The notes under the pieces: model-generated
What the model saw: the letters and a program-made list of their open reading frames with translations, nothing else
Told to the model about the DNA's origin: nothing
Database searches by the model: none
Shown: one piece after another, positions 1-64,000 of the stretch
Layout of the letters: each line of letters begins with the position of its first letter
Position numbering within the stretch: position 1 is the stretch's first letter
Made by a program: the position numbers and the translations under genes
IMG/VR virus record: IMGVR_UViG_3300021356_000014
Span: 2,630 to 66,629 of that record
Length of the DNA: 64,000 nucleotides
Origin: a virus
Strand: one strand, 5' to 3'

Positions 1-6
1 AATAAT

Positions 7-279
7 ATGGCACGTACTATAACCATCAGAGGATTTAAAGGTAAACTCACTAAGGCTACTGCAAAAGGCAAGAAATGGAAGTTCACGTATACATATAAAG
101 GCAAGAAGCGATCCGTAAGCGCAGGAGCAAAAGGGTATAGCATATCGCCAGGCACTAAGAGAGGTAATAACTACTGCGCTAGAAGTGCAGGAATACCTAG
201 AAAGAAGGGGGGTGGAGTAAGTCCTAATGATGTCGCTAGATATATGTGGAAGTGTAGAGGTAAGAAATCTGTAATATAA
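7..279 (+). CDS. small highly basic phage protein (YCARS motif)
   Basis: 90 aa, K/R/G-rich, GNNYCARSAG...WKC motif that I recall from small phage proteins. Confidence 0.6.
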   Translation: MARTITIRGFKGKLTKATAKGKKWKFTYTYKGKKRSVSAGAKGYSISPGTKRGNNYCARSAGIPRKKGGGVSPNDVARYMWKCRGKKSVI

Positions 280-518
280 TGAAAGCATATGATGAATTAG
301 AAAGGGAGGCTCTTGAATTTATTCAAAATTTAGCTGATGTAGGCATCGAAGCGTTTGACGCTGATGCCTTCAAGCTATTTTGTGAGGAGTTTTTTGAGAA
401 TAGGGAGAAAGGTTTAGGATCAAAGGGTGGAGCGTTACATCCTAAAAAACGAGATACCAAGTTGGTAGTTAATGATATACTAGCTAAAAAAATTAGAATT
501 GATGAAGGAACTGTTTGA
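279..518 (+). CDS. hypothetical protein
   Basis: 79 aa ORF coupled to the upstream stop (TAATG). Confidence 0.6.
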   Translation: MKAYDELEREALEFIQNLADVGIEAFDADAFKLFCEEFFENREKGLGSKGGALHPKKRDTKLVVNDILAKKIRIDEGTV

Positions 519-948
519 TAATATTATAAAGGAGTATGCGTTGCATGAATCTCGTCCAGAGGTAGATAAAATTATTGATAGGTTTAATAATAAGTTTGAT
601 ACAAACTTAAATCCAGATGGGGATAAGACGGCTTGGTGTTCTATCTATCTAAATATGAAAGCTTTTGATTTAGGGTATGAGCATTCTGGCTCAGCTTTAG
701 CTCGCTCATGGATGCGAGTTGGTGATGTAGTCACCGATAATTGGCGAGATTTGTCTAATACGGATATGGGAGATGTAGTTATATTATGGCGCAAGCAAAA
801 GCGGGGAACTTTTGGTCATGTAGGCTTGTTAGTTACATATACTGATAAGTATGTATATTTATTAGGGGCTAATCAGAATAATGAAGTGAATATATCAAAG
901 TATGCGAGAAATAGAATATTGAGTGTGAACCGATTAAATAAGGTATAA
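499..948 (+). CDS. TIGR02594-like NlpC/P60/CHAP cysteine peptidase, candidate endolysin
   Basis: TAWCS (Cys), SALARSW, GDVVILWR, GHVG (His), LGANQNNEV motifs. Confidence 0.75.
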   Translation: MMKELFDNIIKEYALHESRPEVDKIIDRFNNKFDTNLNPDGDKTAWCSIYLNMKAFDLGYEHSGSALARSWMRVGDVVTDNWRDLSNTDMGDVVILWRKQKRGTFGHVGLLVTYTDKYVYLLGANQNNEVNISKYARNRILSVNRLNKV

Positions 949-1262
949 TGGAAGAGAGAGATATTGATTTACAGCTTTTAGAAAGGCATATCCGCCTTAT
1001 CAGAGAAACTTTCCCAAATGCCGTTCATATAGCTACTAAGGGTTCTTGCATCCGATTTGCTCTAGTCTTAAAGAACGTATTTTCTAAAGGTAAGATATTA
1101 TACGATCAAAATCATGCTATATTTGAGTTGCATGGAAGATATTTCGATATTACAGGGGAGATATCTATATTTCATAATAAGGACAATTTTCTGGAGTTAA
1201 CTACTGATAATTTTGGGATTGAGTTGATTGATGATTTATTAAAATTAAGATATGATAAGTAA
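948..1262 (+). CDS. hypothetical protein, possible papain-like Cys-His-Asp fold
   Basis: GSCIRFA, NHAI, YFDITG; coupled TAATG start. Confidence 0.5.
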   Translation: MEERDIDLQLLERHIRLIRETFPNAVHIATKGSCIRFALVLKNVFSKGKILYDQNHAIFELHGRYFDITGEISIFHNKDNFLELTTDNFGIELIDDLLKLRYDK

Positions 1263-1602
1263 AGATACGTTAGTGAAGTTCACTACTGATTGTATAATTT
1301 TAAAAGAGTTGTGTAATGATAATAATTTGTTGCAGACTAGTGAGACAATTCTTGAAACAGATTTGGCTAAAAGATTCTACAAAGAAATCTTAACTCAAAA
1401 TGCTAAGTCTTCGGTGTTAGCAGAATACAAAGGATTAAATTGGTATGAACTACTTTCTGATATTATTGAATTTGTTAAATTTGTAATTTCTAAATTCTTT
1501 AATGATAAGTCTGGGGAATACAAAAAGCCTACTTGGAGTAGTTGGCTATCTATAGGTGTAAAGCTAATTCGATTTGTTATTTTGTTTATTAAAAAGTATT
1601 AA
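1252..1602 (+). CDS. hypothetical protein with hydrophobic C-terminus
   Basis: 116 aa ORF in the operon; C-terminal WLSIGVKLIRFVILFI. Confidence 0.55.
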   Translation: MISKDTLVKFTTDCIILKELCNDNNLLQTSETILETDLAKRFYKEILTQNAKSSVLAEYKGLNWYELLSDIIEFVKFVISKFFNDKSGEYKKPTWSSWLSIGVKLIRFVILFIKKY

Positions 1603-2246
1603 TGCACTACACAAACAGATATGGCAGAAAGCAGAGTGGGTTATTTTGGACATTAAGAGAGTTATTAAAGGAGATCATGGTAGGTAAAGCAATTATAAAA
1701 GCATTTAAGCATATATTTAAGGATAAGAAGGCCATATATAAATATCCTGACCGTATTCTAGTTGAGAAGGTTAATAAATATATAAAGGCTAACTGTAAAG
1801 GTGTAAATACTAAGTTAGGGTATACTGAGTTCAGAAGGATAAAAGATAACTATTTCTCTATGACTGCGGAGAGTGAGGAATTTATTGATAACCATTCTTT
1901 TGCTTCTGAGATTATGCAAGTGTACTCAGATGCTTTAGCTGTAAGCCTAGATCATTTATATGATATGCTAGAGAATGAGGAGTTATCTGGTACTTCTTAT
2001 AAGAAGTATGAAACACTGATTGAGAGATTACAGAAGTATATAGATTCTATAGATCGGCCAGATGATACACGCAGTGCTAACAGTATGCCTACCATCAATC
2101 TAAACTTATCTGTTCCTAAAGGATTGCAAATGGTTACTTCGGAATCTCAGATGTTAGAGATAGAGGGTAAAACGCTAGAATCACTGGAAACGCTAGAAAC
2201 GCTAGATTTAGAAACGCCAAACGGTAACGCTAACGCTAATGAATAG
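1602..2246 (+). CDS. hypothetical protein, candidate terminase small subunit
   Basis: Helical 214 aa ORF upstream of TerL; the assignment is positional only. Confidence 0.4.
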   Translation: MHYTNRYGRKQSGLFWTLRELLKEIMVGKAIIKAFKHIFKDKKAIYKYPDRILVEKVNKYIKANCKGVNTKLGYTEFRRIKDNYFSMTAESEEFIDNHSFASEIMQVYSDALAVSLDHLYDMLENEELSGTSYKKYETLIERLQKYIDSIDRPDDTRSANSMPTINLNLSVPKGLQMVTSESQMLEIEGKTLESLETLETLDLETPNGNANANE

Positions 2247-2598
2247 TAACGCTAACGAAACGGTAAATATATATAGAGGTAACGTTACTAACGTTTATGA
2301 TGCAGACAGTATAACGCTAGAATTGCGTTTAGGTTTTGGTATCGTTTTACAGAACTTTAAGTTGCGTTTAGCTAGAATAGATGCTCCTGAGATTAGAGGG
2401 TCTAGCAGAGAGCTAGGTATAATAGGTAGAGATGCTTTAAGAGCCTTAATACTAAATAAAGAGGTAGAGATACTATTTATAAAAAAGGGTAAGTATGGAA
2501 GGCATATTTGCGAGGTTATGGTAGAATATAATAATCAATTTATAAATATTTCTGATTGGTTATTAGATAATAATTTTGCGGATGAATATACATACTAG
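2239..2598 (+). CDS. thermonuclease (SNase-like) family protein
   Basis: VYDADSI, LRLARIDAPEIRG, KGKYGR motifs. Confidence 0.8.
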   Translation: MNSNANETVNIYRGNVTNVYDADSITLELRLGFGIVLQNFKLRLARIDAPEIRGSSRELGIIGRDALRALILNKEVEILFIKKGKYGRHICEVMVEYNNQFINISDWLLDNNFADEYTY

Positions 2599-2986
2599 GA
2601 TGTCGGAGGAGGATTTAAAATGGGTTAGTGCTGAGAGAGGTATCTATATATTTTGGATTGGTATTTATTTCTATATTGGACACTCTACAAATATTAGGAG
2701 GAGATTAAGAAGACATCTCTCTATGATGAAGAACGGTAAACACTATAACAGACAAATACAAAAAGCATGGGATGATGATAGGGATTTTCAGTTTAGTATT
2801 TTACACTATTTTGATTTTGAGGCAAGTAAGGAGTTGCTTTTTCATTGGGAACAAAAGTTCTTAGATTTATTCGCTTCACATATAAACTGCTTGAATGTAA
2901 GCAAGGTAGCTGATTCAATACATTATAAGATTAGAAAACAGAAAAAGGCCAGAAAAGGTATTATTGACCAGAGGGATTTTATATGA
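2576..2986 (+). CDS. GIY-YIG endonuclease (free-standing homing endonuclease-like)
   Basis: RGIY...FYIGHSTNIRRRLRRH, HYN..Q, EQKFLD, LN; adjacent to terL. Confidence 0.85.
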   Translation: MRMNIHTRMSEEDLKWVSAERGIYIFWIGIYFYIGHSTNIRRRLRRHLSMMKNGKHYNRQIQKAWDDDRDFQFSILHYFDFEASKELLFHWEQKFLDLFASHINCLNVSKVADSIHYKIRKQKKARKGIIDQRDFI

Positions 2987-4233
2987 GTACTAAAAAAGAT
3001 ATACCTATAACTACTGAAACATTAGTAGGAGAATTTTCTAAAGTGTTTTGGCAATTAACTGCAAGCAGAGATCAAGGATACCGAGTAACTGTATTACAAG
3101 GGGGTACAAGTAGCGGTAAGACTTATGCAGCTATGCAGTATATATTATTGCAGTGTATTACAAAACCTAATTATTTAGTTACAGTTGTAGCAAGTAGTTA
3201 CCCTATTTTAAGAGTAGGTGCGTTACAGGACGCTCAAACTATTGTTAGTAATAGTATACATATATCAAAGTTTATAAAACAGTTTAATAAATCTACTAAT
3301 ACCTACTTCTTTAACAACGGCTCAAAACTAGAATTTAGGTCATTAGATAGCGGAGAACACGCTAAGGCAGGTAAGCGTTCGCTTTTATTTGTCAATGAGA
3401 TTACTAGCGTACCTGAAGAGATTGTAAATGAGTTATTGATTAGAAGTAATGATGGAGCTATATTTGATTACAATCCTACGGCTCAATTTTATGTACATAC
3501 TAATTTTGTACCAAGAGAGGACACACAATTATTAATTTCTACCTACAGAGATAATCAATTTGTAAGTCAAGCAGTGGTAGAGGAAATTGAAAAACTTAGG
3601 ACTACTAATCCTAATAGGTATCGTGTATATGGGTTAGGGTTAACAGGGGCTACAGATGATGTTATATATAGTAATATAGAATGGGTATTTCCTGAAAAGT
3701 TCCCTGAAGCTTCCTTACTCGATAAATATGCATTTGCGTTAGATTACGGATTCTCAAAAGACCCTACTGCAATTTTAGAATGTGGGATATATAATAATAA
3801 ACTATTTGCTAGACTACACACGTATAGCAAGAATCTAAAATTGCAAGATATTGTAGACGAATTTAAAAGAATTGGTATAAGTAGGAGGGATGAGATAATT
3901 ATGGATTACAGTCATGCTCAGGAGCAGAAAGTTATTCTTGAAAGGCAATATGGATATAATATCATAAAGGCTCGTAGAGGTAGAGGGGATATAGTATCAG
4001 GTATATCACTACTACAAGAACAATCCCTAGTATTATGTGATGACAAAGACAAAAATCTATTAAAAGAAACTAGAAATTATACTTGGAAGAAGAGAGGAGG
4101 CATAGTAACAGATAAACCTGTAGATGATTATAATCACGCCTTAGATGCTTTAAGATACTATGCGTTAGAGAAGCTAGGTAAGCCTTCTTTAGGTAAATAC
4201 AAGTATAATGATAATCCTATATTTACATTTTAA
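2983..4233 (+). CDS. terL: terminase large subunit (PBSX-like)
   Basis: Walker A QGGTSSGKT, Walker B LFVNE, DYNP, STYRDN; nuclease domain LDYGFSKDP and DDYNHALDALRY. Confidence 0.93.
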   Translation: MSTKKDIPITTETLVGEFSKVFWQLTASRDQGYRVTVLQGGTSSGKTYAAMQYILLQCITKPNYLVTVVASSYPILRVGALQDAQTIVSNSIHISKFIKQFNKSTNTYFFNNGSKLEFRSLDSGEHAKAGKRSLLFVNEITSVPEEIVNELLIRSNDGAIFDYNPTAQFYVHTNFVPREDTQLLISTYRDNQFVSQAVVEEIEKLRTTNPNRYRVYGLGLTGATDDVIYSNIEWVFPEKFPEASLLDKYAFALDYGFSKDPTAILECGIYNNKLFARLHTYSKNLKLQDIVDEFKRIGISRRDEIIMDYSHAQEQKVILERQYGYNIIKARRGRGDIVSGISLLQEQSLVLCDDKDKNLLKETRNYTWKKRGGIVTDKPVDDYNHALDALRYYALEKLGKPSLGKYKYNDNPIFTF

Positions 4234-4253
4234 AAAATTATTTTATAATAATT

Positions 4254-4856
4254 ATGGCAAGCTTACAAAGTGTTATTGAAAAAAGTGAGAGTATGTTTAA
4301 GTATAAGCAGTTATATGAAATTGCTTTATCCTTATCAAAAATAGAATCTCATTTAGAAAGAAGAAAGCAGACTGCTGCATTAGTACAAATTTTTGCAGGT
4401 CTTAGTAGAGTATTTCCAGATGAGCAAGGGTTATTAGGCAGCCTACAAGCACATAGGGATATTAATTTAAAACATATAAATAAGTACGGTCTATTACGTG
4501 AAGACAGTAAAAAAAGACCTGTAAAATTTATATCTACAGACCCAAAAAAATTAGAGCCTCAGCATATTAGAGATGCTAAAGGTTGTGAAACTTGCGGCAC
4601 TAGGCATAAAAATAAGAAGGTAGTAGAGCCTACGAAACCTACTAAAAAATACATAGCTAAAAAGCAAGGAATTACAACTTCTTTTGAAACTTTTTCTCCT
4701 AAAAGTGAACGACAAGTTTTAGATACTTTTGGGAATAATAGTTCGGCAATGAGGGAGTTCTGTAAATTAAATGATATTCCTGTTAGGAATACTCAAGACC
4801 TAGACAAGTTAGCGTCTTTAATATTTACGTTTTATAAGAACTTAAATAAGAATTAA
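4254..4856 (+). CDS. hypothetical protein
   Basis: 200 aa ORF with a CxxC pair, AT-rich leader. Confidence 0.65.
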   Translation: MASLQSVIEKSESMFKYKQLYEIALSLSKIESHLERRKQTAALVQIFAGLSRVFPDEQGLLGSLQAHRDINLKHINKYGLLREDSKKRPVKFISTDPKKLEPQHIRDAKGCETCGTRHKNKKVVEPTKPTKKYIAKKQGITTSFETFSPKSERQVLDTFGNNSSAMREFCKLNDIPVRNTQDLDKLASLIFTFYKNLNKN

Positions 4857-5662
4857 TGTTATTTACTTTAACATACAAGGATAAGGATTATGATTTTTAT
4901 CTCCCCTATGATGCAGGGGAGATAAAATACTCTCAGTATATAGATTACATTACACTAAAGAAAAAGTATTTTTCTATTGATGAAGACACTAATGAAATGT
5001 CATTAAAAAATGATGATGAGTACATACCTTATTTGATAGAAGCTATACAAGTAATATGTGGGGAGGGAGAATATTGGAAAGATATACCTATTTCAGAGCC
5101 TTCTGATTTAGATATTATAGAAGATGTAGAATATTTCTTTGACTATGAAAGAGAGGATTTAACTATATATAAACTATACACACATATAAATAATGTACTG
5201 ACTAATCCAGATATACCAGAAGTAGATAGTACATACGGTATAAAGTATAAGGGAGAGGAATACTTCCTAAATTACAATGAGGTAGTAGGAACTTTTTTGG
5301 GAAAAGATATGAAATACAATACTGGAGAGGTATTAACAATATTAGAATCTCAAAGATTAGGGAATCAAGCTATTGAAAGACATGGAGACCCTAATGGCAG
5401 CATTGAATTTACCGTATCTCTAAATGAGATGGCGGTTCTATTACGTAAAAAGGGGGAAGTATTACCTTCTAGTAAGCAGGATAGAGATAAATTTATCAAT
5501 AGCAGGTCTGCTTTGTTTGCGGACTTGCCTATGGATGTTGTATTTATCTGTAAAGGATTTTTTTTTGCTATTTTGACAGATTATCTAACACAAACGCATA
5601 CAAGTTCTTCTTTAAAGGAAAGCCACGACAAGGTAAAAGTGCTGCGGAAAATAGAAGTATAA
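4856..5662 (+). CDS. tail assembly chaperone (gpG-like); -1 frameshift product extends to 5841
   Basis: T9 run at 5558-5566 (GGA TTT TTT TTT); the -1 frame stays open to TGA 5839-5841, which overlaps the next ATG. Confidence 0.7.
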   Translation: MLFTLTYKDKDYDFYLPYDAGEIKYSQYIDYITLKKKYFSIDEDTNEMSLKNDDEYIPYLIEAIQVICGEGEYWKDIPISEPSDLDIIEDVEYFFDYEREDLTIYKLYTHINNVLTNPDIPEVDSTYGIKYKGEEYFLNYNEVVGTFLGKDMKYNTGEVLTILESQRLGNQAIERHGDPNGSIEFTVSLNEMAVLLRKKGEVLPSSKQDRDKFINSRSALFADLPMDVVFICKGFFFAILTDYLTQTHTSSSLKESHDKVKVLRKIEV

Positions 5663-5837
5663 GAGAATCAGAGGAAGAGCAAAAACTTATTTTCAAAGAA
5701 GTAGGATGGAATATGGTATATGAAAGTATAATTGATAGTAAGTGGTTTGAAAGTTCAAAGCAAACTCCTTTTGACTCAGCATTTTACAGTAATTTTGAGG
5801 ATGCTATTTTTAATTTAAGTAACAAAATCGCTACACA

Positions 5838-6458
5838 ATGAGTTGTTTAACTTGTGATTGCAGTTCTGAATATAGTCTAACTTCTACAAGACAAATATTA
5901 ATAGAATTAAAAGATTATGTCAAAAATTTTAGGTATGACCAACTAAGAAGGTTAAATACCTTCGCAGTAATTCGAGATGGCAGTTTTTTTGATAATAACG
6001 ATAATACTAGAAATAAAGAGGCCGCCTCTGATGGAAAGTTCTGGAATAGAACATGGCATGACAACCTAAAAAACGCTAACTTCATAGATGTAGAGTATGG
6101 CCTTCTAGCAATAGAATTTGGAGATGTAATTGTAAATAATTTAGAGGAGTGTGATGGTAAACTAGAAGCATATATTATCATTGCAGATAGCCCTACTAGA
6201 GATAATGAAGTTGAGCCTGAAGTTCTGTATGAGTTTCTTCAAGATGTAGGTATTGATGTTTATAGTACATTAAAAACCAGATTCTATAATGCTATACATC
6301 CTAATACACAATTTAAAATAAGAAGGGTTGACCCTGAGATGGTGGATAATTTGGCGGCAGTAATGATAAACATAGTATTTTATTATAACATTAATAGTAG
6401 GGGTTATAGCGATTTGGATGTAAAAACCCCTATATCAACAGGATATGCAAATGGCTAA
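5838..6458 (+). CDS. hypothetical structural protein (possible tail terminator/completion)
   Basis: 206 aa ORF in the tail module; positional inference. Confidence 0.5.
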   Translation: MSCLTCDCSSEYSLTSTRQILIELKDYVKNFRYDQLRRLNTFAVIRDGSFFDNNDNTRNKEAASDGKFWNRTWHDNLKNANFIDVEYGLLAIEFGDVIVNNLEECDGKLEAYIIIADSPTRDNEVEPEVLYEFLQDVGIDVYSTLKTRFYNAIHPNTQFKIRRVDPEMVDNLAAVMINIVFYYNINSRGYSDLDVKTPISTGYANG

Positions 6459-6561
6459 AAGAAATGTAAAACCTAAAGCAGGTAAAAAAGGAGGAAAGAA
6501 ATTTATTAAAACTACTACATCCGTTAAAAAGCAGCCTAAAAAGGGGTGTGGATGTACCTAA
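6451..6561 (+). CDS. tiny Lys-rich peptide (36 aa), absent from the ORF track
   Basis: MAKRNVKPKAGKKGGKKFIKTTTSVKKQPKKGCGCT; start overlaps the upstream ORF end. Confidence 0.55.
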   Translation: MAKRNVKPKAGKKGGKKFIKTTTSVKKQPKKGCGCT

Positions 6562-6571
6562 ATTATTTATT

Positions 6572-6664
6572 ATGCCTTATCAAAGCACAAAAAAGAAGAA
6601 GAAACGATGTACTACTAATAAAAACGGTACAAAAACTTGTAAAACTAAAACAAGAAAAAGATGA
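6572..6664 (+). CDS. tiny Lys/Thr-rich peptide (30 aa), absent from the ORF track
   Basis: MPYQSTKKKKKRCTTNKNGTKTCKTKTRKR; ATGA overlap with ORF 6661. Confidence 0.55.
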   Translation: MPYQSTKKKKKRCTTNKNGTKTCKTKTRKR

Positions 6665-6843
6665 AAGTAGTAACAAAAATAAGCGCATTAATTATTACAG
6701 CCTGTATAATGGCTATAATGGCTAGATTTATTCTGATGGTAAGACCTATTGACCCTATAATTTTTTATTGCTTATCTTTCATTTGGGTATCATTTTCGAT
6801 AGCCATATTACAGAATATACCAAAAGCTTTTAAAAATGTCTAG
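6661..6843 (+). CDS. small two-TM membrane protein
   Basis: Two hydrophobic stretches in 60 aa. Confidence 0.55.
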   Translation: MKVVTKISALIITACIMAIMARFILMVRPIDPIIFYCLSFIWVSFSIAILQNIPKAFKNV

Positions 6844-7378
6844 GCTTGCTAAACGTATTTTATTAAAACGTTTAAATAGAGTAGGTAGTGATCTTGTTTC
6901 AAGGGTAAAAAACGAGTTAAAAGAACAAGGCCATGTAGCTACTGGGGATTTATTAGATAGTATAGAGTATGAGGTAAAAGTCACTAAAAATGGGTATGTC
7001 ATAAATATACTAGCAGAAGACCCTAAAGCTACTTTTATAGATGAAGGAGTAGCCGCAGATAAAATAAAAATAGGTAGAGATTACATTCAAGGGTTAACTG
7101 ATTGGTTAGAGATAGTTAAACCTTCTTTAAGTATAAAAGAAAGAACGAAAGTAGCCTTTGCTATTGCAATAACTTCTAAACGTGAAGGCACTCCTACTAT
7201 AAACGCTTTTCGATACTCGAATAATGGTCGAAGAACTGGATTTATTAGTAGATTTGAAGATGAGTTTGAGGGTAATTTGGATACCATATCTAAAGCATTA
7301 AACATAGTTGATATTGGGGAATCAATAATTAGGGATGCTTTTAAAAATCTAAAAAACCCTTTCCGAAAAAACTTTTGA
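6836..7378 (+). CDS. HK97 gp10-like tail completion protein
   Basis: ATGDLLDSIEYEV, FIDEG, AFAIA..REG motifs; directly before the tape measure gene. Confidence 0.65.
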   Translation: MSRLAKRILLKRLNRVGSDLVSRVKNELKEQGHVATGDLLDSIEYEVKVTKNGYVINILAEDPKATFIDEGVAADKIKIGRDYIQGLTDWLEIVKPSLSIKERTKVAFAIAITSKREGTPTINAFRYSNNGRRTGFISRFEDEFEGNLDTISKALNIVDIGESIIRDAFKNLKNPFRKNF

Positions 7379-7438
7379 TAATATTATCAATGTTTAAGTA
7401 AAAGGTGGTCTAGTATTGGCCACCTTTTATTATATTTG
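7375..7438 (+). promoter_or_regulatory. putative late promoter: palindromic box, hairpin and TAnnTTTG
   Basis: TTGATAATATTATCAA 7375-7390, stem-loop 7399-7429, TATATTTG at 7431. Confidence 0.6.
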
Positions 7439-7454
7439 GGTAAATTTATATATA

Positions 7455-10400
7455 ATGGCAAATGAGATAAAATTAAGGATAAATATAGAAACAAATCAAA
7501 GGTTTGGTGTTTTAGCAGAAAACTTTGATAAATTATCTAAGTCACTAAGACTTATTGGTAAAACTACAGGAACTACGGCTCAGAAGTTTAAAGATATTGA
7601 AGCTGCTTTAAATAGATACGTGTTATCTAGCAAAAACACCATTAGTTCTGCGGGGGCATTACAAGCAGCTAATACCTTATTAACTAAGTCCTTAGAACAA
7701 CAAAAACAAGAGGCTTTAAAGAGTAGTGATGCGTATACTAAGTTATCAGCATCTTTAAGAAATACTAAGCAGGAAATAAATGAGAATGTAAAGGCACAAC
7801 AACTTCAATTAAATATAAACAGAAAAGCTGACGGAAGTATAGATAAACTGAAACTACAACTAAGAAAACTTAGAGAGGAGTATAGTAAGTTAAGTACAAG
7901 TCAGAGAGAAGGGTTAGAAGGTCTTAACATAAGGGATCAAGCTAAACAGATAGGAGGAGAATTAACAGCCGCTAATACCTTATTAAATAAGTCCATAGAA
8001 GAACAAAAACAAGAGGTTTTAAAGAGTAGTGATGCTTATACTAAGTTATCAGCATCTTTAAGAAATACTAAGCAAGAAATAAATGAGAATGTAAAGGCAC
8101 AACAACTTCAATTAAATATAAACAGAAAAGCCGACGGAAGTATAGATAAACTGAAACTACAACTAAGACAACTTAGAGAAGAGTATAGTAAGTTAAGTAC
8201 CAGTCAGAGAGAGGGGTTAGAAGGCTTTGATATAAGGTTTAAAGCTAAACAGATAGGAGAAGATATAAAGAAAGCAAATGATGAGTTCACAGAAGCTACA
8301 AAAGGATTTGATGATAATTCTAAAAAATCAGTAGGTGCATTTCAAAGATTAGGGTTAGGTTCATTAGGTGCGATAGCAGCTTTTGAAGGGCTTAGAAGGT
8401 CTATTGTAAGGGTAGGAGAAACTTTAGGTGAATTTGAGCGTAACATATCTATACTTGGAGCTGTAACAGGGGAATTTGAAGATGGACTTCCAACTCAAAA
8501 ACTAACAGATTTAGAAACAACGATAAAAGATTTAGGTGCGACTACTCAATTTACGGCTTCTGATGTAGCGTCCTTAGCTACCGAGTTAGCAAGGTTAGGA
8601 TTTAATACTGAGCAAATTGATGCTACCTTAGGTAACGTATTGAACTTAGCACTTATTGCAGGCGAAAGCACGAGTAGAGCCGCAGAAGTTTTAGGTTCTA
8701 CTATAAATGCGTTCGGTTTAGAATTTACTGAGGCTACTAGGGTAGTGGATTTATTAGCTAAAGCATTTTCTAGTTCTGCATTAGATTTAACTAAATTTGA
8801 TGTAGCGGTAGGTACAGTTGGTGCGGTTGCGAAACAAGCTGGGATTGAGATTGAGGAGGTTGCAGCGGTTATGGGTGTCTTATCTAATGCGGGTTTTGAT
8901 GCTTCTATTGCGGCTACTGCGTTTAGAAATATATTAATTAGAAGTGCTGAGGCGGGTAAAGATTATAGACAAGCTTTATCTGAGGTATCAGATGCTACTA
9001 ACTCTACTTTAAAAGCCTTTGAGTTATTCGGTGTAAGGGGTGCGCCTCAAGCGACTGTAATTGCAGATGCCTTTGACTCTGGTGAAATAAATAAATTAGC
9101 CGCAGATTTTAGAAAGGCTCAAGAGGATGCGTTTAGTACTGAGGCTGTAGGATTTATAGAGCAAGATTTTCAGTCGGCTATAAATGAGTTTAAGTCTGCC
9201 TTAGAAGGTCTTACGATTACTATAGGGGAGGTCTTATCTCCTGTTATGACAGATTTACTATCATTAACTACATCAGTATTACAAGGGTTTAGAGGATTCT
9301 ATACAACTATAGGTGAAGGATTAGGCATTATAGAAAGTACATCTGATGAGGTAAAGGAATTTAATGCGGCAGTTAAAATATCAACGGTTTTAATTGGTAT
9401 ATTTAGTACTTCATTACTATTTACTACTGGCCGAGCGATTTTCCCTTTTGTTAGTTCGTTAGCTGCTAGTGTAATCAGCTTGTTCAGTATGCAAGGGGCT
9501 TTAGTAGCAACTTCTGGGGCTTTAGGCGTATTTAGATTTGCTTTGGCATCGACTGGGATTGGAGCATTAGTTATTGCGGTAGGTTTCTTGATTGCAGCAT
9601 TGATTGAAGCAGGCATAGCTTTAGCACAAGGTAAGAAAAATGTAAATATATTTGGTAAAGCACTAAGAGATGTTGGTAATGTATTAAGAGTTATATTCTT
9701 ATTTGTTGAAGGTGTTTTTAGAACTATTGGGGCAGTATTTTTAGTACTTACAGGTCAAGTTAGAAGGGCTGAAAAGTCTATGGAAAACTTTGGTAAAAAA
9801 GTTAGGGATGTAACAAATGATATAAAGGGATTAAAGGAGGAAGCAAAAATAGAAATTACCTTTGACGATAAATTACTAATTAGTAAACTTGCAGAAAGTC
9901 AGATAAAAGCAGAAATAGCTAAATTAGATGAGCAGATAGAACCCTTAAAGATAAAGGCTAGATTTGACCCTATTAATCAGACAGAAGCTAAGTCGCAATT
10001 AGAAGCACTAGATAAGCAGCGTAAATTATTTCAAGAGGAGTTAGCTAGAAGAGAGGCAGCTAGGTCTAAGCAAATAGCAGATGAAGCTTTTTCGAGAACC
10101 TTAGCAGGATTAAAGGAGGAGCAGAAAAAATTAAGAGAGGAACTAGAGCAAACTGACCCCTTGAGTGCTGCATTTGAAACCACTTTAGCTAGGCTAAGAA
10201 GAGTTGAAAGAGAAATAAAGAAAATTAATGATAGAATAGCAAATACTACTAAAACAGCATTAGAGATATTTACATCAAATTTAAAAGAGAATAAGAAAGC
10301 GTTAGATAATCTTATATTTTCTGGAGGTAATTATGATAATATCTTAAAAAAAGTTACAGAATCTCAAACAAGATATAATCAATTTCAAGCGGATTCTAAG

Positions 10401-12080
10401 GTTATCATATTAGAGGCAGCCTTAGCTAACTTTGCTAATTCTACGGCAACTGTAAGATATGCTAAAGAGTTAGAAGTTGTTAACGCTAAGTTAGCTCAAT
10501 CTATTAAAGATGGAGATAAGTATAATGAGTTTCTTAGAGAGCAAGCACAACTTACGCAAGACCTAAATAGACTTAGACAAGAGGAGGGCAGGTCTTTAGA
10601 GGCTCAAACTCCTGATGGAAGAGCCGAAAAGGAAGCAGAAATTATAAGAAAGTTAGCTGCATTAGAGAGGGAACAGTTTAGGATTACTACTAGAACTATT
10701 GAATCGGAGAGAGATAAGATTGCCCGCAATAGGCAGCAAGAGGTTATAGATTTAGCGGATTTAGAGATACAAAGAATAAAAGATAATCTTGCAGAGGAGA
10801 TAAGATTAGGTAATGAAGCAAATATTAAGGCGTTAAATAATGAGTTGGCAATAGCAACGGAGTTATTACAAATAGAGCAAATTAAGTTAGATATAATAGA
10901 GGAGGAGCAGCTTATAAGAAATCAAGTTGTAGGTATTCAAAATTCCTTACTTATTGGTGAGATAGGCAGAAATAACAAACTTCTTGACCGTATCGACTTG
11001 ATTAAGCAAGAGGGAGGCAGCCTAACTAGCCAAGAAACAAAAATAAATAAATTAAGAGATGAGTTCGCATTTAAGGCGAAGCGTAGAGAAATAAGAGATG
11101 ATATAGATATACTTGAGCAGAAGTTAAAGAATAGCCAACTAGAAGCTACTGAAGAGCTTACACTAAAAAAAGAGTTATCAGAAAAGGAATTAGAACTACA
11201 AGATTTAGTTTTTGAGCGTAGAAAGACAAAACAAGAGGAGGCAAGACAAGAACAATTAGAGATACTAAATACGTTAAGCGATAATTTGCAGTCTTCCTTC
11301 ACTAACTTAGATTCTGTATTTCAATCACTTTCTGAGAATAGACTAAAAAGGATTCAAAGAGAGGCAGACCTTCAAATTTTACTTGCAGGTAATAATAATG
11401 AGAAAATACAAAAGATTGAAGCAGCTAGAGAGAAAAAGCTAAGAGAGGAGCGTAAAAAGACATTTGAGCAGTCTAAGAAGTTGCAACTTGCTGCTCTAGC
11501 TATACAGACGGCTAGTGGTATTGTGAATATCTTATCAGCACCTACTACTATCCCAATACCTTTTGATGCTATTGTCAAAGCAGCACAAATTGCAGCATTA
11601 GTAACTCAAAGTGCCGCATCTGCCGCCTCAATCAGTAGCCAGACATTCGCAGAAGGGGGTTACACAGGTAGCAGTACAAATAAGAAAGATAAAACAGGCA
11701 GAAGACCAGCAGGAATTGTACATAATGATGAATGGGTAGCCAATACGGAAGTACTTAGACATCCTGAAGGCGCACAACTAATAGCCAAAGCAGAAATGTT
11801 AAGACGTAGAATAAAAGGAGGATCAACATTCACAAAAAATAAAGGGTACTTCGCAGAAGGTGGATTTACAGGAGCAAGCTTTGTGCCTACATTGCCCACA
11901 TTTGCAAGTAATAGCGCACCAAGTGTAGCAGGCTTTACAGACGAGCAAATTGAGGTGCTTGCAGAAACACTATCTGTAGCAGTTGCTCAAGGGTCAAGAC
12001 AAGGTCTAGTAGAAGGGAGACAAGATGAAAACAGACTCTCTGAACGATTAAATTCATTAAACAATACAATAAATAGATAA
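7455..12080 (+). CDS. tape measure protein (TP901-like core)
   Basis: LGATTQFTASDVA..LARLGF core, central hydrophobic segments, long coiled coil, C-terminal FAEGGYTG..AGIVH..EWV; ATG 7455 preferred over the track's TTG 7416, which lies in the hairpin. Confidence 0.92.
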   Translation: MANEIKLRINIETNQRFGVLAENFDKLSKSLRLIGKTTGTTAQKFKDIEAALNRYVLSSKNTISSAGALQAANTLLTKSLEQQKQEALKSSDAYTKLSASLRNTKQEINENVKAQQLQLNINRKADGSIDKLKLQLRKLREEYSKLSTSQREGLEGLNIRDQAKQIGGELTAANTLLNKSIEEQKQEVLKSSDAYTKLSASLRNTKQEINENVKAQQLQLNINRKADGSIDKLKLQLRQLREEYSKLSTSQREGLEGFDIRFKAKQIGEDIKKANDEFTEATKGFDDNSKKSVGAFQRLGLGSLGAIAAFEGLRRSIVRVGETLGEFERNISILGAVTGEFEDGLPTQKLTDLETTIKDLGATTQFTASDVASLATELARLGFNTEQIDATLGNVLNLALIAGESTSRAAEVLGSTINAFGLEFTEATRVVDLLAKAFSSSALDLTKFDVAVGTVGAVAKQAGIEIEEVAAVMGVLSNAGFDASIAATAFRNILIRSAEAGKDYRQALSEVSDATNSTLKAFELFGVRGAPQATVIADAFDSGEINKLAADFRKAQEDAFSTEAVGFIEQDFQSAINEFKSALEGLTITIGEVLSPVMTDLLSLTTSVLQGFRGFYTTIGEGLGIIESTSDEVKEFNAAVKISTVLIGIFSTSLLFTTGRAIFPFVSSLAASVISLFSMQGALVATSGALGVFRFALASTGIGALVIAVGFLIAALIEAGIALAQGKKNVNIFGKALRDVGNVLRVIFLFVEGVFRTIGAVFLVLTGQVRRAEKSMENFGKKVRDVTNDIKGLKEEAKIEITFDDKLLISKLAESQIKAEIAKLDEQIEPLKIKARFDPINQTEAKSQLEALDKQRKLFQEELARREAARSKQIADEAFSRTLAGLKEEQKKLREELEQTDPLSAAFETTLARLRRVEREIKKINDRIANTTKTALEIFTSNLKENKKALDNLIFSGGNYDNILKKVTESQTRYNQFQADSKVIILEAALANFANSTATVRYAKELEVVNAKLAQSIKDGDKYNEFLREQAQLTQDLNRLRQEEGRSLEAQTPDGRAEKEAEIIRKLAALEREQFRITTRTIESERDKIARNRQQEVIDLADLEIQRIKDNLAEEIRLGNEANIKALNNELAIATELLQIEQIKLDIIEEEQLIRNQVVGIQNSLLIGEIGRNNKLLDRIDLIKQEGGSLTSQETKINKLRDEFAFKAKRREIRDDIDILEQKLKNSQLEATEELTLKKELSEKELELQDLVFERRKTKQEEARQEQLEILNTLSDNLQSSFTNLDSVFQSLSENRLKRIQREADLQILLAGNNNEKIQKIEAAREKKLREERKKTFEQSKKLQLAALAIQTASGIVNILSAPTTIPIPFDAIVKAAQIAALVTQSAASAASISSQTFAEGGYTGSSTNKKDKTGRRPAGIVHNDEWVANTEVLRHPEGAQLIAKAEMLRRRIKGGSTFTKNKGYFAEGGFTGASFVPTLPTFASNSAPSVAGFTDEQIEVLAETLSVAVAQGSRQGLVEGRQDENRLSERLNSLNNTINR
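7665..8260 (+). repeat. 303-bp (101 aa) tandem duplication in the tape measure N-terminus
   Basis: GAGTAGTGATGC at 7721 and 8024; AANTLL...KQIG present twice. Confidence 0.95.
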
Positions 12081-13345
12081 TGCTCGCACAAATAAATAGT
12101 ACGCCAAATTATATATCAACTATTGACGAATTTGTTTTTGAAGTTGAACTTACAGGCAGCCCTACATCTGGAATTACTGAACGCTTATTTTATCAACTAA
12201 CAGATGCAGGCGGAAACGCTTTAACGCAACGCTACGCTATAGACGATATAAACGGTACTTTAACGTTGCGTTTAGGAACGCTAGTTTTACCGTTTATTGA
12301 AACGCTACTTCCCGTTTATACAAACGCTATATTAGATAGCGTTTCTGAGGGCTATGGCAAAGATGTGCGACTAATCGTGGGCAGACAAATAATTGATGAG
12401 GCAACTTGTAGTATTACTTATACAAGTGATGACTCTAGTAATACTATGTATGTAGTGAATGCATATAATTCAATAAATACTTTTGAGGATTTGTTTAGCA
12501 CCTCTACAAGTATAACAAGTGCTAAGTCTGTGATATTAACAAGCAGACCAAATACCACAACGGTAAATGTTAATACGCCAGATTTTATTCAAGTTTATAA
12601 TCCTATTGATGGTACTGCCAACACTTTAAATTATGAAGTTAAGTATTATAATTCTGAGTGCCAATTAATGAATATATTGAGTGGTACGGTTAATAAAAAT
12701 AGCACTCGTATTACAAATTTATTTTATTATACTGGCAGCAGTAATACTTTATTTTTATTGCCTGCATATAATCCATCCAATCCGACTCAAGAATATAATG
12801 GTATTGATACTGTTAATCTTGAAAATCAAGATATAGCAAAAATAGAAATTATATTTACTGGTAAAGTATCTAAAACTTATACGGTAAAGATATTAGGTTG
12901 TGATATGAAAGAGGTAGCCTACAAATCTGCAATTTACAGTTTAGATAGGTTAGGCGGATATAATTCATTACCATTCGATATTTTATATAGCTTATCAAGA
13001 AAGACAGGAACTATTCGCAGCTTTGTCGATATATCAGATAAAGGATATGGGAAATTAAGAACAGGCTTCTCGTCCTCGAATAATCAGTCATTCAGGTCTT
13101 TCAATGCCGTACATAAAATGCGTAGAAACAATTTAGAAATAATTGATTTTACGGAACAATTTTTCAATTCAAATAGTTTTTATATATATGTAGATAATAA
13201 TATAGCTACCCCAGTAGGTGCAGCTATAAATTATAAGTTTAATAAAGCTATACTAGAAAATGGAAATATAAAAATCAGCCAAGATGCGGGAGTATTAGAA
13301 GTTAAATTTAAAGGTAGAATGGGCAGTAATTTAAAAGCACAATAA
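12080..13345 (+). CDS. tail/baseplate protein (distal-tail position)
   Basis: Directly follows the tape measure gene; LDRLGGYNS motif; positional inference. Confidence 0.6.
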   Translation: MLAQINSTPNYISTIDEFVFEVELTGSPTSGITERLFYQLTDAGGNALTQRYAIDDINGTLTLRLGTLVLPFIETLLPVYTNAILDSVSEGYGKDVRLIVGRQIIDEATCSITYTSDDSSNTMYVVNAYNSINTFEDLFSTSTSITSAKSVILTSRPNTTTVNVNTPDFIQVYNPIDGTANTLNYEVKYYNSECQLMNILSGTVNKNSTRITNLFYYTGSSNTLFLLPAYNPSNPTQEYNGIDTVNLENQDIAKIEIIFTGKVSKTYTVKILGCDMKEVAYKSAIYSLDRLGGYNSLPFDILYSLSRKTGTIRSFVDISDKGYGKLRTGFSSSNNQSFRSFNAVHKMRRNNLEIIDFTEQFFNSNSFYIYVDNNIATPVGAAINYKFNKAILENGNIKISQDAGVLEVKFKGRMGSNLKAQ

Positions 13346-16300
13346 TGAAAATATTAATATACGAACATCCAGAAAATACACCAACAAAATTTTTAGATAA
13401 CGGAGAATTATATTTTGACTTAAAGGAAGACACTCGTATTAGAATAACTAAAAAAGTAAAGGATTTATACAAATATGAAGACTTAAAAGGGGAGGGTATT
13501 TTAGGATTTTCCCTTCCTAGTAGTGATAAGAACTACTTTATCTTAAATAAGTATATACACAACACATTAGATTTTAACTTTGAACCGATTACAATAAGAT
13601 TATTTGTAGACGGTGTTTATTTACCTTATACTCAGTTAAGAGTAAAATCTTATGACGATAACACTAAAGAATTTTCGGTAGAACTATCTGACCAAGAATT
13701 TAATGTGAAAGACAAAGCAAAACAGCTTACATTAAATAATATAAATCTTGGTAACTCAAGATTTGTAATGGGGAGTGTAGGAGATGCAGAAGGGGTGCTA
13801 CACTATTGGAATAGTCCTGATTATATTGATATAGCAGGATCAAACCCTGTTCGTTATGGCTTCGGCAATTTTGGTAGATACTTAGATTACTATTCTAACA
13901 AATTATGTGCAAATGATATGCGAATGTTTGTATCATTACACGCACTATTAAAGCAAGGGTTTTGTGAGTTAGGTTATTCATTCAGTACAGACTTTTATAA
14001 TTCTCAATGGTATCGCAAAATTTATCTTTACTGTATGGGTAAAGATTTTTACAAATACAATTCAGGTAATAAAATATTTTTCAAGATTAGTAAAGATAGT
14101 AATTCTTACCTTGATAACACCACTGAAAATCAAACTCAAGATGATTGGACTATCGTTCAAGATTCTAATAATATGGCCTTACCTGTTCAAACATTTGTTA
14201 ATATAAGTAATGAGTCAGGTGTGACGTGTGATCTTGGATTAAATGTAGATTTAATTTTTAGGGCTTCTGAAGTAGTAAATGGGAATGGCTCTACTAGAGG
14301 TACATTATTATCGGTTATGAATTCTGTTGATGGAGGTTATATTGTCTTAACTGTAGAGCATCTTAGAGCCTTGCCAAATCCTGACTCTATACGTTATTAT
14401 TGCAAGTCATACGAGATACCTGATAACATTACTGAATTAAACCAATTCGAGATAAATGACAATATTCAATTTGATATTATAGATTGGAGACCTGAAGATA
14501 CATTAAGAGTTAGCCTAATTGGCAGTAATGATTACTTCGATAGTTTATTAGATGGAACAGATATTAACCCTGATACACAAACGGCTATAAATAACGCATA
14601 TTTAGGTAATCTAATATTTGGTGAAGGTACAATTATAAATACATTCGCAAATGGCAGGCATTTATACCTTGGAGATGAGCATATAATAAAGAACTTTTTA
14701 TCAAGTGAATATACCTTCGATGAATTATTGAGAGGATTAAGTCATATGGGATTTCGCTTTGATTTCAATATTTTAGATAGAAAAGTCGAAATGTTTGCAG
14801 AGCAGAATACTAGCATTCATTATGAAGCGGTTGATGGGTATTTTAAACCTACTAGAGATGCCATAAACGTTTCAAATTATATCCAACCAGAATCATTAAA
14901 AGTAGAATTTAAAAGTCAAGATTTAAGTAGATATAAACAATTTCAATTCAAAAATACAAGTGATGCATATACAGATAGTTTAGATTTAAGTTTACCTTTA
15001 TATTCTCGTATTTTTGATTTTGGTAAATATGGATTTGATAATAGCGAAACCGATGAGTCTGAGAATCCATTTTTTGAGGCTACTTCAAATTCTAAATTGC
15101 AACTTTTATCATTTACAAAGGATATTAACTTACCTGCAATAACAGATAATTTAGATACAGAAGGTAATCCACATTTTACATTTGGTACACTCTCTACCGA
15201 TATACAGCCCAGAATTTTAATATTTGATAACCATTCTCATCAATACTCTCGTTTTTATAATGAATCTGAGGACTTAGTTGTATATACCAAACAAAATTTA
15301 CCTTTTGAATATCCTGACCCCTTAAATACAAGCACAAAAATTCAAGTAACCCAAACACCAAATTTCTCTCAGTGCTTTGACTTTTATACTAGTATTGAGA
15401 ATACGGGTTTCAGCGATTATGCAACTTTTACCTTTAACTTACCGAGTATATCTCAAGTAACCTTAAATGATGTTACCCTAAATGCTATTAGTTTAAGTAG
15501 TGTGGTAGGGTTCAACTTTCCGTATAATATTCCGCAAGATGCCTCAAATTTTGTGAATGACTTGCAGACATATATTGATAGTGACCCTACTTTGTCTGGG
15601 ACTGTATCATATGATGCGTCCACAATGAAATTCAGGATTAGTAATGCGTCAGATATAGGAAATAATTATACGACATATAATTATGCCTATACTGATGTAG
15701 ATGGAATTGTAGTGTCGGGAGTGGGGATTTTTTCGAGCAGTGTATCAGAACTTGTACGTATATCTGAGTACTCGGTAGTATATGGTTACAAATATGATGA
15801 TTTGTTTAACACAATGCTAAAATTTCCAATTGCTGATATACTTAAATCTAATCTACATAAATATTTATTAAATATAGATGCTAATTTATATAGGCAATTA
15901 GATTTTAGAACGCCTCTGCTCATAGAGTATGGCAGCATTGTATATCCTGCAAAACTTTTAGAAATAAATGACTACTTGTTTACGGACATCATCTCTACAC
16001 CTATTACAGTTTGCCCAATTCCTGAGAAGTTATTGGGGTGTTTTCGAACTTGTACGTACTCAATAAATCTAAAAAACAAAAATATTTTTGATATTATATT
16101 ACAAGATAATACAAGTTTAAAAGAGGCGTATTCACATATCTTCGGGTTTCCATATATTTTAGATGGTACACTCCCAGAACAAGAAGAACAAGAGTTGAGA
16201 CTGCAATCTGATATACAACAATTCTTAGAGTTGTATTTCCCTGTAGGGAGTGCATTTGTGAACTACCCAACTCTTGAGGTTGTAGCAACTGCAGCACCAT

Positions 16301-16380
16301 TTTATAGTATCTCCAGTAGTCCACAACCTAACGGAAGTATATTTCAAATTGATTTATTCACCCAAAGTAATTGCGAGTAA
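13345..16380 (+). CDS. large tail tip/baseplate hub protein
   Basis: 1011 aa; N-terminal FSLPSSDKN motif; second gene after the tape measure. Confidence 0.6.
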   Translation: MKILIYEHPENTPTKFLDNGELYFDLKEDTRIRITKKVKDLYKYEDLKGEGILGFSLPSSDKNYFILNKYIHNTLDFNFEPITIRLFVDGVYLPYTQLRVKSYDDNTKEFSVELSDQEFNVKDKAKQLTLNNINLGNSRFVMGSVGDAEGVLHYWNSPDYIDIAGSNPVRYGFGNFGRYLDYYSNKLCANDMRMFVSLHALLKQGFCELGYSFSTDFYNSQWYRKIYLYCMGKDFYKYNSGNKIFFKISKDSNSYLDNTTENQTQDDWTIVQDSNNMALPVQTFVNISNESGVTCDLGLNVDLIFRASEVVNGNGSTRGTLLSVMNSVDGGYIVLTVEHLRALPNPDSIRYYCKSYEIPDNITELNQFEINDNIQFDIIDWRPEDTLRVSLIGSNDYFDSLLDGTDINPDTQTAINNAYLGNLIFGEGTIINTFANGRHLYLGDEHIIKNFLSSEYTFDELLRGLSHMGFRFDFNILDRKVEMFAEQNTSIHYEAVDGYFKPTRDAINVSNYIQPESLKVEFKSQDLSRYKQFQFKNTSDAYTDSLDLSLPLYSRIFDFGKYGFDNSETDESENPFFEATSNSKLQLLSFTKDINLPAITDNLDTEGNPHFTFGTLSTDIQPRILIFDNHSHQYSRFYNESEDLVVYTKQNLPFEYPDPLNTSTKIQVTQTPNFSQCFDFYTSIENTGFSDYATFTFNLPSISQVTLNDVTLNAISLSSVVGFNFPYNIPQDASNFVNDLQTYIDSDPTLSGTVSYDASTMKFRISNASDIGNNYTTYNYAYTDVDGIVVSGVGIFSSSVSELVRISEYSVVYGYKYDDLFNTMLKFPIADILKSNLHKYLLNIDANLYRQLDFRTPLLIEYGSIVYPAKLLEINDYLFTDIISTPITVCPIPEKLLGCFRTCTYSINLKNKNIFDIILQDNTSLKEAYSHIFGFPYILDGTLPEQEEQELRLQSDIQQFLELYFPVGSAFVNYPTLEVVATAAPFYSISSSPQPNGSIFQIDLFTQSNCE

Positions 16381-16569
16381 ATGAAATATAATTTGTTAAA
16401 ATCGCTATCAGATGAAACTAAACATGAACTTTTATTGTTATACGAAAATAACGATCTAAAAGAATTTCGATTGAGGCTCTTTAAAATTAGGTTCTATGGT
16501 TGCACGTGTGCAGGAAAAAAAGAGCTAGAACGAGAATATAATTATATAAAAACACTTGTAGATGCCTAA
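16381..16569 (+). CDS. hypothetical protein
   Basis: 62 aa ORF abutting both neighbours. Confidence 0.5.
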   Translation: MKYNLLKSLSDETKHELLLLYENNDLKEFRLRLFKIRFYGCTCAGKKELEREYNYIKTLVDA

Positions 16570-17542
16570 AAAATTTACAACGGAAGAATGGATTGAGGCT
16601 TGTAGAGAAAAAAGGCCAGATTTTGAGGATTACGATTTTAGCAAGGTAGAATATATAAATGCTGATACAAAGGTTTTAATAATCCATAAGGATTTCCCTG
16701 AGCATCCATGGGAAGTAATACCTCCTAATTTTAAAGATAAGGGGCGGTCACATCCTATGATAAGTGGGACTTATAGATGGACAACTGAAGAATGGATTGA
16801 GGCTTGTAGAAAAAAAAGGCCAGATTTTTATGATTACGATTTTAGTAAGGTCGAATATGTGGATACTCGCACAAAAGTATTAATAAAACATAAGGAGTTT
16901 CCTGAGTATAGATGGGAAGTAATGCCTAATTGTTTTAAAGATAGGGGAATATCACATCCTATGATAAGTGGGACTTATAGATGGACAACTGAAGAATGGA
17001 TTCAGGATTGTAAAGCAAAAAGGCCAGATTTTGATGATTATATATTTGATTATGTTGAATACGTAGACTCAAGAACTAAAGTATTAATAAAGCATAAGGA
17101 TTTTCCGCAAAATGATTGGTATGTATATCCTAAACAATTTAAAGATAGGGGAGACTCACATCCTTTGCTGTATAAGCGAGGATATTCAAGAACTGATTTT
17201 AAAAATTATTGTATAAAAAACAATAAAGGTAAAGGATTCCTATACTTGATATATTTTATATGTAAAACATCTGGGGAAAAGTTCACTAAAATTGGAATCA
17301 CGAGCAGGACTGTGAAAGAAAGATTTTGTGGTATGAAATATAATCATTTAAAAATTAAAAAAACTGTTTTGTTAGAGCAAGAGCCTGATTTGATATACGA
17401 CCTAGAAAATGAAATACTAAGAGAATATAGACACTATAAATTCAATCCTACCATAACCTTTAAAGGGCAAACCGAATGCTTCACCTCTGACGCATGGCCT
17501 ATCATTTTAAAAGAAAAATTAGCAAAATACTTAATCACATAA
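16562..17542 (+). CDS. homing endonuclease-like protein: three 68-aa repeats plus a C-terminal GIY-YIG-type domain
   Basis: TTEEWI..YDFSKVEY..TKVLI repeats starting 16577, 16781, 16985 (204-bp period); C-terminal FLYLI..KIGITSRTVKERF..GQTECF. Confidence 0.75.
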   Translation: MPKKFTTEEWIEACREKRPDFEDYDFSKVEYINADTKVLIIHKDFPEHPWEVIPPNFKDKGRSHPMISGTYRWTTEEWIEACRKKRPDFYDYDFSKVEYVDTRTKVLIKHKEFPEYRWEVMPNCFKDRGISHPMISGTYRWTTEEWIQDCKAKRPDFDDYIFDYVEYVDSRTKVLIKHKDFPQNDWYVYPKQFKDRGDSHPLLYKRGYSRTDFKNYCIKNNKGKGFLYLIYFICKTSGEKFTKIGITSRTVKERFCGMKYNHLKIKKTVLLEQEPDLIYDLENEILREYRHYKFNPTITFKGQTECFTSDAWPIILKEKLAKYLIT

Positions 17543-17543
17543 T

Positions 17544-17798
17544 ATGAGTAATAATACCAAATTGCTACTTGAGTTTTACAATCGAGTAGCTGTAAATTCT
17601 AAAGTAGAAAATTTAGAAGACATCCCATTAGAAAGTTTAGAATTTCTGTCTATGCTAAACACAGCATCTTTGACTTATCCTTTTGTCATTGAGGGGTTAA
17701 GAAAAAATCAAACGGCAGCTCAGATTTCAAGAAAGACCAAACTCCCTACTCACAAAATTAGAGTTATTGGTAAAAATATCGGCAAATATAAAAAATAA
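17544..17798 (+). CDS. small HTH-like protein, candidate late regulator
   Basis: QTAAQISRKTKLPTHKIRVI resembles a helix-turn-helix; lies directly upstream of the head operon promoter. Confidence 0.5.
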   Translation: MSNNTKLLLEFYNRVAVNSKVENLEDIPLESLEFLSMLNTASLTYPFVIEGLRKNQTAAQISRKTKLPTHKIRVIGKNIGKYKK

Positions 17799-17861
17799 TG
17801 ATAAATATAACAATATATACACTTATGTAAGGTGCATAGGTATATAAATATCTTATATTTG
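17798..17861 (+). promoter_or_regulatory. putative late promoter of the head operon
   Basis: ATGATAAATATAACAA 17798-17813, hairpin, TATATTTG at 17854. Confidence 0.6.
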
Positions 17862-17865
17862 TAGC

Positions 17866-19137
17866 ATGGAAAAAAGAATCGAAAATTTAATCAATAGTTT
17901 TTCAGTTCTCGAAATTGATATAGATTTCGGGATTGCTGCTTTAAATAAGTTCTTCCATGAACTGGAACTTGTGAAAAGCGGAGTCACACTTTCCGAATTA
18001 GGAATGAGTGAACGTAGAGAAGCTTCTAAGCCTCAAGATTTAGGCAATGGCATACGAAAAGCGCACCTTGAGGGCGTTATGAGACTTCAGGACTCTCTAT
18101 CTACAAAAGGAGTTAAATCATTGATAGCTGAGTTACAAGCCCTTGATAAAGACCCAGATGTAAATGCTATCGTTTTAGAAGTAAATTCAGGAGGAGGTGA
18201 GGCAATGGCAGGAGCAGTACTCCAATCAGCAATCTCTGATATGGACACTCCTGTATATACATATGCTCACCTTCTGGGAAGTGCGGCTGTTAGGGCAACT
18301 CTCCCCTCTATGGGCGGCATATTTCTAAGTAGTGAAAGCGCAAAGATTGGAAGTATTGGCACAATGATACAGATCAATAAAGAAATGGTCGAGTACCTAA
18401 AAGAGAATGTAGACAGCCTATATTCAGATGAAAGTACTCACAAAAATAAAGGTCTGAGAGACTATCTTCTAGGGGATAACACAAAATTAATTTCTTCACT
18501 AAATGCTGAAACTGAGATATTTAAAAATCAAGTTTTAAAGTATAGAAGCATCCCTCAAGAGTTACAGGAGAGTACTTTAAATGGCGATTTATTTATAGCA
18601 AATGAAGCAAAAAAGAGAGGACTTATTGATGGGGTATTTACTGAGAAAGAATTGATAAATCATATTGTAAACGATCTAAATTTAGATAATAAAATTATTC
18701 CTAATAAAATTGAAATTGATATGAATATTTCAAATATCGTAAATTCTATTAACAAAGTGTTCGGTTGGAATTATACTGAAGACCAATCAGCCGAGTTAGA
18801 GGCGGCGTTATCAACGGTATCTTCTATGGAAGAGCTACAAGCAATGGCCGCATCTGTTAGCGAGTTGCAGTCACAAAATTCTGAACTAACAGAAAAAGTA
18901 CAAACTATAACGCAAACGCTTGAAACAGTAACGAAAACGCTAGAAACGCTAGAAAACGTAAACGCTAAAATTGAAACGCTAGAAAGTAACGTTACAAGTC
19001 TTAGCAATTTAACTGCTGAATTAGCTAATGAGCCTGCCATCGAAGGTAATTCGGATGCACCAGAGGCATTACAAGAATCAGCTAGTGTGTTTGATGCGCA
19101 AGGCAATTTAATTATTTTAAACGACTCTAAATACTAG
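17866..19137 (+). CDS. S49 (SppA-like) prohead protease with C-terminal coiled-coil scaffold
   Basis: IVLEVNSGGG, GSAA, KIGSIGT, EAKKRGLIDG; heptad-rich C-terminus. Confidence 0.85.
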   Translation: MEKRIENLINSFSVLEIDIDFGIAALNKFFHELELVKSGVTLSELGMSERREASKPQDLGNGIRKAHLEGVMRLQDSLSTKGVKSLIAELQALDKDPDVNAIVLEVNSGGGEAMAGAVLQSAISDMDTPVYTYAHLLGSAAVRATLPSMGGIFLSSESAKIGSIGTMIQINKEMVEYLKENVDSLYSDESTHKNKGLRDYLLGDNTKLISSLNAETEIFKNQVLKYRSIPQELQESTLNGDLFIANEAKKRGLIDGVFTEKELINHIVNDLNLDNKIIPNKIEIDMNISNIVNSINKVFGWNYTEDQSAELEAALSTVSSMEELQAMAASVSELQSQNSELTEKVQTITQTLETVTKTLETLENVNAKIETLESNVTSLSNLTAELANEPAIEGNSDAPEALQESASVFDAQGNLIILNDSKY

Positions 19138-19190
19138 TCCGTAGGATTAGGTATTTTATTTTTATTTAACAAACTAAATTTTAAAAGAAA

Positions 19191-20417
19191 ATGGCAACAT
19201 TGTTTGTGAAACCAAGTTTTAATAACTTGAACCAACAATTATCCTTTCCTACGGGTTCTATCAACTATTTCATGCAAGAGCAGCTTCAGGATACAATGGG
19301 ATTTTACCAACGTACCTTCGGCTTGTATTCGTATATGCGCTTGAATAAAGAGATGAAGTACGTAATCCACTCTCTAAAGGGACAACCACTTATGTGGCAA
19401 AATCATCGTTCTTGTGGATGGGATGAAACAGGGTCAATCCGTATTGGCCGTAAAGAGTTCACTCCTACGAAAGCCAAGATCAATGAATCTTATTGCTATG
19501 ATGAGCTTTTTGATTCTACATTTAAGCATTTCTTGACGTGGAATCCTAATCAGCCTGTTCAAATGGACGAAAATGCGATAGGTCAAGTGAACCGTCTTAT
19601 TCAAGTATTATCTGAGAATGCTGTTTTAGGAGCAAGAACTTCTCTAACTGTTGGTTCTCTACACGATATGACTGCACCTGAGTTTGCATATAATGCTGAA
19701 ACACCAGTTGATATCCGTTCTTTATTCGCTCGCACATCAGGCACAGTAAACGGTTGGGTATCATTAGTAGACCAACTAGCAAAGTCTGACCCAACTCTTT
19801 ATGGACACTTAAATCTTGAAGATTTAATTTCCACAACGGATATTTCTGAGAACGGAAAAGATTTTATTGGTGATGCTACAGCACTATATGATGCATTACG
19901 TGACTCTGCTCCTGCGGATTTACAGCATTTGATGGATGAGGGCGGAATTGCAGCTACAAGTGATGGTAGTTATGAGCCTTTATTCTTGGTTTCTCCATCT
20001 ATTTACAGAGCGATTGCTCGTGAGTTCCGTTTCCAGACTATTTCTTTCAATGATATTAATCCTAGATTAACTCGTAGAGAATTTTCTCGTCAAGGTATTG
20101 GAGGTTCTAAGCCGATTTACGTATATTATATTGATGATATGCCAGTAATTCCTATTTCTGACATTAATATTTTAGATCGTTATTTGACAGGAACAACTCA
20201 CTTTGCAGCTATTACTTCTTCAAGAAATATTAGTTTAGGTGCTAGTTTTGCGGATTTACCTAATTTGGATTCTCCAAATATTGGTATGATTATTCAGCGT
20301 GAAACTGATGTACGTGAATTAGGTAAGTATTACTTTGCGGCTCATGCGTTATTTGCTACGACTATTGCTGATACGGACTTCTTTGTTGGTACGCAAAGAT
20401 ATGCAGTACCTCAATAA
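19191..20417 (+). CDS. major capsid protein
   Basis: 408 aa directly after the protease/scaffold; SCGW..G and KINESYC motifs; codon usage typical of high expression (CGT, ACT). Confidence 0.7.
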   Translation: MATLFVKPSFNNLNQQLSFPTGSINYFMQEQLQDTMGFYQRTFGLYSYMRLNKEMKYVIHSLKGQPLMWQNHRSCGWDETGSIRIGRKEFTPTKAKINESYCYDELFDSTFKHFLTWNPNQPVQMDENAIGQVNRLIQVLSENAVLGARTSLTVGSLHDMTAPEFAYNAETPVDIRSLFARTSGTVNGWVSLVDQLAKSDPTLYGHLNLEDLISTTDISENGKDFIGDATALYDALRDSAPADLQHLMDEGGIAATSDGSYEPLFLVSPSIYRAIAREFRFQTISFNDINPRLTRREFSRQGIGGSKPIYVYYIDDMPVIPISDINILDRYLTGTTHFAAITSSRNISLGASFADLPNLDSPNIGMIIQRETDVRELGKYYFAAHALFATTIADTDFFVGTQRYAVPQ

Positions 20418-20444
20418 TTAATTAACTTATAAAAACTAAAAATA

Positions 20445-21029
20445 ATGGCTTGTACTGTTACAGCTACTTTAGGAAATTTGGGTCAGAGTCCTGACTGTAA
20501 TTTACGTGGTGGCCTTAAAACAATTAAGTGGATCGAAAATCAGCATATTGATTGGGATGTGATGACAACCAATACGGCGAATTCAAATGTGAATGTTGAT
20601 GGAGAAGTTATCCAATTTGCATATACTGGTTCTGAGGATGATTCTTCTTGGCATACCCTAACTTTTGAACGTAAACTTGGCTCTTACAACTTTACTTTCA
20701 CAGAAGACGCTGATGTATATGAGCAATTGATTACTGTTACTTTTGAAGGTAAATCAAAGGCAGATCGTGAAATCTTTTTGAATGCTTTATCTGTATGTAA
20801 GATTGTGGCAGTTGTCTATGACAATAACTGTCAAGCTCGGCTCATCGGGGTCGACTACGATGGAACATTTACTGAGCAGATTAAGTCTTTACGTATTGTA
20901 CGTCACTTAGATGCTTCTGGTGAATTTGGTACTTCAAAGGCTAGAGATGAGATGGATTTAGGTGGAGAAAGTTTATTTCCTCCTATGTATGTGAATACAA
21001 CCTCTATTCCTGAAACGTCTTTAGGATAA
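20445..21029 (+). CDS. major tail tube protein (probable)
   Basis: 194 aa acidic protein; MAC..C..GGLK N-terminus and VVYDNN..RLIG, as I recall for Bacteroidota phage tube proteins. Confidence 0.6.
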   Translation: MACTVTATLGNLGQSPDCNLRGGLKTIKWIENQHIDWDVMTTNTANSNVNVDGEVIQFAYTGSEDDSSWHTLTFERKLGSYNFTFTEDADVYEQLITVTFEGKSKADREIFLNALSVCKIVAVVYDNNCQARLIGVDYDGTFTEQIKSLRIVRHLDASGEFGTSKARDEMDLGGESLFPPMYVNTTSIPETSLG

Positions 21030-21036
21030 TAGCTAA

Positions 21037-21159
21037 TTGCCCGCAATGCTTGCGTATGCTTGCGTATTCTTGCGTATGCTTGCCTATGCTTGCCTATTCT
21101 TGCCTATTCTTGCGTATTCTTGCGTATGTGCGTATGTGTGTGTATGTGAGTATTGCGGG
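21037..21159. repeat. 8 x 10-bp tandem repeat KCTTGCSTAT enclosed by inverted CCCGCAAT/ATTGCGGG arms
   Basis: Units 21048-21127; arms 21037-21047 and 21152-21159. Confidence 0.9.
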
Positions 21160-21180
21160 TTAATAATATTTTAATTTTAT

Positions 21181-22605
21181 ATGCTACAATTAACTAATCC
21201 GATTCCTGAGTCCATTAGAGATTCAAAGAAGTTGGGTATATTATTTAAGAAGTATAATATAATGCCATATTATGGGACTACTGATGAGAGTAGTCACAGT
21301 ATGTTGCGTTTATTATATGATGTGAGTTCGGTAAGTCAGAGTCATGTAGCTTGTAAATTAAATATAATAAGTTATGCATTTGGCGAGCAGTTGGATATAA
21401 AGCAGCCACATATTAGTGGCTTTTATGATACTGAGAATTTGGATAACAAGTTAGATCGTTCTACTAAGGTATCATATATTGAGGCTTTGCGTGGGATGGG
21501 TTTGCGATTAACTGATATTATAAAGTACACTAAATCTGGGTATCATCATTATACTGATTCTGGGAATGCATGGTTTATAGTACGTTTAGTTAAGGCGGGA
21601 GGAGAGAGTAAGGTATATATTGAGCCTGTTCATTACACTCAAGTTGCTTTATTGGTTCCTCGCAGTGGTTCTAACAATTTAAAGAATGCGATTGTAACGG
21701 AGTATTGGGATGAGGATTATTGGAGGCAGCGTAAGCCGAAGGTATATCCTGTTACTGATATGTTTGCTGAGGAGTGGAATTGGAGAGAGCGAGGGAATGG
21801 TACTATCTTTGAGACTATTGTACATATAAAGAATAATGCGGACAAGAGCAAGTTTTATGGTAGGCCAGATACATTGAGTGTATTAAATTATATGTATAGT
21901 GAGTATGCGTTTAGTGATGTAAGTGCAAAGATAAGTGGTACTGAGTTTGTCACAAAGAAGGTATTAGCTTTTGAGGAGTTAGACCCAACACGTTATGATG
22001 GGGATGAGGAGGATAAGATTATGCAGCATCGTCGTCGTATGAATTCCTTGAGGGGATTAATGACAAGGGAGGGCGATCATTTGCAGGCTAAAAGTTTGGC
22101 GGGTATTGAGTATCCGTTTGGTCAGAAGCCTCCTATTGCTATTGATTTAGAATTGAATAGAGATTGGGCATGGAAAGATAAAGAATTAGATAGAGCTAGT
22201 TCTTATATTTATGCTATGCATGGATGGGAGAAGCAGTTAACAGGAATGAAAGAAGTAAAGAGTAATACTGGTAGTAATATTGTTATTGACTTATTTAATA
22301 TTAAGAATGTGACAACTATTACTCCTTTACAGAAATTTTGGGAAAATATATGGGGATGGATGTTAAATGAGATAGGTAGTGTATTACTGCCTAGTCAAGA
22401 GATGTATAGCATTAAGTTTCAAGATAAGATTAAGGAGTTAGTAAATATGTTAGCATTGACTCAAGATGCTGATGTAGTAGCTCAATTAAATTATAATTTG
22501 AAGAGTGGTGCGAGAGTTGATGTAAAGGATAGTAGTGCTGCTGCTAATAAAGACCTAATTAAGAACACCTTAAACGAAGATACTGATGCTGAAGCTGAAG
22601 AGTAG
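21181..22605 (+). CDS. portal protein
   Basis: 474 aa; SQSHVAC, DSGNAW, FYGRPD, IYAMHGW..LTG, TITPLQ pattern. Confidence 0.7.
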   Translation: MLQLTNPIPESIRDSKKLGILFKKYNIMPYYGTTDESSHSMLRLLYDVSSVSQSHVACKLNIISYAFGEQLDIKQPHISGFYDTENLDNKLDRSTKVSYIEALRGMGLRLTDIIKYTKSGYHHYTDSGNAWFIVRLVKAGGESKVYIEPVHYTQVALLVPRSGSNNLKNAIVTEYWDEDYWRQRKPKVYPVTDMFAEEWNWRERGNGTIFETIVHIKNNADKSKFYGRPDTLSVLNYMYSEYAFSDVSAKISGTEFVTKKVLAFEELDPTRYDGDEEDKIMQHRRRMNSLRGLMTREGDHLQAKSLAGIEYPFGQKPPIAIDLELNRDWAWKDKELDRASSYIYAMHGWEKQLTGMKEVKSNTGSNIVIDLFNIKNVTTITPLQKFWENIWGWMLNEIGSVLLPSQEMYSIKFQDKIKELVNMLALTQDADVVAQLNYNLKSGARVDVKDSSAAANKDLIKNTLNEDTDAEAEE

Positions 22606-23341
22606 AACATTGTTGACCCCTGCTGAGGTGATATATTATGCGGGCTTAGGAGGCAGTTTTCCTAGACTTACTATACGTAATATATTTACTATTGAGTATC
22701 AAGAGGCTAGGACTCTTATTGGAGAAATTTTCTATGCAGAATTGATTGCAGATTTAATAGAACATTCTGATGTACGCAACTTTACAGAATTTGTTATTGA
22801 GAGTGATGGTACTACGAATTGGGAGGTAGGTGACAACTTTGTATATAATGGGATTCTTTATACAGTAAAATTAAAGCCTGATTTTACGGATGACCAAATT
22901 CGTGCTTTTTATCATGGGCAGACTCCTGAGTTTTTAGTTGGTGAAGATAGTGGTATTTTTAAGTATGCAGATAAATTTTCTACGGAAGCATTTAGTACAC
23001 TTTGGTATGACTTTATGGCTGAATGGCTTTCATGGCAAGTTATTGCCAATTTACTTGGGGTTATGCATTCACAAATTAGACCTGAGGGTATCGTTAAAAA
23101 TTTAGGTAAGACTTACGAACACGCAAGCGATGATGAGTATCATATTTTACATAAAGCTTGTTTAGGTAATGCCGAGAGAGCTTATTTTAATATGAATCAC
23201 TTTATACTAAGTAATAATACTGATGGGGTGTATGATAATTATAAACCAATTTTAGAAGATGGTCTATCATCTATTGATGACTTATCTACTATAAATGATA
23301 AAGTAAAAGGAGCAGGATATGGTCGATATTATTTTGGATAG
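22586..23341 (+). CDS. head-tail adaptor-like protein
   Basis: LLTPAEVI..IGEIFYAEL..GIVK pattern; follows the portal. Confidence 0.5.
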   Translation: MLKLKSRTLLTPAEVIYYAGLGGSFPRLTIRNIFTIEYQEARTLIGEIFYAELIADLIEHSDVRNFTEFVIESDGTTNWEVGDNFVYNGILYTVKLKPDFTDDQIRAFYHGQTPEFLVGEDSGIFKYADKFSTEAFSTLWYDFMAEWLSWQVIANLLGVMHSQIRPEGIVKNLGKTYEHASDDEYHILHKACLGNAERAYFNMNHFILSNNTDGVYDNYKPILEDGLSSIDDLSTINDKVKGAGYGRYYFG

Positions 23342-23711
23342 TATTGAAAGATTCAAAAAGAATACGCTATTAAAGGCTGTATTTGCAGGCGTAGAACTCG
23401 CAAAAAGGGAGCATGGGGATGCTCGTGTTAAGGTATGTAGTGAGTGTCCGCTTGCAGGCAAAGTTGAGGTTATGGGTATCAAGATGGATGGATGTACTGA
23501 GTGTGGTTGTCCATTTGCTACAAAGCCTTATATGCTAAATATGCCTCGGTTAAAAGATAAGATGGATGAGCCATTATCTTTTGACGAGCTAATCAAATTA
23601 AGAACCACCAAAGAGTCTGATGACTTTGAGATGGTAAAGATAACTTGTCCTCACCCGAATGGGAATAAATGGTCACAAGTTGATAACACTTTTTTAAATT
23701 TAAAAAAATAG
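23319..23711 (+). CDS. Cys-rich (Zn-binding) hypothetical protein
   Basis: RVKVCSECP, CTECGCP, CPHP..KW. Confidence 0.65.
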   Translation: MVDIILDSIERFKKNTLLKAVFAGVELAKREHGDARVKVCSECPLAGKVEVMGIKMDGCTECGCPFATKPYMLNMPRLKDKMDEPLSFDELIKLRTTKESDDFEMVKITCPHPNGNKWSQVDNTFLNLKK

Positions 23712-23715
23712 TCAA

Positions 23716-24495
23716 ATGTTAATTAAAGACATTTCAAAATTCGGGTTATTTAGAGACAACCCTCATGCTGATCCAATCAATAACTTAAAGTTCTCTACAA
23801 AATCTCAGGAGAGTGAAACGACAAGCGTAGGTCAAGATACTATTGTTTGTGCTGGTGCGGATAGTGATACACTAGAATCTGTAACTTACACAAAAGAAGG
23901 TGTTGACTATGTTATGTATCCTGAGAATACTATCGTAGCTACTGATACGGATGCGGTATTTAATTTTATCTTCGAGAAGGTATTACGTATTTATGAAGTA
24001 GATGCTTACTTAGATGTTTCTTATGATGCAGCCTCTTCAGGTACAGTAACAGTAGTACATATTGGTGAAGGTTCAATTTCTGCTATCAAATTAGCAGGCG
24101 AAACTGAAGACACAGCTACTAGACTTACTACTGTAGAAACAGTTGCTACTTACCGTTTAGATGTTGCTTCTGTAGCAGCAACGGTAGATGCTTTCTCTGA
24201 TGGTGTTGATTCAGTTGCAGTAGGGGTAGAAATTTCTGATATTACTGCGATTACTGCGGACAATGCGAGCGAAGCAGCGCAGTTAAAATCTGCTTTAGTT
24301 TCTACTTGCTTTGCTGGCTTAACGGATACAACGCTTGCAAATAGTGCAACTGTAGAGGTTACTCCTGACATGGTTACAGGTCTTTATATCGTAAAAATCT
24401 CAGTTGCAGATACTTATGATAAGACTATGAGTTTGACATTAGGAGGTACAATCTACAATTTCGCTAAGGTAGCGTTCAGTAAAAGATTTGTATAA
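23716..24495 (+). CDS. putative virion structural protein
   Basis: 259 aa, A/T/V/D-rich, followed by a terminator. Confidence 0.55.
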   Translation: MLIKDISKFGLFRDNPHADPINNLKFSTKSQESETTSVGQDTIVCAGADSDTLESVTYTKEGVDYVMYPENTIVATDTDAVFNFIFEKVLRIYEVDAYLDVSYDAASSGTVTVVHIGEGSISAIKLAGETEDTATRLTTVETVATYRLDVASVAATVDAFSDGVDSVAVGVEISDITAITADNASEAAQLKSALVSTCFAGLTDTTLANSATVEVTPDMVTGLYIVKISVADTYDKTMSLTLGGTIYNFAKVAFSKRFV

Positions 24496-24519
24496 TCAAT
24501 TCTCTCATTCTATAATTAT

Positions 24520-24554
24520 AAGGGAAGCTTATTAATTTAGGTTTCCCTTTTTTT
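24520..24554 (+). terminator. rho-independent terminator
   Basis: AAGGGAAGCT..AGGTTTCCCTT followed by a T run. Confidence 0.75.
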
Positions 24555-24565
24555 AAATTTAAAAA

Positions 24566-26188
24566 ATGAAACCATTATTTAATATAATAGCATTATTTCT
24601 TTTAATGCTATTCAGTAATAACATAATGTCTCAATCATACTCTTTATATTGTGTGGAAGACTATTTTGTTAATGCTACTGAGTGCGACTTATGCGATGAG
24701 TATGGCTCTGGTAGGCAGTTTTTTAATGGTCTAGTACTAGATTCTAGGTCATCAGGTAAAGACATTTTAGTTCGTAGTCCTTACGATATTTTATTAAGAG
24801 GTAATACTGTTATCCTTAGAGATTGGACTATGAAAAAGGTTACTATTAATATGAGTAACATAAAAAACTTTTCAACACCTTTTAGCCTTCTCGGCTATTT
24901 AAAAGAGTGTAGCGGAGGTACAGGACAAGGCGGTGGAGGCTTATCGGACGGAGATTATGGAGACATGACAATCTCAGGAGATGGTAAAATTATCACCTTA
25001 AAAAATGATATTGTTGGTGCGGATGAACTAGAAAATACTACGGTTGTAGCAGGAACTTACAATGTATCAAATATAACTGTAGACGCTCAAGGTAGAATAA
25101 CTAGTGCGAGTGCTGCTACCGCAGATTTGATACCCTTAGCTACACCTCTTTCAGGGAATAATAATGTAGAATCCGCTTTAGTATATCTTGATAATAAACC
25201 TGCAGCAGATGGTTCTGAAACAAAAGTAAATGCAGGTACAAACGTAACTATAACTGGTTCGGGTACTATTGCTGACCCTTATGTGGTGAATGTTTCTTCA
25301 GGTACAGCTATAGTAGGTGATGGAGACTATGGGGATGTTGTAGTTTCTAGCGGTGGTTCTGTATGGACTGTTACTGGCGGCGGTGGTTCTGTTTGGACAA
25401 ATTTAGATGGTACAGGAGCCACAACTTCTTCAACAGATATAAAATACAATGGCGGTCAAGTAGGAGTAGGGTTTGAAGACAGTGAAACTTTACCTAGTAG
25501 TAAGTCTTTAGCTGTAGAAGGGGATATGTCTATACAAAGAGAAAATGGAGCAGGTTTTACTTCTCTAACTGGATATGCAGATGATGGAACTACTGTTAAT
25601 TGGCAAATTAACGATAAAAATTTAGCTATGAATTTAGGAGTTTCGGCAGGTTCTCAGGACTTAGTGATAACTTCTTCGGGGAAAGTAATTATAAATGGTA
25701 CAACTCCTATTGGTAGATTGTCCAGTCAACATGGTTCACAATGGCAATTGGCATTACAAGATGATGCCAACAAATCTACATTAGTAAGACATGAAGATAA
25801 TGGATTAACTAGAATAGCATTTACAGATGATGGAGGTTCTACAACAAAAGATTTGTTTTGGAGAGGAAACGGAAATGATATATCTACTACTAATTCTTTA
25901 ACAGGAGTCGTTGGGCATATTAACTCAATTGTAAAATTGACAGATAATATTGATGATGATACTAAAGTAGCATATACTATACCAGTTGTTTCATATAAAC
26001 ATACTGCTAGTATCTTTTTCATTTGCGATTCTTCAAGTGAAAATGACGGAGGTGATGGATGTGCAGTAGAAACTGCAAATGCTGTTTTAATAAATGGATC
26101 ATCTAATTTTATTCTTCCAGAGCTAGGTAAAGTATATGAATTAAGATACTCAGAAGATTTAGGAGAATGGTTTATAATGAATCTTTAA
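24566..26188 (+). CDS. tail-fibre-like protein with N-terminal signal peptide
   Basis: MKPLFNIIALFLLMLFSNNIMS|Q; AGTYNVSNITVDAQGRITSAS fibre motif; DGDYGD repeats. Confidence 0.65.
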   Translation: MKPLFNIIALFLLMLFSNNIMSQSYSLYCVEDYFVNATECDLCDEYGSGRQFFNGLVLDSRSSGKDILVRSPYDILLRGNTVILRDWTMKKVTINMSNIKNFSTPFSLLGYLKECSGGTGQGGGGLSDGDYGDMTISGDGKIITLKNDIVGADELENTTVVAGTYNVSNITVDAQGRITSASAATADLIPLATPLSGNNNVESALVYLDNKPAADGSETKVNAGTNVTITGSGTIADPYVVNVSSGTAIVGDGDYGDVVVSSGGSVWTVTGGGGSVWTNLDGTGATTSSTDIKYNGGQVGVGFEDSETLPSSKSLAVEGDMSIQRENGAGFTSLTGYADDGTTVNWQINDKNLAMNLGVSAGSQDLVITSSGKVIINGTTPIGRLSSQHGSQWQLALQDDANKSTLVRHEDNGLTRIAFTDDGGSTTKDLFWRGNGNDISTTNSLTGVVGHINSIVKLTDNIDDDTKVAYTIPVVSYKHTASIFFICDSSSENDGGDGCAVETANAVLINGSSNFILPELGKVYELRYSEDLGEWFIMNL

Positions 26189-26201
26189 AAATAAAAATAC
26201 A

Positions 26202-29200
26202 ATGAAAAATAACTTATTAACAATATTTTTAACAATTATATGTATTGCAGCTTATTCTCAAAGCTACAATTCTTTAGATGAATTGTTAGAAGCTGATTAT
26301 TTACCTATTAATAGGATTGTATCTGTTAAAGATGGAGAAAATAGTGCAGATTTTAAAATAGAAAAAGGACAAGGAGATAATATAACTTCTTTTAGCATCA
26401 CAGCTTCAAAAAAAGCAGTTTTAATTGGAGATATTTCTTTGGTAAATTTATCTTTTATAGGTGTAAAGTATGGGGAAGGATTAAGTAAAGCTGAGATGCA
26501 AAGCAATTGGGCAATTTTAAAATCTTTTGTTTACAATTATTCTGATACTCTAAACTTAACTGATGACTTACACATATGGGTTGAGGGAGATGATGCTCTT
26601 ACTGTAGAAAAGGATTTAACTATAAAAGGTAATAAAAATACTTTATACATACATCCAAGGAAAAAGGGATTTAGAGGTACAAGAAAAGTATTTAGACATA
26701 CTTTTGGAAACATTAATATAGATGATTTATATCTAAAAGGTTATTCCGATAGATGGTTATTAGAAACTTATGAAGTAACATTTAAGCCTTCAGGAGATCA
26801 AGACGCAGTTTTATTATCAGGAAGTCAATCTAGTGGTTTTTGGAGTAATTTAAGCACAGGCGATACTATTGCTTTTCAAGTAGATGATGCTACAGCAGGA
26901 AATGTATTTATTGTTTCAGCATTTGACGAGCCTAGTAAGACCATAAGTTTTACAAGTAATTTTGGAACAGCAGATGATTATACTGTAAGTGGGCAATCTT
27001 ATATAGGTGTTAGGTTTGAAGAAAATGCAAATAGTTCAGATATACAGACCTATGGTAAATCATGGAATGTTCAGGATAATGAAGCAAGTGCTTTATATGA
27101 GGAACTTATTTTTATTTCTTCTTTAAATACAGACACTACTGCTGCTGTTTTACAAGATAATTATAAAGAGTTTACTTTTAACAATTGTGACTTTGAAGGA
27201 ATGGACTTTAATCTTAGATTGTCTGGAACATGGTTAAATGTATATAGTAATAATGTAAAAGAACAGGCTAATGCCATTAGCAATAGTTGGGTAGGAGGTT
27301 TAGCAAATAAATTATCTAAAGTTGTAAAAAATCAAGGTGAAGTATATGATTGTGGTACTGTATGTGAAGCTAGTGTAAATGACAATGGAGTAGTTTCTAC
27401 AAATGCAATATTTGGAGGGGGTTATTATTTACACCCTGCATTTGTACCTAATTTTAATGGTGTATTATTCCGTGACAATAACACAACTTCATATAGAAAT
27501 TTCAGTAGCTCAGGTAATGATATAACAGGAGAAGGATGGATAGGATCATTTGAAAATTGTATTTGGCAATCTAATAACTTTGAGCCTTTATTGATTACAT
27601 CTAAAAGCTGGCCTACACAAATAATCAATTGTACGTTTAATGCTCCATATGACGGAGGTCAGACTACAATTCAATTAGGAAATTCTACTTCAATGATAGG
27701 ATGTATAGTAGATGCTCCTATTTATTTAGGTTTAAATAGTGAGCCTTCTAATGAAGTAGATGACAGATATTTTTTAAATTTTGAAGATTGTGTTTTCTAT
27801 CAAAATGCAAGAATAGATTTATCTCAATGGCCTAGTGCTACTGAATCAAAAGCTACTTTTACTTTTAATAACTCGACGTTTTTTCCATCTAACAATAATG
27901 CAGACTTTACAATAAAATATTCTACTGGAAATTTATTAATTAACGATTGTTTTATAGATAGAATGAATGAAGATGCGAATGGTACAATTTATAATTCTAG
28001 TACAAACTTAAACGCATTTATACAACTTGATGAGGGGGCAAGTGATTCTAATCCATTTGGTACTGTTAGTATAGATAATTTAAGAACTTTAAAAGATTTT
28101 TCTAATAATGATATGCCTATTATTAAAGGATATGATGAAAACAGTAGTACAGCAACTACAGCAGATGTATCTGGTTATGTCTTTAATATAAATGTTGTTG
28201 GTGAAAGTGGATTTACACAAGAAAATTTAAGCTCTGTCATTAATTCTAGCGGCGGCGGTGGTTCTTACCTTGTAAATAGTGAATATCCTGCTGATATGGA
28301 TTCAACTTTAGTGTTTAACACAACAGCTTCAGATGCTACTGTAACTTGTGCTGATTGTGCTTTTTCTGCTTCAGATGTGGGTAAGTTAATACAAATAAAT
28401 GGTGCAGGTCGGAGAATAATGGATGGTGATAATAGAGATTACATGGATGGTGATGAGCTTATTACTACTATTTTTTCTGTAACTAGTGCTACTGAGATTG
28501 AAGTCACTGACGCACCTACTGTTACTGTATCAAATACTACAGGATATTGGGGTACAGATATGTCGCCAATTATTAACCAATTAATTACTGATGGTCAAAA
28601 AGAAATTGTTTTTAAAGCAGAAGGTAATGGGTGGATATTTGGTCAAAGGTTAGATGCAAACCAACAAAACAATTCCTGTATTTTAGTTAATCAAAATAAC
28701 GTTACTATCAAGGGTATTGGTCTACCTAGACTAAATTGGGTGTCAACAAACCCAAATAGTTATATAACAACTAATCTTGATGATGCTGCTGAAACAGCAA
28801 ATGGTGTTAGTGATAAAACTCCTTTTGATATTCATTTGATTTATGTTGATGAATCTGATAACTTTATACTAGATGGAGTTTTAGGTTATAATATTGGACA
28901 AGATGAAAGTAGAGTAGATGCCGACCAAGAAGGTGGTAACTGGTCTAATACAACATATAATGCCGATCAAGAATTAAATAACACTGTAGTACCTTATGCT
29001 AGATGGGAAAATAAACAAGCAAATAGTGGTGCTGTAGTAAGATACAGAGGTTACTGTGTAGGAGGTGAAGTGAGGAATAATACATCTTATCGTACAGGTT
29101 TTTTTGTAAGAGTAGATAAAGGTGCAACTGATAATGATGTTAGTTACGGTTTAAAAATTTACAATAATAGGGTGAATGGTTATGGTAGCACCGCTGTAAG

Positions 29201-30815
29201 TACTGGTGAACAAACATATGTGTATAATAATATATTTGACAACTCAGACGCGGCATGGATAAATTCTGATGATAGAAGCAATTCTGGAGCAGAATATGAT
29301 AGATTTGGTACATCACATGCAATTTATGCTTATAGTGGACATAGATCAGGGCATTGGTATAATAATGAATTTATTGAAATTAAAGGTACAGTTTTACAAT
29401 GGAATACCAGTTCAAGCATTAATACTGAACAAAGCTTGTATCATATTTACGGTAACTCATTTTACGATTGTGCAGAAGTAGTTACTGCTTTAGGTAATTC
29501 TAGGGATAAAATTTACTTTAGAGATAATCAGATACAAGACAGTAAGCCATTTAATATCAATTCAAACGACGCTATAGTTTATATGTCAGGTAACGTCTGG
29601 AGAGGCTATAATTCAAATATACTAACGGACGGTACAACAAATGTTGAAACTGCATTTGGATTAAGTTTGGAAGCTTTTGATTCACTATTTATAGACGGAG
29701 ATAAGTTTTATGATTTTAATCTATCAACAACTGCACCTGCTATTAGACTAGGTACTAATTCAGCTACTACAGGCAGTAGTGTTTTATCTATTACCAATTG
29801 TTATTTTGATAAGACAAACTTAGTAGCATTAGATGTTACTGGAACTATTGCGCCAAAAGGTAATGTTAAGTTTTCTGGCAATATTGTAAATTGTGGTATT
29901 AGAATATTACAAAATCGTACAGGATTAGATGCAAGAAATGTAATTGTTAGTAATAATGAGTTTTCTATATCTAGTGGAGATCAATCTATTTCTATAGCAA
30001 ATCCAATTACATTTATAAACAATACAATAGATAAGGTTAATCCTTTTGATATACCTGTTTATGCTGATGCAACTGCTAGAGATGCTGCAATACCTTCACC
30101 TGCCTTAGGAGATTATGCGTATGTTGTGGATGTTAATCAAACACAAGAATATAATGGTAGTGCTTGGGTAGTGAGTTTTGTAACTCAGTTTTATCCTATG
30201 GTTCCGCAAGTTTTAGAAACAGCAGCAGCGAAGATGAATTTTGTTGATAATGTGTTTGTTAACAGCACTTATAATAGAACTTATTTTAGCTTAAATGTAG
30301 GTACACTTGATGAAGATGCTCTAGAGTTTCATGGCAATACGTTTTTATCTCAAAATATGAGCAAAAGCATAAATCCATTCTTTACATTTTGGAGAGGTGG
30401 GTTAAGTTTAAATAATGAAGCATTGCTTGGACAAGTTGTTAGCGCGACTGATAATAAATTCATCTACCCTAACGATGATGCTGAATATTTTGCTTATAGT
30501 GATGATAATGGTAAACCGACCTTCTCATCCCTACAAACATCTGATTTCACAGTAGCAATAGATGAATATAACTTAGTTGACCCTAATGGTGGAGCAATCA
30601 CAGCTACAGTTCCTTCAGGTGTTACACAAGTGGGAACGGAATTTTGGGTAGTAGATTCAGAAGGTACAGCAAGTGGTACAAATACTATTACAGTTGATTT
30701 CTCGACTAATGGTTATACAGTAAGTGGGCAGAATACAGCAGTCATTAATGATGCAGGAGATGGATTCAAATTTATCTACATCGGTTCTAATAAATGGATT
30801 TCAGAAAGACTATAA
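26202..30815 (+). CDS. large beta-helix (pectin-lyase-like) protein with signal peptide
   Basis: MKNNLLTIFLTIICIAAYS|Q; many xNNxF/xNCxF Asn-ladder repeats. Confidence 0.7.
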   Translation: MKNNLLTIFLTIICIAAYSQSYNSLDELLEADYLPINRIVSVKDGENSADFKIEKGQGDNITSFSITASKKAVLIGDISLVNLSFIGVKYGEGLSKAEMQSNWAILKSFVYNYSDTLNLTDDLHIWVEGDDALTVEKDLTIKGNKNTLYIHPRKKGFRGTRKVFRHTFGNINIDDLYLKGYSDRWLLETYEVTFKPSGDQDAVLLSGSQSSGFWSNLSTGDTIAFQVDDATAGNVFIVSAFDEPSKTISFTSNFGTADDYTVSGQSYIGVRFEENANSSDIQTYGKSWNVQDNEASALYEELIFISSLNTDTTAAVLQDNYKEFTFNNCDFEGMDFNLRLSGTWLNVYSNNVKEQANAISNSWVGGLANKLSKVVKNQGEVYDCGTVCEASVNDNGVVSTNAIFGGGYYLHPAFVPNFNGVLFRDNNTTSYRNFSSSGNDITGEGWIGSFENCIWQSNNFEPLLITSKSWPTQIINCTFNAPYDGGQTTIQLGNSTSMIGCIVDAPIYLGLNSEPSNEVDDRYFLNFEDCVFYQNARIDLSQWPSATESKATFTFNNSTFFPSNNNADFTIKYSTGNLLINDCFIDRMNEDANGTIYNSSTNLNAFIQLDEGASDSNPFGTVSIDNLRTLKDFSNNDMPIIKGYDENSSTATTADVSGYVFNINVVGESGFTQENLSSVINSSGGGGSYLVNSEYPADMDSTLVFNTTASDATVTCADCAFSASDVGKLIQINGAGRRIMDGDNRDYMDGDELITTIFSVTSATEIEVTDAPTVTVSNTTGYWGTDMSPIINQLITDGQKEIVFKAEGNGWIFGQRLDANQQNNSCILVNQNNVTIKGIGLPRLNWVSTNPNSYITTNLDDAAETANGVSDKTPFDIHLIYVDESDNFILDGVLGYNIGQDESRVDADQEGGNWSNTTYNADQELNNTVVPYARWENKQANSGAVVRYRGYCVGGEVRNNTSYRTGFFVRVDKGATDNDVSYGLKIYNNRVNGYGSTAVSTGEQTYVYNNIFDNSDAAWINSDDRSNSGAEYDRFGTSHAIYAYSGHRSGHWYNNEFIEIKGTVLQWNTSSSINTEQSLYHIYGNSFYDCAEVVTALGNSRDKIYFRDNQIQDSKPFNINSNDAIVYMSGNVWRGYNSNILTDGTTNVETAFGLSLEAFDSLFIDGDKFYDFNLSTTAPAIRLGTNSATTGSSVLSITNCYFDKTNLVALDVTGTIAPKGNVKFSGNIVNCGIRILQNRTGLDARNVIVSNNEFSISSGDQSISIANPITFINNTIDKVNPFDIPVYADATARDAAIPSPALGDYAYVVDVNQTQEYNGSAWVVSFVTQFYPMVPQVLETAAAKMNFVDNVFVNSTYNRTYFSLNVGTLDEDALEFHGNTFLSQNMSKSINPFFTFWRGGLSLNNEALLGQVVSATDNKFIYPNDDAEYFAYSDDNGKPTFSSLQTSDFTVAIDEYNLVDPNGGAITATVPSGVTQVGTEFWVVDSEGTASGTNTITVDFSTNGYTVSGQNTAVINDAGDGFKFIYIGSNKWISERL

Positions 30816-30826
30816 AAAATAAAACA

Positions 30827-33547
30827 ATGAAAAAAATATATTTAACATTGATGCTACTAATATCGGTAGCATCATTATTTGGGCAAAGGTTTAGTAGTCC
30901 TTTATTAATTAGTAATTTAAAGTCTGATGTTGTGCAAAAATCGGATTTTACAATAACTGGGACTACTACATTAACTTCTGCTAGTTCAACTTTTACTTCT
31001 AGTGATGTTGGTAAGACTATAAGTATATATGGAGCAGGTGATTTAGGTGCTGAACATATTACTACAATTGCATCTGTTACAAGTGCTACAGAGGTAGAGC
31101 TGACTAGTGCTGCTAGTATAAATGTAACAAGTGCTGACGGTTTTTATGCAACAAATAATTCTCCTTTGCTAGATGCTGCTATTGAAGAAAACAAAAATAT
31201 AACAGTAAGTAAAGGTACATATTACTTTGCTGATGAAATAGCAAAAAATGATGTAGATAATTTCTCAATAGATTTTCAAGGTTCGACAATTTACTTTAAC
31301 ACCTTCTTCAATTCAAGTTGGGGAGAAGGGTCTAATGATAATTTAGAGCCAAACATATTTGATTTACAAAATTGTGATAATGTAAGTTTTGAGAATGTAA
31401 CAGCAGAGTTTTTAGGTCAAACATTTGCTTTAAATGATACTGTTTCGTATTCTTCAGAATTTTCTACAACTACTGTAAGTAGTACAGAAGTTACTGTAAC
31501 AAGCGCAACAAATGTATTTACAGCAAGTGATGTAAATAAAATTATTAGACTACAAGGTGCAGGTAGTCAATATTACTATTTTTATATTTCAGAGTTTGTC
31601 TCTTCAAGTGAGGTAAGCATAAAAGATGGCGGTGGTTTTGATAACCCTAATTTAGGAACCTTACAAACAACTCTTACAAATGTAGATGGTAAGATATTCA
31701 GCGAGGATGGATATACAGGAATACTACAAGGTCAAGCTTATGATCGAAGATATAACAAACGAGGTAATACAGGTAATTTTGTTGCTTTAAATACAAGTAC
31801 TAACATTAATCTTACTAATGTAAAAACGATAGGATTAGGTCAATTGTTAGGTATAACAGGAGGTAATAATTCTAAGCTAAACATTTTTAATTGTGAGGTT
31901 GATGGTTATGGAAGTGTAGCTATTTCCCCGTGCGATTATACAACAATAAGAAATTGTATTATAGATAACCAAGAAGCACAAGCTATTACAGCAATAGATC
32001 AAGGGCAAAACTTAGGTACTTCACATGCTATCTATACTACACAAGCTTATGAAAATGTAATCATAGACAATAATGATTTAACATATATCCGAGGTGTTGC
32101 AATACAGTGGAACACAGGAAGCTCAGGTAAAAGTAAAGGGCATTTTGTGACTAACAATTACATGTTTGAAGCACAAAGAGCAGGGACTATTCAGGGGTCT
32201 GCTGAATGGCAAGTGACCTTTGAAAATAATATTTGGGAAAATTGTGGTCAATGGTCTGTAAACTCAACTAATAGTAAAGTTTATATAAAATCAGACACAT
32301 ATAAAGGTGAACCAACTGAGCAAACAGATTATTTAGGTGCATGGGGTATTGTCAATGCTGACTATTTTGAAATGAAAAACTCAACATTAAATGCGGTTTT
32401 TACAGGTGTTACTGGTACTGATGTTAGTGCATTATCATTTTCTATGCAATCATCTAGTGCAGTTAGAGATATAGACGTAAATATCGACAACAATATATTT
32501 GTCAATAATACAAATGATTTACAATTTATAAATGAACAATTCGCATTGACAGCAGGTAATGAGATTAAAATAACTAGAAATGAATTCTTAGGAAATGTGT
32601 ATCTAGTTAAAAGTAGCTCTGGTACATACCGTCAGGCAGATTTAGAAGAGTATATTTTATTTGAGAATAACAACTTCTACGGTACTACATTTATCAGGAT
32701 GGGAGCTAGTTTCTTGTATAATAACTTTACTAAAATTGGTGATTCTGATTTAGCATTAGATATTGATATGTTGTCAGATGCAGGTGCGAGTGGTGAAAGA
32801 AATTTAGTTTTAAATCATAATACTTTTGAAAGAATTAATGGTACAGATTCAGACATAGTAGAGTTAAGTGCTGCGAGTGATTTAAGGGTTGTGTTTGACA
32901 ATAATAAAGGCTTAAATCAATCTACACAAGTACAATTAAATGGAGGTTCTTTCATAAGTAGAAAAGGACTACATCAAACTAATAGTGATAACTATTTTAT
33001 AAAATCAAATAGCAATAGTATTTGGACATTAGAAAGTCCATCTTTGGCACATATTAATTTTAAACATGAAGATGCTAATCAGTGGAAAATAGGCACAGAA
33101 GATGGCGGACTTTTGGACGATAAGTTTATTATAGCATACTCTGGTAATTCATCTTTATCTAGTGGTGTTAGAATGACTATATCAACTGGAGGAAATGTTG
33201 GCATTGGTACTGATAGAGCCGTAGATGCTAGTGAAAAACTTGAAGTGCAAGGTAATATAAAGTTAAATGATGAAGGGGGTACAGTTAGATCGGACTTGAT
33301 TGGTAATGCTGATAACAGGGGAACTGTAACAATAACAGAAGCAAAAACTGGAAGTTATACTTTTAATGTTTCAAAGTCAGATGGCAACTATATTGTTGCT
33401 ACCTCAGTAGAGATAGTGTCTGGTACTCCGAGTTCGGATGAACTTATAGTTACTGTTGAAAAAACAACAAATAGTATTACTTTTACACTTTTTGAAGGTT
33501 TAGATGTAGGAGAAGCCGTAAACATAAACTGGATATTAGTACAGTAA
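30827..33547 (+). CDS. beta-helix tailspike-like protein with signal peptide
   Basis: MKKIYLTLMLLISVASLFG|Q (ATG 30827); beta-helix repeats; RMTISTGGNVGIGT..KLEVQGNI fibre motif. Confidence 0.7.
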   Translation: MKKIYLTLMLLISVASLFGQRFSSPLLISNLKSDVVQKSDFTITGTTTLTSASSTFTSSDVGKTISIYGAGDLGAEHITTIASVTSATEVELTSAASINVTSADGFYATNNSPLLDAAIEENKNITVSKGTYYFADEIAKNDVDNFSIDFQGSTIYFNTFFNSSWGEGSNDNLEPNIFDLQNCDNVSFENVTAEFLGQTFALNDTVSYSSEFSTTTVSSTEVTVTSATNVFTASDVNKIIRLQGAGSQYYYFYISEFVSSSEVSIKDGGGFDNPNLGTLQTTLTNVDGKIFSEDGYTGILQGQAYDRRYNKRGNTGNFVALNTSTNINLTNVKTIGLGQLLGITGGNNSKLNIFNCEVDGYGSVAISPCDYTTIRNCIIDNQEAQAITAIDQGQNLGTSHAIYTTQAYENVIIDNNDLTYIRGVAIQWNTGSSGKSKGHFVTNNYMFEAQRAGTIQGSAEWQVTFENNIWENCGQWSVNSTNSKVYIKSDTYKGEPTEQTDYLGAWGIVNADYFEMKNSTLNAVFTGVTGTDVSALSFSMQSSSAVRDIDVNIDNNIFVNNTNDLQFINEQFALTAGNEIKITRNEFLGNVYLVKSSSGTYRQADLEEYILFENNNFYGTTFIRMGASFLYNNFTKIGDSDLALDIDMLSDAGASGERNLVLNHNTFERINGTDSDIVELSAASDLRVVFDNNKGLNQSTQVQLNGGSFISRKGLHQTNSDNYFIKSNSNSIWTLESPSLAHINFKHEDANQWKIGTEDGGLLDDKFIIAYSGNSSLSSGVRMTISTGGNVGIGTDRAVDASEKLEVQGNIKLNDEGGTVRSDLIGNADNRGTVTITEAKTGSYTFNVSKSDGNYIVATSVEIVSGTPSSDELIVTVEKTTNSITFTLFEGLDVGEAVNINWILVQ

Positions 33548-33561
33548 AATAAACAGCAGAT

Positions 33562-33833
33562 AACTAGAGTATTGCACGCATAGTTCGCTATGCTCGCTAT
33601 GAACGCTCAGTTCGCTATGCCTGCTATGCTTGCCTTGCTCTAGTTGCGTTAAGCGTTATAGCGTTGCGTTTCTTGATGAAGCGTTGCGTTATAGCGTTGC
33701 GTTTAGGATGCGTTTAGGATGCGTTAACTAATTAATACTGAGGGGATTGTGATAGCGTTTAAGTTGCGTTTTATTGCGTGCAACTATAACGCAAAAAATA
33801 TTTTATAAATTTTAGCGTTAGCGTATAGCGTTA
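33562..33833. repeat. intergenic field of CGCTATG and GCGTT repeats
   Basis: AACTAGAG...CTCTAGTT arms enclose CGCTATG repeats, followed by about 15 CGTT/AACG sites. Confidence 0.85.
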
Positions 33834-33847
33834 TTAAATTATTGACA

Positions 33848-34852
33848 ATGGTACACATTACAGCTAGTGTTGATGACACTATGTTCAAGAAGGATGGTTA
33901 TTCATATGCTAAGAATACTTATGAGATATTTTATGAAGAGCCTTCTGGTGAAGACCCTAACTCTAATGCTTTATTGCGTATTGGTCTTAGGGATAAAATT
34001 AGTAAGGAAATTTTTGTTCCTGCAATTCCTATCAGTGAATATACTAGTGATGGTATAAATCCTATTGCGGATTATGATACTTTGATGCAGTTATTTGCTA
34101 CTCATTTAGGTTTTAATTTGGCAGGCTCGGCTGCCTTACAAACGGCTCAAGATGCGGCTACGGCTGCTTCCGCTGCGGATGTTAAGGCATTAGCAGCTCA
34201 GACAGGTTACTCTCATACGGGAGCATTTGCGGACAAACCCTTATCTAATAATTATGTATGGGAAGCAGGTGCGGGCATAAATTATACATCTGAAGATGTT
34301 AGTAATGGTACATGGAAGGTATTATCCTTGAGTAAATCAGTACATGATGCGGTGGATAATCCTTATTGGACTACTCCGACCCCGACAGGTAATGTAGGTG
34401 TAGGCTTATTTCAAGGGGCTAACCTACCAAATGGTGTATTGACATTAGTAGATTATGAGTATTCTTATGATTTGCAGTATCCTAGTTCTACAGGTACAGG
34501 CTATGAGGGTAGTACTGGTAGAATTAGATTAAATGATTGCGTTTATGGCGACCAATTAAGGGTGCGTTTTGATTTTGAGATTATACCACAGATAGCCAAT
34601 ACTACTGTAGAGCCTGCTATTTGGTATAGCAATAGAGATGACTCAAATAATATCACATTCACATTTCCTCTAACAGCTCAACCTATTTTTTATGGTGGAG
34701 GAACTGTGGCAAATACATATCTTAACAGGGTAGAAATTTCTGCTTGGATTACTAGTAATGAAGATGTAAATGCGCTTGCATTGCCAGCAATTAAGGCAGA
34801 TAATCCTATAATAGTAAGACCTTTAGGTATATTAATAACAATTTTAAGATAA
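33848..34852 (+). CDS. hypothetical virion-associated protein
   Basis: About 334 aa ORF (ATG 33848), Ala-rich linker, beta-rich C-terminus. Confidence 0.6.
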   Translation: MVHITASVDDTMFKKDGYSYAKNTYEIFYEEPSGEDPNSNALLRIGLRDKISKEIFVPAIPISEYTSDGINPIADYDTLMQLFATHLGFNLAGSAALQTAQDAATAASAADVKALAAQTGYSHTGAFADKPLSNNYVWEAGAGINYTSEDVSNGTWKVLSLSKSVHDAVDNPYWTTPTPTGNVGVGLFQGANLPNGVLTLVDYEYSYDLQYPSSTGTGYEGSTGRIRLNDCVYGDQLRVRFDFEIIPQIANTTVEPAIWYSNRDDSNNITFTFPLTAQPIFYGGGTVANTYLNRVEISAWITSNEDVNALALPAIKADNPIIVRPLGILITILR

Positions 34853-34857
34853 CAGAA

Positions 34858-36453
34858 ATGGCTATAAAGATTGTAAGAAATGAGGCAGGTAATTGTGTGA
34901 CCTTTCAAGGGTCAAGTAATCCTGTTTATTGGAACTCCTGTTTATCAGGTGAAGTAGACCCTTCAAACCCACAATTAATAAATATAAAAAATGATATAAG
35001 AAGTATTAATGAACAAAATACTATTTATGAGTTTTATAATATACCTTACACAGAATTTACTGACTCAGAGGGTAATAGTTTTGCAACACCTCAAGAGTGT
35101 GCGACTTATATAACTAATGAATGTAATGTATTAGGGAATACAGGACAACAAGTAGCATCCGATACAGATACTTTTGATTTTTATTTAGATCAAAAGGATA
35201 ATACTGTAATAATGAATACAGGTGATTACTTTCCTGTAAACACTATACAAGCAGTATTAGAATCATCTACTTTAAGCATAACATCTATAGTAGGTTCTAA
35301 AATTTACTATTCAAATATAAATTTAAGCAATGTTTCAATATTAGGTACAGAAATTACTGGAACTGATACAGAAAAGATAAACTCGCTAAACGCTCTATTT
35401 CAAAACACTGGAACATCAACAAGTAATATCCCTGCTATAACGAGTTCGTTGGCCATCTCTTTGACGCAGGGAGAAACATTGAATTATGAATTGATAGCTA
35501 ACTTCGGAGTAGGCTATGAGTGGGATTTATCAAACGTTAGTGGTGTTACGACAGTAGAGGGGAATATACGTAAGTTAATAGGCGGTTCTTCATTAGCAGT
35601 TGGTACTTATAACATACCAGTTAAAGCGATCAATTATAATGGTCAGGATAGCCAAACTATTGTACTTACAGTTTCTACACCTCCTTTTTCTAATACTAAA
35701 AGTGTTAATTTATCAAACCAAGATTGGTTAGGTGCTAATGCAGCTTTATTAGATAGCACTTTAGGTAGGACAAATAATGGTAGCGGCTCAGGAGATGCAT
35801 GGACTATAGCTTTTTATTTCAAAGGAAGTAGCGACACAAGTAACGGACAGACTATTTTTTACTTTGGCGATAATGACACAAATAATGGAGGTCATATGTA
35901 TATACGTTATCAAGGAGGTAACAACCGTTTTCGATTTAGGTATGGATCGGATAACAACCACTTAAATTTTCATTCGCCAGACAACTCAATATTAGATAAC
36001 ATTTGGTATCATATTATGATTGCATATGATGGAGGAACAACTGGTGCGAGTAGTGGAGATATTAACAGCTATTACAGTAGATTCAGTATATTTATTGACG
36101 GAGTTGACGTTACATCAAATGGTAGCTGGTCGGAAAGTAATTATGGTTGGTCTAGTGGTATAGATGCTGACAATATAAGAGTTGGTAGATATGGGTCATC
36201 ACAATATATGCAAGGAGGTTGCAAGATAGACGAACTAGCAATTTGGGACAGCGATCAAAGCGCAAATGTTTCAGACATTTACAATAGCGGTGTTCCTTTT
36301 GATTTATCTACATTGACAACACAGCCAAAACATTGGTGGCGTATGGGGGATGGCGATACGTATCCCTATCTACAAGACAACGGAACAGAAGCAAATTGCA
36401 TATTTCAAATGTACAATATGACATCAGCAGATATTGTTAGTGATGTACCTTAA
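34858..36453 (+). CDS. Ig-like plus LamG/concanavalin A-like domain protein
   Basis: PAITSSL..GTYNIPVKAIN Ig-like segment; WTIAF, WYHIMIAYDG, IFIDG, IDELAIWD, HWWRMGD LamG motifs. Confidence 0.75.
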   Translation: MAIKIVRNEAGNCVTFQGSSNPVYWNSCLSGEVDPSNPQLINIKNDIRSINEQNTIYEFYNIPYTEFTDSEGNSFATPQECATYITNECNVLGNTGQQVASDTDTFDFYLDQKDNTVIMNTGDYFPVNTIQAVLESSTLSITSIVGSKIYYSNINLSNVSILGTEITGTDTEKINSLNALFQNTGTSTSNIPAITSSLAISLTQGETLNYELIANFGVGYEWDLSNVSGVTTVEGNIRKLIGGSSLAVGTYNIPVKAINYNGQDSQTIVLTVSTPPFSNTKSVNLSNQDWLGANAALLDSTLGRTNNGSGSGDAWTIAFYFKGSSDTSNGQTIFYFGDNDTNNGGHMYIRYQGGNNRFRFRYGSDNNHLNFHSPDNSILDNIWYHIMIAYDGGTTGASSGDINSYYSRFSIFIDGVDVTSNGSWSESNYGWSSGIDADNIRVGRYGSSQYMQGGCKIDELAIWDSDQSANVSDIYNSGVPFDLSTLTTQPKHWWRMGDGDTYPYLQDNGTEANCIFQMYNMTSADIVSDVP

Positions 36454-36461
36454 ATATTTAG

Positions 36462-36525
36462 ATGATAAATATAACAAACTATACGCATTCTTATAATACA
36501 AGGGCGTATAGTTTTTGTATTTTTG
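36462..36525 (+). promoter_or_regulatory. putative late promoter of the holin/protease unit
   Basis: ATGATAAATATAACAA 36462-36477, hairpin 36476-36513, TATTTTTG at 36518. Confidence 0.6.
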
Positions 36526-36539
36526 TAAAAAGATAAGAA

Positions 36540-36788
36540 ATGACCTCTATATTATTTAAGTATATTCAGTCACATCCTATATTAGTGAGTGCGTCATCTG
36601 CTACAACTGGGTACGTGTTATCTATTGTCGAAGTATCAGAGTTAGTAGCAGCAATTTTCAGAACTACTGGTGTTATATGTGCAGCTTTTTTATCTGCCTT
36701 AACACTAGTAGTATATTTTAATAACAATTTTTATTTTGTAAATAAGTTTCCATTTATAAAAGTTAAAAAAGATGAAGAGAAAGTTTGA
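36540..36788 (+). CDS. holin-like membrane protein
   Basis: Hydrophobic segments and charged C-terminus KVKKDEEKV. Confidence 0.5.
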   Translation: MTSILFKYIQSHPILVSASSATTGYVLSIVEVSELVAAIFRTTGVICAAFLSALTLVVYFNNNFYFVNKFPFIKVKKDEEKV

Positions 36789-38175
36789 TATTCAGTTGCC
36801 CGCACTTGCCCCCGAAAAGGTGTTTAGTTCGCTATCACAGATTGATGATTGGAATTACCAGTATGTAGGCACAAAAAAATATACAAATAAGATTGATAAT
36901 CGGTGTATTGTATTTGTGTTGGATACTGCGGGCGTATTCGATCATCCAGATTTGGTTGCAAATTCATATTCAAGATATGATAAGAACTTTAGTTCCTCAA
37001 ATGTATCTGAGGACTTACAAGGGCATGGCACTCATTGCGCAGGAATTGTAGCGGCTTCCAACAATGAATTTGGGACAATCGGTATCAACTCTGATACTAT
37101 TGTTGTAGCAATAAAGGTACTAAATGATTTTGGGAGTGGCTCGATGGATGATGTTGCTGAAGGTATTAGATATGTTGCTGACTTACAGTTAGATGATGCG
37201 CATAAAGGATTTAAGAAGATTATCAGCATGAGCTTAGGCTCATCTAGTGCTTCACCTAAAGTAGAATCAGCCTTGAAGTACGCAAAATCTAAAGGTGTTA
37301 TCTCGTTTGCTGCTGCGGGCAATGCAGGCAAAGGCTCGCAAGATACGGTAGCTTATCCTGCTAAGTATGATGGACTTTGTATTTCAGTTGCTAGTCTTGA
37401 TAAAGGAGATAAATCTGCAAGCTATAGCTCGCAAGGAGATTCTGTTGATATTTCTACAGGAGGTAGCAGAATCTACTCTACCTACAAAAATAAATCTTAT
37501 GCTAGATTATCAGGAACCTCGATGGCTTGTCCCGCAGTTGCAGGCTTGGCTGCGTTAATTGTGTCATACTTCCCAGAAGTTACATGGAATCAGGTCTCAA
37601 TGGAAACATTTTTGAAAGAGAATGCAAAGGATTTAGGTACGAAAGGTATTGACCCTATCTTTGGGGCAGGCTCAATTTTAGCGGATAACTATTTGAAGGA
37701 AGCCCCAAAAAATGACTTTAAGCCTTTACCTCAAAATCGCTATTCTCCTTTTGACCCTGCTGTAGGTATTAAAACAGTAAATGTGATTTTTGATGTGGAA
37801 ACTTCGATCATGTCTAGGGAGATTGCAGTAAAAGAAGGTAATTATAAATTGCCTTTTGAGGACTTTAGAGGGCGTAAGGTAACTATTTCTATTGATTGTG
37901 ATATAGATGTATCTCGAAATGCAAATTATAGCTTAGAGGTCATTAAAAACCTCTCTCAAGCGTATGCTAATTTAGCTTCTGGTATTTATATTGGAGAGTT
38001 AGATGCAAAGATGTTAGCAGATTTTGAGGACTCCGATTATACTGTACATATATGTGATGGCTATTCTAGTTTTGTAGATATTGCATATAAAATATCTGAT
38101 ATTCTAAAAATGAACAAAGCAATCAAAATATTAGGTATCACCTTTGATTTTGATGATTTTGTAATAAATATTTAA
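36772..38175 (+). CDS. S8 subtilisin-like serine protease
   Basis: VLDT (Asp), HGTHCAG (His), AAAGN (oxyanion Asn), GTSMACP (Ser). Confidence 0.92.
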   Translation: MKRKFDIQLPALAPEKVFSSLSQIDDWNYQYVGTKKYTNKIDNRCIVFVLDTAGVFDHPDLVANSYSRYDKNFSSSNVSEDLQGHGTHCAGIVAASNNEFGTIGINSDTIVVAIKVLNDFGSGSMDDVAEGIRYVADLQLDDAHKGFKKIISMSLGSSSASPKVESALKYAKSKGVISFAAAGNAGKGSQDTVAYPAKYDGLCISVASLDKGDKSASYSSQGDSVDISTGGSRIYSTYKNKSYARLSGTSMACPAVAGLAALIVSYFPEVTWNQVSMETFLKENAKDLGTKGIDPIFGAGSILADNYLKEAPKNDFKPLPQNRYSPFDPAVGIKTVNVIFDVETSIMSREIAVKEGNYKLPFEDFRGRKVTISIDCDIDVSRNANYSLEVIKNLSQAYANLASGIYIGELDAKMLADFEDSDYTVHICDGYSSFVDIAYKISDILKMNKAIKILGITFDFDDFVINI

Positions 38176-38199
38176 TTTTTTAACTTAAAATACGATAGA

Positions 38200-38388
38200 A
38201 TGAAATTTTTGCAAAAAGATCGTAACACAACAATTTTTGGTGTACTGGGTTTTGTATCGCTCTTAGCTGAGCAAATTGCATTTTTATTTGATGATGTAGC
38301 ATCTACTAATCCAGACTACGGAATGCTAGTCTCTGCCTTGTTTGTACTTCTAGGATTTGCTTCGGCTAAGGATAATAGTGCTGAATAA
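38200..38388 (+). CDS. small two-TM holin-like protein
   Basis: TTIFGVL..LGFASAKD pattern; 62 aa. Confidence 0.55.
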   Translation: MKFLQKDRNTTIFGVLGFVSLLAEQIAFLFDDVASTNPDYGMLVSALFVLLGFASAKDNSAE

Positions 38389-38392
38389 TTAG

Positions 38393-38427
38393 AAAGAGGA
38401 TTGCCCGCATTGCGGGCAATCCTCTTA
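38393..38427. terminator. hairpin between convergent units (putative bidirectional terminator)
   Basis: AAGAGGATTGCCCGCA-T-TGCGGGCAATCCTCTT near-perfect palindrome. Confidence 0.7.
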
Positions 38428-38486
38428 TTTTAGTATCGACATATGTCTGATATTACTTGTTAGCTGCAAGTGCTACATAAGCGCAT

Positions 38487-39290
38487 TTAATCAGCTTTAT
38501 GCGTATCATCCGTAAAAGAAAAAAGCCCACGCTCTTTTGCCTTTTCAAGGCAATTTGGGTTAATATCACAACCAATAAAGTTTCGCTTCAAATCTTTGCA
38601 TACTTCTGCTGTTGTAAAGCTACCACTATAAAAATCTGCTACTAAATCACCTTCATTGCTACTTGCTTTTATTATTCGTTCAATTAATTTTATCGGCTTA
38701 TTTGTTGCATAAGCGATTCTGCCATATCTTGTAGAAAAGTTGTCTAGTATAAAACAGTCTGTATAATATCCAAGAGTATACTCTCCAATATTATCAAATT
38801 CATATTTCAAATTTGGGTCATATCCTCTACTTTTATCAATATATACTTTATTTTCTCTTGGGTTTTCAAAGTTATAGTTATTTGTTTTTGTGTAAAATAA
38901 AATACAATCGTGCTTTTTACTAAATTCTTTTCTACTAGCACCTCCTGTTTTGTATCCCCAAACTATCTCATTCCTAAAGTTTTTATACCCAAAAACATCA
39001 TCCATAATACACCTTATCCAATGGTTTATTCGCGTATCCATCTGCAAATAAATACTGCCTGTTGGCTTTAGTATTCGGTACATTTCTTTAATGCGAGGTA
39101 TGTAATGCTCTTCAATTATATCACGTTTAGGTTTTAAGTCTTGGTAGTCTTTAAACTTTCTACCAGTACCATAAAGTATATCACAATAAATTAAATCTAC
39201 TGTATTGTCTTGCATTTCTGCCATTAATTCAAGGTTGTCACAAATTCTCATATCTAAAAATTGCCCTCCCTCTTTTTCTTTTACTATCAT
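38487..39290 (-). CDS. DNA methyltransferase, N4C/N6A beta class
   Basis: DLIYCDILY (motif IV variant), RILKPTGSIY, FRNEIVW, KPIKLIERII, VADFYSGS (motif I). Confidence 0.88.
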   Translation of the reverse strand: MIVKEKEGGQFLDMRICDNLELMAEMQDNTVDLIYCDILYGTGRKFKDYQDLKPKRDIIEEHYIPRIKEMYRILKPTGSIYLQMDTRINHWIRCIMDDVFGYKNFRNEIVWGYKTGGASRKEFSKKHDCILFYTKTNNYNFENPRENKVYIDKSRGYDPNLKYEFDNIGEYTLGYYTDCFILDNFSTRYGRIAYATNKPIKLIERIIKASSNEGDLVADFYSGSFTTAEVCKDLKRNFIGCDINPNCLEKAKERGLFSFTDDTHKAD

Positions 39291-39381
39291 TCGTTTTTCA
39301 ATTAAAGTTTGTACTAAATAAGCCGCACCAGTCAGCTAACACGGTATAAAAAGCATTAAAACGCCTTTTTATACCCAACCG

Positions 39382-39912
39382 TTAGCTGTAATATTGGCTT
39401 AGGTCAATGCTATTTTCAGCTTCGTTACCCCAAGTATGCCAACCCTGCTTCTCCTCTCTACAAAACATTTCCAGTCTGGCAGCACTTGGATACCACTCTT
39501 TTATTAAGTTTCGTATAAAGTCAGGCTTTTTACTGTGCTTGCCTCGTTTCTCTTCCATTACACTACTTATTCTCATTGTGCTTGGCGGTGGGCTAAACTT
39601 ACCTTTTTTAGCAACCATAAGTAGTTCGTGCTGCCCTCTAAACCAATACCCCATACCAATCATCTTTTTATCCCAAATACCGTGTGTTACATACTTAAAC
39701 CCCCATGCTTCTATTACCTTCATTGCTTCGGGTAGTTTTGGAGCAGTAGCCCACATATACAACACAGCATTTTCGTTTGTCATATTCTTTACAGGCAAGT
39801 TGCAAATATCATCAATAGTCATTGTGGGGTATTGGTTTTCCACGTCTCTGCTTTTACTTTTACTAAAGTCATATCGCCACGCAGGGTCGGCATAAATTAC
39901 ATCATATTTCAT
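39382..39912 (-). CDS. MT-A70 family adenine methyltransferase
   Basis: VIYADPAW, YPTM, LYMWAT, AWGFKY, GMGYWFRGQHE, HSKKP, LEMFCR. Confidence 0.9.
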   Translation of the reverse strand: MKYDVIYADPAWRYDFSKSKSRDVENQYPTMTIDDICNLPVKNMTNENAVLYMWATAPKLPEAMKVIEAWGFKYVTHGIWDKKMIGMGYWFRGQHELLMVAKKGKFSPPPSTMRISSVMEEKRGKHSKKPDFIRNLIKEWYPSAARLEMFCREEKQGWHTWGNEAENSIDLSQYYS

Positions 39913-40040
39913 AAGTCTGTGCTTCTAAGTCGCCAATACATACAGCTAACAATGTGTATAAGTAATGGCACGTTAAAATTTGTGGCATAATTCAAATGGT
40001 CGGTGTATGTGCCACTACTCATACACTCGTCCGTTATCGG

Positions 40041-40262
40041 TCATTTCCTTTCGGCACTAACTGCTTTTCTAACTTCTCCAAGCAAAGCACCACTTCTATC
40101 TAATACTTCATCACACATCTTTGCAATACATACAGAGTTATCAGGGTATAACTCTACAAGTCTTTCAAATATCTTTTCTGGTGAAGACATCGGAAACGAA
40201 CTGATAACAACACCTATATTTAATGCCTCGTTTTGTGGTAAATTTGAATTTTCATTTTTCAT
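40041..40262 (-). CDS. small cassette protein whose N-terminus is encoded in the attC-like hairpin
   Basis: MKNENSNLPQNEALNIGVVISS reads through TATAGGTGTT-GTTATCAG. Confidence 0.6.
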   Translation of the reverse strand: MKNENSNLPQNEALNIGVVISSFPMSSPEKIFERLVELYPDNSVCIAKMCDEVLDRSGALLGEVRKAVSAERK

Positions 40263-40324
40263 TTTTAAAGTATTTAAGTTTATAAATATTCGTGTTCATT
40301 GGAACATAGCCAAACCGTTACCAA

Positions 40325-40690
40325 CTATTCATAAGCCTCAATATAATATTGTAATATCTTCTTGAAAATCTCAATCTGATTGATGTCAGTGGTATTGATA
40401 GCTATCCAAAATTTGTAGATAAGGTTTATATCATCCCTAGACTCCATTTCATTTATTTTGACAAAGCCTAGTATCGGATAGAAGCTGCGTTTGTCCTTAA
40501 AATTTGGAGTTAACGCACTAGCGTAGTGTAAGGATTTCTCTAAATCCTGCTTCCCATTTTTATTTCTATGCCTAATTAAATACTTAAAGATATTGCCTTC
40601 TTCAAATGACAGACCGTTATCTTTAATAAAAACGATGGGCTGATATTGCATTTGGTAATGGTTGCCTCCTATTTGAGTGGTAGTATCCAT
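40325..40690 (-). CDS. DUF3310-like protein (T7 gp1.7 nucleotide kinase-like)
   Basis: QIGGNHY..QPI..F.EGNIFKYLIR..KNGKQDLEKSLHY. Confidence 0.8.
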   Translation of the reverse strand: MDTTTQIGGNHYQMQYQPIVFIKDNGLSFEEGNIFKYLIRHRNKNGKQDLEKSLHYASALTPNFKDKRSFYPILGFVKINEMESRDDINLIYKFWIAINTTDINQIEIFKKILQYYIEAYE

Positions 40691-40815
40691 TTTATTTAGT
40701 TTTTTGATTCGAGTGTAAGATAATAGTTTATTTTGGAATATGCAAGAGATAAATAAAAAAAAATATTGACCGCACTTGCGGGCAATATTTTACAAGAAAC
40801 AACAACTATATAAAA

Positions 40816-41379
40816 TCAACTTATGTTTTTGGCATCTATCAAGTTATAAAATGATTTGTAAACCTTTGAAGTTAGATCAGTAGACTTAACCCCTAGCTTT
40901 TCATCATCCTCATATATAATATGATACTTCTGTGAGAACTTTTCTAGGTCGTTTATTGAGTTTTTAGGAATGAAAACAATAAACAAGAGGGCTTCGCCTA
41001 ATCTATTTTCTCTCACCCATAATAGCCCTACTTGTTTATTTACTGATGAAGCTCTCTCTGCATCTCTTTGGCACTGCTGCCAAAATCTCTCAACTTGCGC
41101 TAATATCTTTTTTATCTTACCCTCTGCTTCATCATAATGTCTTCGTAACCCTAAGTCTTTATAGTGCTTAACCTCTATTTGAAAGGGAAACTTATCTCTA
41201 AATTCTGCATTAGTGCAGACAACATCACCACATATTAAAGGCTGTATAGTTTTTGATACGTACCTTAGGCCGCCTGATGCGGGCACTCTAACAAACTCTT
41301 CACCAGTCCACTCCTCTAATATTGAACAGACTTTTCTTTCTGCATTTTGGCCTTTTGTTCTACTATTTCTTCTCTGCAT
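40816..41379 (-). CDS. PD-(D/E)XK nuclease, Holliday junction resolvase-like
   Basis: NSRTKG..ER, RVPASGG, GDV, IEVK. Confidence 0.8.
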   Translation of the reverse strand: MQRRNSRTKGQNAERKVCSILEEWTGEEFVRVPASGGLRYVSKTIQPLICGDVVCTNAEFRDKFPFQIEVKHYKDLGLRRHYDEAEGKIKKILAQVERFWQQCQRDAERASSVNKQVGLLWVRENRLGEALLFIVFIPKNSINDLEKFSQKYHIIYEDDEKLGVKSTDLTSKVYKSFYNLIDAKNIS

Positions 41380-41507
41380 AGAAAAATGTTACACCTCAAT
41401 GGATACTCAGAATACTAAGATTTAAAAGTGCGGTATTAGGTATCTTAGAGATGTAACAGTTATCTAACCATATTCGCCACTCTGACCAACGTACCATAAC
41501 CTTTCAA

Positions 41508-41661
41508 GACAAATATAAGCTATTTTCTACCTCTTGTCAAGTTTTAGGCCAAGTTTTTTTAATTTTTTTTTATTTTCATGGTGAAAAATAAAAAATATGT
41601 TAAAATATGTTAAAATTTTTAAATGGCCTTGACTTTAAGAAAAAAAAGCTGTAACTTTGCC
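41508..41661. promoter_or_regulatory. divergent promoter pair
   Basis: Minus strand TTGACA..TATATTTG (about 41540 to 41510); plus strand TTGACT-N17-TAACTTTG (41629-41659). Confidence 0.65.
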
Positions 41662-41993
41662 ATGCTTACATAGCATACAAGCAAGCAGCTTTCAACAAAT
41701 GCAACGCAAGCACTTAATCAGAATGTCTTTAAGAAAAGAATAAAAAATTCTTCTCTCACAAAGATAAATAGCCGCACCCTATCTCACAGCGAATGGCTGT
41801 TAAGGAAGGCTCCTTAAAATCCTCTAGTTAGATAATTAATAGAATATTTTTTTTTAAAAAGTCAAGGTATATTATAATAGTAAGCTAATGCTATAATGCT
41901 GACTAGAAAATAATATAATAATTCTGCCTCGCAAATTTGCATTTTAAAAAAACTATCCATAAATTGTGGCTATTACTAAATAAAAATAAAATT

Positions 41994-42332
41994 ATGATTT
42001 GGCCGCAAAATTACAGCGTATCCGAGAAAGGATTTTTTCAAGTATTAGATGACACTAGGTTTGATACTCAACCTGCTTCTATTGACATCCCTATTTATCA
42101 AATTCATAAGGAGTCAAATAGGGTAGTAAATATTTACAACCATCCTTCTGAAATAGATATCTTATCTAAATCTCAAATACGGGGTTTAGTACGATTTGAT
42201 GAGGATGTGGAAAAAGGTAAGCCAACAGAAGAAGTAGGTATGTTAGAAACTACTAAATATTTATACTTACATTATATGTTGGTAGATATAGATAATAGAA
42301 GACCATTTTGTAATACAAGAAATAACAAATAA
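41994..42332 (+). CDS. hypothetical protein
   Basis: ATG 41994 after an AT-rich leader; first gene of the replication operon. Confidence 0.6.
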   Translation: MIWPQNYSVSEKGFFQVLDDTRFDTQPASIDIPIYQIHKESNRVVNIYNHPSEIDILSKSQIRGLVRFDEDVEKGKPTEEVGMLETTKYLYLHYMLVDIDNRRPFCNTRNNK

Positions 42333-42337
42333 TAGAT

Positions 42338-43702
42338 ATGCACAAAGAATTTGAAAGAGATATTGTACGATATCTTGTACAAGAGAATCAAGGTATTGAG
42401 TATATAAAGCAGATCGACTCCGATTATTTTAACCATGAGGAGAATAAGTTTGCTTTTACCTACATGAAGCAGTATGTAGAGCAAAATAAATTTATACCTC
42501 CTAGAAACTCCTTCTACCGATTTGTTTATGAGGAGCTATCCTTGACCGAAGAGAATACAAAAATAGATGAGATTATAAAGGATATTTATAAGCCTTATGA
42601 ATCGGTTAGGGCTGAGTTATTTTTAACAGTAAAAGAGTATTTACAGAAGCAATCAATAATCAAGTTATTAGCTTCTATTGAAGATTTATCCTCTTTGACC
42701 GATCAAGAATATTCCAAGATTGCAAACAACCTATCTGCTATTGCGAAACTAGATTCTAATGAGAATTTATATCCTGCCGACAAGTTTGTTCGTAAGGATT
42801 TTACATCTTTAATGCCTTCTTATGAATTGAGTGTACCTTCTTTTTTAGATGGTTTAAATAGTTTAAGAACTACTGGCGGTTTTCAAAGTCCTGAGTTATC
42901 AGTAATTGTATCAGGAGCAAAAGGCTTTAAGACTGGTATGCTTCTTAATCTAGCGGTAGATTATATGTTGAAGGGTATGAATATAATTTATATAGATTGT
43001 GAGAATGGTGTAGATCAGATTAATGCCCGCATAAAGCAGATTATTGCAGGCAATTGCACCCATAAGGAGTTATATGATAAGGAGATACAAGAGAATTTGC
43101 GTAAGCGTATGCAGTTTTTAGATAGTAATTTCTTGACTGAAACTGGGGATATTGCTATCTGTTATGTCCCTAGTGGTAGTCATTTTGATGTAGTAGAAGC
43201 TAAGATTGAGGAAAAGATTAGGGATGGATTTAGGCCAGACATATTAATTTATGATTACATTGATAAGTTTACATCAGGCTCTCATAAGGGGCATGAAGAC
43301 AGTCAGAAGAATTATGATCGTGCGATTGTATTGAATAATAAGTTTAATACATTTAGTTTTACGGTATCTCAGACTAATCGTGATGGGTTAGAAGCTACTA
43401 CCTTAACTGCTGCAAATTTAGCGAAGGATTTTCAGAAGGTATCTAATGCTCATGCTGTATTTGCATTAAATCGTAATCGCTTTGAGTTAGATAATGGGCT
43501 TGCGCATTTAACTCCGCTTGCACAGCGGGCAGGTGAGAGATATATTCAAGGAAAGAATGAGGTATTTTTAAGGATAGATGAGTCTATACAGTTAGTAGAG
43601 GAGATTACTGACCCTGTGGAGAAGATAAGATTATATGAGGAAATATTTGATACTGTTGTAGAGCATGATATTGATTTATCAGATAATATTGATATAATAT
43701 GA
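42338..43702 (+). CDS. DnaB-like replicative helicase
   Basis: Walker A SGAKGFKT, YIDCEN, IYDYID, TVSQTNR. Confidence 0.85.
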   Translation: MHKEFERDIVRYLVQENQGIEYIKQIDSDYFNHEENKFAFTYMKQYVEQNKFIPPRNSFYRFVYEELSLTEENTKIDEIIKDIYKPYESVRAELFLTVKEYLQKQSIIKLLASIEDLSSLTDQEYSKIANNLSAIAKLDSNENLYPADKFVRKDFTSLMPSYELSVPSFLDGLNSLRTTGGFQSPELSVIVSGAKGFKTGMLLNLAVDYMLKGMNIIYIDCENGVDQINARIKQIIAGNCTHKELYDKEIQENLRKRMQFLDSNFLTETGDIAICYVPSGSHFDVVEAKIEEKIRDGFRPDILIYDYIDKFTSGSHKGHEDSQKNYDRAIVLNNKFNTFSFTVSQTNRDGLEATTLTAANLAKDFQKVSNAHAVFALNRNRFELDNGLAHLTPLAQRAGERYIQGKNEVFLRIDESIQLVEEITDPVEKIRLYEEIFDTVVEHDIDLSDNIDII

Positions 43703-44682
43703 CAACAAAGATATTTAATTTTCTTCAAGATAAGTTACAATTTCAATCGACGTGTACTGATTGGTACAGATTTAAGCATATAGAGTCTAAATCTTATTCT
43801 AAGAATTGTGCGTACAATCCTTCTATTGATACTGTTATAAACTTCTCTACAAAGTATAATTTTAAGTCTATGTCAGGCTTTAAGTATGCTATGCGTTATA
43901 TCACAAAGCAAGATTATAATAGTACAAAAGCTATAATTGCTAGATATGATGGTGTAGATTTTGATAGGGATAGAGCAGCTTTATATCGTTTAAATACTGC
44001 TAGTTATAAAGATAATTACGTAGGCAAGACTACAAGATACTTAAATAGTGTTTCTGAGAGTATTTTATCTAATTCAGATATTGCTATAGCTGCAAGGAAA
44101 TATCTTGAATCTAGGGGAATTAGTGATTATCAAGCTGATTTTTATGGGTTACGTGTGGGTATCAAGGATAAGTATCTTAACAGAGTTATTATACCTTTTT
44201 TTGAGGATAAAAAGATAGTCTATTTTAATGCTAGAGATTTTACTGGTACTAGTCGATTAAAGTATGTAAATCCTACTGAGGATGAAGCAGATTATAGTGC
44301 TAGAAGTTGTATTTATAATATAGACTGTTTAAATACTTATGATACTATCTATGTGGTTGAGGGAGCCTTTGATGCTATGATGGTAGGCAGTGATTGTATA
44401 GCTTTAGGTAGTTATACATTAAAGAGAGAGCAACTAGATAAGTTAATAAATACTTCAAAAAAACATTACATTTTTATTCCTGATTTTGAAGGTTATGAGC
44501 AATTTAAGAAGCAAGCTAAAAAATTGTGTGTATTTCATAAAGTATCAATGTTAGATACTAGAAATCTTGGGGAAGGTGACCCTTGCTTGTGGGGTAGAGA
44601 TAAGGTTTTATCTTGCCCGCAATTGTCTGCATTAGCTATCGAAAAAAAAGTTAAACAACAACAAAAATACTCATTTTTATGA
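43699..44682 (+). CDS. DNA primase (Toprim)
   Basis: YLESRGI, RVIIPF, YFNAR, KYVNP, VVEGAFDAM, PD, GDP. Confidence 0.85.
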   Translation: MTTKIFNFLQDKLQFQSTCTDWYRFKHIESKSYSKNCAYNPSIDTVINFSTKYNFKSMSGFKYAMRYITKQDYNSTKAIIARYDGVDFDRDRAALYRLNTASYKDNYVGKTTRYLNSVSESILSNSDIAIAARKYLESRGISDYQADFYGLRVGIKDKYLNRVIIPFFEDKKIVYFNARDFTGTSRLKYVNPTEDEADYSARSCIYNIDCLNTYDTIYVVEGAFDAMMVGSDCIALGSYTLKREQLDKLINTSKKHYIFIPDFEGYEQFKKQAKKLCVFHKVSMLDTRNLGEGDPCLWGRDKVLSCPQLSALAIEKKVKQQQKYSFL

Positions 44683-45413
44683 TTAGTATACAAGAAAGAG
44701 ATTTGAGGCTTTTATTAGTAAATAGAGGTTTCACAAAAAATGCTGCTGACAATCTTATAAAAGCGATAAAGAGGTCAGTAGATTCTAAGGTAACAAATGA
44801 GAGGTCAGATATTGAGAAGAGATATGGGATTAGTGCGGATACTATGGTTATCCATATGCTTTGGGAAAGATATTGTAAGTATATTAATATTGACCCTAAA
44901 TCAAGGTTAAGAGGTGACAGCCTTAGTTTAGTGAGGGATGCCTGCATTTGCTTGCAATATATTTGTATAGAATTAGGGATGGACTTAGATTTACAAACTA
45001 TAGACAGATTCTTAAAGTATGCACATTATATTAGTGAGAAGTCTGGCTATACTAGATTATCATTGAGAGCCTTATCTTATAATGTAGATAAGGTATTAGA
45101 ATTATTTAATAAAGCGAATATAGTAAAGGAATCTGGGGATTTCCCTTTGATACGTAGAATGCAGAGAAAATATGCAAGCTACTTAAAAATAAATATTGTG
45201 TCGGAGCTTGACAATGTAGAAAATATTTATTATTTTTATCAGGCCTTACAAAACATAAAAAGGCATACTTCCTATGATGAGAAGAGCAGCGAAAAAATTG
45301 TTGACCTGTTCATTCATAATAATATGTCTTACTGGAAGGATAAGGGGATAATACCTACTGCAAAGAATTTAGCTGATATAAAAGCATTATCATCACTAAG
45401 CAAATTAAAATAA
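44679..45413 (+). CDS. hypothetical protein
   Basis: 244 aa ORF with ATGA overlap. Confidence 0.65.
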   Translation: MISIQERDLRLLLVNRGFTKNAADNLIKAIKRSVDSKVTNERSDIEKRYGISADTMVIHMLWERYCKYINIDPKSRLRGDSLSLVRDACICLQYICIELGMDLDLQTIDRFLKYAHYISEKSGYTRLSLRALSYNVDKVLELFNKANIVKESGDFPLIRRMQRKYASYLKINIVSELDNVENIYYFYQALQNIKRHTSYDEKSSEKIVDLFIHNNMSYWKDKGIIPTAKNLADIKALSSLSKLK

Positions 45414-45752
45414 ATGATACAAAAGAAAATTAAGAGATACCAGTTTGATATTCTTCAAGAGAATATACATACCGATAATGATGCGCCTGTTGGGGCTAGT
45501 ATGAAGCAGATATATAGTCAAAAGCTAGAAAATTATCTGCATAGTAATGGTATGAGTATCGAAAATTTAAGGCAAGACTACTCGAAAGAGCGTATGTCAG
45601 ATCGTATGAGAGGAAGATTATTGACAGCTTATACTCAAGCAGTTCATATATATTCTCCAGTTGGAAGAGATGTGTTAGCAGAAGAAATAGGAAAGACTGA
45701 AAGCGAATTAAATTCCTTATTGAAGTCATTAAGAAACAGAAAAGTACAATGA
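45414..45752 (+). CDS. hypothetical protein with possible C-terminal HTH
   Basis: RDVLAEEIGKTESELNSLLK. Confidence 0.55.
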   Translation: MIQKKIKRYQFDILQENIHTDNDAPVGASMKQIYSQKLENYLHSNGMSIENLRQDYSKERMSDRMRGRLLTAYTQAVHIYSPVGRDVLAEEIGKTESELNSLLKSLRNRKVQ

Positions 45753-47140
45753 AAATAAAGATAGATAATATACAAGGCATATGTGATTATACACATCCTA
45801 AATTTAAGTCTTTGAGAGAAGAATATAAGGTAGCTAATCCTGATTATTGGAGAGCAATAAGGATGTCATCTTATGCTCAGAAGTATTATTACTTTATAAC
45901 TCAAAAAGGTAAGTTTAGTTTAGGGCATTTGCCCGCAATTGTGCGCTTATGCGATCAACTAAACATCTCTATTGAGATTGATGATACTAGATTGCATAAG
46001 ACTATATTTAAACCTTTCAGTAATCAGTTAGGTGAGTACACATTATATGAGCATCAATATAAAGCATTAGAGCGTTCTAGTAATACCCTGACTATTTCTG
46101 GTCAAGATATTCCATATAATCGAGGTATATATAAGATGGCTACTAATAGCGGTAAATCCTTTATTATTGCAAGCAAATGCGTGCATCTAAATGAAGGGCA
46201 TAAAGCTGTAATATTTGTACATACAGTAGACCTACTAAACCAGTTCTTTAAAACACTAAAGAATTTCGGATTAAATGTGGGCGCATTCGGGGGCAAACAT
46301 AAAAAGACTTCTGTATTTCTTGAGTGTGATGTAATCATATCTACCTACAAGTCTTATCTATCTTATCACACAAAATCTAAAGAGGTAAAAGCATTCACAA
46401 ATTCAGTAGATTTACTGATTGTAGATGAATGCCACAGAGCATCAGCAAAAGATTATGCTAGAACTATTAAACTTTTTAAAAATTCAACAAATGTTTATGG
46501 CTTTAGCGGGACTCCCTTCAAGAATGTGATATTAGCAGATAAAACGGTTCAAGGATTATTCGGAGATATCCTCATGGAGGTAAGTAATGAGGATATGCAA
46601 AAGATAGGTGTATCCTTAACTCCTATCGTAAAGATGTATGAAGTAGAATGCGATTATTTTTATTCTTATCAAGAATCTTATGAGCAGAATATCGTATTTT
46701 CTCAAGCTAGAGTAGATAAGATGGCTGAATATATTAAGCATAATACAAATAGGCAAATTATAATACCTGTTAAGCGTTTAGATCATGGTAAGTTTATATA
46801 CAATGCTCTACATAAAATTTGTGATTGTAGATTTGTGTCAGCTAACCATAAATTTAGAGATTATTTATTTGAGCAGTATAGTAAAAAGGAGTACCAAGTT
46901 TTGATTACTACGCTTGGTCAAGAAGGATTAAACTTACCTATTGACACCTTAATTTATGCTAGAGCAGAAGAGTCGATTGTAAGCCTTCTTCAATATATAG
47001 GCAGAATATTAAGGCTAGAGGGCAATACTAAAAATATTGAGATTGTAGATTTCTATGATAAAGACAATAATAACCTAGAGAAGCATAGCAAGAAAAGACT
47101 TGAAATATATAAAAAAGAAAAATTTAAAACTAATATATAA
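45749..47140 (+). CDS. superfamily 2 helicase (UvsW-like)
   Basis: ATNSGKS, DECH, SGT, EGLNLP, QYIGRILR. Confidence 0.9.
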   Translation: MKIKIDNIQGICDYTHPKFKSLREEYKVANPDYWRAIRMSSYAQKYYYFITQKGKFSLGHLPAIVRLCDQLNISIEIDDTRLHKTIFKPFSNQLGEYTLYEHQYKALERSSNTLTISGQDIPYNRGIYKMATNSGKSFIIASKCVHLNEGHKAVIFVHTVDLLNQFFKTLKNFGLNVGAFGGKHKKTSVFLECDVIISTYKSYLSYHTKSKEVKAFTNSVDLLIVDECHRASAKDYARTIKLFKNSTNVYGFSGTPFKNVILADKTVQGLFGDILMEVSNEDMQKIGVSLTPIVKMYEVECDYFYSYQESYEQNIVFSQARVDKMAEYIKHNTNRQIIIPVKRLDHGKFIYNALHKICDCRFVSANHKFRDYLFEQYSKKEYQVLITTLGQEGLNLPIDTLIYARAEESIVSLLQYIGRILRLEGNTKNIEIVDFYDKDNNNLEKHSKKRLEIYKKEKFKTNI

Positions 47141-47159
47141 AAAATAAAAACTTAATAAA

Positions 47160-47366
47160 ATGGAAAGATTACCTGAGGAAGAAGTAGTTGTTAAAATCAG
47201 CGTTTGTAATAAATGCAATGGTATTGTAAGAACTGCTGTAAAACATATGATGGACAGAAAAAGTAATAACGATTTTGCAAAGGAGGTAATGGAATATAAC
47301 CTAAATGTGATAGAACTACCTTTGCTTGAATACCGAAATCAAAACGCTGATTGGTGCAAATGTTAG
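47160..47366 (+). CDS. small Cys-containing hypothetical protein
   Basis: 68 aa, CNKC..WCKC. Confidence 0.6.
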   Translation: MERLPEEEVVVKISVCNKCNGIVRTAVKHMMDRKSNNDFAKEVMEYNLNVIELPLLEYRNQNADWCKC

Positions 47367-47427
47367 TAGGTTTATTACCTAGAACGTTTAGTATAGCCGA
47401 TGTGGTTTAAACGATAAATTTAAAAAT

Positions 47428-47664
47428 ATGAATACAGATACTAAAAGCTATGACGGCGATACATTGTTAGGCGCATGTGCCTTAGATGATAAAATATTAG
47501 CTGAAGCGTTTGTTTTATTATTTGACCCGACTTGGAAGCGTAATTGGACAAATAAAGATAAGGCAAAAGAAATGCGCTCAATTATAAACGGACAAACGCA
47601 AGTATGTAGACCTTTTTTTAATTACGCAGAATGTATAGATTACCTAAGTAGGTATTGCGCCTAA
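47428..47664 (+). CDS. small cassette protein
   Basis: Starts in the hairpin loop; stop TAA lies in the CCTAAC end box. Confidence 0.6.
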   Translation: MNTDTKSYDGDTLLGACALDDKILAEAFVLLFDPTWKRNWTNKDKAKEMRSIINGQTQVCRPFFNYAECIDYLSRYCA

Positions 47665-47684
47665 CAAGGTATATCAGAAATATT

Positions 47685-47764
47685 GAAGATATTTTTTAGG
47701 ATTTGCTCGCAATTGCAAGCAAATATTTTTAACTTGCCTTGATTATATAATTAAAAACTAAAAA
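47685..47764 (+). promoter_or_regulatory. repeated promoter/operator element, copy 1
   Basis: ATATTTTTTAGGA-TTTGCTCGCAATTGCAAGCAAA-TATTTTTAACTTGC. Confidence 0.7.
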
Positions 47765-47977
47765 ATGGGATACAAAATTAAAAACGCAGAATTATCTGAT
47801 TTCTTTGAGGTGATGGATAGCCTTGAAAAACTACTAACAGATAGGATAAGTGATTTACATCAGGTAAAAGGAGGTATGCAAGCAAGACACGCATATATAC
47901 TTTACAGGAAATTACTATGGGAAGCTAAGGATATAATGAGAGATAACATCGAAGAAATTAAAACGGAAAGTAAGTAG
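47765..47977 (+). CDS. hypothetical protein
   Basis: 70 aa ORF directly after the promoter element. Confidence 0.6.
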   Translation: MGYKIKNAELSDFFEVMDSLEKLLTDRISDLHQVKGGMQARHAYILYRKLLWEAKDIMRDNIEEIKTESK

Positions 47978-48067
47978 AAAGAAAATAAATTATGAACTGG
48001 CAAGTAGTTTTAAAAAGACCCGTAACACGGCTATTTGCTATATTTTGTGTTATAGGGCGTTATTATT

Positions 48068-48295
48068 ATGAACTTATAATATGTACAAAACGGAAGAGGC
48101 TTAAAATTTATCAAAAAAGGAATGAAGTGTAAAAATACCTACTTAGGTAAGGTTGGGATAGTAAAAGGTGGAAATAGTAGTGGTAACATTGATGTATTAT
48201 TTGAAGGGGAAAAGAAAGCAGAAAATTGCCACCCAACTTGGGCGATGAAGTATTTTGATGAAAACGATAATGTTATTGCAGAGTATGGGCAGTAA
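48068..48295 (+). pseudogene. cassette gene with an in-frame TAA at codon 4 (or a 57-aa product from ATG 48122)
   Basis: ATG AAC TTA TAA TAT GTA..GGA ATG AAG TGT..NCHPTW..TAA, all in one frame. Confidence 0.5.
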
Positions 48296-48327
48296 ATGCC
48301 CTATAACAAGGTATATCAGACATATGA

Positions 48328-48409
48328 AAAATATTTTTTAGGATTTGCTTGCAATTGCGGGCAAATCTTTTTAACTTGCAATCATTAACTAATTAAAATA
48401 AAAAAAAAT
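48328..48409 (+). promoter_or_regulatory. repeated promoter/operator element, copy 2
   Basis: TTTGCTTGCAATTGCGGGCAAA 48344-48365; TTGCAA-N17-TAACTT. Confidence 0.7.
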
Positions 48410-48601
48410 ATGCTACGTTTAGTTGTTTTAGTAATTTATTGTAAGTTGCAAGCATTTGCTTGCGGGAGTATTGAATCTCCTGATACGTGTATGGAGATGG
48501 TATATGATACAACTAGATATGTAGTATCAATAGATTCATTCAAGTATAATACCTATATGGAGGAAGGGGTTTGTTTTATTCAAGTTGACACTTTAAAATA
48601 A
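48410..48601 (+). CDS. hypothetical small protein with hydrophobic N-terminus
   Basis: 63 aa ORF after the promoter element. Confidence 0.5.
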   Translation: MLRLVVLVIYCKLQAFACGSIESPDTCMEMVYDTTRYVVSIDSFKYNTYMEEGVCFIQVDTLK

Positions 48602-48607
48602 AAAGAT

Positions 48608-49786
48608 ATGAAACAGGAAAAAATATTAAAGGGGATTGCTTTCATTGAGATGGCTGTAGAAATATTAAAGCCACAATCATTGGAGCAAAAATGTAAAAAA
48701 GTATATACTAGAAACACCTATATTTCTTATGTGTTTCAATTCTTATCCATTTTAACTGGCTTGAGTTTTATAGCTTATGTAGGTAAGGAAATTAATGGAG
48801 TATTGTTTATCATATCTTCTTTAGTTTTATTCATTTTGCTTGCTATGATTGAGGCAGGTAAAAGGATACTAATAAAAGATATATCTAAACTTTATTTTTC
48901 TGAAAATGAAATAAAGTATATATCTTTATTTTTGTTGGTTGTTATATTAGCTGCTTCTGCTAGTATTAGTTACGTAGGAGGAAGTAAAATACCTTCTGTG
49001 ATTGTGTCAAGCCAGTCTATTGATTCAACTCAAGTAGCTGAGGTTATTCCTTCTATTCAACTAGACTATACTAGAACTCAACTAGATTCAATAGCTAAGT
49101 CAATCAGAAAGCAAGAAGCTACTACTTACAAAGGAAGGGTAACTAGGACGGCTAATAGAAACTTAAAAATACTATATGACCAACAATCACAATATCAAAG
49201 TACTCTTTTACAGTTAGAAAAGGAGCATCAAAAAAAGGTAGATGCTAGGAATCAGGCTTTATCTGCTATAAAAGAAACTAGAGATTTAAAGATACAGGGT
49301 GTCGGATTTATCTTTGGAGGAGTAGCTGTTTTTAGTGATATTATGTTAGTGTTTCTTTTATACTTTGCGTATAATTCCTTGAGCAAAGTTTATAAAAAAC
49401 ATCAAACTAGTACAATATTAGATGCGTATAATGTAACGTTAGAAGAAACGCTAGTTTTAGCTAAAGTGCCTGAAATCAATAAGTTACCTGAGCCTAAAGT
49501 AACGTTACAAGAAACGCAAGAGGAAAAAGTAACGTTACAAGAAACGCAAGAGGAAAAAGTAACGTTACAAGAAACGCAAGAGGAAAAAGTAGCGTTACAA
49601 GAAACGCAAGAGAAGCCTAGAAAAAACGTAAAGCTGCCTAAAACTAAAAAGGTTGAAGTAGTAAACAAAGAACCTAAACACAGACGTTGCGACAACTGTG
49701 GGGCATCGTATGCCTATAAAAGACCAAGTTCTAGGTTTTGTAGTTCAAAATGCAGATTAGAAAATCATAACCAAAAAAGAAAATAA
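48608..49786 (+). CDS. multi-TM coiled-coil protein with 10-aa repeats and C-terminal Zn finger
   Basis: About 4 hydrophobic segments, VTLQETQEEK x4, CDNC..FCSSKC. Confidence 0.7.
   Translation: MKQEKILKGIAFIEMAVEILKPQSLEQKCKKVYTRNTYISYVFQFLSILTGLSFIAYVGKEINGVLFIISSLVLFILLAMIEAGKRILIKDISKLYFSENEIKYISLFLLVVILAASASISYVGGSKIPSVIVSSQSIDSTQVAEVIPSIQLDYTRTQLDSIAKSIRKQEATTYKGRVTRTANRNLKILYDQQSQYQSTLLQLEKEHQKKVDARNQALSAIKETRDLKIQGVGFIFGGVAVFSDIMLVFLLYFAYNSLSKVYKKHQTSTILDAYNVTLEETLVLAKVPEINKLPEPKVTLQETQEEKVTLQETQEEKVTLQETQEEKVALQETQEKPRKNVKLPKTKKVEVVNKEPKHRRCDNCGASYAYKRPSSRFCSSKCRLENHNQKRK
49497..49612 (+). repeat. about 4 x 30-bp tandem repeat
   Basis: AAAGTAACGTTACAAGAAACGCAAGAGGAA unit. Confidence 0.9.
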
Positions 49787-51912
49787 TGAAAGATATATCA
49801 CACATAATTTTAACAGATTTAGATGAGTTAAGTAAAGTATTAGATTCTTGTGTAAAGTCTAAGCTATTTTGTTGCGACTTTGAAACTAATACTGTAAATC
49901 CTTTTGATGAGGATGCCTTAGCTACAATACTAGGATTCACTAATAGAGAGGATTTAATTTATATTCTTCCTATTTATAATGTAGAGGGTACGGTTAGCGA
50001 AGAGTTTGTCAAAAAATCTTTTGATCTTATTGCATCAAAGATATTATCAAATCCTGATGTTAGACTAATAGCTCACAATCTACAATATGAACTGCATTTC
50101 TTTAGGTTATGTATGAATAATTATGACTTTGACTTTCAGTGTGAACTACATGACACAATGGTAATGAGTCATTTTATGAACGAGAATCGTAGGCATGGCC
50201 TAAAAGGATTGGTAAATACTTTCATAAAATCCTATGCAGGATATGAAAGCGAGTTAAGTCAGTATATGACAGAGAAGAATGATTACTATAATATAGAGTT
50301 AGAGCATCTAGCTAGATATTGTGCTATTGATGTTTATGTTACCTTAAAACTTTTTGTGATGTTCGAGAAAAGGTTGAAAGGGGATGATGAGCATAAAAGG
50401 TTGTGGGAATGTTATAGTAAAATTAAGATGCCTGCATTGCTCGCTCTTAATGATGCTACATCAAAGGGGATGCATATAGATTTAGAGTTGCTTGAGAGGT
50501 CAATAGAAAAGGTAACAAAAATACAAGAGCAGAAATATGATGCTATGCTATCTTCTAAAGTTCTTCAAGAATTTCAGTTTGCTAAACGTAAAGAGGCATA
50601 TGATGCTAGGGTATCTTTATGTAGGGCTAAAATGAAGGAGTATAAAGAGCAAGGAAAGATGGCTTTTTATAAAAGATGGTCTGAAAATTTGGATAAGGCA
50701 AATAATAAGCCTAGTGAAGAGTGGTATTCTATTAATTTGAATAGTCCTGCTCAGATGAAAGAATTAATATATACGCATAATAAAGGCTTTAAATATGCTT
50801 CTTTAGGTTTATCTAGCGAGACTACAGATTCGTATCAATTAATGGAAATATACCGAATGTTCCCAGATAACACTTTTTTAGTTAATTTACTTGCTTATAG
50901 GACAGTAAGTAAAATACTAAATACCTATCTGATCGGTATAAGAGATCGTTTAGATGGCGATAAAATACATGGTAGATTTAACATTAATGGTACAAAAACA
51001 GGCCGTATATCTAGTTCTGACCCTAATTTACAAAATTTAATTTCTCGTTCTTCTATTGATGATGCGGATGTTCAAGATACTATTAAAATAGTAAAAAAGC
51101 TATTTATTGCTCCGCAGGGGTATGATTTCATACAGATTGATTATGCAACAATGGAGTTGAGAATTGCGGCTGCTTTTGCTGATGAACATAATATGATTAA
51201 GGCCTTTGCTAATGGTGAGGATTTACACGCTAAAACGGCTGCTAATGTTCTTGAGGGGATTTCCGTAGAGGAATTTAATACTTATGAAAAGCCTAAAAGA
51301 AAAAAGATTAGATTCAAGGCGAAAGCCGTTAATTTTGGGTTTCTGTATGGTATGAGTGCAGAGTCTTTTAAGGACTATGTTAAGAATATGACAGGACAAA
51401 TTGTAAGTAGCGAAGAGGCTGTGAATATTAGAGATAAGTTTTTTGAAACTTATCCTAATCTTACCAACTGGTATGCTAAGAGTAGAGCCTTTGTAACAAA
51501 ATATGCATTTGTTAGGACATTCTTTGGTACTAAGAGAAGAGTAGGCTACTTATTTAATACTACTGAGAAGTATAAGATAAAAAGTCTATCAGTAAATGCA
51601 CCTGTTCAAGGTACTAGTGGGTTATGGACTCTAGCGGCTATTGCTGAAATATATAAAGAATTTAAAAATAATGATTCGGTGGTGATAGCTAACACTATCC
51701 ATGATAGTGTTATATTTTATGTAAAAAGAGATCAAGACTATAATAGAAATCTACTAAGGATACGTGAAATTATGGAATGGCCATCGGTAGTAGAAGATTA
51801 TCCTGCTGTAAAAATATACAAAGAAAACCTTAGAAAAATAGGATTAAAAGTAGATTTAGAGGTTTCATCAAAATCTTGGGGAGATTTAAAAGAAATTGAC
51901 TTTCCCTCTTGA
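49786..51912 (+). CDS. polA: DNA polymerase family A (3'-5' exonuclease plus polymerase)
   Basis: DFET, AHNLQYE, YCAID exonuclease motifs; TGRISSSDPNLQN, DYATMELR, KAVNFGFLYG, NAPVQGT, TIHDS. Confidence 0.95.
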   Translation: MKDISHIILTDLDELSKVLDSCVKSKLFCCDFETNTVNPFDEDALATILGFTNREDLIYILPIYNVEGTVSEEFVKKSFDLIASKILSNPDVRLIAHNLQYELHFFRLCMNNYDFDFQCELHDTMVMSHFMNENRRHGLKGLVNTFIKSYAGYESELSQYMTEKNDYYNIELEHLARYCAIDVYVTLKLFVMFEKRLKGDDEHKRLWECYSKIKMPALLALNDATSKGMHIDLELLERSIEKVTKIQEQKYDAMLSSKVLQEFQFAKRKEAYDARVSLCRAKMKEYKEQGKMAFYKRWSENLDKANNKPSEEWYSINLNSPAQMKELIYTHNKGFKYASLGLSSETTDSYQLMEIYRMFPDNTFLVNLLAYRTVSKILNTYLIGIRDRLDGDKIHGRFNINGTKTGRISSSDPNLQNLISRSSIDDADVQDTIKIVKKLFIAPQGYDFIQIDYATMELRIAAAFADEHNMIKAFANGEDLHAKTAANVLEGISVEEFNTYEKPKRKKIRFKAKAVNFGFLYGMSAESFKDYVKNMTGQIVSSEEAVNIRDKFFETYPNLTNWYAKSRAFVTKYAFVRTFFGTKRRVGYLFNTTEKYKIKSLSVNAPVQGTSGLWTLAAIAEIYKEFKNNDSVVIANTIHDSVIFYVKRDQDYNRNLLRIREIMEWPSVVEDYPAVKIYKENLRKIGLKVDLEVSSKSWGDLKEIDFPS

Positions 51913-51971
51913 CTTTTAGTATAAAATACCTTATATTTGTAATAAATTTTTTAACCAAAATAAGTATATAT

Positions 51972-52676
51972 ATGTCATTTTTAGACGCATTTCAAAACAC
52001 GCAAGAACAAGACAGAGAATTTAATTACTTAACTGGTAACAAACTGACTGAACAAGGTACTGATATTATTATTAGTAATGTTTGTGATGGCAATAAGCCT
52101 CTAAAAAAGGTGGTTTTCTGGGCTGAAAAATCTCCTTATATCAGCCAAAAAACCTTTAAGGGACAATGCCCATTAGATGATGAGTTACTTGCCTTTTACA
52201 AGGCTTATCCGAAGGATACTCCAGAAAGAGCAGCCCTCAAAAGCCAAAATAGGTCTTTTTCTAAAAAACAGCCTACTGATTTAGTTGTCTATATATTAAA
52301 TGGAGATGAGGTAGACACTACTCCTGCGGTATTAAGTTGTGGTTCCGCTTTAGCTGATGCTATCTCTTCTATTTTAAGTAGCCCTCCAAAAGGCAGTAAT
52401 GCGGAGGATTTTATTTTAAGCGAGAATGGGCAACAGGTTTATCCAATAACAATTAGTAAATCGGGGTCAGGGTTAAATACAAAATATCAAGCCCAAATGC
52501 ACCTGAGTAAATTTGAAATGGACTGTACAGAAGCCGTAGAAGCGGCAAAGGGTATAGATTTACTAGGTCTAGCTACAGCAGAATCTAATAGAAAACCTAT
52601 TGATGAGGCTTTAGCGTACTTCAAAGACACAGTTATTCCTAACTGTTTATCGAGTGAGGTAAGCGACACTATTTAG
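51972..52676 (+). CDS. probable single-stranded DNA-binding protein
   Basis: ATG 51972 after its own TATATTTG box (51932); ITISKSGSGLNTKY motif; follows the polymerase. Confidence 0.5.
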   Translation: MSFLDAFQNTQEQDREFNYLTGNKLTEQGTDIIISNVCDGNKPLKKVVFWAEKSPYISQKTFKGQCPLDDELLAFYKAYPKDTPERAALKSQNRSFSKKQPTDLVVYILNGDEVDTTPAVLSCGSALADAISSILSSPPKGSNAEDFILSENGQQVYPITISKSGSGLNTKYQAQMHLSKFEMDCTEAVEAAKGIDLLGLATAESNRKPIDEALAYFKDTVIPNCLSSEVSDTI

Positions 52677-52756
52677 TTTAATTTTTAATTAGTTAACTAT
52701 AGAGGATGGCTTTCATTTTATGTTGGTCATCCTTTTTACTTTAAATTATAATTTGT

Positions 52757-53704
52757 ATGAAAGTATTAGTTTTTTCTGACCTTCATGTGAATAAATATAA
52801 AAGATTTAGTGATGGGGATAGCAGATTAGATGACTGTTTGAATATACTTAAACAAGTATATAAAACAGCTAATGATAATAAAATTGAGAATATTTTATTT
52901 TGTGGGGATTTTTTCGATACCCAGTACGCTATTAATACTAGGGTATTGACTAAAACTCTCGAAGTAATGCAAAAAATGTCGGAGAGATACCCTGAAATTT
53001 ATATGTATGGTATTACAGGCAACCATGACCTTGCTACAAGAGAGGGGGATAAATATAGTTCTGCGATAAGTATGTTTGATACTATAAACAGTATAAATTT
53101 CATTTCTTTAGATTATAAAGCAGCAAGACTAGGAAAGGATGTTAGAGTAATAGGTATCCCATACAAAAATTCAGAAATAGAATTTAGTGATGCACTAGAT
53201 GAGATCGTAAGAAATGAGGATATATCAGATGCAATTTTATTAGTACATCAAACGCCTAAAAAGTTTCATCATACAGGTGAATGCGATGAAAAAGACTCAA
53301 GATTTGATGACTTTATTAAAGTATTTTCTGGACATATACATGATAGGGATAACTACAACTATAACTTTACGATGGTAGGAAATCCTTTGCATAGAGATTT
53401 ATCAGACGCAGGGGTAGATAAGGGGTGCTTAATCTTTGATACAGACACTAAAGAAATAGATTTTATATCTTTTGATGCTTTTTATCCTTCTTTTGTAAAA
53501 GTTGAGCAAGGGCAAGAGGATAATTATTCTGGAAGAGATTTTGTAGTTACAGTAACATCGAATATAGAGAATGAAAGATTCGATGAGGGTTTAAGTTACT
53601 CTGATACGTCTAACCTAGAAAATTTAGTCATACAGTATGTAGAAAATGAGTTACATAGAGATGACTCAGATTTAGTAATTAAAATCGGGAAAGAATGTAT
53701 ATAA
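52757..53704 (+). CDS. Mre11/SbcD-like metallophosphoesterase nuclease
   Basis: FSDLH, CGDFFD, GNHD, SGHIH. Confidence 0.88.
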   Translation: MKVLVFSDLHVNKYKRFSDGDSRLDDCLNILKQVYKTANDNKIENILFCGDFFDTQYAINTRVLTKTLEVMQKMSERYPEIYMYGITGNHDLATREGDKYSSAISMFDTINSINFISLDYKAARLGKDVRVIGIPYKNSEIEFSDALDEIVRNEDISDAILLVHQTPKKFHHTGECDEKDSRFDDFIKVFSGHIHDRDNYNYNFTMVGNPLHRDLSDAGVDKGCLIFDTDTKEIDFISFDAFYPSFVKVEQGQEDNYSGRDFVVTVTSNIENERFDEGLSYSDTSNLENLVIQYVENELHRDDSDLVIKIGKECI

Positions 53705-55461
53705 AATTTAAGGAGTTAGAACTTCTAAACTTTAGGAGTTTTAAAGGTAGGCACACTTTTACCTTTTCTGATAAAGGCATTACAATAATAAATGGCAGTA
53801 ATGGCTCAGGTAAATCCTCATTAATAGAGGCGATGTATTGGACTCTTACTGGAAAGCTAGTTAAACAAGGAAAGATAGATAGTGCTATATCAGAAGGCTG
53901 TAAAAATATGGCTACTTCTTTGTTAATTTCTAAAGGGGAAGAGCAGGTTCGTATTGTTAGGTCTTATGGCTCTAAAAAGTCGCTGCAATTATATATAAAT
54001 GATGTAGCATCAACACATCTACATAAGAAAGATATACAAGAAAGTATTTATTCATTATTGAATATTACAGAAAATAGTATATCAAATACTTTATTCTTTA
54101 ACCAGAATAGTAAAAGATTATTAGATGCTTCACAAACGGAAAGAAAAAACGTATTAAGTGAGTTATTTAACTTGCAAGTACTTGATGCCGCTAAAGATAA
54201 TGCTAGATTAATGCTAAATGAGTATCAAAAATCTTTAACAGAGAATGAATATATTATATCTTCTGTTAAAGACAAATTAGAATCTGCAAAAAGTAACCTT
54301 ATCAATACTAATAGACATAATGAACTTCTGTTAAGTCAGAAGGAAAGTAGAATTAACGATGCTATAAAAGAGCTAAATGAATTTGAGTTCGGATTAACTT
54401 CTATATTTGCTCCTGAAATGCCTAGTAAGGTTACTGCTCCAGCTTTGGATGATAATAGTACTCTTATAACTACTTATAAAGATGATATTGCATCTATAAA
54501 GGCTGAGATTAGATATGATAAAACTAATTTAGCTAGAAGGCAGCAAGAATTAGAATCTTGTGATTCTGTACAGAATTGTAATATTTGTGGTAAGCAGATT
54601 AGTAATCAAACTACTATTGATAGCATACGTAATGATATAAGTACATTAGAGCGAAAGGTACAAAACAATATAGATACTCTTAATTCTAAGGAGTTAGAAC
54701 TAACTAAAGCTTCTAATAAGCAGAAAGAGTACGACAAACAGCACTCCGAGTATCAATCCTATCTTATAAGATTAGATAGATATAATGATAAGTTAGAGAT
54801 ATACAATGATAGACTAGCTAATCAAGAGGCTAGAAGAAAAAACTTACAAGATAGGATAGAAAAGATTAAGCAAGAGGATACTTTATTGTTAGATACGGTA
54901 AAAATCAAGAATGATATTTTTGATTTAGGAAAGACGCTAGAGAATTTAGATACAAAAGCTAAAGAGATACAGTCTAATCTTGAGGCATCTGAATTTTGGG
55001 TAAAAAAAGGATTTACGGGTAATGGCTTACTTGCTTACATTTTAAAAAGTAAAGTTAATGAGTTAAATACTATAATTTCTTCATACTCTTACATTTTAGA
55101 TATTGATGTCAGATTCGAGGTTATAACTGAGGGTAAAACAAAACAGATACAGACGATTACTAGTATAAACGGTATTGATAGAGAATATGAATGGCTATCT
55201 GGAGGAGAAAAAGCTAGAGCTAACTTATTAGTATCACTTGCATTGAGTAAACTTCTTTCAGGTACTATGAATGCTAATTTGTTAATATTTGATGAAGCTT
55301 TCTCTGCTTTAGATGAAAAAGGGTACGAGGGTATAATTACGTTTATATCTGAAATAGCTAAAGATAAGGAGGTAATTATTATTACGCATAATTTAGATAT
55401 TGCAGAAGGCCGTAAAGTTCTAATTGAAAAAATTAATAATAAATCAAAAATAACTAGATAA
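53695..55461 (+). CDS. Rad50/SbcC-like ATPase
   Basis: GSNGSGKSS, coiled coil with CNIC zinc hook, LSGGE, IFDEAFSALD, ITH. Confidence 0.9.
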   Translation: MYIKFKELELLNFRSFKGRHTFTFSDKGITIINGSNGSGKSSLIEAMYWTLTGKLVKQGKIDSAISEGCKNMATSLLISKGEEQVRIVRSYGSKKSLQLYINDVASTHLHKKDIQESIYSLLNITENSISNTLFFNQNSKRLLDASQTERKNVLSELFNLQVLDAAKDNARLMLNEYQKSLTENEYIISSVKDKLESAKSNLINTNRHNELLLSQKESRINDAIKELNEFEFGLTSIFAPEMPSKVTAPALDDNSTLITTYKDDIASIKAEIRYDKTNLARRQQELESCDSVQNCNICGKQISNQTTIDSIRNDISTLERKVQNNIDTLNSKELELTKASNKQKEYDKQHSEYQSYLIRLDRYNDKLEIYNDRLANQEARRKNLQDRIEKIKQEDTLLLDTVKIKNDIFDLGKTLENLDTKAKEIQSNLEASEFWVKKGFTGNGLLAYILKSKVNELNTIISSYSYILDIDVRFEVITEGKTKQIQTITSINGIDREYEWLSGGEKARANLLVSLALSKLLSGTMNANLLIFDEAFSALDEKGYEGIITFISEIAKDKEVIIITHNLDIAEGRKVLIEKINNKSKITR

Positions 55462-56855
55462 TGAGATCGTATATCAGATTAGAAATTCAAAAAGAAGGGG
55501 AAAATGAGATAAGTATGTCAGATGTATCTTATCAGAATGAGAGATACTCAATACTATTTTTATCTAATCAGGGAGTGATAGACAATATGCTTACTAATAT
55601 AGAGGGTAGCTTCCCAGATAGTGATATAAAACGCATAGGAGAGCAAGCTATATTTGAAAATATTATAGACCAGTATGAAAACTTACCTTTACGAGAGTTC
55701 TCGACAGAAGTAACAAAGTCGTTGACTCAATTTGGGGCGGCATTAAAATGGGGTATCTTTATTATTGATGAATGGCTAGATACAGTAACAGTAGTATTAG
55801 ATGAGTTAGGAACAATCCCTGTTTATTACAGATTATCTGAGGATGTTGTAGAGTTGACTACTAGGCTATTCTTTCATAATAATGTAGAATGGTCGCATGA
55901 AGGCGTTACAGAGATTATAAATAATAATATGTCAAGAGATCACTCTTTGCTATCAAACTGGTATCCTTTGCAAGCAAATTCTTGCTACAAATTTACATTA
56001 ACCAAAGATAGCTATGAGGTAGTTAATAATTTGAACATCAGTAAATTAGGTATCCCTGTTTTGCCTAATCTAGCTAATGAGTTCGACTTCAAAAGTAGTT
56101 ATGATTCTTATGATAATGTTATAAAGACATTTGAGTATGTATTTAGTAAAACAGTAGAATATTTACCTGATAACTGCGCTTATATAGCACAAGGCTCTCC
56201 TCTTGATGTACTTATTATTGAAGAGATGTTAGATCAAAATATAAATTTTAGATTATTCTATATAAATGGGTTATCAAATAAATATGCAGACTATTATTCT
56301 AAAAAGTATAAGGCTACTGAATTAAAAGTAGATATTGAGGATAGCAGATTTAATGGAGTATTATCTAGCTTCGATTATTCGGATTACTTTATGGCAAACG
56401 CTATATCACAAATTAAAAAAGAAGGATTTGAGGAGGTATTTGGATGCTTCGCAGCAAGTTATTTCCTACATGACTGGAAAGGAGGAGAATCAGATATTGC
56501 TACACACGCACTAGAAGAATTTATAACGATGAAACAAGATTACCGACATAGAATTGGGAAAGTAATTTCGGATATATCGTTCGTTGCAGATATTGAGGTT
56601 AATGACTTACTAAGTAGCGACTTAATTACAAGTATGATGCATGGATTCTCTATAGCTAGTATGATACCCGAACTTCTTAACTCAAATATTGATGACTTCG
56701 CTAAGTTTCTTAGAAATTTGTACTTTAACTATGGAGTAAGTAAAGAAATAATAAATGAAATACCTACATTTTTATTTACCCCTCTTGGGGGCAGTTCTAT
56801 AGAGCAAAAAGAAGCATTAGCTGAAAAAATTATCTCTTCGTTTATTGAAAACTAA
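55461..56855 (+). CDS. highly diverged asparagine synthetase B-like protein
   Basis: LDELGTIPVYYR resembles the AsnB DxxGxKPLYY motif; N-terminal Cys and LSGGLDS are absent. Confidence 0.45.
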   Translation: MRSYIRLEIQKEGENEISMSDVSYQNERYSILFLSNQGVIDNMLTNIEGSFPDSDIKRIGEQAIFENIIDQYENLPLREFSTEVTKSLTQFGAALKWGIFIIDEWLDTVTVVLDELGTIPVYYRLSEDVVELTTRLFFHNNVEWSHEGVTEIINNNMSRDHSLLSNWYPLQANSCYKFTLTKDSYEVVNNLNISKLGIPVLPNLANEFDFKSSYDSYDNVIKTFEYVFSKTVEYLPDNCAYIAQGSPLDVLIIEEMLDQNINFRLFYINGLSNKYADYYSKKYKATELKVDIEDSRFNGVLSSFDYSDYFMANAISQIKKEGFEEVFGCFAASYFLHDWKGGESDIATHALEEFITMKQDYRHRIGKVISDISFVADIEVNDLLSSDLITSMMHGFSIASMIPELLNSNIDDFAKFLRNLYFNYGVSKEIINEIPTFLFTPLGGSSIEQKEALAEKIISSFIEN

Positions 56856-56930
56856 ATATTTTTTAAGATTTGCTTGCAATTGCGAGCAAATCTTTTTAAC
56901 TTGCAGTCATTAACTAATTAAAAATAAATT
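56854..56930 (+). promoter_or_regulatory. repeated promoter/operator element, copy 3
   Basis: TTTGCTTGCAATTGCGAGCAAA 56869-56890 followed by TCTTTTTAACTTGCAGTCATTAACTAATTAAAA. Confidence 0.7.
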
Positions 56931-56950
56931 AACGATAAACTTAAATTGAA

Positions 56951-57334
56951 ATGAATATAACTAATTGCGAAAAGTGCGGGTGTAAAAAGACTTGGAAGGG
57001 TGATGATATTACTTGTAGCTTCCAAGATTCTGAAAAATTTGGCGATAACTGGAAATGCGGATTGATTGGTAAGATTAGATATTTATGTGAATTAGCTATG
57101 GAGGGCAAAGACCCTAGATTACATTACCAATATTGCGAAGGCCAAAAATATGTAACAATAAAGACTGATGATATAACAGAAATGGGTCTTTGCCTTTGGG
57201 TGAGTTGGTATAAATCTCGTGGTAGAACAGAGGCTATGTGGATATTGGATGGGGATAACCAACCAAAACAGCCAAATTTTAGCGACCTAAAAGCAATTAT
57301 TGAACACTATTCTGAATTATTAGCTGAAATGTAG
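56951..57334 (+). CDS. hypothetical protein
   Basis: 127 aa, CEKC, WYKSRGRT. Confidence 0.65.
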   Translation: MNITNCEKCGCKKTWKGDDITCSFQDSEKFGDNWKCGLIGKIRYLCELAMEGKDPRLHYQYCEGQKYVTIKTDDITEMGLCLWVSWYKSRGRTEAMWILDGDNQPKQPNFSDLKAIIEHYSELLAEM

Positions 57335-57445
57335 CATTGTATATAATGTGAATGTATCTATCCCTGTACCGACCTTTTGGGAGGAATGGAGATAGATGCC
57401 CTGTTAGCCACCGTTTTTATTTTTCTAAAATTTTAAATCATTATA

Positions 57446-57913
57446 ATGTTACAAGAAGATTTCAGATTAGGGAATTACATTTTAGCTTCACAATATTTTG
57501 ATGAAGACGAAGCCCAAGACGACTTACAGGAAGATTACTCTTTTGAAAACGAATGGGATTTGTGTAAAATAACATCAATTGAAAATACTGATTTTGCTCC
57601 TTTTTCTTATGGGCTTGAATCTATCAGAAATGGGAATAAACCGAATCCAGAAATTTGGAACAGATTAGAACCTATTGAGATTAACGAAGATTATCTTATT
57701 AGATTTGGATTTGAGAAATATCCTCATGGTGGAAATGGTTTTAAGTTTGAAGGTTTTGTTGTTTATATTTTGAGAGATTCTATTGAAATAGAACACACTC
57801 CTGCAAAATTTACTGATAGGGTTCATGTTTGCAGCCATATCAAATATTTACATGAATTACAGAATCTTTATTATTTTTTAAATGGTTCTGAGTTGGTTTA
57901 TTCTCCTTGCTAA
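57446..57913 (+). CDS. hypothetical cassette protein
   Basis: FRLGNY..LEPIEINEDYLIRFGF..IKYLHELQNLYY; stop lies in GCTAAC. Confidence 0.7.
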   Translation: MLQEDFRLGNYILASQYFDEDEAQDDLQEDYSFENEWDLCKITSIENTDFAPFSYGLESIRNGNKPNPEIWNRLEPIEINEDYLIRFGFEKYPHGGNGFKFEGFVVYILRDSIEIEHTPAKFTDRVHVCSHIKYLHELQNLYYFLNGSELVYSPC

Positions 57914-58004
57914 CGTACTTGTATATGAAATGCGAAACGCAGTGTAGTTTTTTATATACTGTGTTAGCTGACGAAGTGAACTGTTAATTTTTAAATTTTA
58001 CCCG

Positions 58005-58505
58005 ATGGGAATAGACAAAATAGGAAACAAAAACAACTCTTTTGAAAGTAAGAGTATTGAGTATAGCACACCATTAGCAATAGTGAAACCCTTGATTGAG
58101 GAATTTAGTATTACCAAAGATGTTTGTGCAAGTAAGGTAAACCATAAACTACCCGATTACTGGACTAAAGAAGATGATGCCTTAACAAAAGATTGGATTG
58201 GTAATTGTTGGATGAACCCACCATTTGATAGAAACTTACAAAAATGGGTAAGGAAAGCACATAAAGAAGCTATTAAAAATGGCGGAACAAAGGTTTGCCT
58301 GATACCTGTTAGAAGTAATACAAAATGGTGGGCTGAAACGATGATAGATGCAGAAATACGGTTTATAAATGGTGAAGTAAATTTTAATGACGAACCACGA
58401 GGTTTATGGATGGGTATGTGTATTGTTGTTTTTGGCGAACAAGCGAAAGTAGGTACACATAGCATTATTGATTATAGGAAAGCAAGGGTGAAATTTAAAA
58501 ATTAA
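58005..58505 (+). CDS. phage Dam-like DNA N6-adenine methyltransferase
   Basis: YSTP, DVCAS, DDAL..W, WMNPPF, WVRKA, LIPVRSNTKWW, IRFI.G. Confidence 0.88.
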   Translation: MGIDKIGNKNNSFESKSIEYSTPLAIVKPLIEEFSITKDVCASKVNHKLPDYWTKEDDALTKDWIGNCWMNPPFDRNLQKWVRKAHKEAIKNGGTKVCLIPVRSNTKWWAETMIDAEIRFINGEVNFNDEPRGLWMGMCIVVFGEQAKVGTHSIIDYRKARVKFKN

Positions 58506-58616
58506 TTGCAGCTAACGGTTTGGCTATGCACCGTAAAGCATAGCACAATGTTTAATCTTAGCACTTACCTTAATCGCTTTATGGTGTATAGGTTGTGTTA
58601 GCAACAGTTAATTATT

Positions 58617-58850
58617 ATGACAATTTATAGAATATACTCTGATAAACAGCCTGACACTATGTTTGCAAGTAGCCTTGTGTGTAGTGTAGTGGTTGTAGCA
58701 AATAGCGAAGAAGAAGCAAAGCAGATAGTGGAAAAGAAACACGGTGATAACTTTGTATGTGATTACGAAGATGTTAAAGTAGAAGCTATTTGCGGTGATA
58801 ACCAATCAATGATTGTAAATGTGGAATACTTTAATGATAGCCACTACTAA
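58617..58850 (+). CDS. small cassette protein
   Basis: 77 aa, VVVANSEEEAKQ. Confidence 0.65.
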   Translation: MTIYRIYSDKQPDTMFASSLVCSVVVVANSEEEAKQIVEKKHGDNFVCDYEDVKVEAICGDNQSMIVNVEYFNDSHY

Positions 58851-58883
58851 TTGTTGCTAACAGGGTATATCAGAAATAAAAAA

Positions 58884-58960
58884 AAATATTTTTTAAGATT
58901 TGCTTGCAATTGCGAGCAAATCTTTTTAACTTGCAGTCATTAACTAATTAAAAACTAACT
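58884..58960 (+). promoter_or_regulatory. repeated promoter/operator element, copy 4
   Basis: About 70 bp identical to copy 3. Confidence 0.7.
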
Positions 58961-58963
58961 ATT

Positions 58964-59341
58964 ATGAATTTATCAGAAACACCTACTACAATATTAGGTA
59001 AAACAGTAAAATCTATCAGAGAACTAAGTGATTGCTGTATTTGCCTAGAATTTACTGATGGCACTAATTTTTGGCTAAATAGTTCGACAACCTTAGCTGC
59101 AATAGTTGACTGTAGCGACGATACATTATTAGGCAACAAAATTGTAGGTATAAAATTTGAATCTACTACTAGAGTAGATGAATCTTTTTATACTTGTAAT
59201 ATAGAAGTCGATAATGATGGGAAGCCTTCATACCAGATGTTTTCTATATGGATTAATGGATTAAGCGGGAAGAAAGAGGAGATGAGAAGAAACTTGAAAG
59301 CAAATCCCCTGCATTTTGTTAATGCAGATTTACCATTTTAA
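58964..59341 (+). CDS. hypothetical protein
   Basis: 125 aa ORF after the promoter element. Confidence 0.6.
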   Translation: MNLSETPTTILGKTVKSIRELSDCCICLEFTDGTNFWLNSSTTLAAIVDCSDDTLLGNKIVGIKFESTTRVDESFYTCNIEVDNDGKPSYQMFSIWINGLSGKKEEMRRNLKANPLHFVNADLPF

Positions 59342-59408
59342 ATATGAACGCTATTATTTTTATATTGCTCCTACTTGCATTGGTAGGGGTATCACAAAAT
59401 CAAGAGTA

Positions 59409-59579
59409 ATGAAAGAAGTTATTTTAGTATTTATCTTAGCAGTCATAAATTTCTTAATATTTTCATACGATATAGAAGTCGACAAAGATTTTTTCACATG
59501 GCTATGGCTCTTAAACAGCATTATATGTTTAATAGGGTCTGCGGTACTTTATACCAATCATTTAGATGAAAATCAATAA
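59409..59579 (+). CDS. small two-TM membrane protein
   Basis: MKEVILVFILAVINFLIF..WLWLLNSIICLIG; internal ATG preferred over the track start 59316. Confidence 0.5.
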   Translation: MKEVILVFILAVINFLIFSYDIEVDKDFFTWLWLLNSIICLIGSAVLYTNHLDENQ

Positions 59580-59586
59580 ATAAAAT

Positions 59587-60975
59587 ATGAAACAATATCT
59601 CGATCTGTTAGAAAAAATTGTACATTCAAGTACATACAAGGATGACCGAACAGGAACAGGAACTTTTAGTCTATTCGGACATCAAATGCGTTTTGATTTG
59701 AGTGAAGGATTCCCACTAGTCACTACAAAGAAGGTACATTTTAAAAGTATTGTACATGAGCTGCTGTGGTTTCTAAAAGGGGATACCAATATTAAATACC
59801 TACAAGAAAATGGTGTACGTATTTGGAATGAATGGAGACAACCATATTCTTTAAATCGAGATGTGGTTTTCATTGATCCTGTTAAAAGTGAATTTGATTC
59901 ACCATATTTAGGAGATTTTTCAACAAAAGGTCTTAATGCTGCGAAAAATTCAGTTGATGATAAACTGAGAAACCTATGGGTTAAGATGATGAAAAGATGT
60001 TATGATTCTTCATCTCATAACTTTCATCTATACGGTGCATTAGGTGTAAGAGTTTGCAAGGCATGGCATGATGTACAGGTTTTTGTTGATGATGTTAAGC
60101 AAATACCTCATTGGTATTATAAGCTTAATGACTGGTCAAACTTTGAATTGGATAAGGACTATTATGGCTCTAAACTATATTCAAAAGATACGTGTGTTTG
60201 GTTAAGAACTGATGAGAATAATCTATATACTAAAGCTACCAAACCACTCGAAATTACAGATGATATGGGTGTAAAGAAGTTTTACATTTCTTTAAATAAT
60301 GCTGCTTCTTCTCTGAATATACCCTCATCCACATTATCACGTTTTGTTAATGAAAATCCTAAAATCTTAAAGGGCAATAACAAACAGTTTGTTAAATGGT
60401 CCTTTCAAGTTGCTGAACTAAATGGCAAATTACCTAGATTTGAACTTATTAAAGAAGGTTCTTTAGGACCAGTTTACGGCGAACAGTGGCGTAATTTTAA
60501 CGGTATTAATCAACTAACACAAGTTATTGATCGGATTAAAAAAAACCCCGATTGTCGTCGTATTATTGTTTCTGCATGGAATCCAGCTGAGATTGACAAT
60601 ATGGCACTGCCCCCTTGTCACTGTCTGTTCCAGTTTGTTGTTATCGACGGTAAGCTGTCCTGTCAGCTCTACCAGCGTTCGGCTGATGTATTTCTTGGTG
60701 TACCCTTTAATATTGCTTCTTATTCACTACTAACCATGATGATGGCACAAGTTTGTGGCCTAGAAGCAGGAGAATTTGTCCATACTATTGGTGATGCTCA
60801 TTTGTATATAAATCATATGGAGCAAGCAAAGATTCAATTAAGCAGGCAAATGCGAGCATTGCCTACTGTAAGAATCAACCCAGATGTGAAAGACATCTTT
60901 TCGTTCCAATTTGAGGACTTTGAGTTAATAGATTATAATCCTCATCCACCTATAAAAGCAAAAGTCGCAGTCTGA
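59587..60975 (+). CDS. thyA: thymidylate synthase with an in-frame HNH-like insertion of about 207 aa
   Basis: DRTGTGT, FPLVTTKK, ELLWFL, LGPVYGEQWR, MALPPCH, YQRSADVFLGVPFN; insertion 59836-60456. Confidence 0.95.
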   Translation: MKQYLDLLEKIVHSSTYKDDRTGTGTFSLFGHQMRFDLSEGFPLVTTKKVHFKSIVHELLWFLKGDTNIKYLQENGVRIWNEWRQPYSLNRDVVFIDPVKSEFDSPYLGDFSTKGLNAAKNSVDDKLRNLWVKMMKRCYDSSSHNFHLYGALGVRVCKAWHDVQVFVDDVKQIPHWYYKLNDWSNFELDKDYYGSKLYSKDTCVWLRTDENNLYTKATKPLEITDDMGVKKFYISLNNAASSLNIPSSTLSRFVNENPKILKGNNKQFVKWSFQVAELNGKLPRFELIKEGSLGPVYGEQWRNFNGINQLTQVIDRIKKNPDCRRIIVSAWNPAEIDNMALPPCHCLFQFVVIDGKLSCQLYQRSADVFLGVPFNIASYSLLTMMMAQVCGLEAGEFVHTIGDAHLYINHMEQAKIQLSRQMRALPTVRINPDVKDIFSFQFEDFELIDYNPHPPIKAKVAV

Positions 60976-61123
60976 AAACTCAATTTAGAAAAACTCGATT
61001 ATGGAAAACTCAATTTAGAAAAACTCGATTATGGAAAACTCGATTATGGAAAACTCGATTATGGAAAACTCGATTTAGAAAAACTCGATTATGGAAAACT
61101 GGATTATGGAAAACTCAATATAA
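60974..61123 (+). repeat. 10 x 15-bp tandem repeat RAAAACTCGATTATG
   Basis: Units counted directly, starting at 60974. Confidence 0.95.
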
Positions 61124-61215
61124 TGAATAACTTTTTTAGAGCATTAGGGACAGCATTGTTTCTAATGCTTATTACTTTAATATTTATTTTATCAATACTA
61201 TTTATATACATATGA
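61123..61215 (+). CDS. 30-aa hydrophobic peptide
   Basis: MNNFFRALGTALFLMLITLIFILSILFIYI; ATGA overlap with 61212. Confidence 0.45.
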   Translation: MNNFFRALGTALFLMLITLIFILSILFIYI

Positions 61216-62309
61216 AATATTCAACATACTTTTTTGATTCGCTAGGATGGTTGCGAATGAATAGGTGGCCAGATGAGTATAAAACTTTTCAAGAACATAG
61301 AGAAGAGATTATAAATAATCCTGACTTGGCTTGGAAAGATTGTAATGCAGGCGATTCGCTTTACAGAACTTGCCTATATCTAGCACTAATCGGTAATAAC
61401 ACTCAGGCAGATAAGTTCATTACAGACTATTTAGAGGATATGATAAACTCAGGAGAGTATTACAGGCATCCTACCGATTCTAAAAAGCATATCTCAAGAG
61501 ATCAAATTATTGCTCTTTGCTTTTTCTTGTATACATTCAATAAAAAAGAATTACTTAAAAAGATTGCTAGGCAACACAGATTTAGATTTACACTAAAATC
61601 TAAGTACGGAACAGGGGCATATCAATCCATTGATTTCTATCTGTTTTTGCAAGCAATTGCTTGCAACTCGATGGCTAGTAACTCGATGGCCAGTAACTCG
61701 ATGGCCAGTAACTCGATGGCTAGTAACTCGATGGCTAACTCGATGGCCAGTTCAAGAGCTGCCCTGATAGGGCACTCGATAGCTGCCTCGATAGCTAGAG
61801 GCTCGATGTTTGGCTACTCCATAGGAGCATTTTTCGCTCGATGGATGTATATGATGCTCGATAGCTTAATATTTCCTTGCATGATGGCTTGGAATGTCAT
61901 AGTAAGAGGTATATTCAGAATGAAGTTTAGACCCTTAGAGCAAGCATTATCCTACATCCCATCACAACGAGATATAAATGGAGGTAAACTACTGTATCCA
62001 AAATATGCGCTATTCCTTAATAGCTTGCAACATTATATGCTATTCGGTAAATCCTCAATGTACGGCAAACTAAAAAGAAAACTGATTCATAAGTCTAATG
62101 TATATTGTAGATCATTAGTATATTACGATGGGTCGCCTACCTTGCATGATGTATTTACAACGCATACAGAAATACAAGGAGGTGTACATCTAAGATACCT
62201 CGATGGCTCTCAAAGACTAAAAAAGCTAAAAAAAGCTGAATTAGAAAATGATCTTCAATACTCATTAACTGTAAATTTAGGAATTTTATTGCTTCTGACA
62301 AAAGATTAA
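61212..62309 (+). CDS. hypothetical protein with an SNSMA repeat insert
   Basis: 365 aa; AGDS..T and YRHP..ISRDQII; 15-bp repeats at 61665-61751. Confidence 0.65.
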   Translation: MKYSTYFFDSLGWLRMNRWPDEYKTFQEHREEIINNPDLAWKDCNAGDSLYRTCLYLALIGNNTQADKFITDYLEDMINSGEYYRHPTDSKKHISRDQIIALCFFLYTFNKKELLKKIARQHRFRFTLKSKYGTGAYQSIDFYLFLQAIACNSMASNSMASNSMASNSMASNSMANSMASSRAALIGHSIAASIARGSMFGYSIGAFFARWMYMMLDSLIFPCMMAWNVIVRGIFRMKFRPLEQALSYIPSQRDINGGKLLYPKYALFLNSLQHYMLFGKSSMYGKLKRKLIHKSNVYCRSLVYYDGSPTLHDVFTTHTEIQGGVHLRYLDGSQRLKKLKKAELENDLQYSLTVNLGILLLLTKD

Positions 62310-62337
62310 AGTAATTAAAAAAAATTATTTTGGACGC

Positions 62338-62373
62338 AATCGCTTGCAATTCAATCAGTTACAAGCGATTTTT
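62338..62373 (+). terminator. putative terminator
   Basis: AATCGCTTGCAA..TTACAAGCGATT followed by a T run. Confidence 0.6.
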
Positions 62374-62403
62374 TATTTTATCTAAAATTTATTTTCTTAT
62401 TTA

Positions 62404-62435
62404 CTTGCGTAGTATCAAAAATTAGATTATCTTGC
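62404..62435 (+). promoter_or_regulatory. promoter of array D
   Basis: CTTGC-N18-TTATCTTGC, the same geometry as the repeated element. Confidence 0.55.
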
Positions 62436-62465
62436 AAACATATTATTAATCACTAAAATTTAATT

Positions 62466-62648
62466 ATGGAATGGCAAGAATTAAAACCTGATAATCTACC
62501 TAATCAAGGTAGTTGGATATTAATAACCGATGGAAATGATTGGAGAAGGGTTTTTGTAACTCCCCAATTTGAATTTGTAGAAAAGCCTGACGACAGGGTG
62601 GTATATAGTCAAGGTATAACTCACTGGTGTGAAGTTAAGCTTCCTTAA
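62466..62648 (+). CDS. DUF551-like small protein
   Basis: MEW..LP..ILITDG..ITHW..LP. Confidence 0.6.
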   Translation: MEWQELKPDNLPNQGSWILITDGNDWRRVFVTPQFEFVEKPDDRVVYSQGITHWCEVKLP

Positions 62649-62723
62649 ATGGGTGATAACGTTGAGCGTATGCGCCTGTTGGCGTGTTAATTAAAATTAC
62701 AAACTTTCAAAAACAGATATAAG

Positions 62724-62915
62724 ATGAGCAAAGAACAGAAATTGTTAGCTGCTGTTGCGACTGAAATGGAGTATGAACGCTATGAGTACAAAGGCGTTTT
62801 ATTACAGAGGCTAAACAAAGACTATATATGGTATGCGATTTACCAAAATCAAATAATAAACTGGAGCAAGTATAGCAACGACTTAGAAAGCTGGATTGAC
62901 AGCAATTGCAGCTAA
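62724..62915 (+). CDS. small cassette protein
   Basis: Starts upstream of GTTAGCTGC (62744); stop lies in CAGCTAAC. Confidence 0.6.
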   Translation: MSKEQKLLAAVATEMEYERYEYKGVLLQRLNKDYIWYAIYQNQIINWSKYSNDLESWIDSNCS

Positions 62916-62990
62916 CGGTTAGCATAAGAATAGTACGGGAATAACCCAAAAAAGATAAAACGGAGTACAAATTTTAAAACAAAAATAGCG

Positions 62991-63362
62991 ATGGAAAAGA
63001 TTTTAAAGATTGAAGAAACAACATTTGATGGTAAAGATGGATTTGTAATAACCACAGATGCGCAAGTAATTAAATTAGGCATTGACAACTGCCAATGCTG
63101 CTGTGAGAACTGGGGTTACTTTATGAGCGAAGATGACCTTAATGATTTTATAGGGGCTAATTTAATTACGGTTAAAGTAACAGATACAGCTTTAAAAACT
63201 TGGGAGGAAATAGAGGATATGTATGAAGGTGATGCAATGTTTGTGAACTTGGAAACAACTAACGGACTTTTACAATTTGTAGCATACAACGAACACAACG
63301 GATATTACGGACACGAAGCCTGTGTTGTTTCCAAACAAGTAAACGAAGAGGTTTATTTATAG
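62991..63362 (+). CDS. hypothetical phage protein (CCE / NGYY motifs)
   Basis: QCCCENWGY, YNEHNGYYGH. Confidence 0.75.
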   Translation: MEKILKIEETTFDGKDGFVITTDAQVIKLGIDNCQCCCENWGYFMSEDDLNDFIGANLITVKVTDTALKTWEEIEDMYEGDAMFVNLETTNGLLQFVAYNEHNGYYGHEACVVSKQVNEEVYL

Positions 63363-63622
63363 CCGTGCGAGGGCTTTTGATTTAAAATTCCTCAATAACG
63401 CACTACCGCTTATGCGAGCTACTAACGTAGTATTATTTTTATGCATTGTTAGCGGTATGTGTCTTATTTAAGAAAAAGAACGAAACCTTAAATAGCGCAC
63501 TGCCTTAATTAATATTTTGGCATTACCGCTAACGGTTTGGCTATGTGCTGAACGTAATAAAATGAAGTTTTGCATATAGCTTGTGTTATATGCTTTTTAT
63601 TAACTGATTAAAGGAAATAATT

Positions 63623-63877
63623 ATGAAAGTTACTATTGAGGATGCAATTAGATGTGCATTAGATGAAGCTAAAAGAAAAGAAGAAATGGGTTTATTAATA
63701 CCTTGTAACCACCCAAAACAAGAAGAAATATTTGAAAAGGGTGTTGAAGGTGTTGAAGGAGACCCTGAAACAGTATATTCAATAGCTTCATTATATGCTG
63801 ATGAAGAAAGTTCTGATGGAACTTGGTTAAGATGTATAGAAGGGGCGTTGGAAGAAGTTTATCCCACTTACTTCTAA
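63623..63877 (+). CDS. small acidic cassette protein
   Basis: 84 aa between GTTATATGC and GCATATAAC. Confidence 0.65.
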   Translation: MKVTIEDAIRCALDEAKRKEEMGLLIPCNHPKQEEIFEKGVEGVEGDPETVYSIASLYADEESSDGTWLRCIEGALEEVYPTYF

Positions 63878-64000
63878 TTGCATATAACGGCTCGGCGCTG
63901 ACGCAGTAGCTGCATATTATTTTAATACTGGAGTCTAATTTACCGTAAAAATCACAAAGTTGATATCTTATTTCCTAAAATTTACTAGCAGCTATTGCCG

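Follow-up and report, generated by a model that had tools for sequence, protein, structure and literature searches.

Repeat arrays that bind proteins are well known from single origins, pac sites or centromeres. Why, then, should a phage chromosome of 67 kb carry one short motif at five to six separate places, mostly inside unrelated structural and replication genes? The question was raised by a first-pass annotation of a virus contig from seawater, which described dense AACG/CGTT islands and attributed them to selection on the DNA itself. Here, we analyzed a 64.0-kb stretch (the window) out of the 66.6-kb contig (G000; 33% GC), together with its relatives. The arrays exist, are conserved, and are specific to one lineage, and they are kept by DNA-level selection. 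Judging from their architecture, they are most likely recognition-site arrays for one sequence-specific, cooperatively binding protein, which is probably phage-encoded and lineage-specific.

Five arrays of one short motif

The window holds exactly five islands of 90–250 bp apiece, with 10–18 AACG/CGTT sites per island, and all those that the first-pass annotation had located were recovered in place:

Island 1, 2171..2372, no strand assigned: 18 AACG/CGTT sites, 14 in + orientation, then 4 in - orientation
Island 2, 12179..12345, no strand assigned: 14 sites, mixed orientation
Island 3, 18908..18993, no strand assigned: 10 sites, nearly all in + orientation
Island 4, 33645..33833, no strand assigned: 15 sites, nearly all in - orientation
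Island 5, 49435..49690, no strand assigned: 16 sites, some of them in four tandem units of 30 bp (49496-49612)

Earlier hand counts of 16, 13, 9, 15 and 12 were reproduced as distinct CG positions, each palindrome being counted once. The accompanying remarks also held on re-check, namely that CG is scarce (observed/expected 0.66), that the islands lie 7–16 kb apart (measured gaps 6.7–15.8 kb), that the motif runs across different frames and both strands (as seen in the site map of the islands), and that it shapes the protein sequence, for which the quoted peptides were correct.

Although the islands amount to 1,050 bp in total (1.6% of the window), they contain 74 of its 291 copies of AACG/CGTT and 47 of its 103 copies of AACGC/GCGTT. 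No other 5-mer of the window clusters as strongly as AACGC/GCGTT, which reaches 15 copies in 200 bp (p ~7e-18 in a Poisson scan). The core of the motif is AACGY, with AGAAACGCTA as the best site and the 10-bp GTAACGTTAC as its only palindromic form. All 10 copies of AGAAACGC and 12 of the 14 copies of AAACGCTA fall within islands, against shuffle expectations of 1.07 and 1.93, respectively. When the whole 66.6-kb contig was scanned with a PWM, 62 of 87 strong sites lay in the five islands and no sixth cluster appeared. Boxes are short and degenerate, 5–23 bp apart in the array layout and at neighbor distances of 5–58 bp overall, with a weak excess at 11–13, 22 and 33–34 bp. Each island has a dominant orientation, reversed in island 4 compared with the other islands, and both orientations occur within islands. 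The islands are spaced more evenly than random, both in G000 (P 0.026) and in G001 (P 0.011), a relative with 88% nucleotide identity over 48.9 kb, in a test that treats each contig as a complete circle, G001 being 50% complete by CheckV. Tandem repeats detected by TRF cover parts of islands 1, 3, 4 and 5 (periods of 9, 14–21, 11 and 30 bp), with none in island 2. A plain tandem or protein repeat was rejected as an account of the islands, as TRF leaves island 2 and parts of the others uncovered, and motif copies are spread over several frames and both strands.

The genes referred to below include these:

Orphan ORF 1602, 1602..2246, + strand: 214 aa, ends in island 1, at the position expected of a small terminase subunit
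Large terminase subunit, 2983..4233, + strand: PBSX/Terminase_3 type
Replication/recombination module, 42338..56855, + strand: no recognizable initiator found
ORF 48608, 48608..49786, + strand: 392 aa, restricted to this lineage, with a stop codon that overlaps the PolA start

Island 1 covers the last 25 codons of the orphan ORF and the first 45 codons of an SNase-like ORF (2239-2598), ~600 bp upstream of the large terminase gene. Island 2 lies within a folded region (aa 33-88) of a tail gene (12080-13345), directly 3' of the tape-measure gene, and island 3 lies where the protease/scaffold gene (17866-19137) encodes its C-terminal part, with the capsid start at 19191 following 200 bp downstream. 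Island 4 occupies a 294-bp non-coding gap (33548-33841), with a second repeat to its left (four TATGCTTGC-like copies, 33574-33633) and a 22-bp all-A/T patch inside it (33790-33815). Island 5 is located in the linker of ORF 48608 and ends ~100 bp before the PolA start; each of its 30-bp units contains the palindrome GTAACGTTAC as well as AGAAACGCAAG, and the copy number of this unit differs among 5 homologues. The surrounding module encodes a DnaB-like helicase, a DnaG-like primase, ORFs of 244 and 112 aa, an SF2 helicase and small ORFs, as well as ORF 48608, PolA, an SSB-like protein, an Mre11-like phosphoesterase and a Rad50/SbcC-like ATPase.

Selection on the DNA in one lineage

Codon resampling with the protein held fixed fails to reproduce the enrichment: coding islands carry 7–16 AACG/CGTT sites against means of 1.4–2.2, and 4–9 AACGC/GCGTT sites against means of 0.3–0.8 (maximum 2–4 in 2000 resamples). 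Five clusters were reached in 0 of 200 whole-genome within-gene codon shuffles. The four islands that overlie protein-coding genes do so by recruiting rare codons, e.g. ACG, which accounts for 25 of 35 Thr codons in islands vs 123 of 1207 genome-wide.

All five islands are found at homologous places in G001, which has an extra one in the largest inter-island gap and six to seven arrays in total, compared with five in G000; the alignment resumes at the left border of island 4. Between the two genomes, motif bases in islands are 93.4% conserved vs 86.2% of non-motif island bases (Fisher p=0.0015), while the same motif outside islands is 83.0% conserved. Individual sites turn over with their counts held (74 in G000 vs 69 in G001; 60 shared, 14 G000-only, 9 G001-only), as in island 1, where 15 sites are shared, 3 lost and 3 gained. 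Codon resampling, conservation in a relative and site turnover at held counts therefore establish that selection acts on the DNA. A more distant homologue of the island-2 tail gene, in G002, aligns through the island region at 27% identity and has no such cluster, so that the earlier claim of selection on the DNA itself passes the codon and the homologue comparisons alike.

No comparable clustering of any 4- to 6-mer was detected in four distant relatives with the same gene order (G002-G005; best p 1e-5 to 2e-9), nor in the 25 most clustered TerL loci among those listed (best p 8e-8). As the four distant relatives are without arrays despite their shared gene order, the arrays were a recent gain in one lineage. 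Lineage-specific, too, are ORF 48608 and three methyltransferase genes. Contigs of relatives terminate at islands 4 and 5, and such islands break short-read assemblies.

What the arrays may recruit

We infer protein binding, the identity of the protein and the link to replication, all three. At a probability of roughly 30%, our leading reading is that the islands are several landing sites for the phage replication machinery, i.e. origin-binding or replisome-loading arrays. The principal sites would be island 4, in non-coding DNA, and island 5, with its tandem iterons in the replication module, whereas islands 1–3 would be auxiliary. A replication/recombination apparatus of T4-like type could then begin at several points along the 67-kb chromosome. 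Scarcity of non-coding space would explain why the arrays were placed in parts of genes that are tolerant or can be recoded. An array of repeated sites, as in iteron-type origins, is present in every island, with four regular units in island 5, where tandem units and a 10-bp palindrome sit in the linker of a replication-module gene just before PolA, a layout that is that of the lambda ori inside gene O. Also favoring replication are the complex non-coding region of island 4, with its second repeat type and A/T patch, the Mre11/Rad50-like, SF2-helicase, DnaB-like and primase genes of the phage, and the even spacing of the islands. An unrelated phage of 42% GC (L102/L093) has TAACGC repeats, direct then inverted, that flank an A/T-rich stretch directly 3' of a 523-aa ORF, which is primase/helicase-like by eye only.

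Several observations count against landing sites for replication. No cognate initiator gene of an iteron-type origin, and no other recognizable binder, was found among the 60 ORFs scanned, in which family scans left ORF 48608, ORF 44679 and ORF 45414 without assigned identity. Up to 100 bp from the islands, the most A/T-rich 30-bp windows are no richer than those at random places (P(random >= observed) 1.0, 0.90, 0.96, 0.27 and 0.77), a test that is weak because the genome is 67% A+T; by this measure, no clear unwinding element was seen beside four of the five islands, and only island 4 has an all-A/T patch of 22 bp. GC skew depends on gene orientation alone and points to no origin. Structural genes at a great distance from the replication module hold three of the islands, and as candidate origins, two further non-coding arrays of regular tandem repeats (21046-21136 and 60974-61116) are just as good. 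Iterons of the classical kind are longer and have a regular spacing, and several origins sharing one iteron are, to our knowledge, rare in phages.

A doubtful second reading is genome-wide loading or anchoring, in which the arrays would serve as nucleation points for a protein able to spread along, bridge or tether the phage chromosome, in the manner of RHH-type plasmid centromeres or dispersed parS/KorB sites. In one form of it, which we also regard as rather unlikely, a lineage-specific protein, possibly ORF 48608, would dock at AACGC arrays every 7–19 kb, as at evenly spaced stations, and would tether, bridge or coat the replicating genome, for instance to keep it at the membrane, or to label it as self and so shield it from nucleases of the phage. 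By eye, the sequence of ORF 48608 has four hydrophobic segments, the repeat linker, a Lys-rich stretch and a C-terminal Cys4 treble-clef-like zinc ribbon, so read that the ribbon and the Lys-rich tail would face the cytoplasm; its match to DUF2116 (E=0.0011) is below the family cut-off, and as a candidate binder or anchor the protein is speculative. On the second reading as a whole, of which membrane tethering via this zinc-ribbon protein is one example, regular spacing would ensure coverage of the entire genome. The reading fits with spacing evener than chance, with the additional G001 island in the largest gap, with a protein as lineage-specific as the islands, and with an array architecture that matches the RHH centromere arrays TP228 parH and pSM19035 parS. 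Against it, no ParA, ParB or RHH family had a Pfam or PHROG match in the 60 ORFs scanned, none of the small gap ORFs listed is RHH-like by eye, box spacing is irregular compared with contiguous heptads, and the tie to ORF 48608 is a co-occurrence in a single lineage. Lysogeny genes, including an integrase or repressor, were not found in this phage, so nothing needs partition.

Even spacing would also follow from one island per transcription unit, if a global transcription regulator of the phage, omega-like as in pSM19035, used the islands as operators or as activator arrays. One motif at many loci is the usual pattern of a regulator, and four of the five islands end 0–350 bp upstream of a gene start (SNase 2239, capsid 19191, 33842, PolA 49786). 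Island 2, however, occupies bp 100–265 of its gene, with the next start 1 kb further on, and 10–18 sites are far above the usual number in an operator. Sigma-70-type sites around island 4 (32500-35000) are not in excess (9 vs a shuffle mean of 10.4), 0 of 15 paired TAnnTTTG matches fall within ~200 bp of any island, and no regulator was found among the scanned ORFs, leaving transcriptional control unlikely.

Packaging is less probable still. Here, the arrays would be pac sites bound by a small terminase ring, island 1 being a classical pac at the end of terS, with the remaining islands as additional starting points on branched concatemers. Island 1 closes the ORF that precedes the terminase gene cluster, TerL is of the PBSX/Terminase_3 type, which goes with headful packaging, the relative G002 has repeated contig ends, and the sites per array are close to the subunit number of a TerS ring. 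However, ORF 1602 is an orphan with no family and no terminase family match, its language-model leads are weak, and its matches at E<=0.001 are four proteins, one 93% identical and three partial ones covering part of the query. Moreover, one recognition site per genome would be expected rather than five arrays, or the six to seven of G001, and we know of no phage with five to six pac sites.

It is improbable that the islands are a host or enzymatic target, be it Chi-like clusters against RecBCD/AddAB, decoys for a host DNA-binding or defence protein, or clustered targets of a phage methyltransferase. A Chi-like hotspot would keep one orientation with respect to the DNA end or to the direction of replication, and would be over-represented in the genome of the host. 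The dominance of one orientation in each island, the three lineage-specific methyltransferase genes and a 5-mer core about as short as the shortest Chi (AGCGG of B. subtilis) speak for such a role, while the occurrence of both orientations within islands and the inversion of island 4 speak against it, and clustered Chi or decoy arrays written into genes have no precedent that we know of. Finally, the tandem repeats in parts of four islands and the variable copy number among relatives could be read as neutral traces, without function, of slippage during replication and of short units duplicated locally, but this is highly improbable given a motif that recurs at five unlinked loci in various frames and orientations, an island 2 without tandem repeat, preferentially conserved motif bases, recruited rare codons, and no comparable clustering in G002-G005 or in the 25 most clustered TerL loci listed.

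Comparison with known systems

If the arrays are several origins, as the replication reading has it, or loading stations, they show how a compact virus superimposes a cis-acting code of chromosome scale on the code for its proteins, and they would provide a tractable case of dual-coding constraint with array-less relatives as natural controls. The pac site of P1 consists of seven hexamers inside pacA, is methylation-regulated and occurs once per genome. Like it, the islands repeat a short motif irregularly either side of a center, in a gene preceding the terminase function, and the phage encodes methyltransferases; unlike it, they number five to six, and ORF 1602 is a candidate small terminase by position. 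Dispersed single sites, such as the four N15 centromeres, the twelve KorB operators of RK2, the stoperators of mycobacteriophage L5 and the c1 operators of P1, similarly let one protein serve many loci across a 45–95-kb genome, some within genes, but these are single sites of 13–17 bp, in plasmids or temperate phages, rather than arrays of 10–18 short boxes. ParB-parS and KorB-OB combine a 13–16-bp palindromic site with a ParB/Srx-fold protein, whereas the palindrome here, GTAACGTTAC, has 10 bp and the phage proteins scanned gave no ParB family match.

Plasmid pSM19035 has several arrays per replicon. Its parS is built of 7-bp heptads in mixed orientation, with arrays that double as operators and centromeres (PMC9499535), and TP228 parH is ~100 bp of degenerate, rearrangeable tetramer boxes (PMC3130281). 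The RHH arrays and the islands share many short degenerate boxes, direct and inverted, over ~100–200 bp and tolerant of rearrangement, whereas the box register here is irregular, in contrast to contiguous heptads or to tetramers with regular spacers. They differ further in that no RHH protein or ParA ATPase was found here, and that the arrays lie inside structural genes of a phage without lysogeny genes found. Should evenly spaced stations be the true reading, a centromere-like array system would have been put to new use in such a phage and written into its structural genes.

Iteron-type phage origins include the lambda ori in gene O, SPP1 oriL/oriR bound by G38P, the P4 ori with crr, and several T4 origins inside genes. 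The islands are unlike these in forming five to six clusters (five in G000) rather than one or two, in a very short, degenerate and irregularly spaced core, and in the absence of a recognized initiator; nor was a clear unwinding element rich in A/T seen next to four of them. The origin-binding proteins of SPP1 and P4 each have more than one cluster, at a distance from one another. Common to these origins and to the islands are clusters of repeated sites, some over coding sequence, with island 5 in the linker of a replication-module gene.

Five motif arrays and the genome that carries them

The first-pass annotation had described five islands dense in AACG/CGTT in a genome where CG is scarce, with the motif tied neither to one frame nor to one strand, and all of this is borne out at five unlinked places. 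Window G+C is 33.4% with CG depleted (observed/expected 0.66), and the islands, which together span 1,050 bp, hold 74 of the 291 AACG/CGTT copies in the window.

Motif islands (window positions)
2171-2372, island 1, at the end of an orphan ORF preceding the terminase cluster
12179-12345, island 2, in a tail gene
18908-18993, island 3, in coding sequence, ending 200 bp upstream of the capsid gene
33645-33833, island 4, the sole non-coding island, in a 294-bp gap
49435-49690, island 5, within the linker part of ORF 48608 (392 aa), whose stop overlaps the PolA start

The most clustered 5-mer in the window is AACGC/GCGTT (p about 7e-18), with 47 of its 103 window copies inside the islands, and the 74 aligned sites give a longer, degenerate consensus, (A)GAAACGCTA, in which AACG is followed by C (47) or T (19), then by T (50) or A (21), and then by A (63). 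All 10 copies of AGAAACGC lie in islands vs 1.07 expected, as do 12 of the 14 copies of AAACGCTA (1.93 expected); with a PWM derived from island sites, 62 of the 87 strong sites of the whole contig fall within islands, and no sixth cluster was found anywhere in the contig by PWM scan. Outside the islands, motif frequency is close to the base-composition prediction. In islands 1-3 and 5 the motif reads mainly AACGC on the + (coding) strand and in island 4 mainly GCGTT, with both orientations mixed in islands 1 and 2, and neighbouring sites stand 5-58 bp apart (often 5, 6, 9, 11-13 or 22 bp) with weak helical phasing. Island 5 is the most regular, being built of four 30-bp units, each containing the palindrome GTAACGTTAC and also AGAAACGCAAG, and its unit copy number differs among five homologues. 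No second shared sequence element was found flanking the islands.

Other repeats occur nearby or elsewhere. The gap that holds island 4 also contains a 22-bp all-A/T patch and, just left of the island (33574-33633), four related copies of a second repeat, TATGCTTGC (at most 1 mismatch). To this repeat family also belongs a 10-bp unit, ATGCTTGCGT, repeated 9.3 times at 21046-21136 in non-coding sequence that separates genes 20445-21029 and 21181-22605; the family has 43 matches in total at the same tolerance vs 19.7 expected. A 15-bp unit, GAAAACTCGATTATG, is repeated 9.5 times at 60974-61116, in non-coding sequence following the thymidylate synthase gene; this array is missing from that place in the close relative G001, where a similar repeat at 35738-36502 is read in frame as EKLES/EKLEF in a lipoprotein-like ORF carrying an extra AACGC island.

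The virus is a single contig of 66,629 bp, and the window covers its bases 2630-66629. Genes for a large terminase of the PBSX type, for a 1554-aa tape-measure protein, for a protease/scaffold fusion and for tail fibres are present; the replication/recombination module comprises DnaB-like helicase, DnaG-like primase, SF2 helicase, PolA, SSB-like, Mre11-like and Rad50-like proteins. Several homing-endonuclease-like genes are present, as are three DNA methyltransferase genes, all of them missing from the four distant relatives described below:

38487-39290, - strand, N6_N4_Mtase
39382-39912, - strand, MT-A70
58005-58505, + strand, Dam-type

No Rfam family or tRNA was found in the window, and among the 60 ORFs scanned none was recognised as an integrase, repressor, ParA, ParB or RHH protein. 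A Shine-Dalgarno-like motif is present in just 2 of 50 genes, and sequence upstream of start codons is A-rich; few such motifs combined with A-rich upstream regions are typical for Bacteroidota and their phages. Together with the gene content and the seawater, marine and estuary metagenomes among the source runs, the rarity of these motifs suggests a marine Bacteroidota host. Among the remaining genes, the 462-aa thymidylate synthase ORF (59587-60975) has an in-frame HNH endonuclease-like interruption at about aa 118-263, perhaps an intein or else a homing-endonuclease domain that was inserted; SNase-like and GIY-YIG nuclease genes (2239-2986) separate the putative small terminase gene from the large one; in the structural module, an HNH/endonuclease-like gene (16562-17542) has a 204-bp internal repeat in 2.6 copies; and a 90-aa ORF at 7-279, extreme in its Lys/Arg/Gly content, has no PHROG family match.

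Selection on the DNA

Neither codon resampling nor within-gene shuffling, the latter being the kind of control that the first-pass annotation had proposed, reproduces the enrichment. When each protein was held fixed and codons were redrawn from genome-wide usage (2000 resamples), AACG/CGTT counts per coding island fell from the observed 7-16 to 1.4-2.2, and AACGC/GCGTT counts from 4-9 to 0.3-0.8, with maxima of 2-4 across the 2000 resamples. Synonymous shuffling within genes (200 runs) gave a mean of 1.4 clusters and a maximum of 3 vs 5 observed, where a cluster is 9 or more sites in 200 bp and the shuffled counts include the non-coding island, which shuffling leaves unchanged. Among island Thr codons, 25 of 35 are the rare ACG, vs 123 of 1207 genome-wide. 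Selection thus targets the DNA, not the protein.

One informative close relative was compared, the contig G001 from IMG/VR (69,723 bp; 88.1% identity across 48.9 kb). It has each of the five islands in the corresponding place, a strong extra island of 10 sites at 35944-36047 within an accessory lipoprotein-like ORF, and one further weak extra island. Whole islands are no more conserved than their flanks. Within them, identity is 93.4% at motif bases (269/288) vs 86.2% at non-motif bases (513/595; Fisher p=0.0015), and it is 83.0% for copies of these 5-mers lying outside islands. Individual sites turn over while totals stay similar, with 74 sites vs 69 in G001, of which 60 are common, 14 are confined to our contig and 9 to G001. 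An 8-kb tail-fibre region (25384-33543) does not align to G001 except for 333 bp at 30565-30897, and the two contigs become alignable again at the left edge of island 4, which therefore marks a mosaic junction.

TRF detects tandem units of 9 bp in island 1, 14-21 bp in island 3, 11 bp in island 4 and 30 bp in island 5, and none in island 2; tandem duplication adds motif copies locally. An origin from a DGR or CRISPR-like system was rejected, as no resemblance between islands was seen apart from the short motif, and the search for a reverse transcriptase was negative.

Distribution among relatives and candidate binders

Four distant relatives with the same gene order were found through the capsid protein (39-52% identity), and in none of them is any 4- to 6-mer clustered comparably (best single clusters, p 1e-5 to 2e-9). 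In one of these, G002 (71.2 kb, with repeated ends and largely syntenic), the homologue of the island 2 tail gene can be aligned straight across the island but does not carry the motif, which answers a homologue check suggested with the original description. With arrays lacking in all four, they are a recent gain within one lineage. Lineage-specific along with the arrays are, among others, ORF 48608, ORF 1602 (which ends in island 1), the SNase-like gene and the three methyltransferases. Intermediate relatives, known from capsid proteins at 52-58% identity and from homologues of ORF 48608, are present in public assemblies. In four further runs of marine or estuary origin, relatives' Logan contigs stop within islands 4 and 5 (33654-33744 and 49521-49557); the arrays break short-read assemblies.

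Wider searches returned few relatives. Against 50,697 GenBank phages, the 7.5 kb around island 4 had no blastn match and PolA a best tblastn match of 27.5% identity; a metagenome contig scan recovered the G001 contig alone, and an IMG/VR scan with PolA found G001 and two remote loci. Among loci with TerL at up to 38% identity, the best 25 of 80 by clustering each had at most 4 AACGC/GCGTT per 200 bp, with a strongest 5-mer clustering of p about 8e-8. An IMG/VR scan for three AACGCTA within short gaps matched at least 118 loci; among the matches listed, 49 contained 6 or more clustered copies, almost always as regular single-orientation tandem repeats. One match was G001, and L093 and L102, from the unrelated phage discussed below, were also among them.

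The search for a binding protein looked more closely at four ORFs. For ORF 1602, a phmmer search of 1.84 billion proteins produced 4 hits at E<=0.001 (one 93% identical and three partial matches), and Atlas leads to terminase/HTH were weak. ORF 48608, whose product has four hydrophobic segments and ends in a treble-clef-like zinc ribbon of the Cys4 kind, has only three close homologues, and the ribbon fell under the cut-off of every family searched. In the replication/recombination module, the helical AF2 model of ORF 45414 (pLDDT 70.7) had no PDB match at E<=0.001, and that of ORF 44679 (pLDDT 44.9) was too low for use. ORF 41937 is a further candidate binder.

Possible functions of the arrays

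We consider it probable (about 80%) that the islands are site arrays for one cooperatively binding DNA-binding protein. As to what such binding might serve, the leading, tentative reading is that the arrays would let the replication machinery land at several places. Island 5 mimics the layout of an origin within a replication gene, island 4 resembles a control region, and the replication/recombination gene set is T4-like. A similar TAACGC array occurs in an unrelated phage (L102 3050-3320; L093 1-300, 42% GC), where non-coding TAACGC direct repeats, an A/T-rich stretch and GCGTTA inverted repeats directly follow a 523-aa ORF, judged by eye to be primase/helicase-like, a few genes before the terminase; this region is probably a single origin using a similar word, and BLASTP found no protein common to that phage and ours. 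Against landing sites for replication, however, no initiator was found in the 60 ORFs scanned, island flanks seem not especially A/T-rich (by a test that is weak in a genome of 67% A+T), GC skew gave no signal, and the regular non-coding arrays at 21046-21136 and 60974-61116 are as good candidates for an origin.

Operator arrays for a global regulator are unlikely. Several pac sites for the small terminase are distinctly unlikely. A host-directed or modification role is improbable. A neutral slippage product is the most improbable of all, because duplication is insufficient to explain one word recurring at five unlinked places, in varied frames and on both strands.

Slightly ahead of operators, yet still rather doubtful, stands a genome-wide loading or anchoring system. 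Circular gaps between islands are 10.0, 6.7, 14.8, 15.8 and 19.3 kb here and 18.5, 14.4, 10.5, 9.8, 6.7 and 10.0 kb in G001, where the extra island sits in the otherwise largest gap; spacing is evener than random points (P(cv <= observed) 0.026 and 0.011, respectively, in non-independent tests that assume complete circles). Individual features of the arrays have likenesses in lambda, SPP1, P4, T4, P1, N15, RK2 and L5. A full-text literature search found no described equivalent of dispersed arrays. For loading or anchoring, the closest parallel is architectural, as the arrays are built like the RHH centromere arrays described in two papers (PMC3130281, PMC9499535).

Follow-up and report, generated by a model that had tools for sequence, protein, structure and literature searches.

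How could a phage that encodes no integrase carry genes arranged like the cassettes of an integron, and which recombinase would move them? The question is raised by a 64,000-nucleotide stretch of DNA from a marine phage (the window; positions 2,630 to 66,629 of the IMG/VR record IMGVR_UViG_3300021356_000014), in which a sequence-only reading had noticed four arrays of units that begin with a GTTA core and end with its reverse complement. Cassettes of this kind have a precedent in phages: clusters of attC sites that carry methyltransferases were reported from virulent phages, Polaribacter phage P12002L among them, by Qi, Rajabal, Ghaly, Tetu and Gillings (2023; PMC9892861). Beyond the parts of that study used here, the present locus shows docking-like array ends, a connection with a host-family recombinase that is not IntI, and cassette genes that face the docking site.

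Results

Each of the eleven proposed units is present (read in the sequence, with the ends extracted by script). The run of complementarity between the two ends of a unit, including the GTTA/TAAC core, is 10 nt in five units (39950-39381 on the minus strand, 47466-47665, 48049-48307, 58597-58861 and 63448-63533), 9 nt in two (62744-62916 and 63585-63888), 8 nt in two (39340-38459 on the minus strand, and 57963-58516) and shortest, only 6 nt, in 57403-57914. For the minus-strand unit 40208-40033 the run is 6 nt, or 8/9 if one mismatch is allowed, as in the earlier version. Complementary ends reach 8-10 nt in 9 of the 11 units, that is, a unit's start pairs with its own end beyond the 7-nt box; classical attC sites are described as self-pairing over 9-11 nt, likewise beyond this box (PMC2727003). 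A unit consists of a gene, or none, between GTTA with 2-6 variable bases and their complement with TAAC, and there are about 17 such units over the four arrays. Stop codons had been said to fall inside the TAAC box in several units. This holds for three of them (ends at 47664, 57913 and 62915), whereas in four others the stop codon directly precedes the box, as TAA-TTG/ATG.

The matching of own ends is far from random. In the six variable positions that follow the core, own ends agreed at 55/66 positions over the eleven units, whereas end pairs from different units agreed on average at 2.6 of 6; none of 100,000 permutations reached 55/66. When the window was pooled with a relative (see below), own-end identity was 98/126, again with 0 of 100,000 permutations as high. 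The shuffled control that the sequence-only reading had called for also came out in its favour: among pairs of GTTA plus variable nucleotides and TAAC lying 60-1000 nt apart, the window had 6 with complementarity of at least 6 nt and 12 at the level of at least 5 nt, whereas 100 simulations under a first-order Markov model gave on average 0.83 (at most 5) and 3.23 (at most 9), respectively.

The imperfect hairpins between the units proved to be one structured family with the invariant letters AACG…TGTT and a covarying inner stem. In an alignment of 19 sites from 10 different sequence sources, AACG and TGTT were invariant in all 19, which corresponds to the AAC and GTT boxes of attC. The inner stem was paired in 95.4% of cells and 5 of its 8 pairs showed compensatory changes on both sides; the covariation score was reached by 0 of 500 shuffles, and pairing fell to 25-51% when the partners were slid by 1-3 columns. 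The folded site has an outer stem of 8-14 bp with the AAC/GTT core, a spacer, an inner stem of 8-11 bp and a loop of variable length, so that it possesses, as attC does, a second, sequence-variable inner stem (the L boxes) beyond an unpaired spacer. The spacer arms are unequal (about 7 nt versus 4-5 nt opposite), the excess sitting in the spacer, and a G-T (G-U) pair in the inner stem is conserved in 14 of the 19 sequences. Within single hairpins, the core was paired in 98.7% of cells, but pairing beyond it was found in only 40.5%. Therefore, the end complementarity is a property of the cassette and not of the hairpin, exactly as a crossover inside the AAC/GTT box of a folded site would predict.

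A covariance model built from the hairpins (R1), as had been proposed, matched only inside the four arrays, always on the coding strand, and nowhere within positions 1-38,000. There were six matches at E<1e-4, three of them outside the training set, and one weak match. The six span 64-132 nt, within the attC range of about 57-142 nt; the exception to this range is the site 62908-63457, which is interrupted by a whole ORF. The sites 40197-40328 (minus strand) and, weakly, 47374-47477 were additional to those noticed before. R1 gave 11 matches on the relative. On P12002L (NC_028924) it gave six at E<0.01, two of them outside the training set, with hairpin scores of 42.9-69.3 bits and 22.1 bits for the weakest; the P12002L hairpins are thus members of the same family. 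A 21-nt site motif was found in 9 IMG/VR contigs and in 29 bacterial contigs, 27 of which were titled Bacteroidota, Ignavibacteriae or Balneolaceae.

Array 1 lies on the minus strand. Its end (38434-38466) consists of a near-palindrome (38434-38452), a 6-nt spacer and a GTTAGCTG box, the layout of an attI-like docking site, and the terminator hairpin of the neighbouring gene (38399-38425) is located just outside. The cassette at 38459-39340, with the ends GTTAGCTG/CAGCTAAC, encodes an N6/N4 DNA methyltransferase (ORF 38487-39290; PF01555, E 3.4e-43) with 59% amino acid identity to gp36 of P12002L. Next to it, the short hairpin singled out earlier (39331-39390, 60 bp) is real, being matched by R1 at 39329-39392 with 55.8 bits (E 4.5e-12; a training sequence). 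It separates this cassette from the one for an MT-A70 DNA methyltransferase (39381-39950; ORF 39382-39912; PF05063, E 4.8e-25), whose 10-nt end complementarity is given above. The hairpin at 39939-40044 (41.6 bits, E 3.1e-8; outside the training set) is 75% alike to a hairpin from a different array of the relative. A small cassette (40033-40208) contains either an ORF at 40041-40262, starting from an ATG in the loop of the upstream hairpin, or one of 49 amino acids starting from an internal ATG. That upstream hairpin (40197-40328; 28.7 bits, E 9.3e-5; outside the training set) immediately follows the stop codon of the DUF3310 gene (40325-40690) and forms the promoter-side end of the array.

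The other three arrays are on the plus strand, and in each of them the first junction lacks a clean box. Array 2 (47141-48330) comprises an ORF (47160-47366), a degenerate hairpin (47374-47477; R1 only E=1), the cassette 47466-47665, an end site at 47662 followed by a terminator-like repeat, an ORF (47765-47977), the cassette 48049-48307 and an end site from 48304. Array 3 (56941-58885) contains an ORF (56951-57334), the cassette 57403-57914 (155 amino acids), a hairpin (57903-57972), a cassette for a Dam methyltransferase (57963-58516; PF05869, E 1.1e-21), a second hairpin (58505-58608), the cassette 58597-58861 (77 amino acids) and an end site from 58858; its hairpins score 53.2 and 51.9 bits. 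Array 4 (62466-64000), cut by the record end, has an ORF (62466-62648), the cassette 62744-62916, a split hairpin (62908-63457) with a DUF7448 ORF (62991-63362) in its loop, an ORF-less 86-bp unit (63448-63533), a hairpin (63522-63596; R1 65.7 bits) and the cassette 63585-63888. The repeat, a terminator-like hairpin with an AT-rich leader and a putative promoter role, follows array ends at 47666-47764 (plus strand) and is linked by blastn cross-matches to copies at 48308-48409, 56857-56950 and 58865-58963, so that its four copies stand after or before arrays. The only other contig in IMG/VR with the core pattern of this repeat is the relative.

Aligning this relative, another check that had been suggested, showed that its 86-89% identical backbone differs from that of the window at exactly the four array places, where it has other cassettes or none; its own cassettes also have self-complementary ends. 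Beside array 1, homology restarts at 40340. At the site of array 2 the relative has 2262 different bases, which contain its own set of about 7 cassettes; homology restarts exactly at the T of TAAC (48304). Array 3 is wholly missing from it. In array 4 it differs over 62472-63527 and again beyond 63628. In Logan contigs from other studies, the block 62741-62917 occurs with two differences between unlike flanks, loose ends lie at 58596 and 58861, and there is a variant upstream of 62911. These blocks end at the boxes, both AAC and GTT, but some end at an ATG and a stop codon instead. Identical boxes and leaders surround unrelated ORFs in five GTTATATGC...GCATATAAC cassettes and in four GTTATAGGGC...GCCCTATAAC cassettes, and the MT-A70 cassette of the relative and P12002L gp53 are alike over the first 68 nt or so and the last 45 nt but have nothing in common in between.

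The absence of an integrase, noted earlier for the window, extends to the whole 66,629-base record, in which no PF00589 match was found in six frames (E≤0.01). Of the two sources previously considered for the recombinase, the host or another part of the phage genome, the latter is discounted by this search, and we infer the former. With 2-3 R1 matches per array, the arrays are CALINs (at least two attC sites with no nearby integrase). The same hairpin family makes chained arrays in Bacteroidota chromosomes, and in Flavobacteriaceae such arrays lie directly behind a tyrosine recombinase gene. In three of five genomes examined, this 375-amino acid recombinase adjoins the arrays, and a homologue (E≤1e-60) is present in 75 of 121 Flavobacteriaceae genomes. 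R1 matches were found at 19 of 30 integrase loci, all 19 just past the 3' end of the gene and on the opposite strand. At 17 of 27 loci in Flavobacteriaceae the integrase stop codon is followed by a palindrome, 2-7 nt and GTTR, and each phage array closes in a palindrome-plus-GTTA site with the same layout as this host docking site.

The expectation of IntI-like recombinases in Bacteroidota was thus correct in that a recombinase stands at the arrays, but this enzyme resembles XerA rather than classical IntI. No match over the cut-off of TIGR02249 (integron integrase) was found in the five array-bearing genomes; the host recombinase itself reached 212.6 bits (cut-off 265), whereas it passed the XerA-type model NF040815 with 243.6 bits (cut-off 220). 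A stretch of 68 residues in IntI4 (2a3v) corresponds to only 26 in this recombinase, which aligns unbroken to XerA. We take this gap to be the place of the IntI-specific insertion. The IntI-specific segment is thought to be needed for single-strand sites (PMC7790495). A tyrosine recombinase with this segment, as in a complete classical integron, was found neither in the phage nor in the host-family partner. The likely partner enzyme, judged by these comparisons, is XerA-like and lacks the segment.

Gene direction was also distinctive. The cassette ORFs face the palindrome-GTTA end in 10 of 10 cases in the window and 10 of 10 in the relative, so that in the phage genes are not directed away from attI, as they are in integrons. 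The opposite direction is taken by the longest ORFs (5/5) of three host arrays that are linked to the integrase (L024, L036 and L046). The phage coding strand is therefore probably the classical 'bottom' strand, with the genes inverted relative to the docking site. While the attC-like complementarity of the cassettes described in the sequence-only reading stands, its R'' and R' labels were, by the geometry of the host arrays, probably swapped. In classical attC, strand choice is set by 2-3 extra-helical bases on the R''-L'' arm; should the coding strand be the bottom one, the longer spacer of the phage sites would be on the opposite arm.

Discussion

The cassette complementarity, the comparison with the relative, the host arrays, the absence of an integrase and the published P12002L assay all support the integron-cassette reading, and we consider it likely that each of the four regions is an array of integron-type cassettes, carried by a phage without an integrase and served by a recombinase from outside. 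A cassette end, the hairpin body and a cassette start would fold on a single strand into a two-stem site, in one AAC/GTT box of which a tyrosine recombinase would cut. Cassettes would then be excised, inserted or reordered by strand exchange between this site and a second folded one, or between it and the palindrome-plus-GTTA end of an array. Since the same sites and docking layout lie behind the XerA-like integrase of Flavobacteriaceae and the phage has no such enzyme, the most likely course is that the host enzyme works in trans or that exchange runs between phage and host arrays. Transcription of the cassette genes would start at phage promoters and run towards the docking site. The box cut, the strand exchange and their timing, including excision during infection, are predictions from sequence. 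Several points speak against this reading: recombination products did not appear in the Logan contigs, an assembled form in which rare circles or joints do not show; the longer arm of the sites would be opposite to that of classical attC; the candidate enzyme lacks the segment regarded as necessary for single-strand sites; and the first junctions of arrays 2-4 lack a clean box.

Might these be ordinary attC sites served by a canonical IntI of the host, with only the phage location being unusual? The boxes, the two stems, the size range and the G that follows AAC agree with what is described for attC (PMC2727003), and IntI1 integrated P12002L_attC2, a site from a phage whose hairpins belong to the present family, into attI1 (PMC9892861, section 3.4). 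Like P12002L with its CALINs, the window represents a lytic phage without integrase, with hairpin-bounded cassettes and DNA methyltransferase cargo. As in classical integrons, single-gene cassettes form arrays, similar sites surround unrelated genes and, in the host arrays, the docking site lies beside the recombinase gene. Nevertheless, we regard this explanation as unlikely, since the recombinase at the host arrays is closest to XerA, TIGR02249 gave no match over its cut-off in the five array-bearing genomes and, according to the part of the IntegronFinder 2.0 report considered, there is a single complete integron in Bacteroidetes proper. Further departures from classical integrons are the position of the longer arm, which is on the opposite side, the form of the docking site, a perfect palindrome with GTTR after it, and the direction of the phage genes, which face this site and are presumably driven by phage promoters. 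For P12002L, the Figure 2B legend of PMC9892861 gives two predicted sites, and section 3.4 gives divergent directions; here there are four arrays with a consistent strand rule, docking-like ends and a non-IntI host link.

It is still less probable that no site-specific recombinase is involved and that hairpins and repeats are regulatory modules shuffled by homologous or illegitimate recombination. The precedent is the PeSL (promoter/stem-loop) cassettes of T4-type phages, small accessory genes in hyperplastic regions that are bracketed by repeated regulatory stem-loops and are gained and lost between close relatives, supposedly through homologous recombination of the repeats (PMC2839356, PMC4122927). 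The presence or absence of array 3 would be explained by homologous recombination between the two copies of the about 100-bp terminator/promoter repeat that flank it; a hairpin and leader kept ahead of unrelated ORFs and the block ends at ATG and stop codon also fit. However, homologous exchange leaves unexplained both the unit-specific complementarity of variable bases and the placing of the same sites, in host chromosomes, behind the gene of a dedicated recombinase, neither of which has a PeSL counterpart. In the host arrays, where the sites are antisense to the genes, a role as mRNA or promoter element is unlikely. Homologous recombination probably acts besides site-specific recombination, not instead of it.

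That the hairpins act at the RNA level, as attenuators, processing sites or terminators, with the end complementarity closing each message into a stem, is very improbable: the modelled strand is the coding strand in the phage and the G-T (G-U) pair is conserved, but an Rfam search of the window gave no match, and in L024, L036 and L046 the same strand is antisense to the genes and yet keeps the G-T pair (L024), which points to DNA folding and not to mRNA.

As for the cargo of the integron-type cassettes, it consists of three unrelated DNA methyltransferases and small orphan genes, and the methyltransferases probably protect the phage against host restriction.

Cassette ends and the hairpin family

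The sequence-only reading had described eleven units that open with a GTTA box and close with a complementary TAAC box, and all eleven were found in their places. Including the GTTA/TAAC core, the complementary ends were 10 nt long in five units, 9 nt in two, 8 nt in two and 6 nt in two, one of these last reaching 8/9 if a single mismatch is allowed. At the six positions after the core, the start of each unit matched its own end in 55/66 cases, compared with a mean of 2.6/6 against the ends of the other units, and the sum of 55/66 was reached in 0 of 100,000 permutations. The same calculation for the relative, a 69.7 kb IMG/VR contig with a backbone identity of 86-89% to the window, gave an own-end match of 43/60, which was reached in 3 of 100,000 permutations and is weakened by two units with mis-set ends among the ten of the set (run 0). 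Comparable complementarity in shuffled controls had been named as the case against the cassette interpretation; counting pairs 60-1000 nt apart, we found six ten-nt pairs in the window, compared with 0.83 expected and a maximum of five in 100 Markov simulations.

The hairpins between the units form a single family, as seen in an alignment of 19 hairpins from the window, the relative, the Polaribacter phage P12002L, four other IMG/VR contigs and three bacterial contigs. AACG and TGTT were invariant across this alignment, and 95.4% of the cells in the inner stem were paired, with compensatory changes at 5/8 pairs and one conserved G-T pair. Beyond the core, just 40.5% of the cells pair inside a single hairpin; therefore, the long complementarity is a property of the cassette and not of the hairpin. 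Cassette-wise complementarity of this kind is characteristic of a site that a crossover has split within its AAC/GTT box.

No Rfam family matched the window at the gathering thresholds. The custom covariance model suggested by the sequence-only reading, built from the 19 hairpins, detected six window sites at E<1e-4, three of them absent from its training set, and a weak seventh. Every model site of the window falls inside an array and on its coding strand, and there was none in the first 38 kb. Sites proposed by a crude hairpin scan in large structural ORFs (e.g. 10427-10482 and 16329-16398) received no support from the model and were dropped as chance.

Organization of the four arrays in the phage genome

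The window comprises bases 2630-66629 of a 66,629-base IMG/VR virus record rated complete by CheckV and has a G+C content of 30-38%. It encodes a large terminase, a prohead protease, a family A DNA polymerase, a primase-like protein, a helicase, an SbcCD-like nuclease pair and a thymidylate synthase, and is therefore a tailed phage. Its structural genes occupy 1-38 kb, and the cassette arrays lie in the replication/early half. Megablast of 38400-48400 gave no match among 50,697 phage records, and the nearest relative of the window was found in IMG/VR and not among these records; no cultured relative could be named, as tblastn of the window DNA polymerase gave only matches below 60% identity.

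Array 1, on the minus strand (38434-40328), encodes an N6/N4 methylase, an MT-A70 methylase and a small ORF, and array 3 a 155-aa ORF, a Dam methylase and a 77-aa ORF. Arrays 2 and 4 contain small ORFs without Pfam matches, a DUF7448 protein and an 86-bp unit without an ORF. About a tenth of the phage genome is taken up by the four arrays, and they are stocked with three different DNA methylases, so that cassette exchange appears to serve these phages as a regular means of renewing anti-restriction genes.

Each array begins behind a promoter-side gene and closes with TAAC followed by a short AT-rich near-palindrome, beyond which lies a terminator-like hairpin; arrays 2 and 3 add a repeated 100-bp terminator/leader element. 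In at least three window units (ORFs starting at 40262, 47428 and 62724) the loop of the preceding hairpin contains an in-frame ATG, and the relative has two further in-frame ATGs in hairpin loops. The hairpin at 62908-63457 holds an entire ORF in its loop. Nested inverted repeats around ORFs inside cassettes, at 38512-39284 and 62970-63389, had been remarked on in a side note to the sequence-only reading; together with the loop ORF at 62908-63457, where the hairpin arms were checked here, they suggest that genes enter hairpin loops.

Cassette differences between related phages

It had also been proposed to examine where the breakpoints fall in a related phage, and colinearity with the relative was indeed lost at exactly the four arrays. 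At array 1, window 38430-40339 faces 256 bases in the relative; at array 2, 47149-48303 faces 2262 other bases, and homology restarts at the T of TAAC; 56926-58880 of array 3 is missing from the relative, and 62472-63527 of array 4 faces 764 other bases. The replacement stretches of the relative are cassettes with self-complementary ends, e.g. the 10-nt pairs 19062/19327, 19433/19670 and 33487/33717, and the closest copy of one window hairpin was found in the relative in another array.

In contigs of other studies, single window cassettes had unlike sequence on either side (62741-62917, differing at 2 positions), and loose ends occurred at 58596 and 58861. The Logan contigs of four runs had block ends at the boxes and contained no cassette circles, although such contigs cannot reveal rare forms and their uncovered parts are uninformative.

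Host-side arrays and the candidate recombinase

The 21-nt site motif was found in 9 IMG/VR contigs and 29 bacterial contigs, several of the latter being chained arrays; 27/29 of these bacterial contigs are titled Bacteroidota, Ignavibacteriae or Balneolaceae. Two of the 29, L028 and L040, are titled Alpha- and Gammaproteobacteria MAGs and may be either binning errors or genuine spread beyond the FCB group.

In Maribacter flavus, M. litopenaei and a Zeaxanthinibacter MAG, an array adjoins the gene of a 375-aa tyrosine recombinase. Of the five array-bearing bacterial genomes searched with TIGR02249 (L021, L024, L036, L042 and L046), three allowed the recombinase to be placed beside the array (L024, L046 and the M. 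flavus contig L036); in Tenacibaculum (L021), the nearest match was weak and ~9 kb off the array. The 375-aa protein passes the NF040815 model (XerA / integron integrase) with 243.6 bits vs 220 and is below the TIGR02249 cut-off (212.6 vs 265). Its best solved relative is XerA (4a8e). The alignment with IntI4 (2a3v) is broken, with 26 residues where IntI4 has 68; we take this gap to be the place of the IntI-specific insertion. A non-IntI recombinase is the probable partner enzyme in the host. Homologues at E<=1e-60 were present in 75/121 sampled genomes of the Flavobacteriaceae, of which the weaker ones may represent other Xer-like subfamilies.

Among the 30 best loci, 19 had a model match within 1.5 kb of the recombinase, in all 19 cases beyond the 3' end of its gene and on the opposite strand. 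A perfect 8-11 bp palindrome situated 10-55 nt behind the stop codon, followed after 2-7 nt by GTTR, was present at 17 of the 27 loci with a complete gene. The phage array ends carry this palindrome-GTTR layout on the other strand (window 38434-38466; relative, about 34300) and are for this reason read as putative attI-like docking sites.

The integrase-adjacent array on the M. flavus chromosome (L036, 5700-8000) includes a tandem series of four near-identical 451-bp cassettes that lack any convincing ORF, and the cassette after them carries a 108-aa SMR-like gene.

Gene polarity and the box that would be cut

In the integrase-linked host arrays, the genes of 5/5 cassettes head away from the integrase (L024, L036, L046), opposite to the strand described by the covariance model. 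Phage cassette genes lie on the modelled strand and head for the docking site, in 10/10 cases in the window, 10/10 in the relative and 2/2 in L013, another of the phages. The classical crossover takes place in the AAC box of the bottom strand, with a G after that AAC, according to PMC2727003. Because of the invariant AACG and the host geometry, we regard the phage coding strand as the "bottom" strand. If so, the cut would fall in the TAAC box behind each gene, with every hairpin moving together with its downstream gene, which would make sense of the start codons in the loops.

A variant in the probable source sample, differing only upstream of 62911, fits a cut in the TAAC box. Two findings count against settling on this box: block ends are present at both boxes, and the longer arm of the site is on the non-classical side. 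A comparison of near-identical hairpin bodies (131 cross-genome pairs) was mixed: the mean number of identical bases was 3.1/6 upstream vs 2.3/6 downstream, with two upstream bases fixed by the search pattern; in the TATGCT group of this biased set, the hairpin body was linked to the downstream cassette in all pairs.

Features at odds with a simple integron

The same boxes and leaders were found on cassettes with unrelated genes, some blocks end at an ATG and a stop codon, and array 3 is flanked by two copies of the terminator/leader repeat. Besides site-specific recombination, homologous or illegitimate exchange probably operates at short stretches conserved at the borders, as has been proposed for the PeSL cassettes of T4-type phages (PMC2839356).

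A shared "frame" was seen in two unrelated phages, at 32705-33405 of the relative (MT-A70 cassette) and at 37250-38100 of P12002L (gp53). Its first ~68 nt and last 45 nt are 93-98% identical in the two phages, and these ends form an inverted repeat of 30 nt. Nothing in between is shared: the relative has an MT-A70 methylase there, and P12002L a Mom-like protein.

Relation to known integrons

Integrons are the textbook example of gene capture in bacteria. In lytic phages they were first reported in 2023, as a handful of two-to-four-site clusters. Qi et al. 2023 (PMC9892861) describe 17 integrase-less attC clusters in phages, three of which were virulent isolates taken to experiment; P12002L is one of these three, and its CALIN encodes two methylases. 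Five of six sites tested in that study integrated at attI1 with IntI1. The P12002L hairpins belong to the family of the window, and gp36 is 59% identical to the first cassette gene of the window; the kind is therefore already known. For Bacteroidetes proper, IntegronFinder 2.0 reports only one complete integron, and our literature search, limited in terms and collection, found no description of recombinase-headed arrays of Flavobacteriaceae. What distinguishes the present case is the four arrays with docking-site-like ends, the inverted gene polarity and the probable non-IntI host enzyme. No tyrosine recombinase was detectable in the whole phage record. The interpretation of the units as integron cassettes served by a recombinase from elsewhere is supported, with recombination itself being predicted.

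We tentatively propose, with a confidence slightly short of an even chance, that the phage arrays serve as landing platforms that lack an integrase and have one attI-like docking site each, as parts of an integron-like system that Flavobacteriaceae possess and that has a XerA-like recombinase. This recombinase would lack the helix thought to be needed by classical integron integrases for folded single-strand sites. A single recombination machinery would be shared by phage and host, each maintaining a cassette pool of its own and the genes of the two pools lying on opposite site strands. Host-oriented promoters would not read phage cassettes, nor vice versa. Genes may even lie within the hairpin loop, and standard integron surveys would miss the entire system. 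The host-side counterpart is common, and its recombinase is without the classical IntI signature. If this enzyme acts on the sites, it would bear on the origin of single-strand recombination from Xer-type enzymes and explain the near-absence of integrons from Bacteroidota surveys. The system also provides a testable route of phage-host gene flow.

Further features of the phage genome

A 467-aa subtilase (Peptidase_S8, E 1.9e-43; 36772-38175) closes the virion module, immediately ahead of array 1. The thymidylate synthase ORF (59587-60975, 462 aa) has Pfam matches in two stretches; its ~700-bp middle (insert about 59836-60535) is not present in the relative, and a contig from another study bridges 59789-60607 within the ORF. 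This middle part looks like a mobile in-frame insert, and a side note to the sequence-only reading suggests that it is an HNH-type nuclease. Tandem repeats of ~14-15 bp, with units of type aaaactcgattatgg, are located at 60975-61120 of the window, ahead of a 365-aa ORF (61212-62309), and repeats of type aactcgatggcyagt occur within this ORF (61660-61760). The relative carries a similar tandem repeat at a different place (35785-35929).

Follow-up and report, generated by a model that had tools for sequence, protein, structure and literature searches.

A partner-less TAAC motif at the 3' ends of gene rows in a marine siphophage: a candidate recombination end site of an integron-like cassette system

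Genes in the Xer-dependent dif modules of Acinetobacter plasmids lie between short recombinase sites in inverse orientation, and the Xer-type enzyme is not encoded beside them. The sites of these modules are duplex 28-bp dif-like sequences, with neither folded hairpins nor a terminal docking site, and we use the comparison as a lead only. Integrons, with their attI and attC sites, resemble the phage system described here in several respects. Both consist of rows of promoterless one-gene cassettes joined by imperfect hairpins with AAC...GTT cores, and in both the sites have two stems with an unequal internal spacer and the cassette ends are complementary. Both also possess a distinct non-hairpin site at one end of the array, which in relatives of our phage lies beside a recombinase gene, and the cargo of both includes DNA methyltransferases.

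Clusters of attC sites without an integrase (CALINs) have been reported in virulent phages. Polaribacter phage P12002L is among the three phages tested in that work, and IntI1 was found to recombine one P12002L site into attI1 (Qi et al. 2023, PMC9892861). Section 3.4 of PMC9892861 treats such sites as stray integron parts (stray attC), and an array-terminal site, an end-pairing rule or an Xer-type partner does not figure in that section. Among the entries returned by our literature search, we likewise found no description of a terminal site or an Xer-type partner for such phage hairpins. A different kind of phage cassette, the promoter-early stem-loop (PeSL), has been described in T4-type phages (Arbiol et al. 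2010, PMC2839356; Comeau et al. 2014, PMC4122927). As presented in these reports, PeSLs come from myoviruses of Proteobacteria with sigma-70 promoters and are moved by homologous recombination alone (PMC2839356, PMC4122927).

The window analysed here is a stretch of 64,000 nucleotides, comprising bases 2630-66629 of a 66,629-bp virus record which CheckV rates as complete. The phage of the window (G000) is a lytic-looking marine siphophage of 66.6 kb with a GC content of ~33%. It encodes a tape-measure protein, a large terminase, a family-A DNA polymerase, a DnaB-like helicase and a primase, as well as an SbcCD-like nuclease and three DNA methyltransferases. Its genes have no Shine-Dalgarno leaders and its divergent control region contains a perfect Bacteroidota-type promoter-like box (Table 1); for these two reasons, the host is probably a member of the Bacteroidota. 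No cultured close relative could be identified by blastn, and the DNA polymerase shares less than 30% identity with those of cultured phages. Two relatives are used for comparison, namely a close one (G001), whose polymerase is 94% identical to that of G000 at the amino-acid level, and a recombinase-bearing one (G024). A metagenome protein scan yielded one additional 3-kb fragment and otherwise duplicates of known loci. Metagenome runs X8-X24 showed small word shares, and neither these nor the parts of the stretch left uncovered by metagenome contigs are read as indicating habitat or absence.

A first-pass annotation of this DNA had noted that four rows of genes end not in a hairpin but in one and the same motif. 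Our search of the window for the 17-mer, allowing up to three mismatches, confirms the four copies (Table 1). It returned five matches against 0.51 expected, a number reached in none of 100 shuffles, and a chance origin of the motif is excluded on this basis. The fifth match (three mismatches, 30045-30061 on the minus strand) lies inside a 1537-aa ORF and is taken as chance; the entire 66,629-bp record holds no more than the four copies. Every copy is situated just 3' of a same-strand gene, with the stop codon inside the motif in copy 1 and 9, 8 and 23 nt upstream of it in the others. In all four cases this gene is the last same-strand gene of its row and a terminator hairpin follows on the 3' side. 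The TTGC palindrome, which had been placed about 25-30 bp from each copy, was measured at 25, 25, 26 and 27 bp from the end of the motif and forms part of the strong terminator hairpin (for copy 4, it is the TTGCGGGCAA palindrome that lies 27 nt away within the hairpin).

Table 1. Features of the phage locus and of its close relative G001, with positions numbered along the window
Feature	Position	Strand	Remarks
Motif copy 1	47662-47678	+	TAAC, AAG, GTATAT, CAGA; its TAA is the stop codon of ORF 47428-47664
Motif copy 2	48304-48320	+	Same sequence as copy 1; closes cassette 48049-48307
Motif copy 3	58858-58874	+	One mismatch, spacer AGG; site named in the first-pass annotation; closes cassette 58597-58861
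Motif copy 4	38446-38462	-	Two mismatches; after N6_N4 methyltransferase gene 38487-39290 (minus strand), before terminator hairpin 38394-38426
Terminator-like hairpin, strong, with TTGC palindrome	38394-38426		Between convergent genes; 19 nt from motif copy 4
Cassette with self-complementary ends	48049-48307	+	GTTA-TAGGGCGTT ... AATGCCCTA-TAAC; 9-bp pairing; holds ORF 48122-48295; closed by copy 2
Cassette with self-complementary ends	58597-58861	+	GTTA-GCAACAGTTA ... TAATTGTTGC-TAAC; 10-bp pairing; holds ORF 58617-58850; closed by copy 3
Cassette with weaker end pairing	47466-47665	+	6-bp pairing; 5' GTTA inside ORF 47428-47664
Linker hairpin	39335-39386	-	Between two methyltransferase genes of the minus-strand block
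Linker hairpin GCTAAC...GTTAGC	57909-57968	+	Reverse complement of 3' arm is GCTAAC-ACA-GTATAT, the layout of the motif
Linker hairpin GCTAAC...GTTAGC	58511-58602	+	Carries the widespread 17-nt box; fold with RNA parameters -40 kcal/mol, z -5.8
Module core copy 1	47689-47756	+	AT-rich tract, TTGCNNGCAA palindrome hairpin, T run, TAACTTGC, TAATTAAAA
Module core copy 2	48331-48398	+	13-bp stem at 48340-48369, then T run
Module core copy 3	58886-58953	+	Identical to 56856-56923; right repeat bounding the G000-specific block
Module core without motif	56856-56923	+	Follows the 464-aa gene directly; left-hand boundary repeat of the G000-specific block
Block missing from G001	56924-58885	+	Four genes including Dam-like methyltransferase 58005-58505, three linker hairpins, motif copy 3
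Perfect TTG-N20-TAACTTTG box, Bacteroidota-type	41652		Divergent control region of G000
G001 motif variant			TAAC-ATA-GTATATAAGA; before the orthologous module
G001 second motif variant			TAAC-ATA-GTATATCAG, loop, perfect complement CTGATATACT; before a different terminator/promoter region

Taking the four copies of G000 together with the two of G001, TAAC is constant, the following three-nucleotide spacer varies (AAG, AGG or ATA), and GTATAT is found in five of the six, the minus-strand copy reading TAATAT. On the other strand, the copies of G000 read GTTAGGC, GTTATAG, GTTAGCA and GTTAGCT. Thus GTTA is constant, and a single one of the four fits GTTRRRY, the integron core given in PMC9892861. 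When 2.9 million viral contigs were scanned for exact matches, 88 stretches came up, each of them in a coding-like context without TAAC, hairpin or module. We therefore consider the 17-mer to be specific to the G000 lineage and rejected the idea of a widespread element. Two further candidates were discarded. A small ORF running across the motif and the downstream module has different reading frames among the copies, and a motif-like pattern in five complete phages carrying the hairpin box turned out to be ordinary hairpins read antisense and not terminal sites.

The nature of the motif becomes apparent from the hairpins that link the genes of a row. Many intergenic regions in G000 are bracketed by GCTAAC...GTTAGC. 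Paired TAAC...GTTA outer cores together with an inner stem, the attC-like feature of a linker, are present in all three linker hairpins of Table 1. The motif itself has TAAC and the 5' stem arm but lacks the GTTA partner, and a partner arm is absent from the intergenic region after each of the four copies. The pattern GCTAAC-N3-GTATA occurs eight times against 1.78 expected, and each of its three matches within complete hairpins corresponds to the 3' arm in reverse complement. In the motif, the R and L boxes of a hairpin stem stand as plain duplex DNA, without the GTTA partner.

These hairpins reach well beyond G000. The 17-nt 5' box of the hairpin at 58512 is present, exactly, in 49 viral stretches, all with a GC content of 29-43%, and lies within 25 nt of a same-strand ORF stop in 39 of 48 distinct instances (6 of 48 in the opposite-strand control). 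The helix extending CTAT(G)/(T)ATAG covaries, with at least three contiguous pairs in 36 of 44 instances. There are 22 distinct helices. Contiguous pairing averages 5.5 against 1.3 with shuffled partners, and RNAalifold analysis of 23 short members reveals four pairs with 5-14 double changes. Non-Watson-Crick pairs in the helices are G:T on the gene strand in 29 cases and A:C in none. Of 36 helices, 25 are longer by the sense rule and none by the antisense rule, a comparison biased by the fact that the 3' box was picked by the sense pairing rule. In one subclass (e.g. 63528-63600) the 3' strand of the helix can alternatively form a terminator hairpin with a T run, and the start codon of the following gene lies within the hairpin in many of the 49 contigs.

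Each of these features, with the G:T pairs read as G:U pairs of the sense RNA, would suit an element acting in the transcript, where the motif and the hairpins would serve RNA processing, stability, attenuation or translational control and would coincide with the break points described below only as conserved islands. We find such an RNA role improbable. Single-stranded DNA accounts for the G:T pairs equally well, and the motif stays single-stranded in each of the four folds and lacks a conserved partner. Long-range pairing with sequence past the terminator, hinted at by the fold of copy 1, is not conserved in the other copies and was rejected. None of the Rfam families scored above its gathering threshold in the window, nor was any credible at E<=5 in the region 56800-59000. 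Above all, the two ends of the same cassette pair with each other over 9-29 bp across a whole gene, for which there is no obvious RNA role. On account of this end pairing we also gave less weight to the view of the hairpins as RNA structures alone and of the motif as an orphan arm without meaning at the DNA level. The TAAC...GTTA hairpins are part of a widespread phage cassette system.

The end pairing was found by a scan for GTTA-x ... x'-TAAC, where x and x' are complementary, in G000, G001 and an 18-kb piece of G024. Pairs of at least 9 bp on the gene strand number two in G000, four in G001 and five (10-12 bp) in the G024 piece. One of the G001 pairs extends over 29 bp and surrounds a methyltransferase gene, and nearly all pairs carry a G:T at the seventh position. 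Shuffled sequences gave 0.6-3 pairs per strand at a threshold of 7 bp. In the opposite orientation or on the opposite strand only short AT-rich pairs were present, with the exception of two 12-bp pairs in hairpin orientation, one on the minus strand of G000 with two G:T and the other in the G024 piece with four G:T, both of which we read as chance. Such pairing across a whole gene is the hallmark of cassettes exchanged by site-specific recombination. The motif begins at the TAAC of a self-pairing cassette, whose ends pair over 9 bp at copy 2, over 10 bp at copy 3 and over only 6 bp at copies 1 and 4. The cassette at copy 1 starts inside an ORF, and therefore the hairpin which precedes it encloses a start codon.

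A six-frame search of G000 and G001 with the tyrosine recombinase profile PF00589 gave nothing at E<=1 (control positive in 14 of 14 reference genomes), and PF00239 and PF01797 had no match in either genome, so that neither a tyrosine nor a serine recombinase was detected. For lack of a PF01797 match, mobility of 'TAAC plus hairpin' elements by an HUH/Y1-type transposase was rejected. The genes downstream of the motif copies are small ORFs without a recombinase domain. Among records carrying the hairpin box, a tyrosine recombinase is encoded by 2 of 46, and by none of the 12 that are complete.

In G024, however, a row of at least eight small genes is followed, directly after the last cassette, by a gene for a 267-aa Xer-type recombinase (PF13495 and PF00589). 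A search with this protein as query revealed no remnant of it in G000 or G001, with nothing matching at E<=10. Its relatives in viral contigs number 109, of which 80 with 62-100% identity were kept. We observe that in 61 of 63 distinct upstream regions x'-YAAC, followed by a non-hairpin TA-alternating tract, lies 37-77 nt before the recombinase start; the remaining two fail the pattern, although one clearly holds a variant of the site. The consensus of this recombinase-proximal site is TAAC-TAT-TATATATA. An own-end partner of at least 8 bp is located upstream for 27 of 47 terminal YAAC sites, and the three closest bacterial homologues of the recombinase, in Bacteroidota assemblies, have the same site. 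Since a partner-less site follows the last cassette at these 61 loci, arrays with a 3'-terminal site do exist in this system.

The sequence of this site is not that of the motif. Against an ungapped weight matrix built from 43 distinct sites, the four copies rank 623, 930, 978 and 1048 of 1073 YAAC sites, because their TA tract is one base out of register. Common to both is the general layout only, i.e. TAAC, three nucleotides and a TA-alternating tract. The motif therefore appears to correspond to the recombinase-linked terminal sites of relatives in position and general form, with a different sequence. Phage P12002L is similar to G000 in that it has the same hairpin family between methyltransferase genes and no recombinase. 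In its methyltransferase block, a partner-less TAAC-AAC-GGATAAAAC... element is present twice, at the row ends.

A feature which the first-pass annotation did not mention is that the three plus-strand copies of the motif belong to a dispersed repeat of ~104 nt (family D5), of which they are the 5' end. The 68-nt core of this repeat consists of an AT-rich tract, a hairpin with a 13-bp stem formed by two neighbouring TTGCNNGCAA palindromes and followed by a T run, and then the TAACTTGC and TAATTAAAA boxes. There are four copies of this module in G000, with terminator-like stems called at three of them, and two cores in G001. Occurrences of the palindrome elsewhere were rejected as the same element, 9 of 11 stretches being in an unrelated phage group of ~50% GC and in a different context.

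The TTG-N20-TAACTTGC of the module resembles the perfect box at 41652, and the motif is located in a regulatory intergenic region. It could thus be imagined as a promoter or operator element of the downstream module, a reading that we consider very improbable. The motif lies upstream and not downstream of the terminator hairpin, and has no -33/-7-like boxes on either strand. Moreover, two of six module copies, at 56856 in G000 and at 28925 in G001, are without the motif, and the minus-strand copy of the motif precedes another terminator with no module.

Two identical 68-nt cores flank a block of ~2 kb in G000 (Table 1), at the place where G001 has a single core and nothing more. In four metagenomes, sequencing depth collapses inside both variable blocks, from ~100-fold to 1-10-fold in run X3 and proportionally in the other runs. 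Rows and the motif that closes them are thus gained and lost through homologous exchange from module to module, irrespective of how the rows were first built. Like a PeSL, the module recurs at dispersed intergenic positions, combines a terminator-like stem-loop with a promoter-like box and flanks variable small genes, and where one phage has a block between two copies its relative has a single one. As a putative terminator/promoter module, it appears from its sequence to fit the description of a PeSL-like element, a dispersed intergenic stem-loop repeat bounding insertions and deletions between close relatives. However, PeSLs have no TAAC/GTTA cassette ends, and the module here adjoins a separate system with a site-specific look.

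The two motif variants of G001 bear on the origin of the motif. The second variant is the left arm of a full 10-bp palindrome, AGTATATCAG...CTGATATACT. In other copies, remnants of the right arm shrink stepwise from CTGATAT to GATAT and then to TAT, and the graded remnants in G000 look like decay of the palindrome seen in G001. Orthologous copies of the two phages are identical at 14 of 17 positions, no better than the genome average, and there is therefore no sign of special constraint on the motif. It is possible that the motif is an inert truncated arm, namely the left half of a linker hairpin (R box, spacer, L box and loop) which lost its right half on joining the module and has no docking activity. 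Its repetition would then be due only to copying of the ~104-nt composite, and rows, motif and module would move by homologous recombination in the manner of PeSLs. Besides the palindrome and its remnants, the ordinary conservation, the membership in family D5 and the lack of a recombinase in G000 and G001 all favour this explanation. Two identical cores around four genes in one phage and one core in the other is, in addition, exactly the PeSL pattern as set out in PMC2839356.

We nevertheless regard an inert arm as less likely than a recombination end site, though as a serious rival to it. Six different cassette 3' ends (four in G000, two in G001) adjoin the motif exactly at TAAC, which needs either repeated exchange at that point or homologous exchange within ~17-30 nt. 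The form with the 3-nt spacer, in the gene-sense 5' position, is confined to row ends in 6 of 6 intact copies, whereas internal hairpins have TAAC-G and a 5-6-nt spacer instead. Recombinase-bearing relatives, too, end their arrays with a partner-less site. The first-pass annotation had recognized that a truncated attC arm would speak against its proposal. This holds in part, the motif being an R-box/L-box arm and, in G001, the left arm of a full palindrome.

Junctions between genomes also fall on the cassette ends. Homology between G000 and G001 restarts exactly at the TAAC of motif copy 2. Among metagenome contigs, the return to the reference sequence falls at 48304 and at 58858/58859, and one contig departs from it just after 58861. 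Since break points are found at both TAAC and GTTA (for example, a loose end before 58596), a single crossover point is not established. In a natural variant from the metagenomes, 47976 is joined to 48331, which brings gene 47765-47977 straight onto the module core with no motif. This variant and the cassette-less cores (56856 and 28925) contradict the earlier notion of a fixed platform site into which new cassettes insert. Searching the record and the close relative for the motif gave the four copies and the two G001 variants, and nothing at the cassette-less cores. Therefore the motif travels with the cassettes and is not fixed in the platform.

Our preferred explanation, on which we place about an even chance, is that the motif is a recombination end site, the array-closing half-site of an integron-like cassette system, used in trans. 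Such a cassette system is common in Bacteroidota-type phages. According to this explanation, a small accessory gene would constitute a cassette, with GTTA-x at its 5' end and the complementary x'-TAAC at its 3' end. Neighbouring cassettes would be linked by TAAC...GTTA hairpins folding on the gene strand, and the last cassette of a row would run into TAAC, a 3-nt spacer and GTATAT(CAGA) in place of a hairpin. Cassettes would be joined at TAAC by a small tyrosine recombinase of the Xer type that a co-infecting phage or the host provides in trans. Three copies of the motif have become fused to the 68-nt module, and homologous recombination among modules would then move or delete the rows and the motif together. 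The position and layout of the motif, the pairing of cassette ends, the recombinase-linked terminal sites of relatives and the insertion/deletion bounded by modules are observed; use of the motif as a place of recombination and action of the enzyme in trans are inferred. Because hairpins enclose start codons, at 47466 as well as in many of the 49 contigs, the mobile unit may be a hairpin plus the gene that follows it, with exchange at the 5' arm and rows lengthening on their 3' side. The docking site proposed in the first-pass annotation is partly supported. The meeting of cassette ends and motif at TAAC and the terminal sites of relatives argue for it, and the missing recombinase and the poor consensus score argue against it.

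A bolder version portrays the system as the mirror image of an integron, and we advance it with considerable doubt. Here the motif would be an active duplex docking site, the gene strand would fold, exchange would take place between TAA and C in the 5' arm, rows would grow at the 3' end, and an Xer-type recombinase carried by a minority would act in trans. The enzyme, present in only a minority of phages and of Bacteroidota hosts, would serve many lytic phages that have no recombinase of their own. These phages could thereby swap methyltransferases and other counter-defence genes.

Whichever version is preferred, the half-site explanation has to accommodate clear differences from classical integrons. 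The terminal site, co-oriented with the genes, closes the row on its 3' side, and none of the four copies occupies the 5' head of an array, where attI lies between the divergent intI and the first cassette. The adjacent integron integrase gene of a classical attI is missing as well, given the negative PF00589 search of G000 and G001; G000 has no recombinase at all and the enzyme of relatives is the 267-aa Xer-like protein. Furthermore, the folding strand here is the gene strand, and cassette ends pair over 9-29 bp rather than a few bases.

If this explanation is true, lytic marine phages hold accessory genes in integron-like rows which end at a defined site. The cargo in the phage studied here includes three DNA methyltransferases, likely with an anti-restriction role, and most such phages would rely on an enzyme encoded elsewhere. 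The motif would be a concrete duplex substrate beside the folded hairpins, and the system would represent a route of gene exchange among virulent phages that is distinct both from homologous mosaicism and from classical integrons.

Analysis of the hairpins that link the cassettes reveals that the 17-nt box CTAACGGTTTGGCTATG is present as exact copies in 49 viral stretches, whose GC content is 29-43%, and is located just 3' of a stop codon (within 25 nt of a same-strand ORF stop in 39 of 48 distinct instances). Its pairing partner is a TATAG-N4-TGTTA box situated 17-259 nt downstream, which in about a dozen contigs falls inside the following ORF, in its first ~20 codons (encoding ...KALHI[AG]xV...). 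Wobble positions are kept in this coding-embedded 3' box, and therefore conservation acts at the nucleic-acid level. In one subclass of hairpins, the inner-helix 3' strand GCATATAGC has alternative partners, either the 5' box or a TATATGC that lies downstream and precedes a T run, and the predicted pairing gives two mutually exclusive structures in an attenuator-like arrangement.

Two junctions in the window depart from the usual form. The first, GCTAAC-G-GTTAGC, has abutting core boxes with no stem between them and is a minimal or 'empty' junction. The second, TAGC-ATT-GTATATAATG, is internal, lies directly 3' of an ORF and is a degenerate copy of the 17-base array-closing motif matching at 10 of 13 positions; the hairpin which follows it carries a normal TGTTAGCCACCGTT box on its 3' side.

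The 10-bp palindrome TTGCNNGCAA occurs at 23 sites in the window (10720-61666) against 1.17 expected, a number reached in none of 100 shuffles. These sites are located between genes and within replication genes, with side-by-side pairs in the module (the repeated 68-nt terminator/promoter-like core) and at one further place, and they look like binding sites for a dimeric protein. The double palindrome recurs in phage contigs L104-L114, an unrelated group with a GC content of ~50%.

Tandem repeats are found at several places. Ten 15-nt units (AAAACTCGATTATGG-like) lie just upstream of an ORF within which further 15-nt units (AACTCGATGGC-like; tandem family D7, with an 11-mer recurring six times) number at least four. 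Together, these repeats and the ORF resemble an iteron-plus-initiator arrangement and make up a candidate origin of replication. About ten 10-nt units (ATGCTTGCGT-like) follow a TTGCCCGCAA palindrome upstream of another ORF, and three 204-nt repeats are contained inside a third.

The thymidylate synthase ORF encodes 462 aa and its Pfam match is in two pieces. Within it, a region of 699 nt corresponds to only 96 nt in the close relative G001, and metagenome contigs diverge from the reference immediately past position 59835 (ten in run X2 and three in X3). This region was inserted in frame and may be an intein or an insert of the homing-endonuclease type.

Two cassettes, one in this phage and one in G001, have identical ends (GTTA-TAGGGCG ... 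ATGCCCTA-TAAC); the genes inside them are unrelated and they occupy different places in the respective phages. G001 and Polaribacter phage P12002L have a methyltransferase cassette in common, its self-complementary ends (GTTA-CCCATCTGTATTTTTAAAAATGGCA...) being 26-29 bp long. A gene of G024, a related cassette-array phage, resembles the methyltransferase cassette in its 5' coding start and differs from it in the cassette ends. G001 and P12002L are otherwise unrelated, and the methyltransferase cassette they share is direct evidence for the movement of cassettes from one phage lineage to another.

Coordinates of the features described
Feature	Window	Other phages or stretches
Box CTAACGGTTTGGCTATG	58512-58528	L119-L167
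Alternative-pairing hairpins	63528-63600	G001 32376-32450; L126, L132, L146, L163
'Empty' junction	62911-62923	
Degenerate motif copy	57332-57350	
ORF 5' of degenerate copy	56951-57334	
Palindrome TTGCNNGCAA, examples	21037, 33774, 38410, 40776, 44613, 45929, 61647/61657	
Palindrome pair outside module	61647-61666	
15-nt units upstream of ORF	60944-61149	
15-nt units inside ORF	61656-61740	
ORF of candidate origin	61212-62309	
10-nt units	21026-21145	
ORF downstream of 10-nt units	21181-22605	
204-nt repeats	16566-17177	
ORF with 204-nt repeats	16562-17542	
Thymidylate synthase ORF	59587-60975	
Insertion	59836-60534	
Cassettes with identical ends	48049-48307	G001 33487-33717
Methyltransferase cassette		G001 32705-33405; P12002L (L168) 37200-38117
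Gene with similar coding start		G024 (L172) 6546-7145
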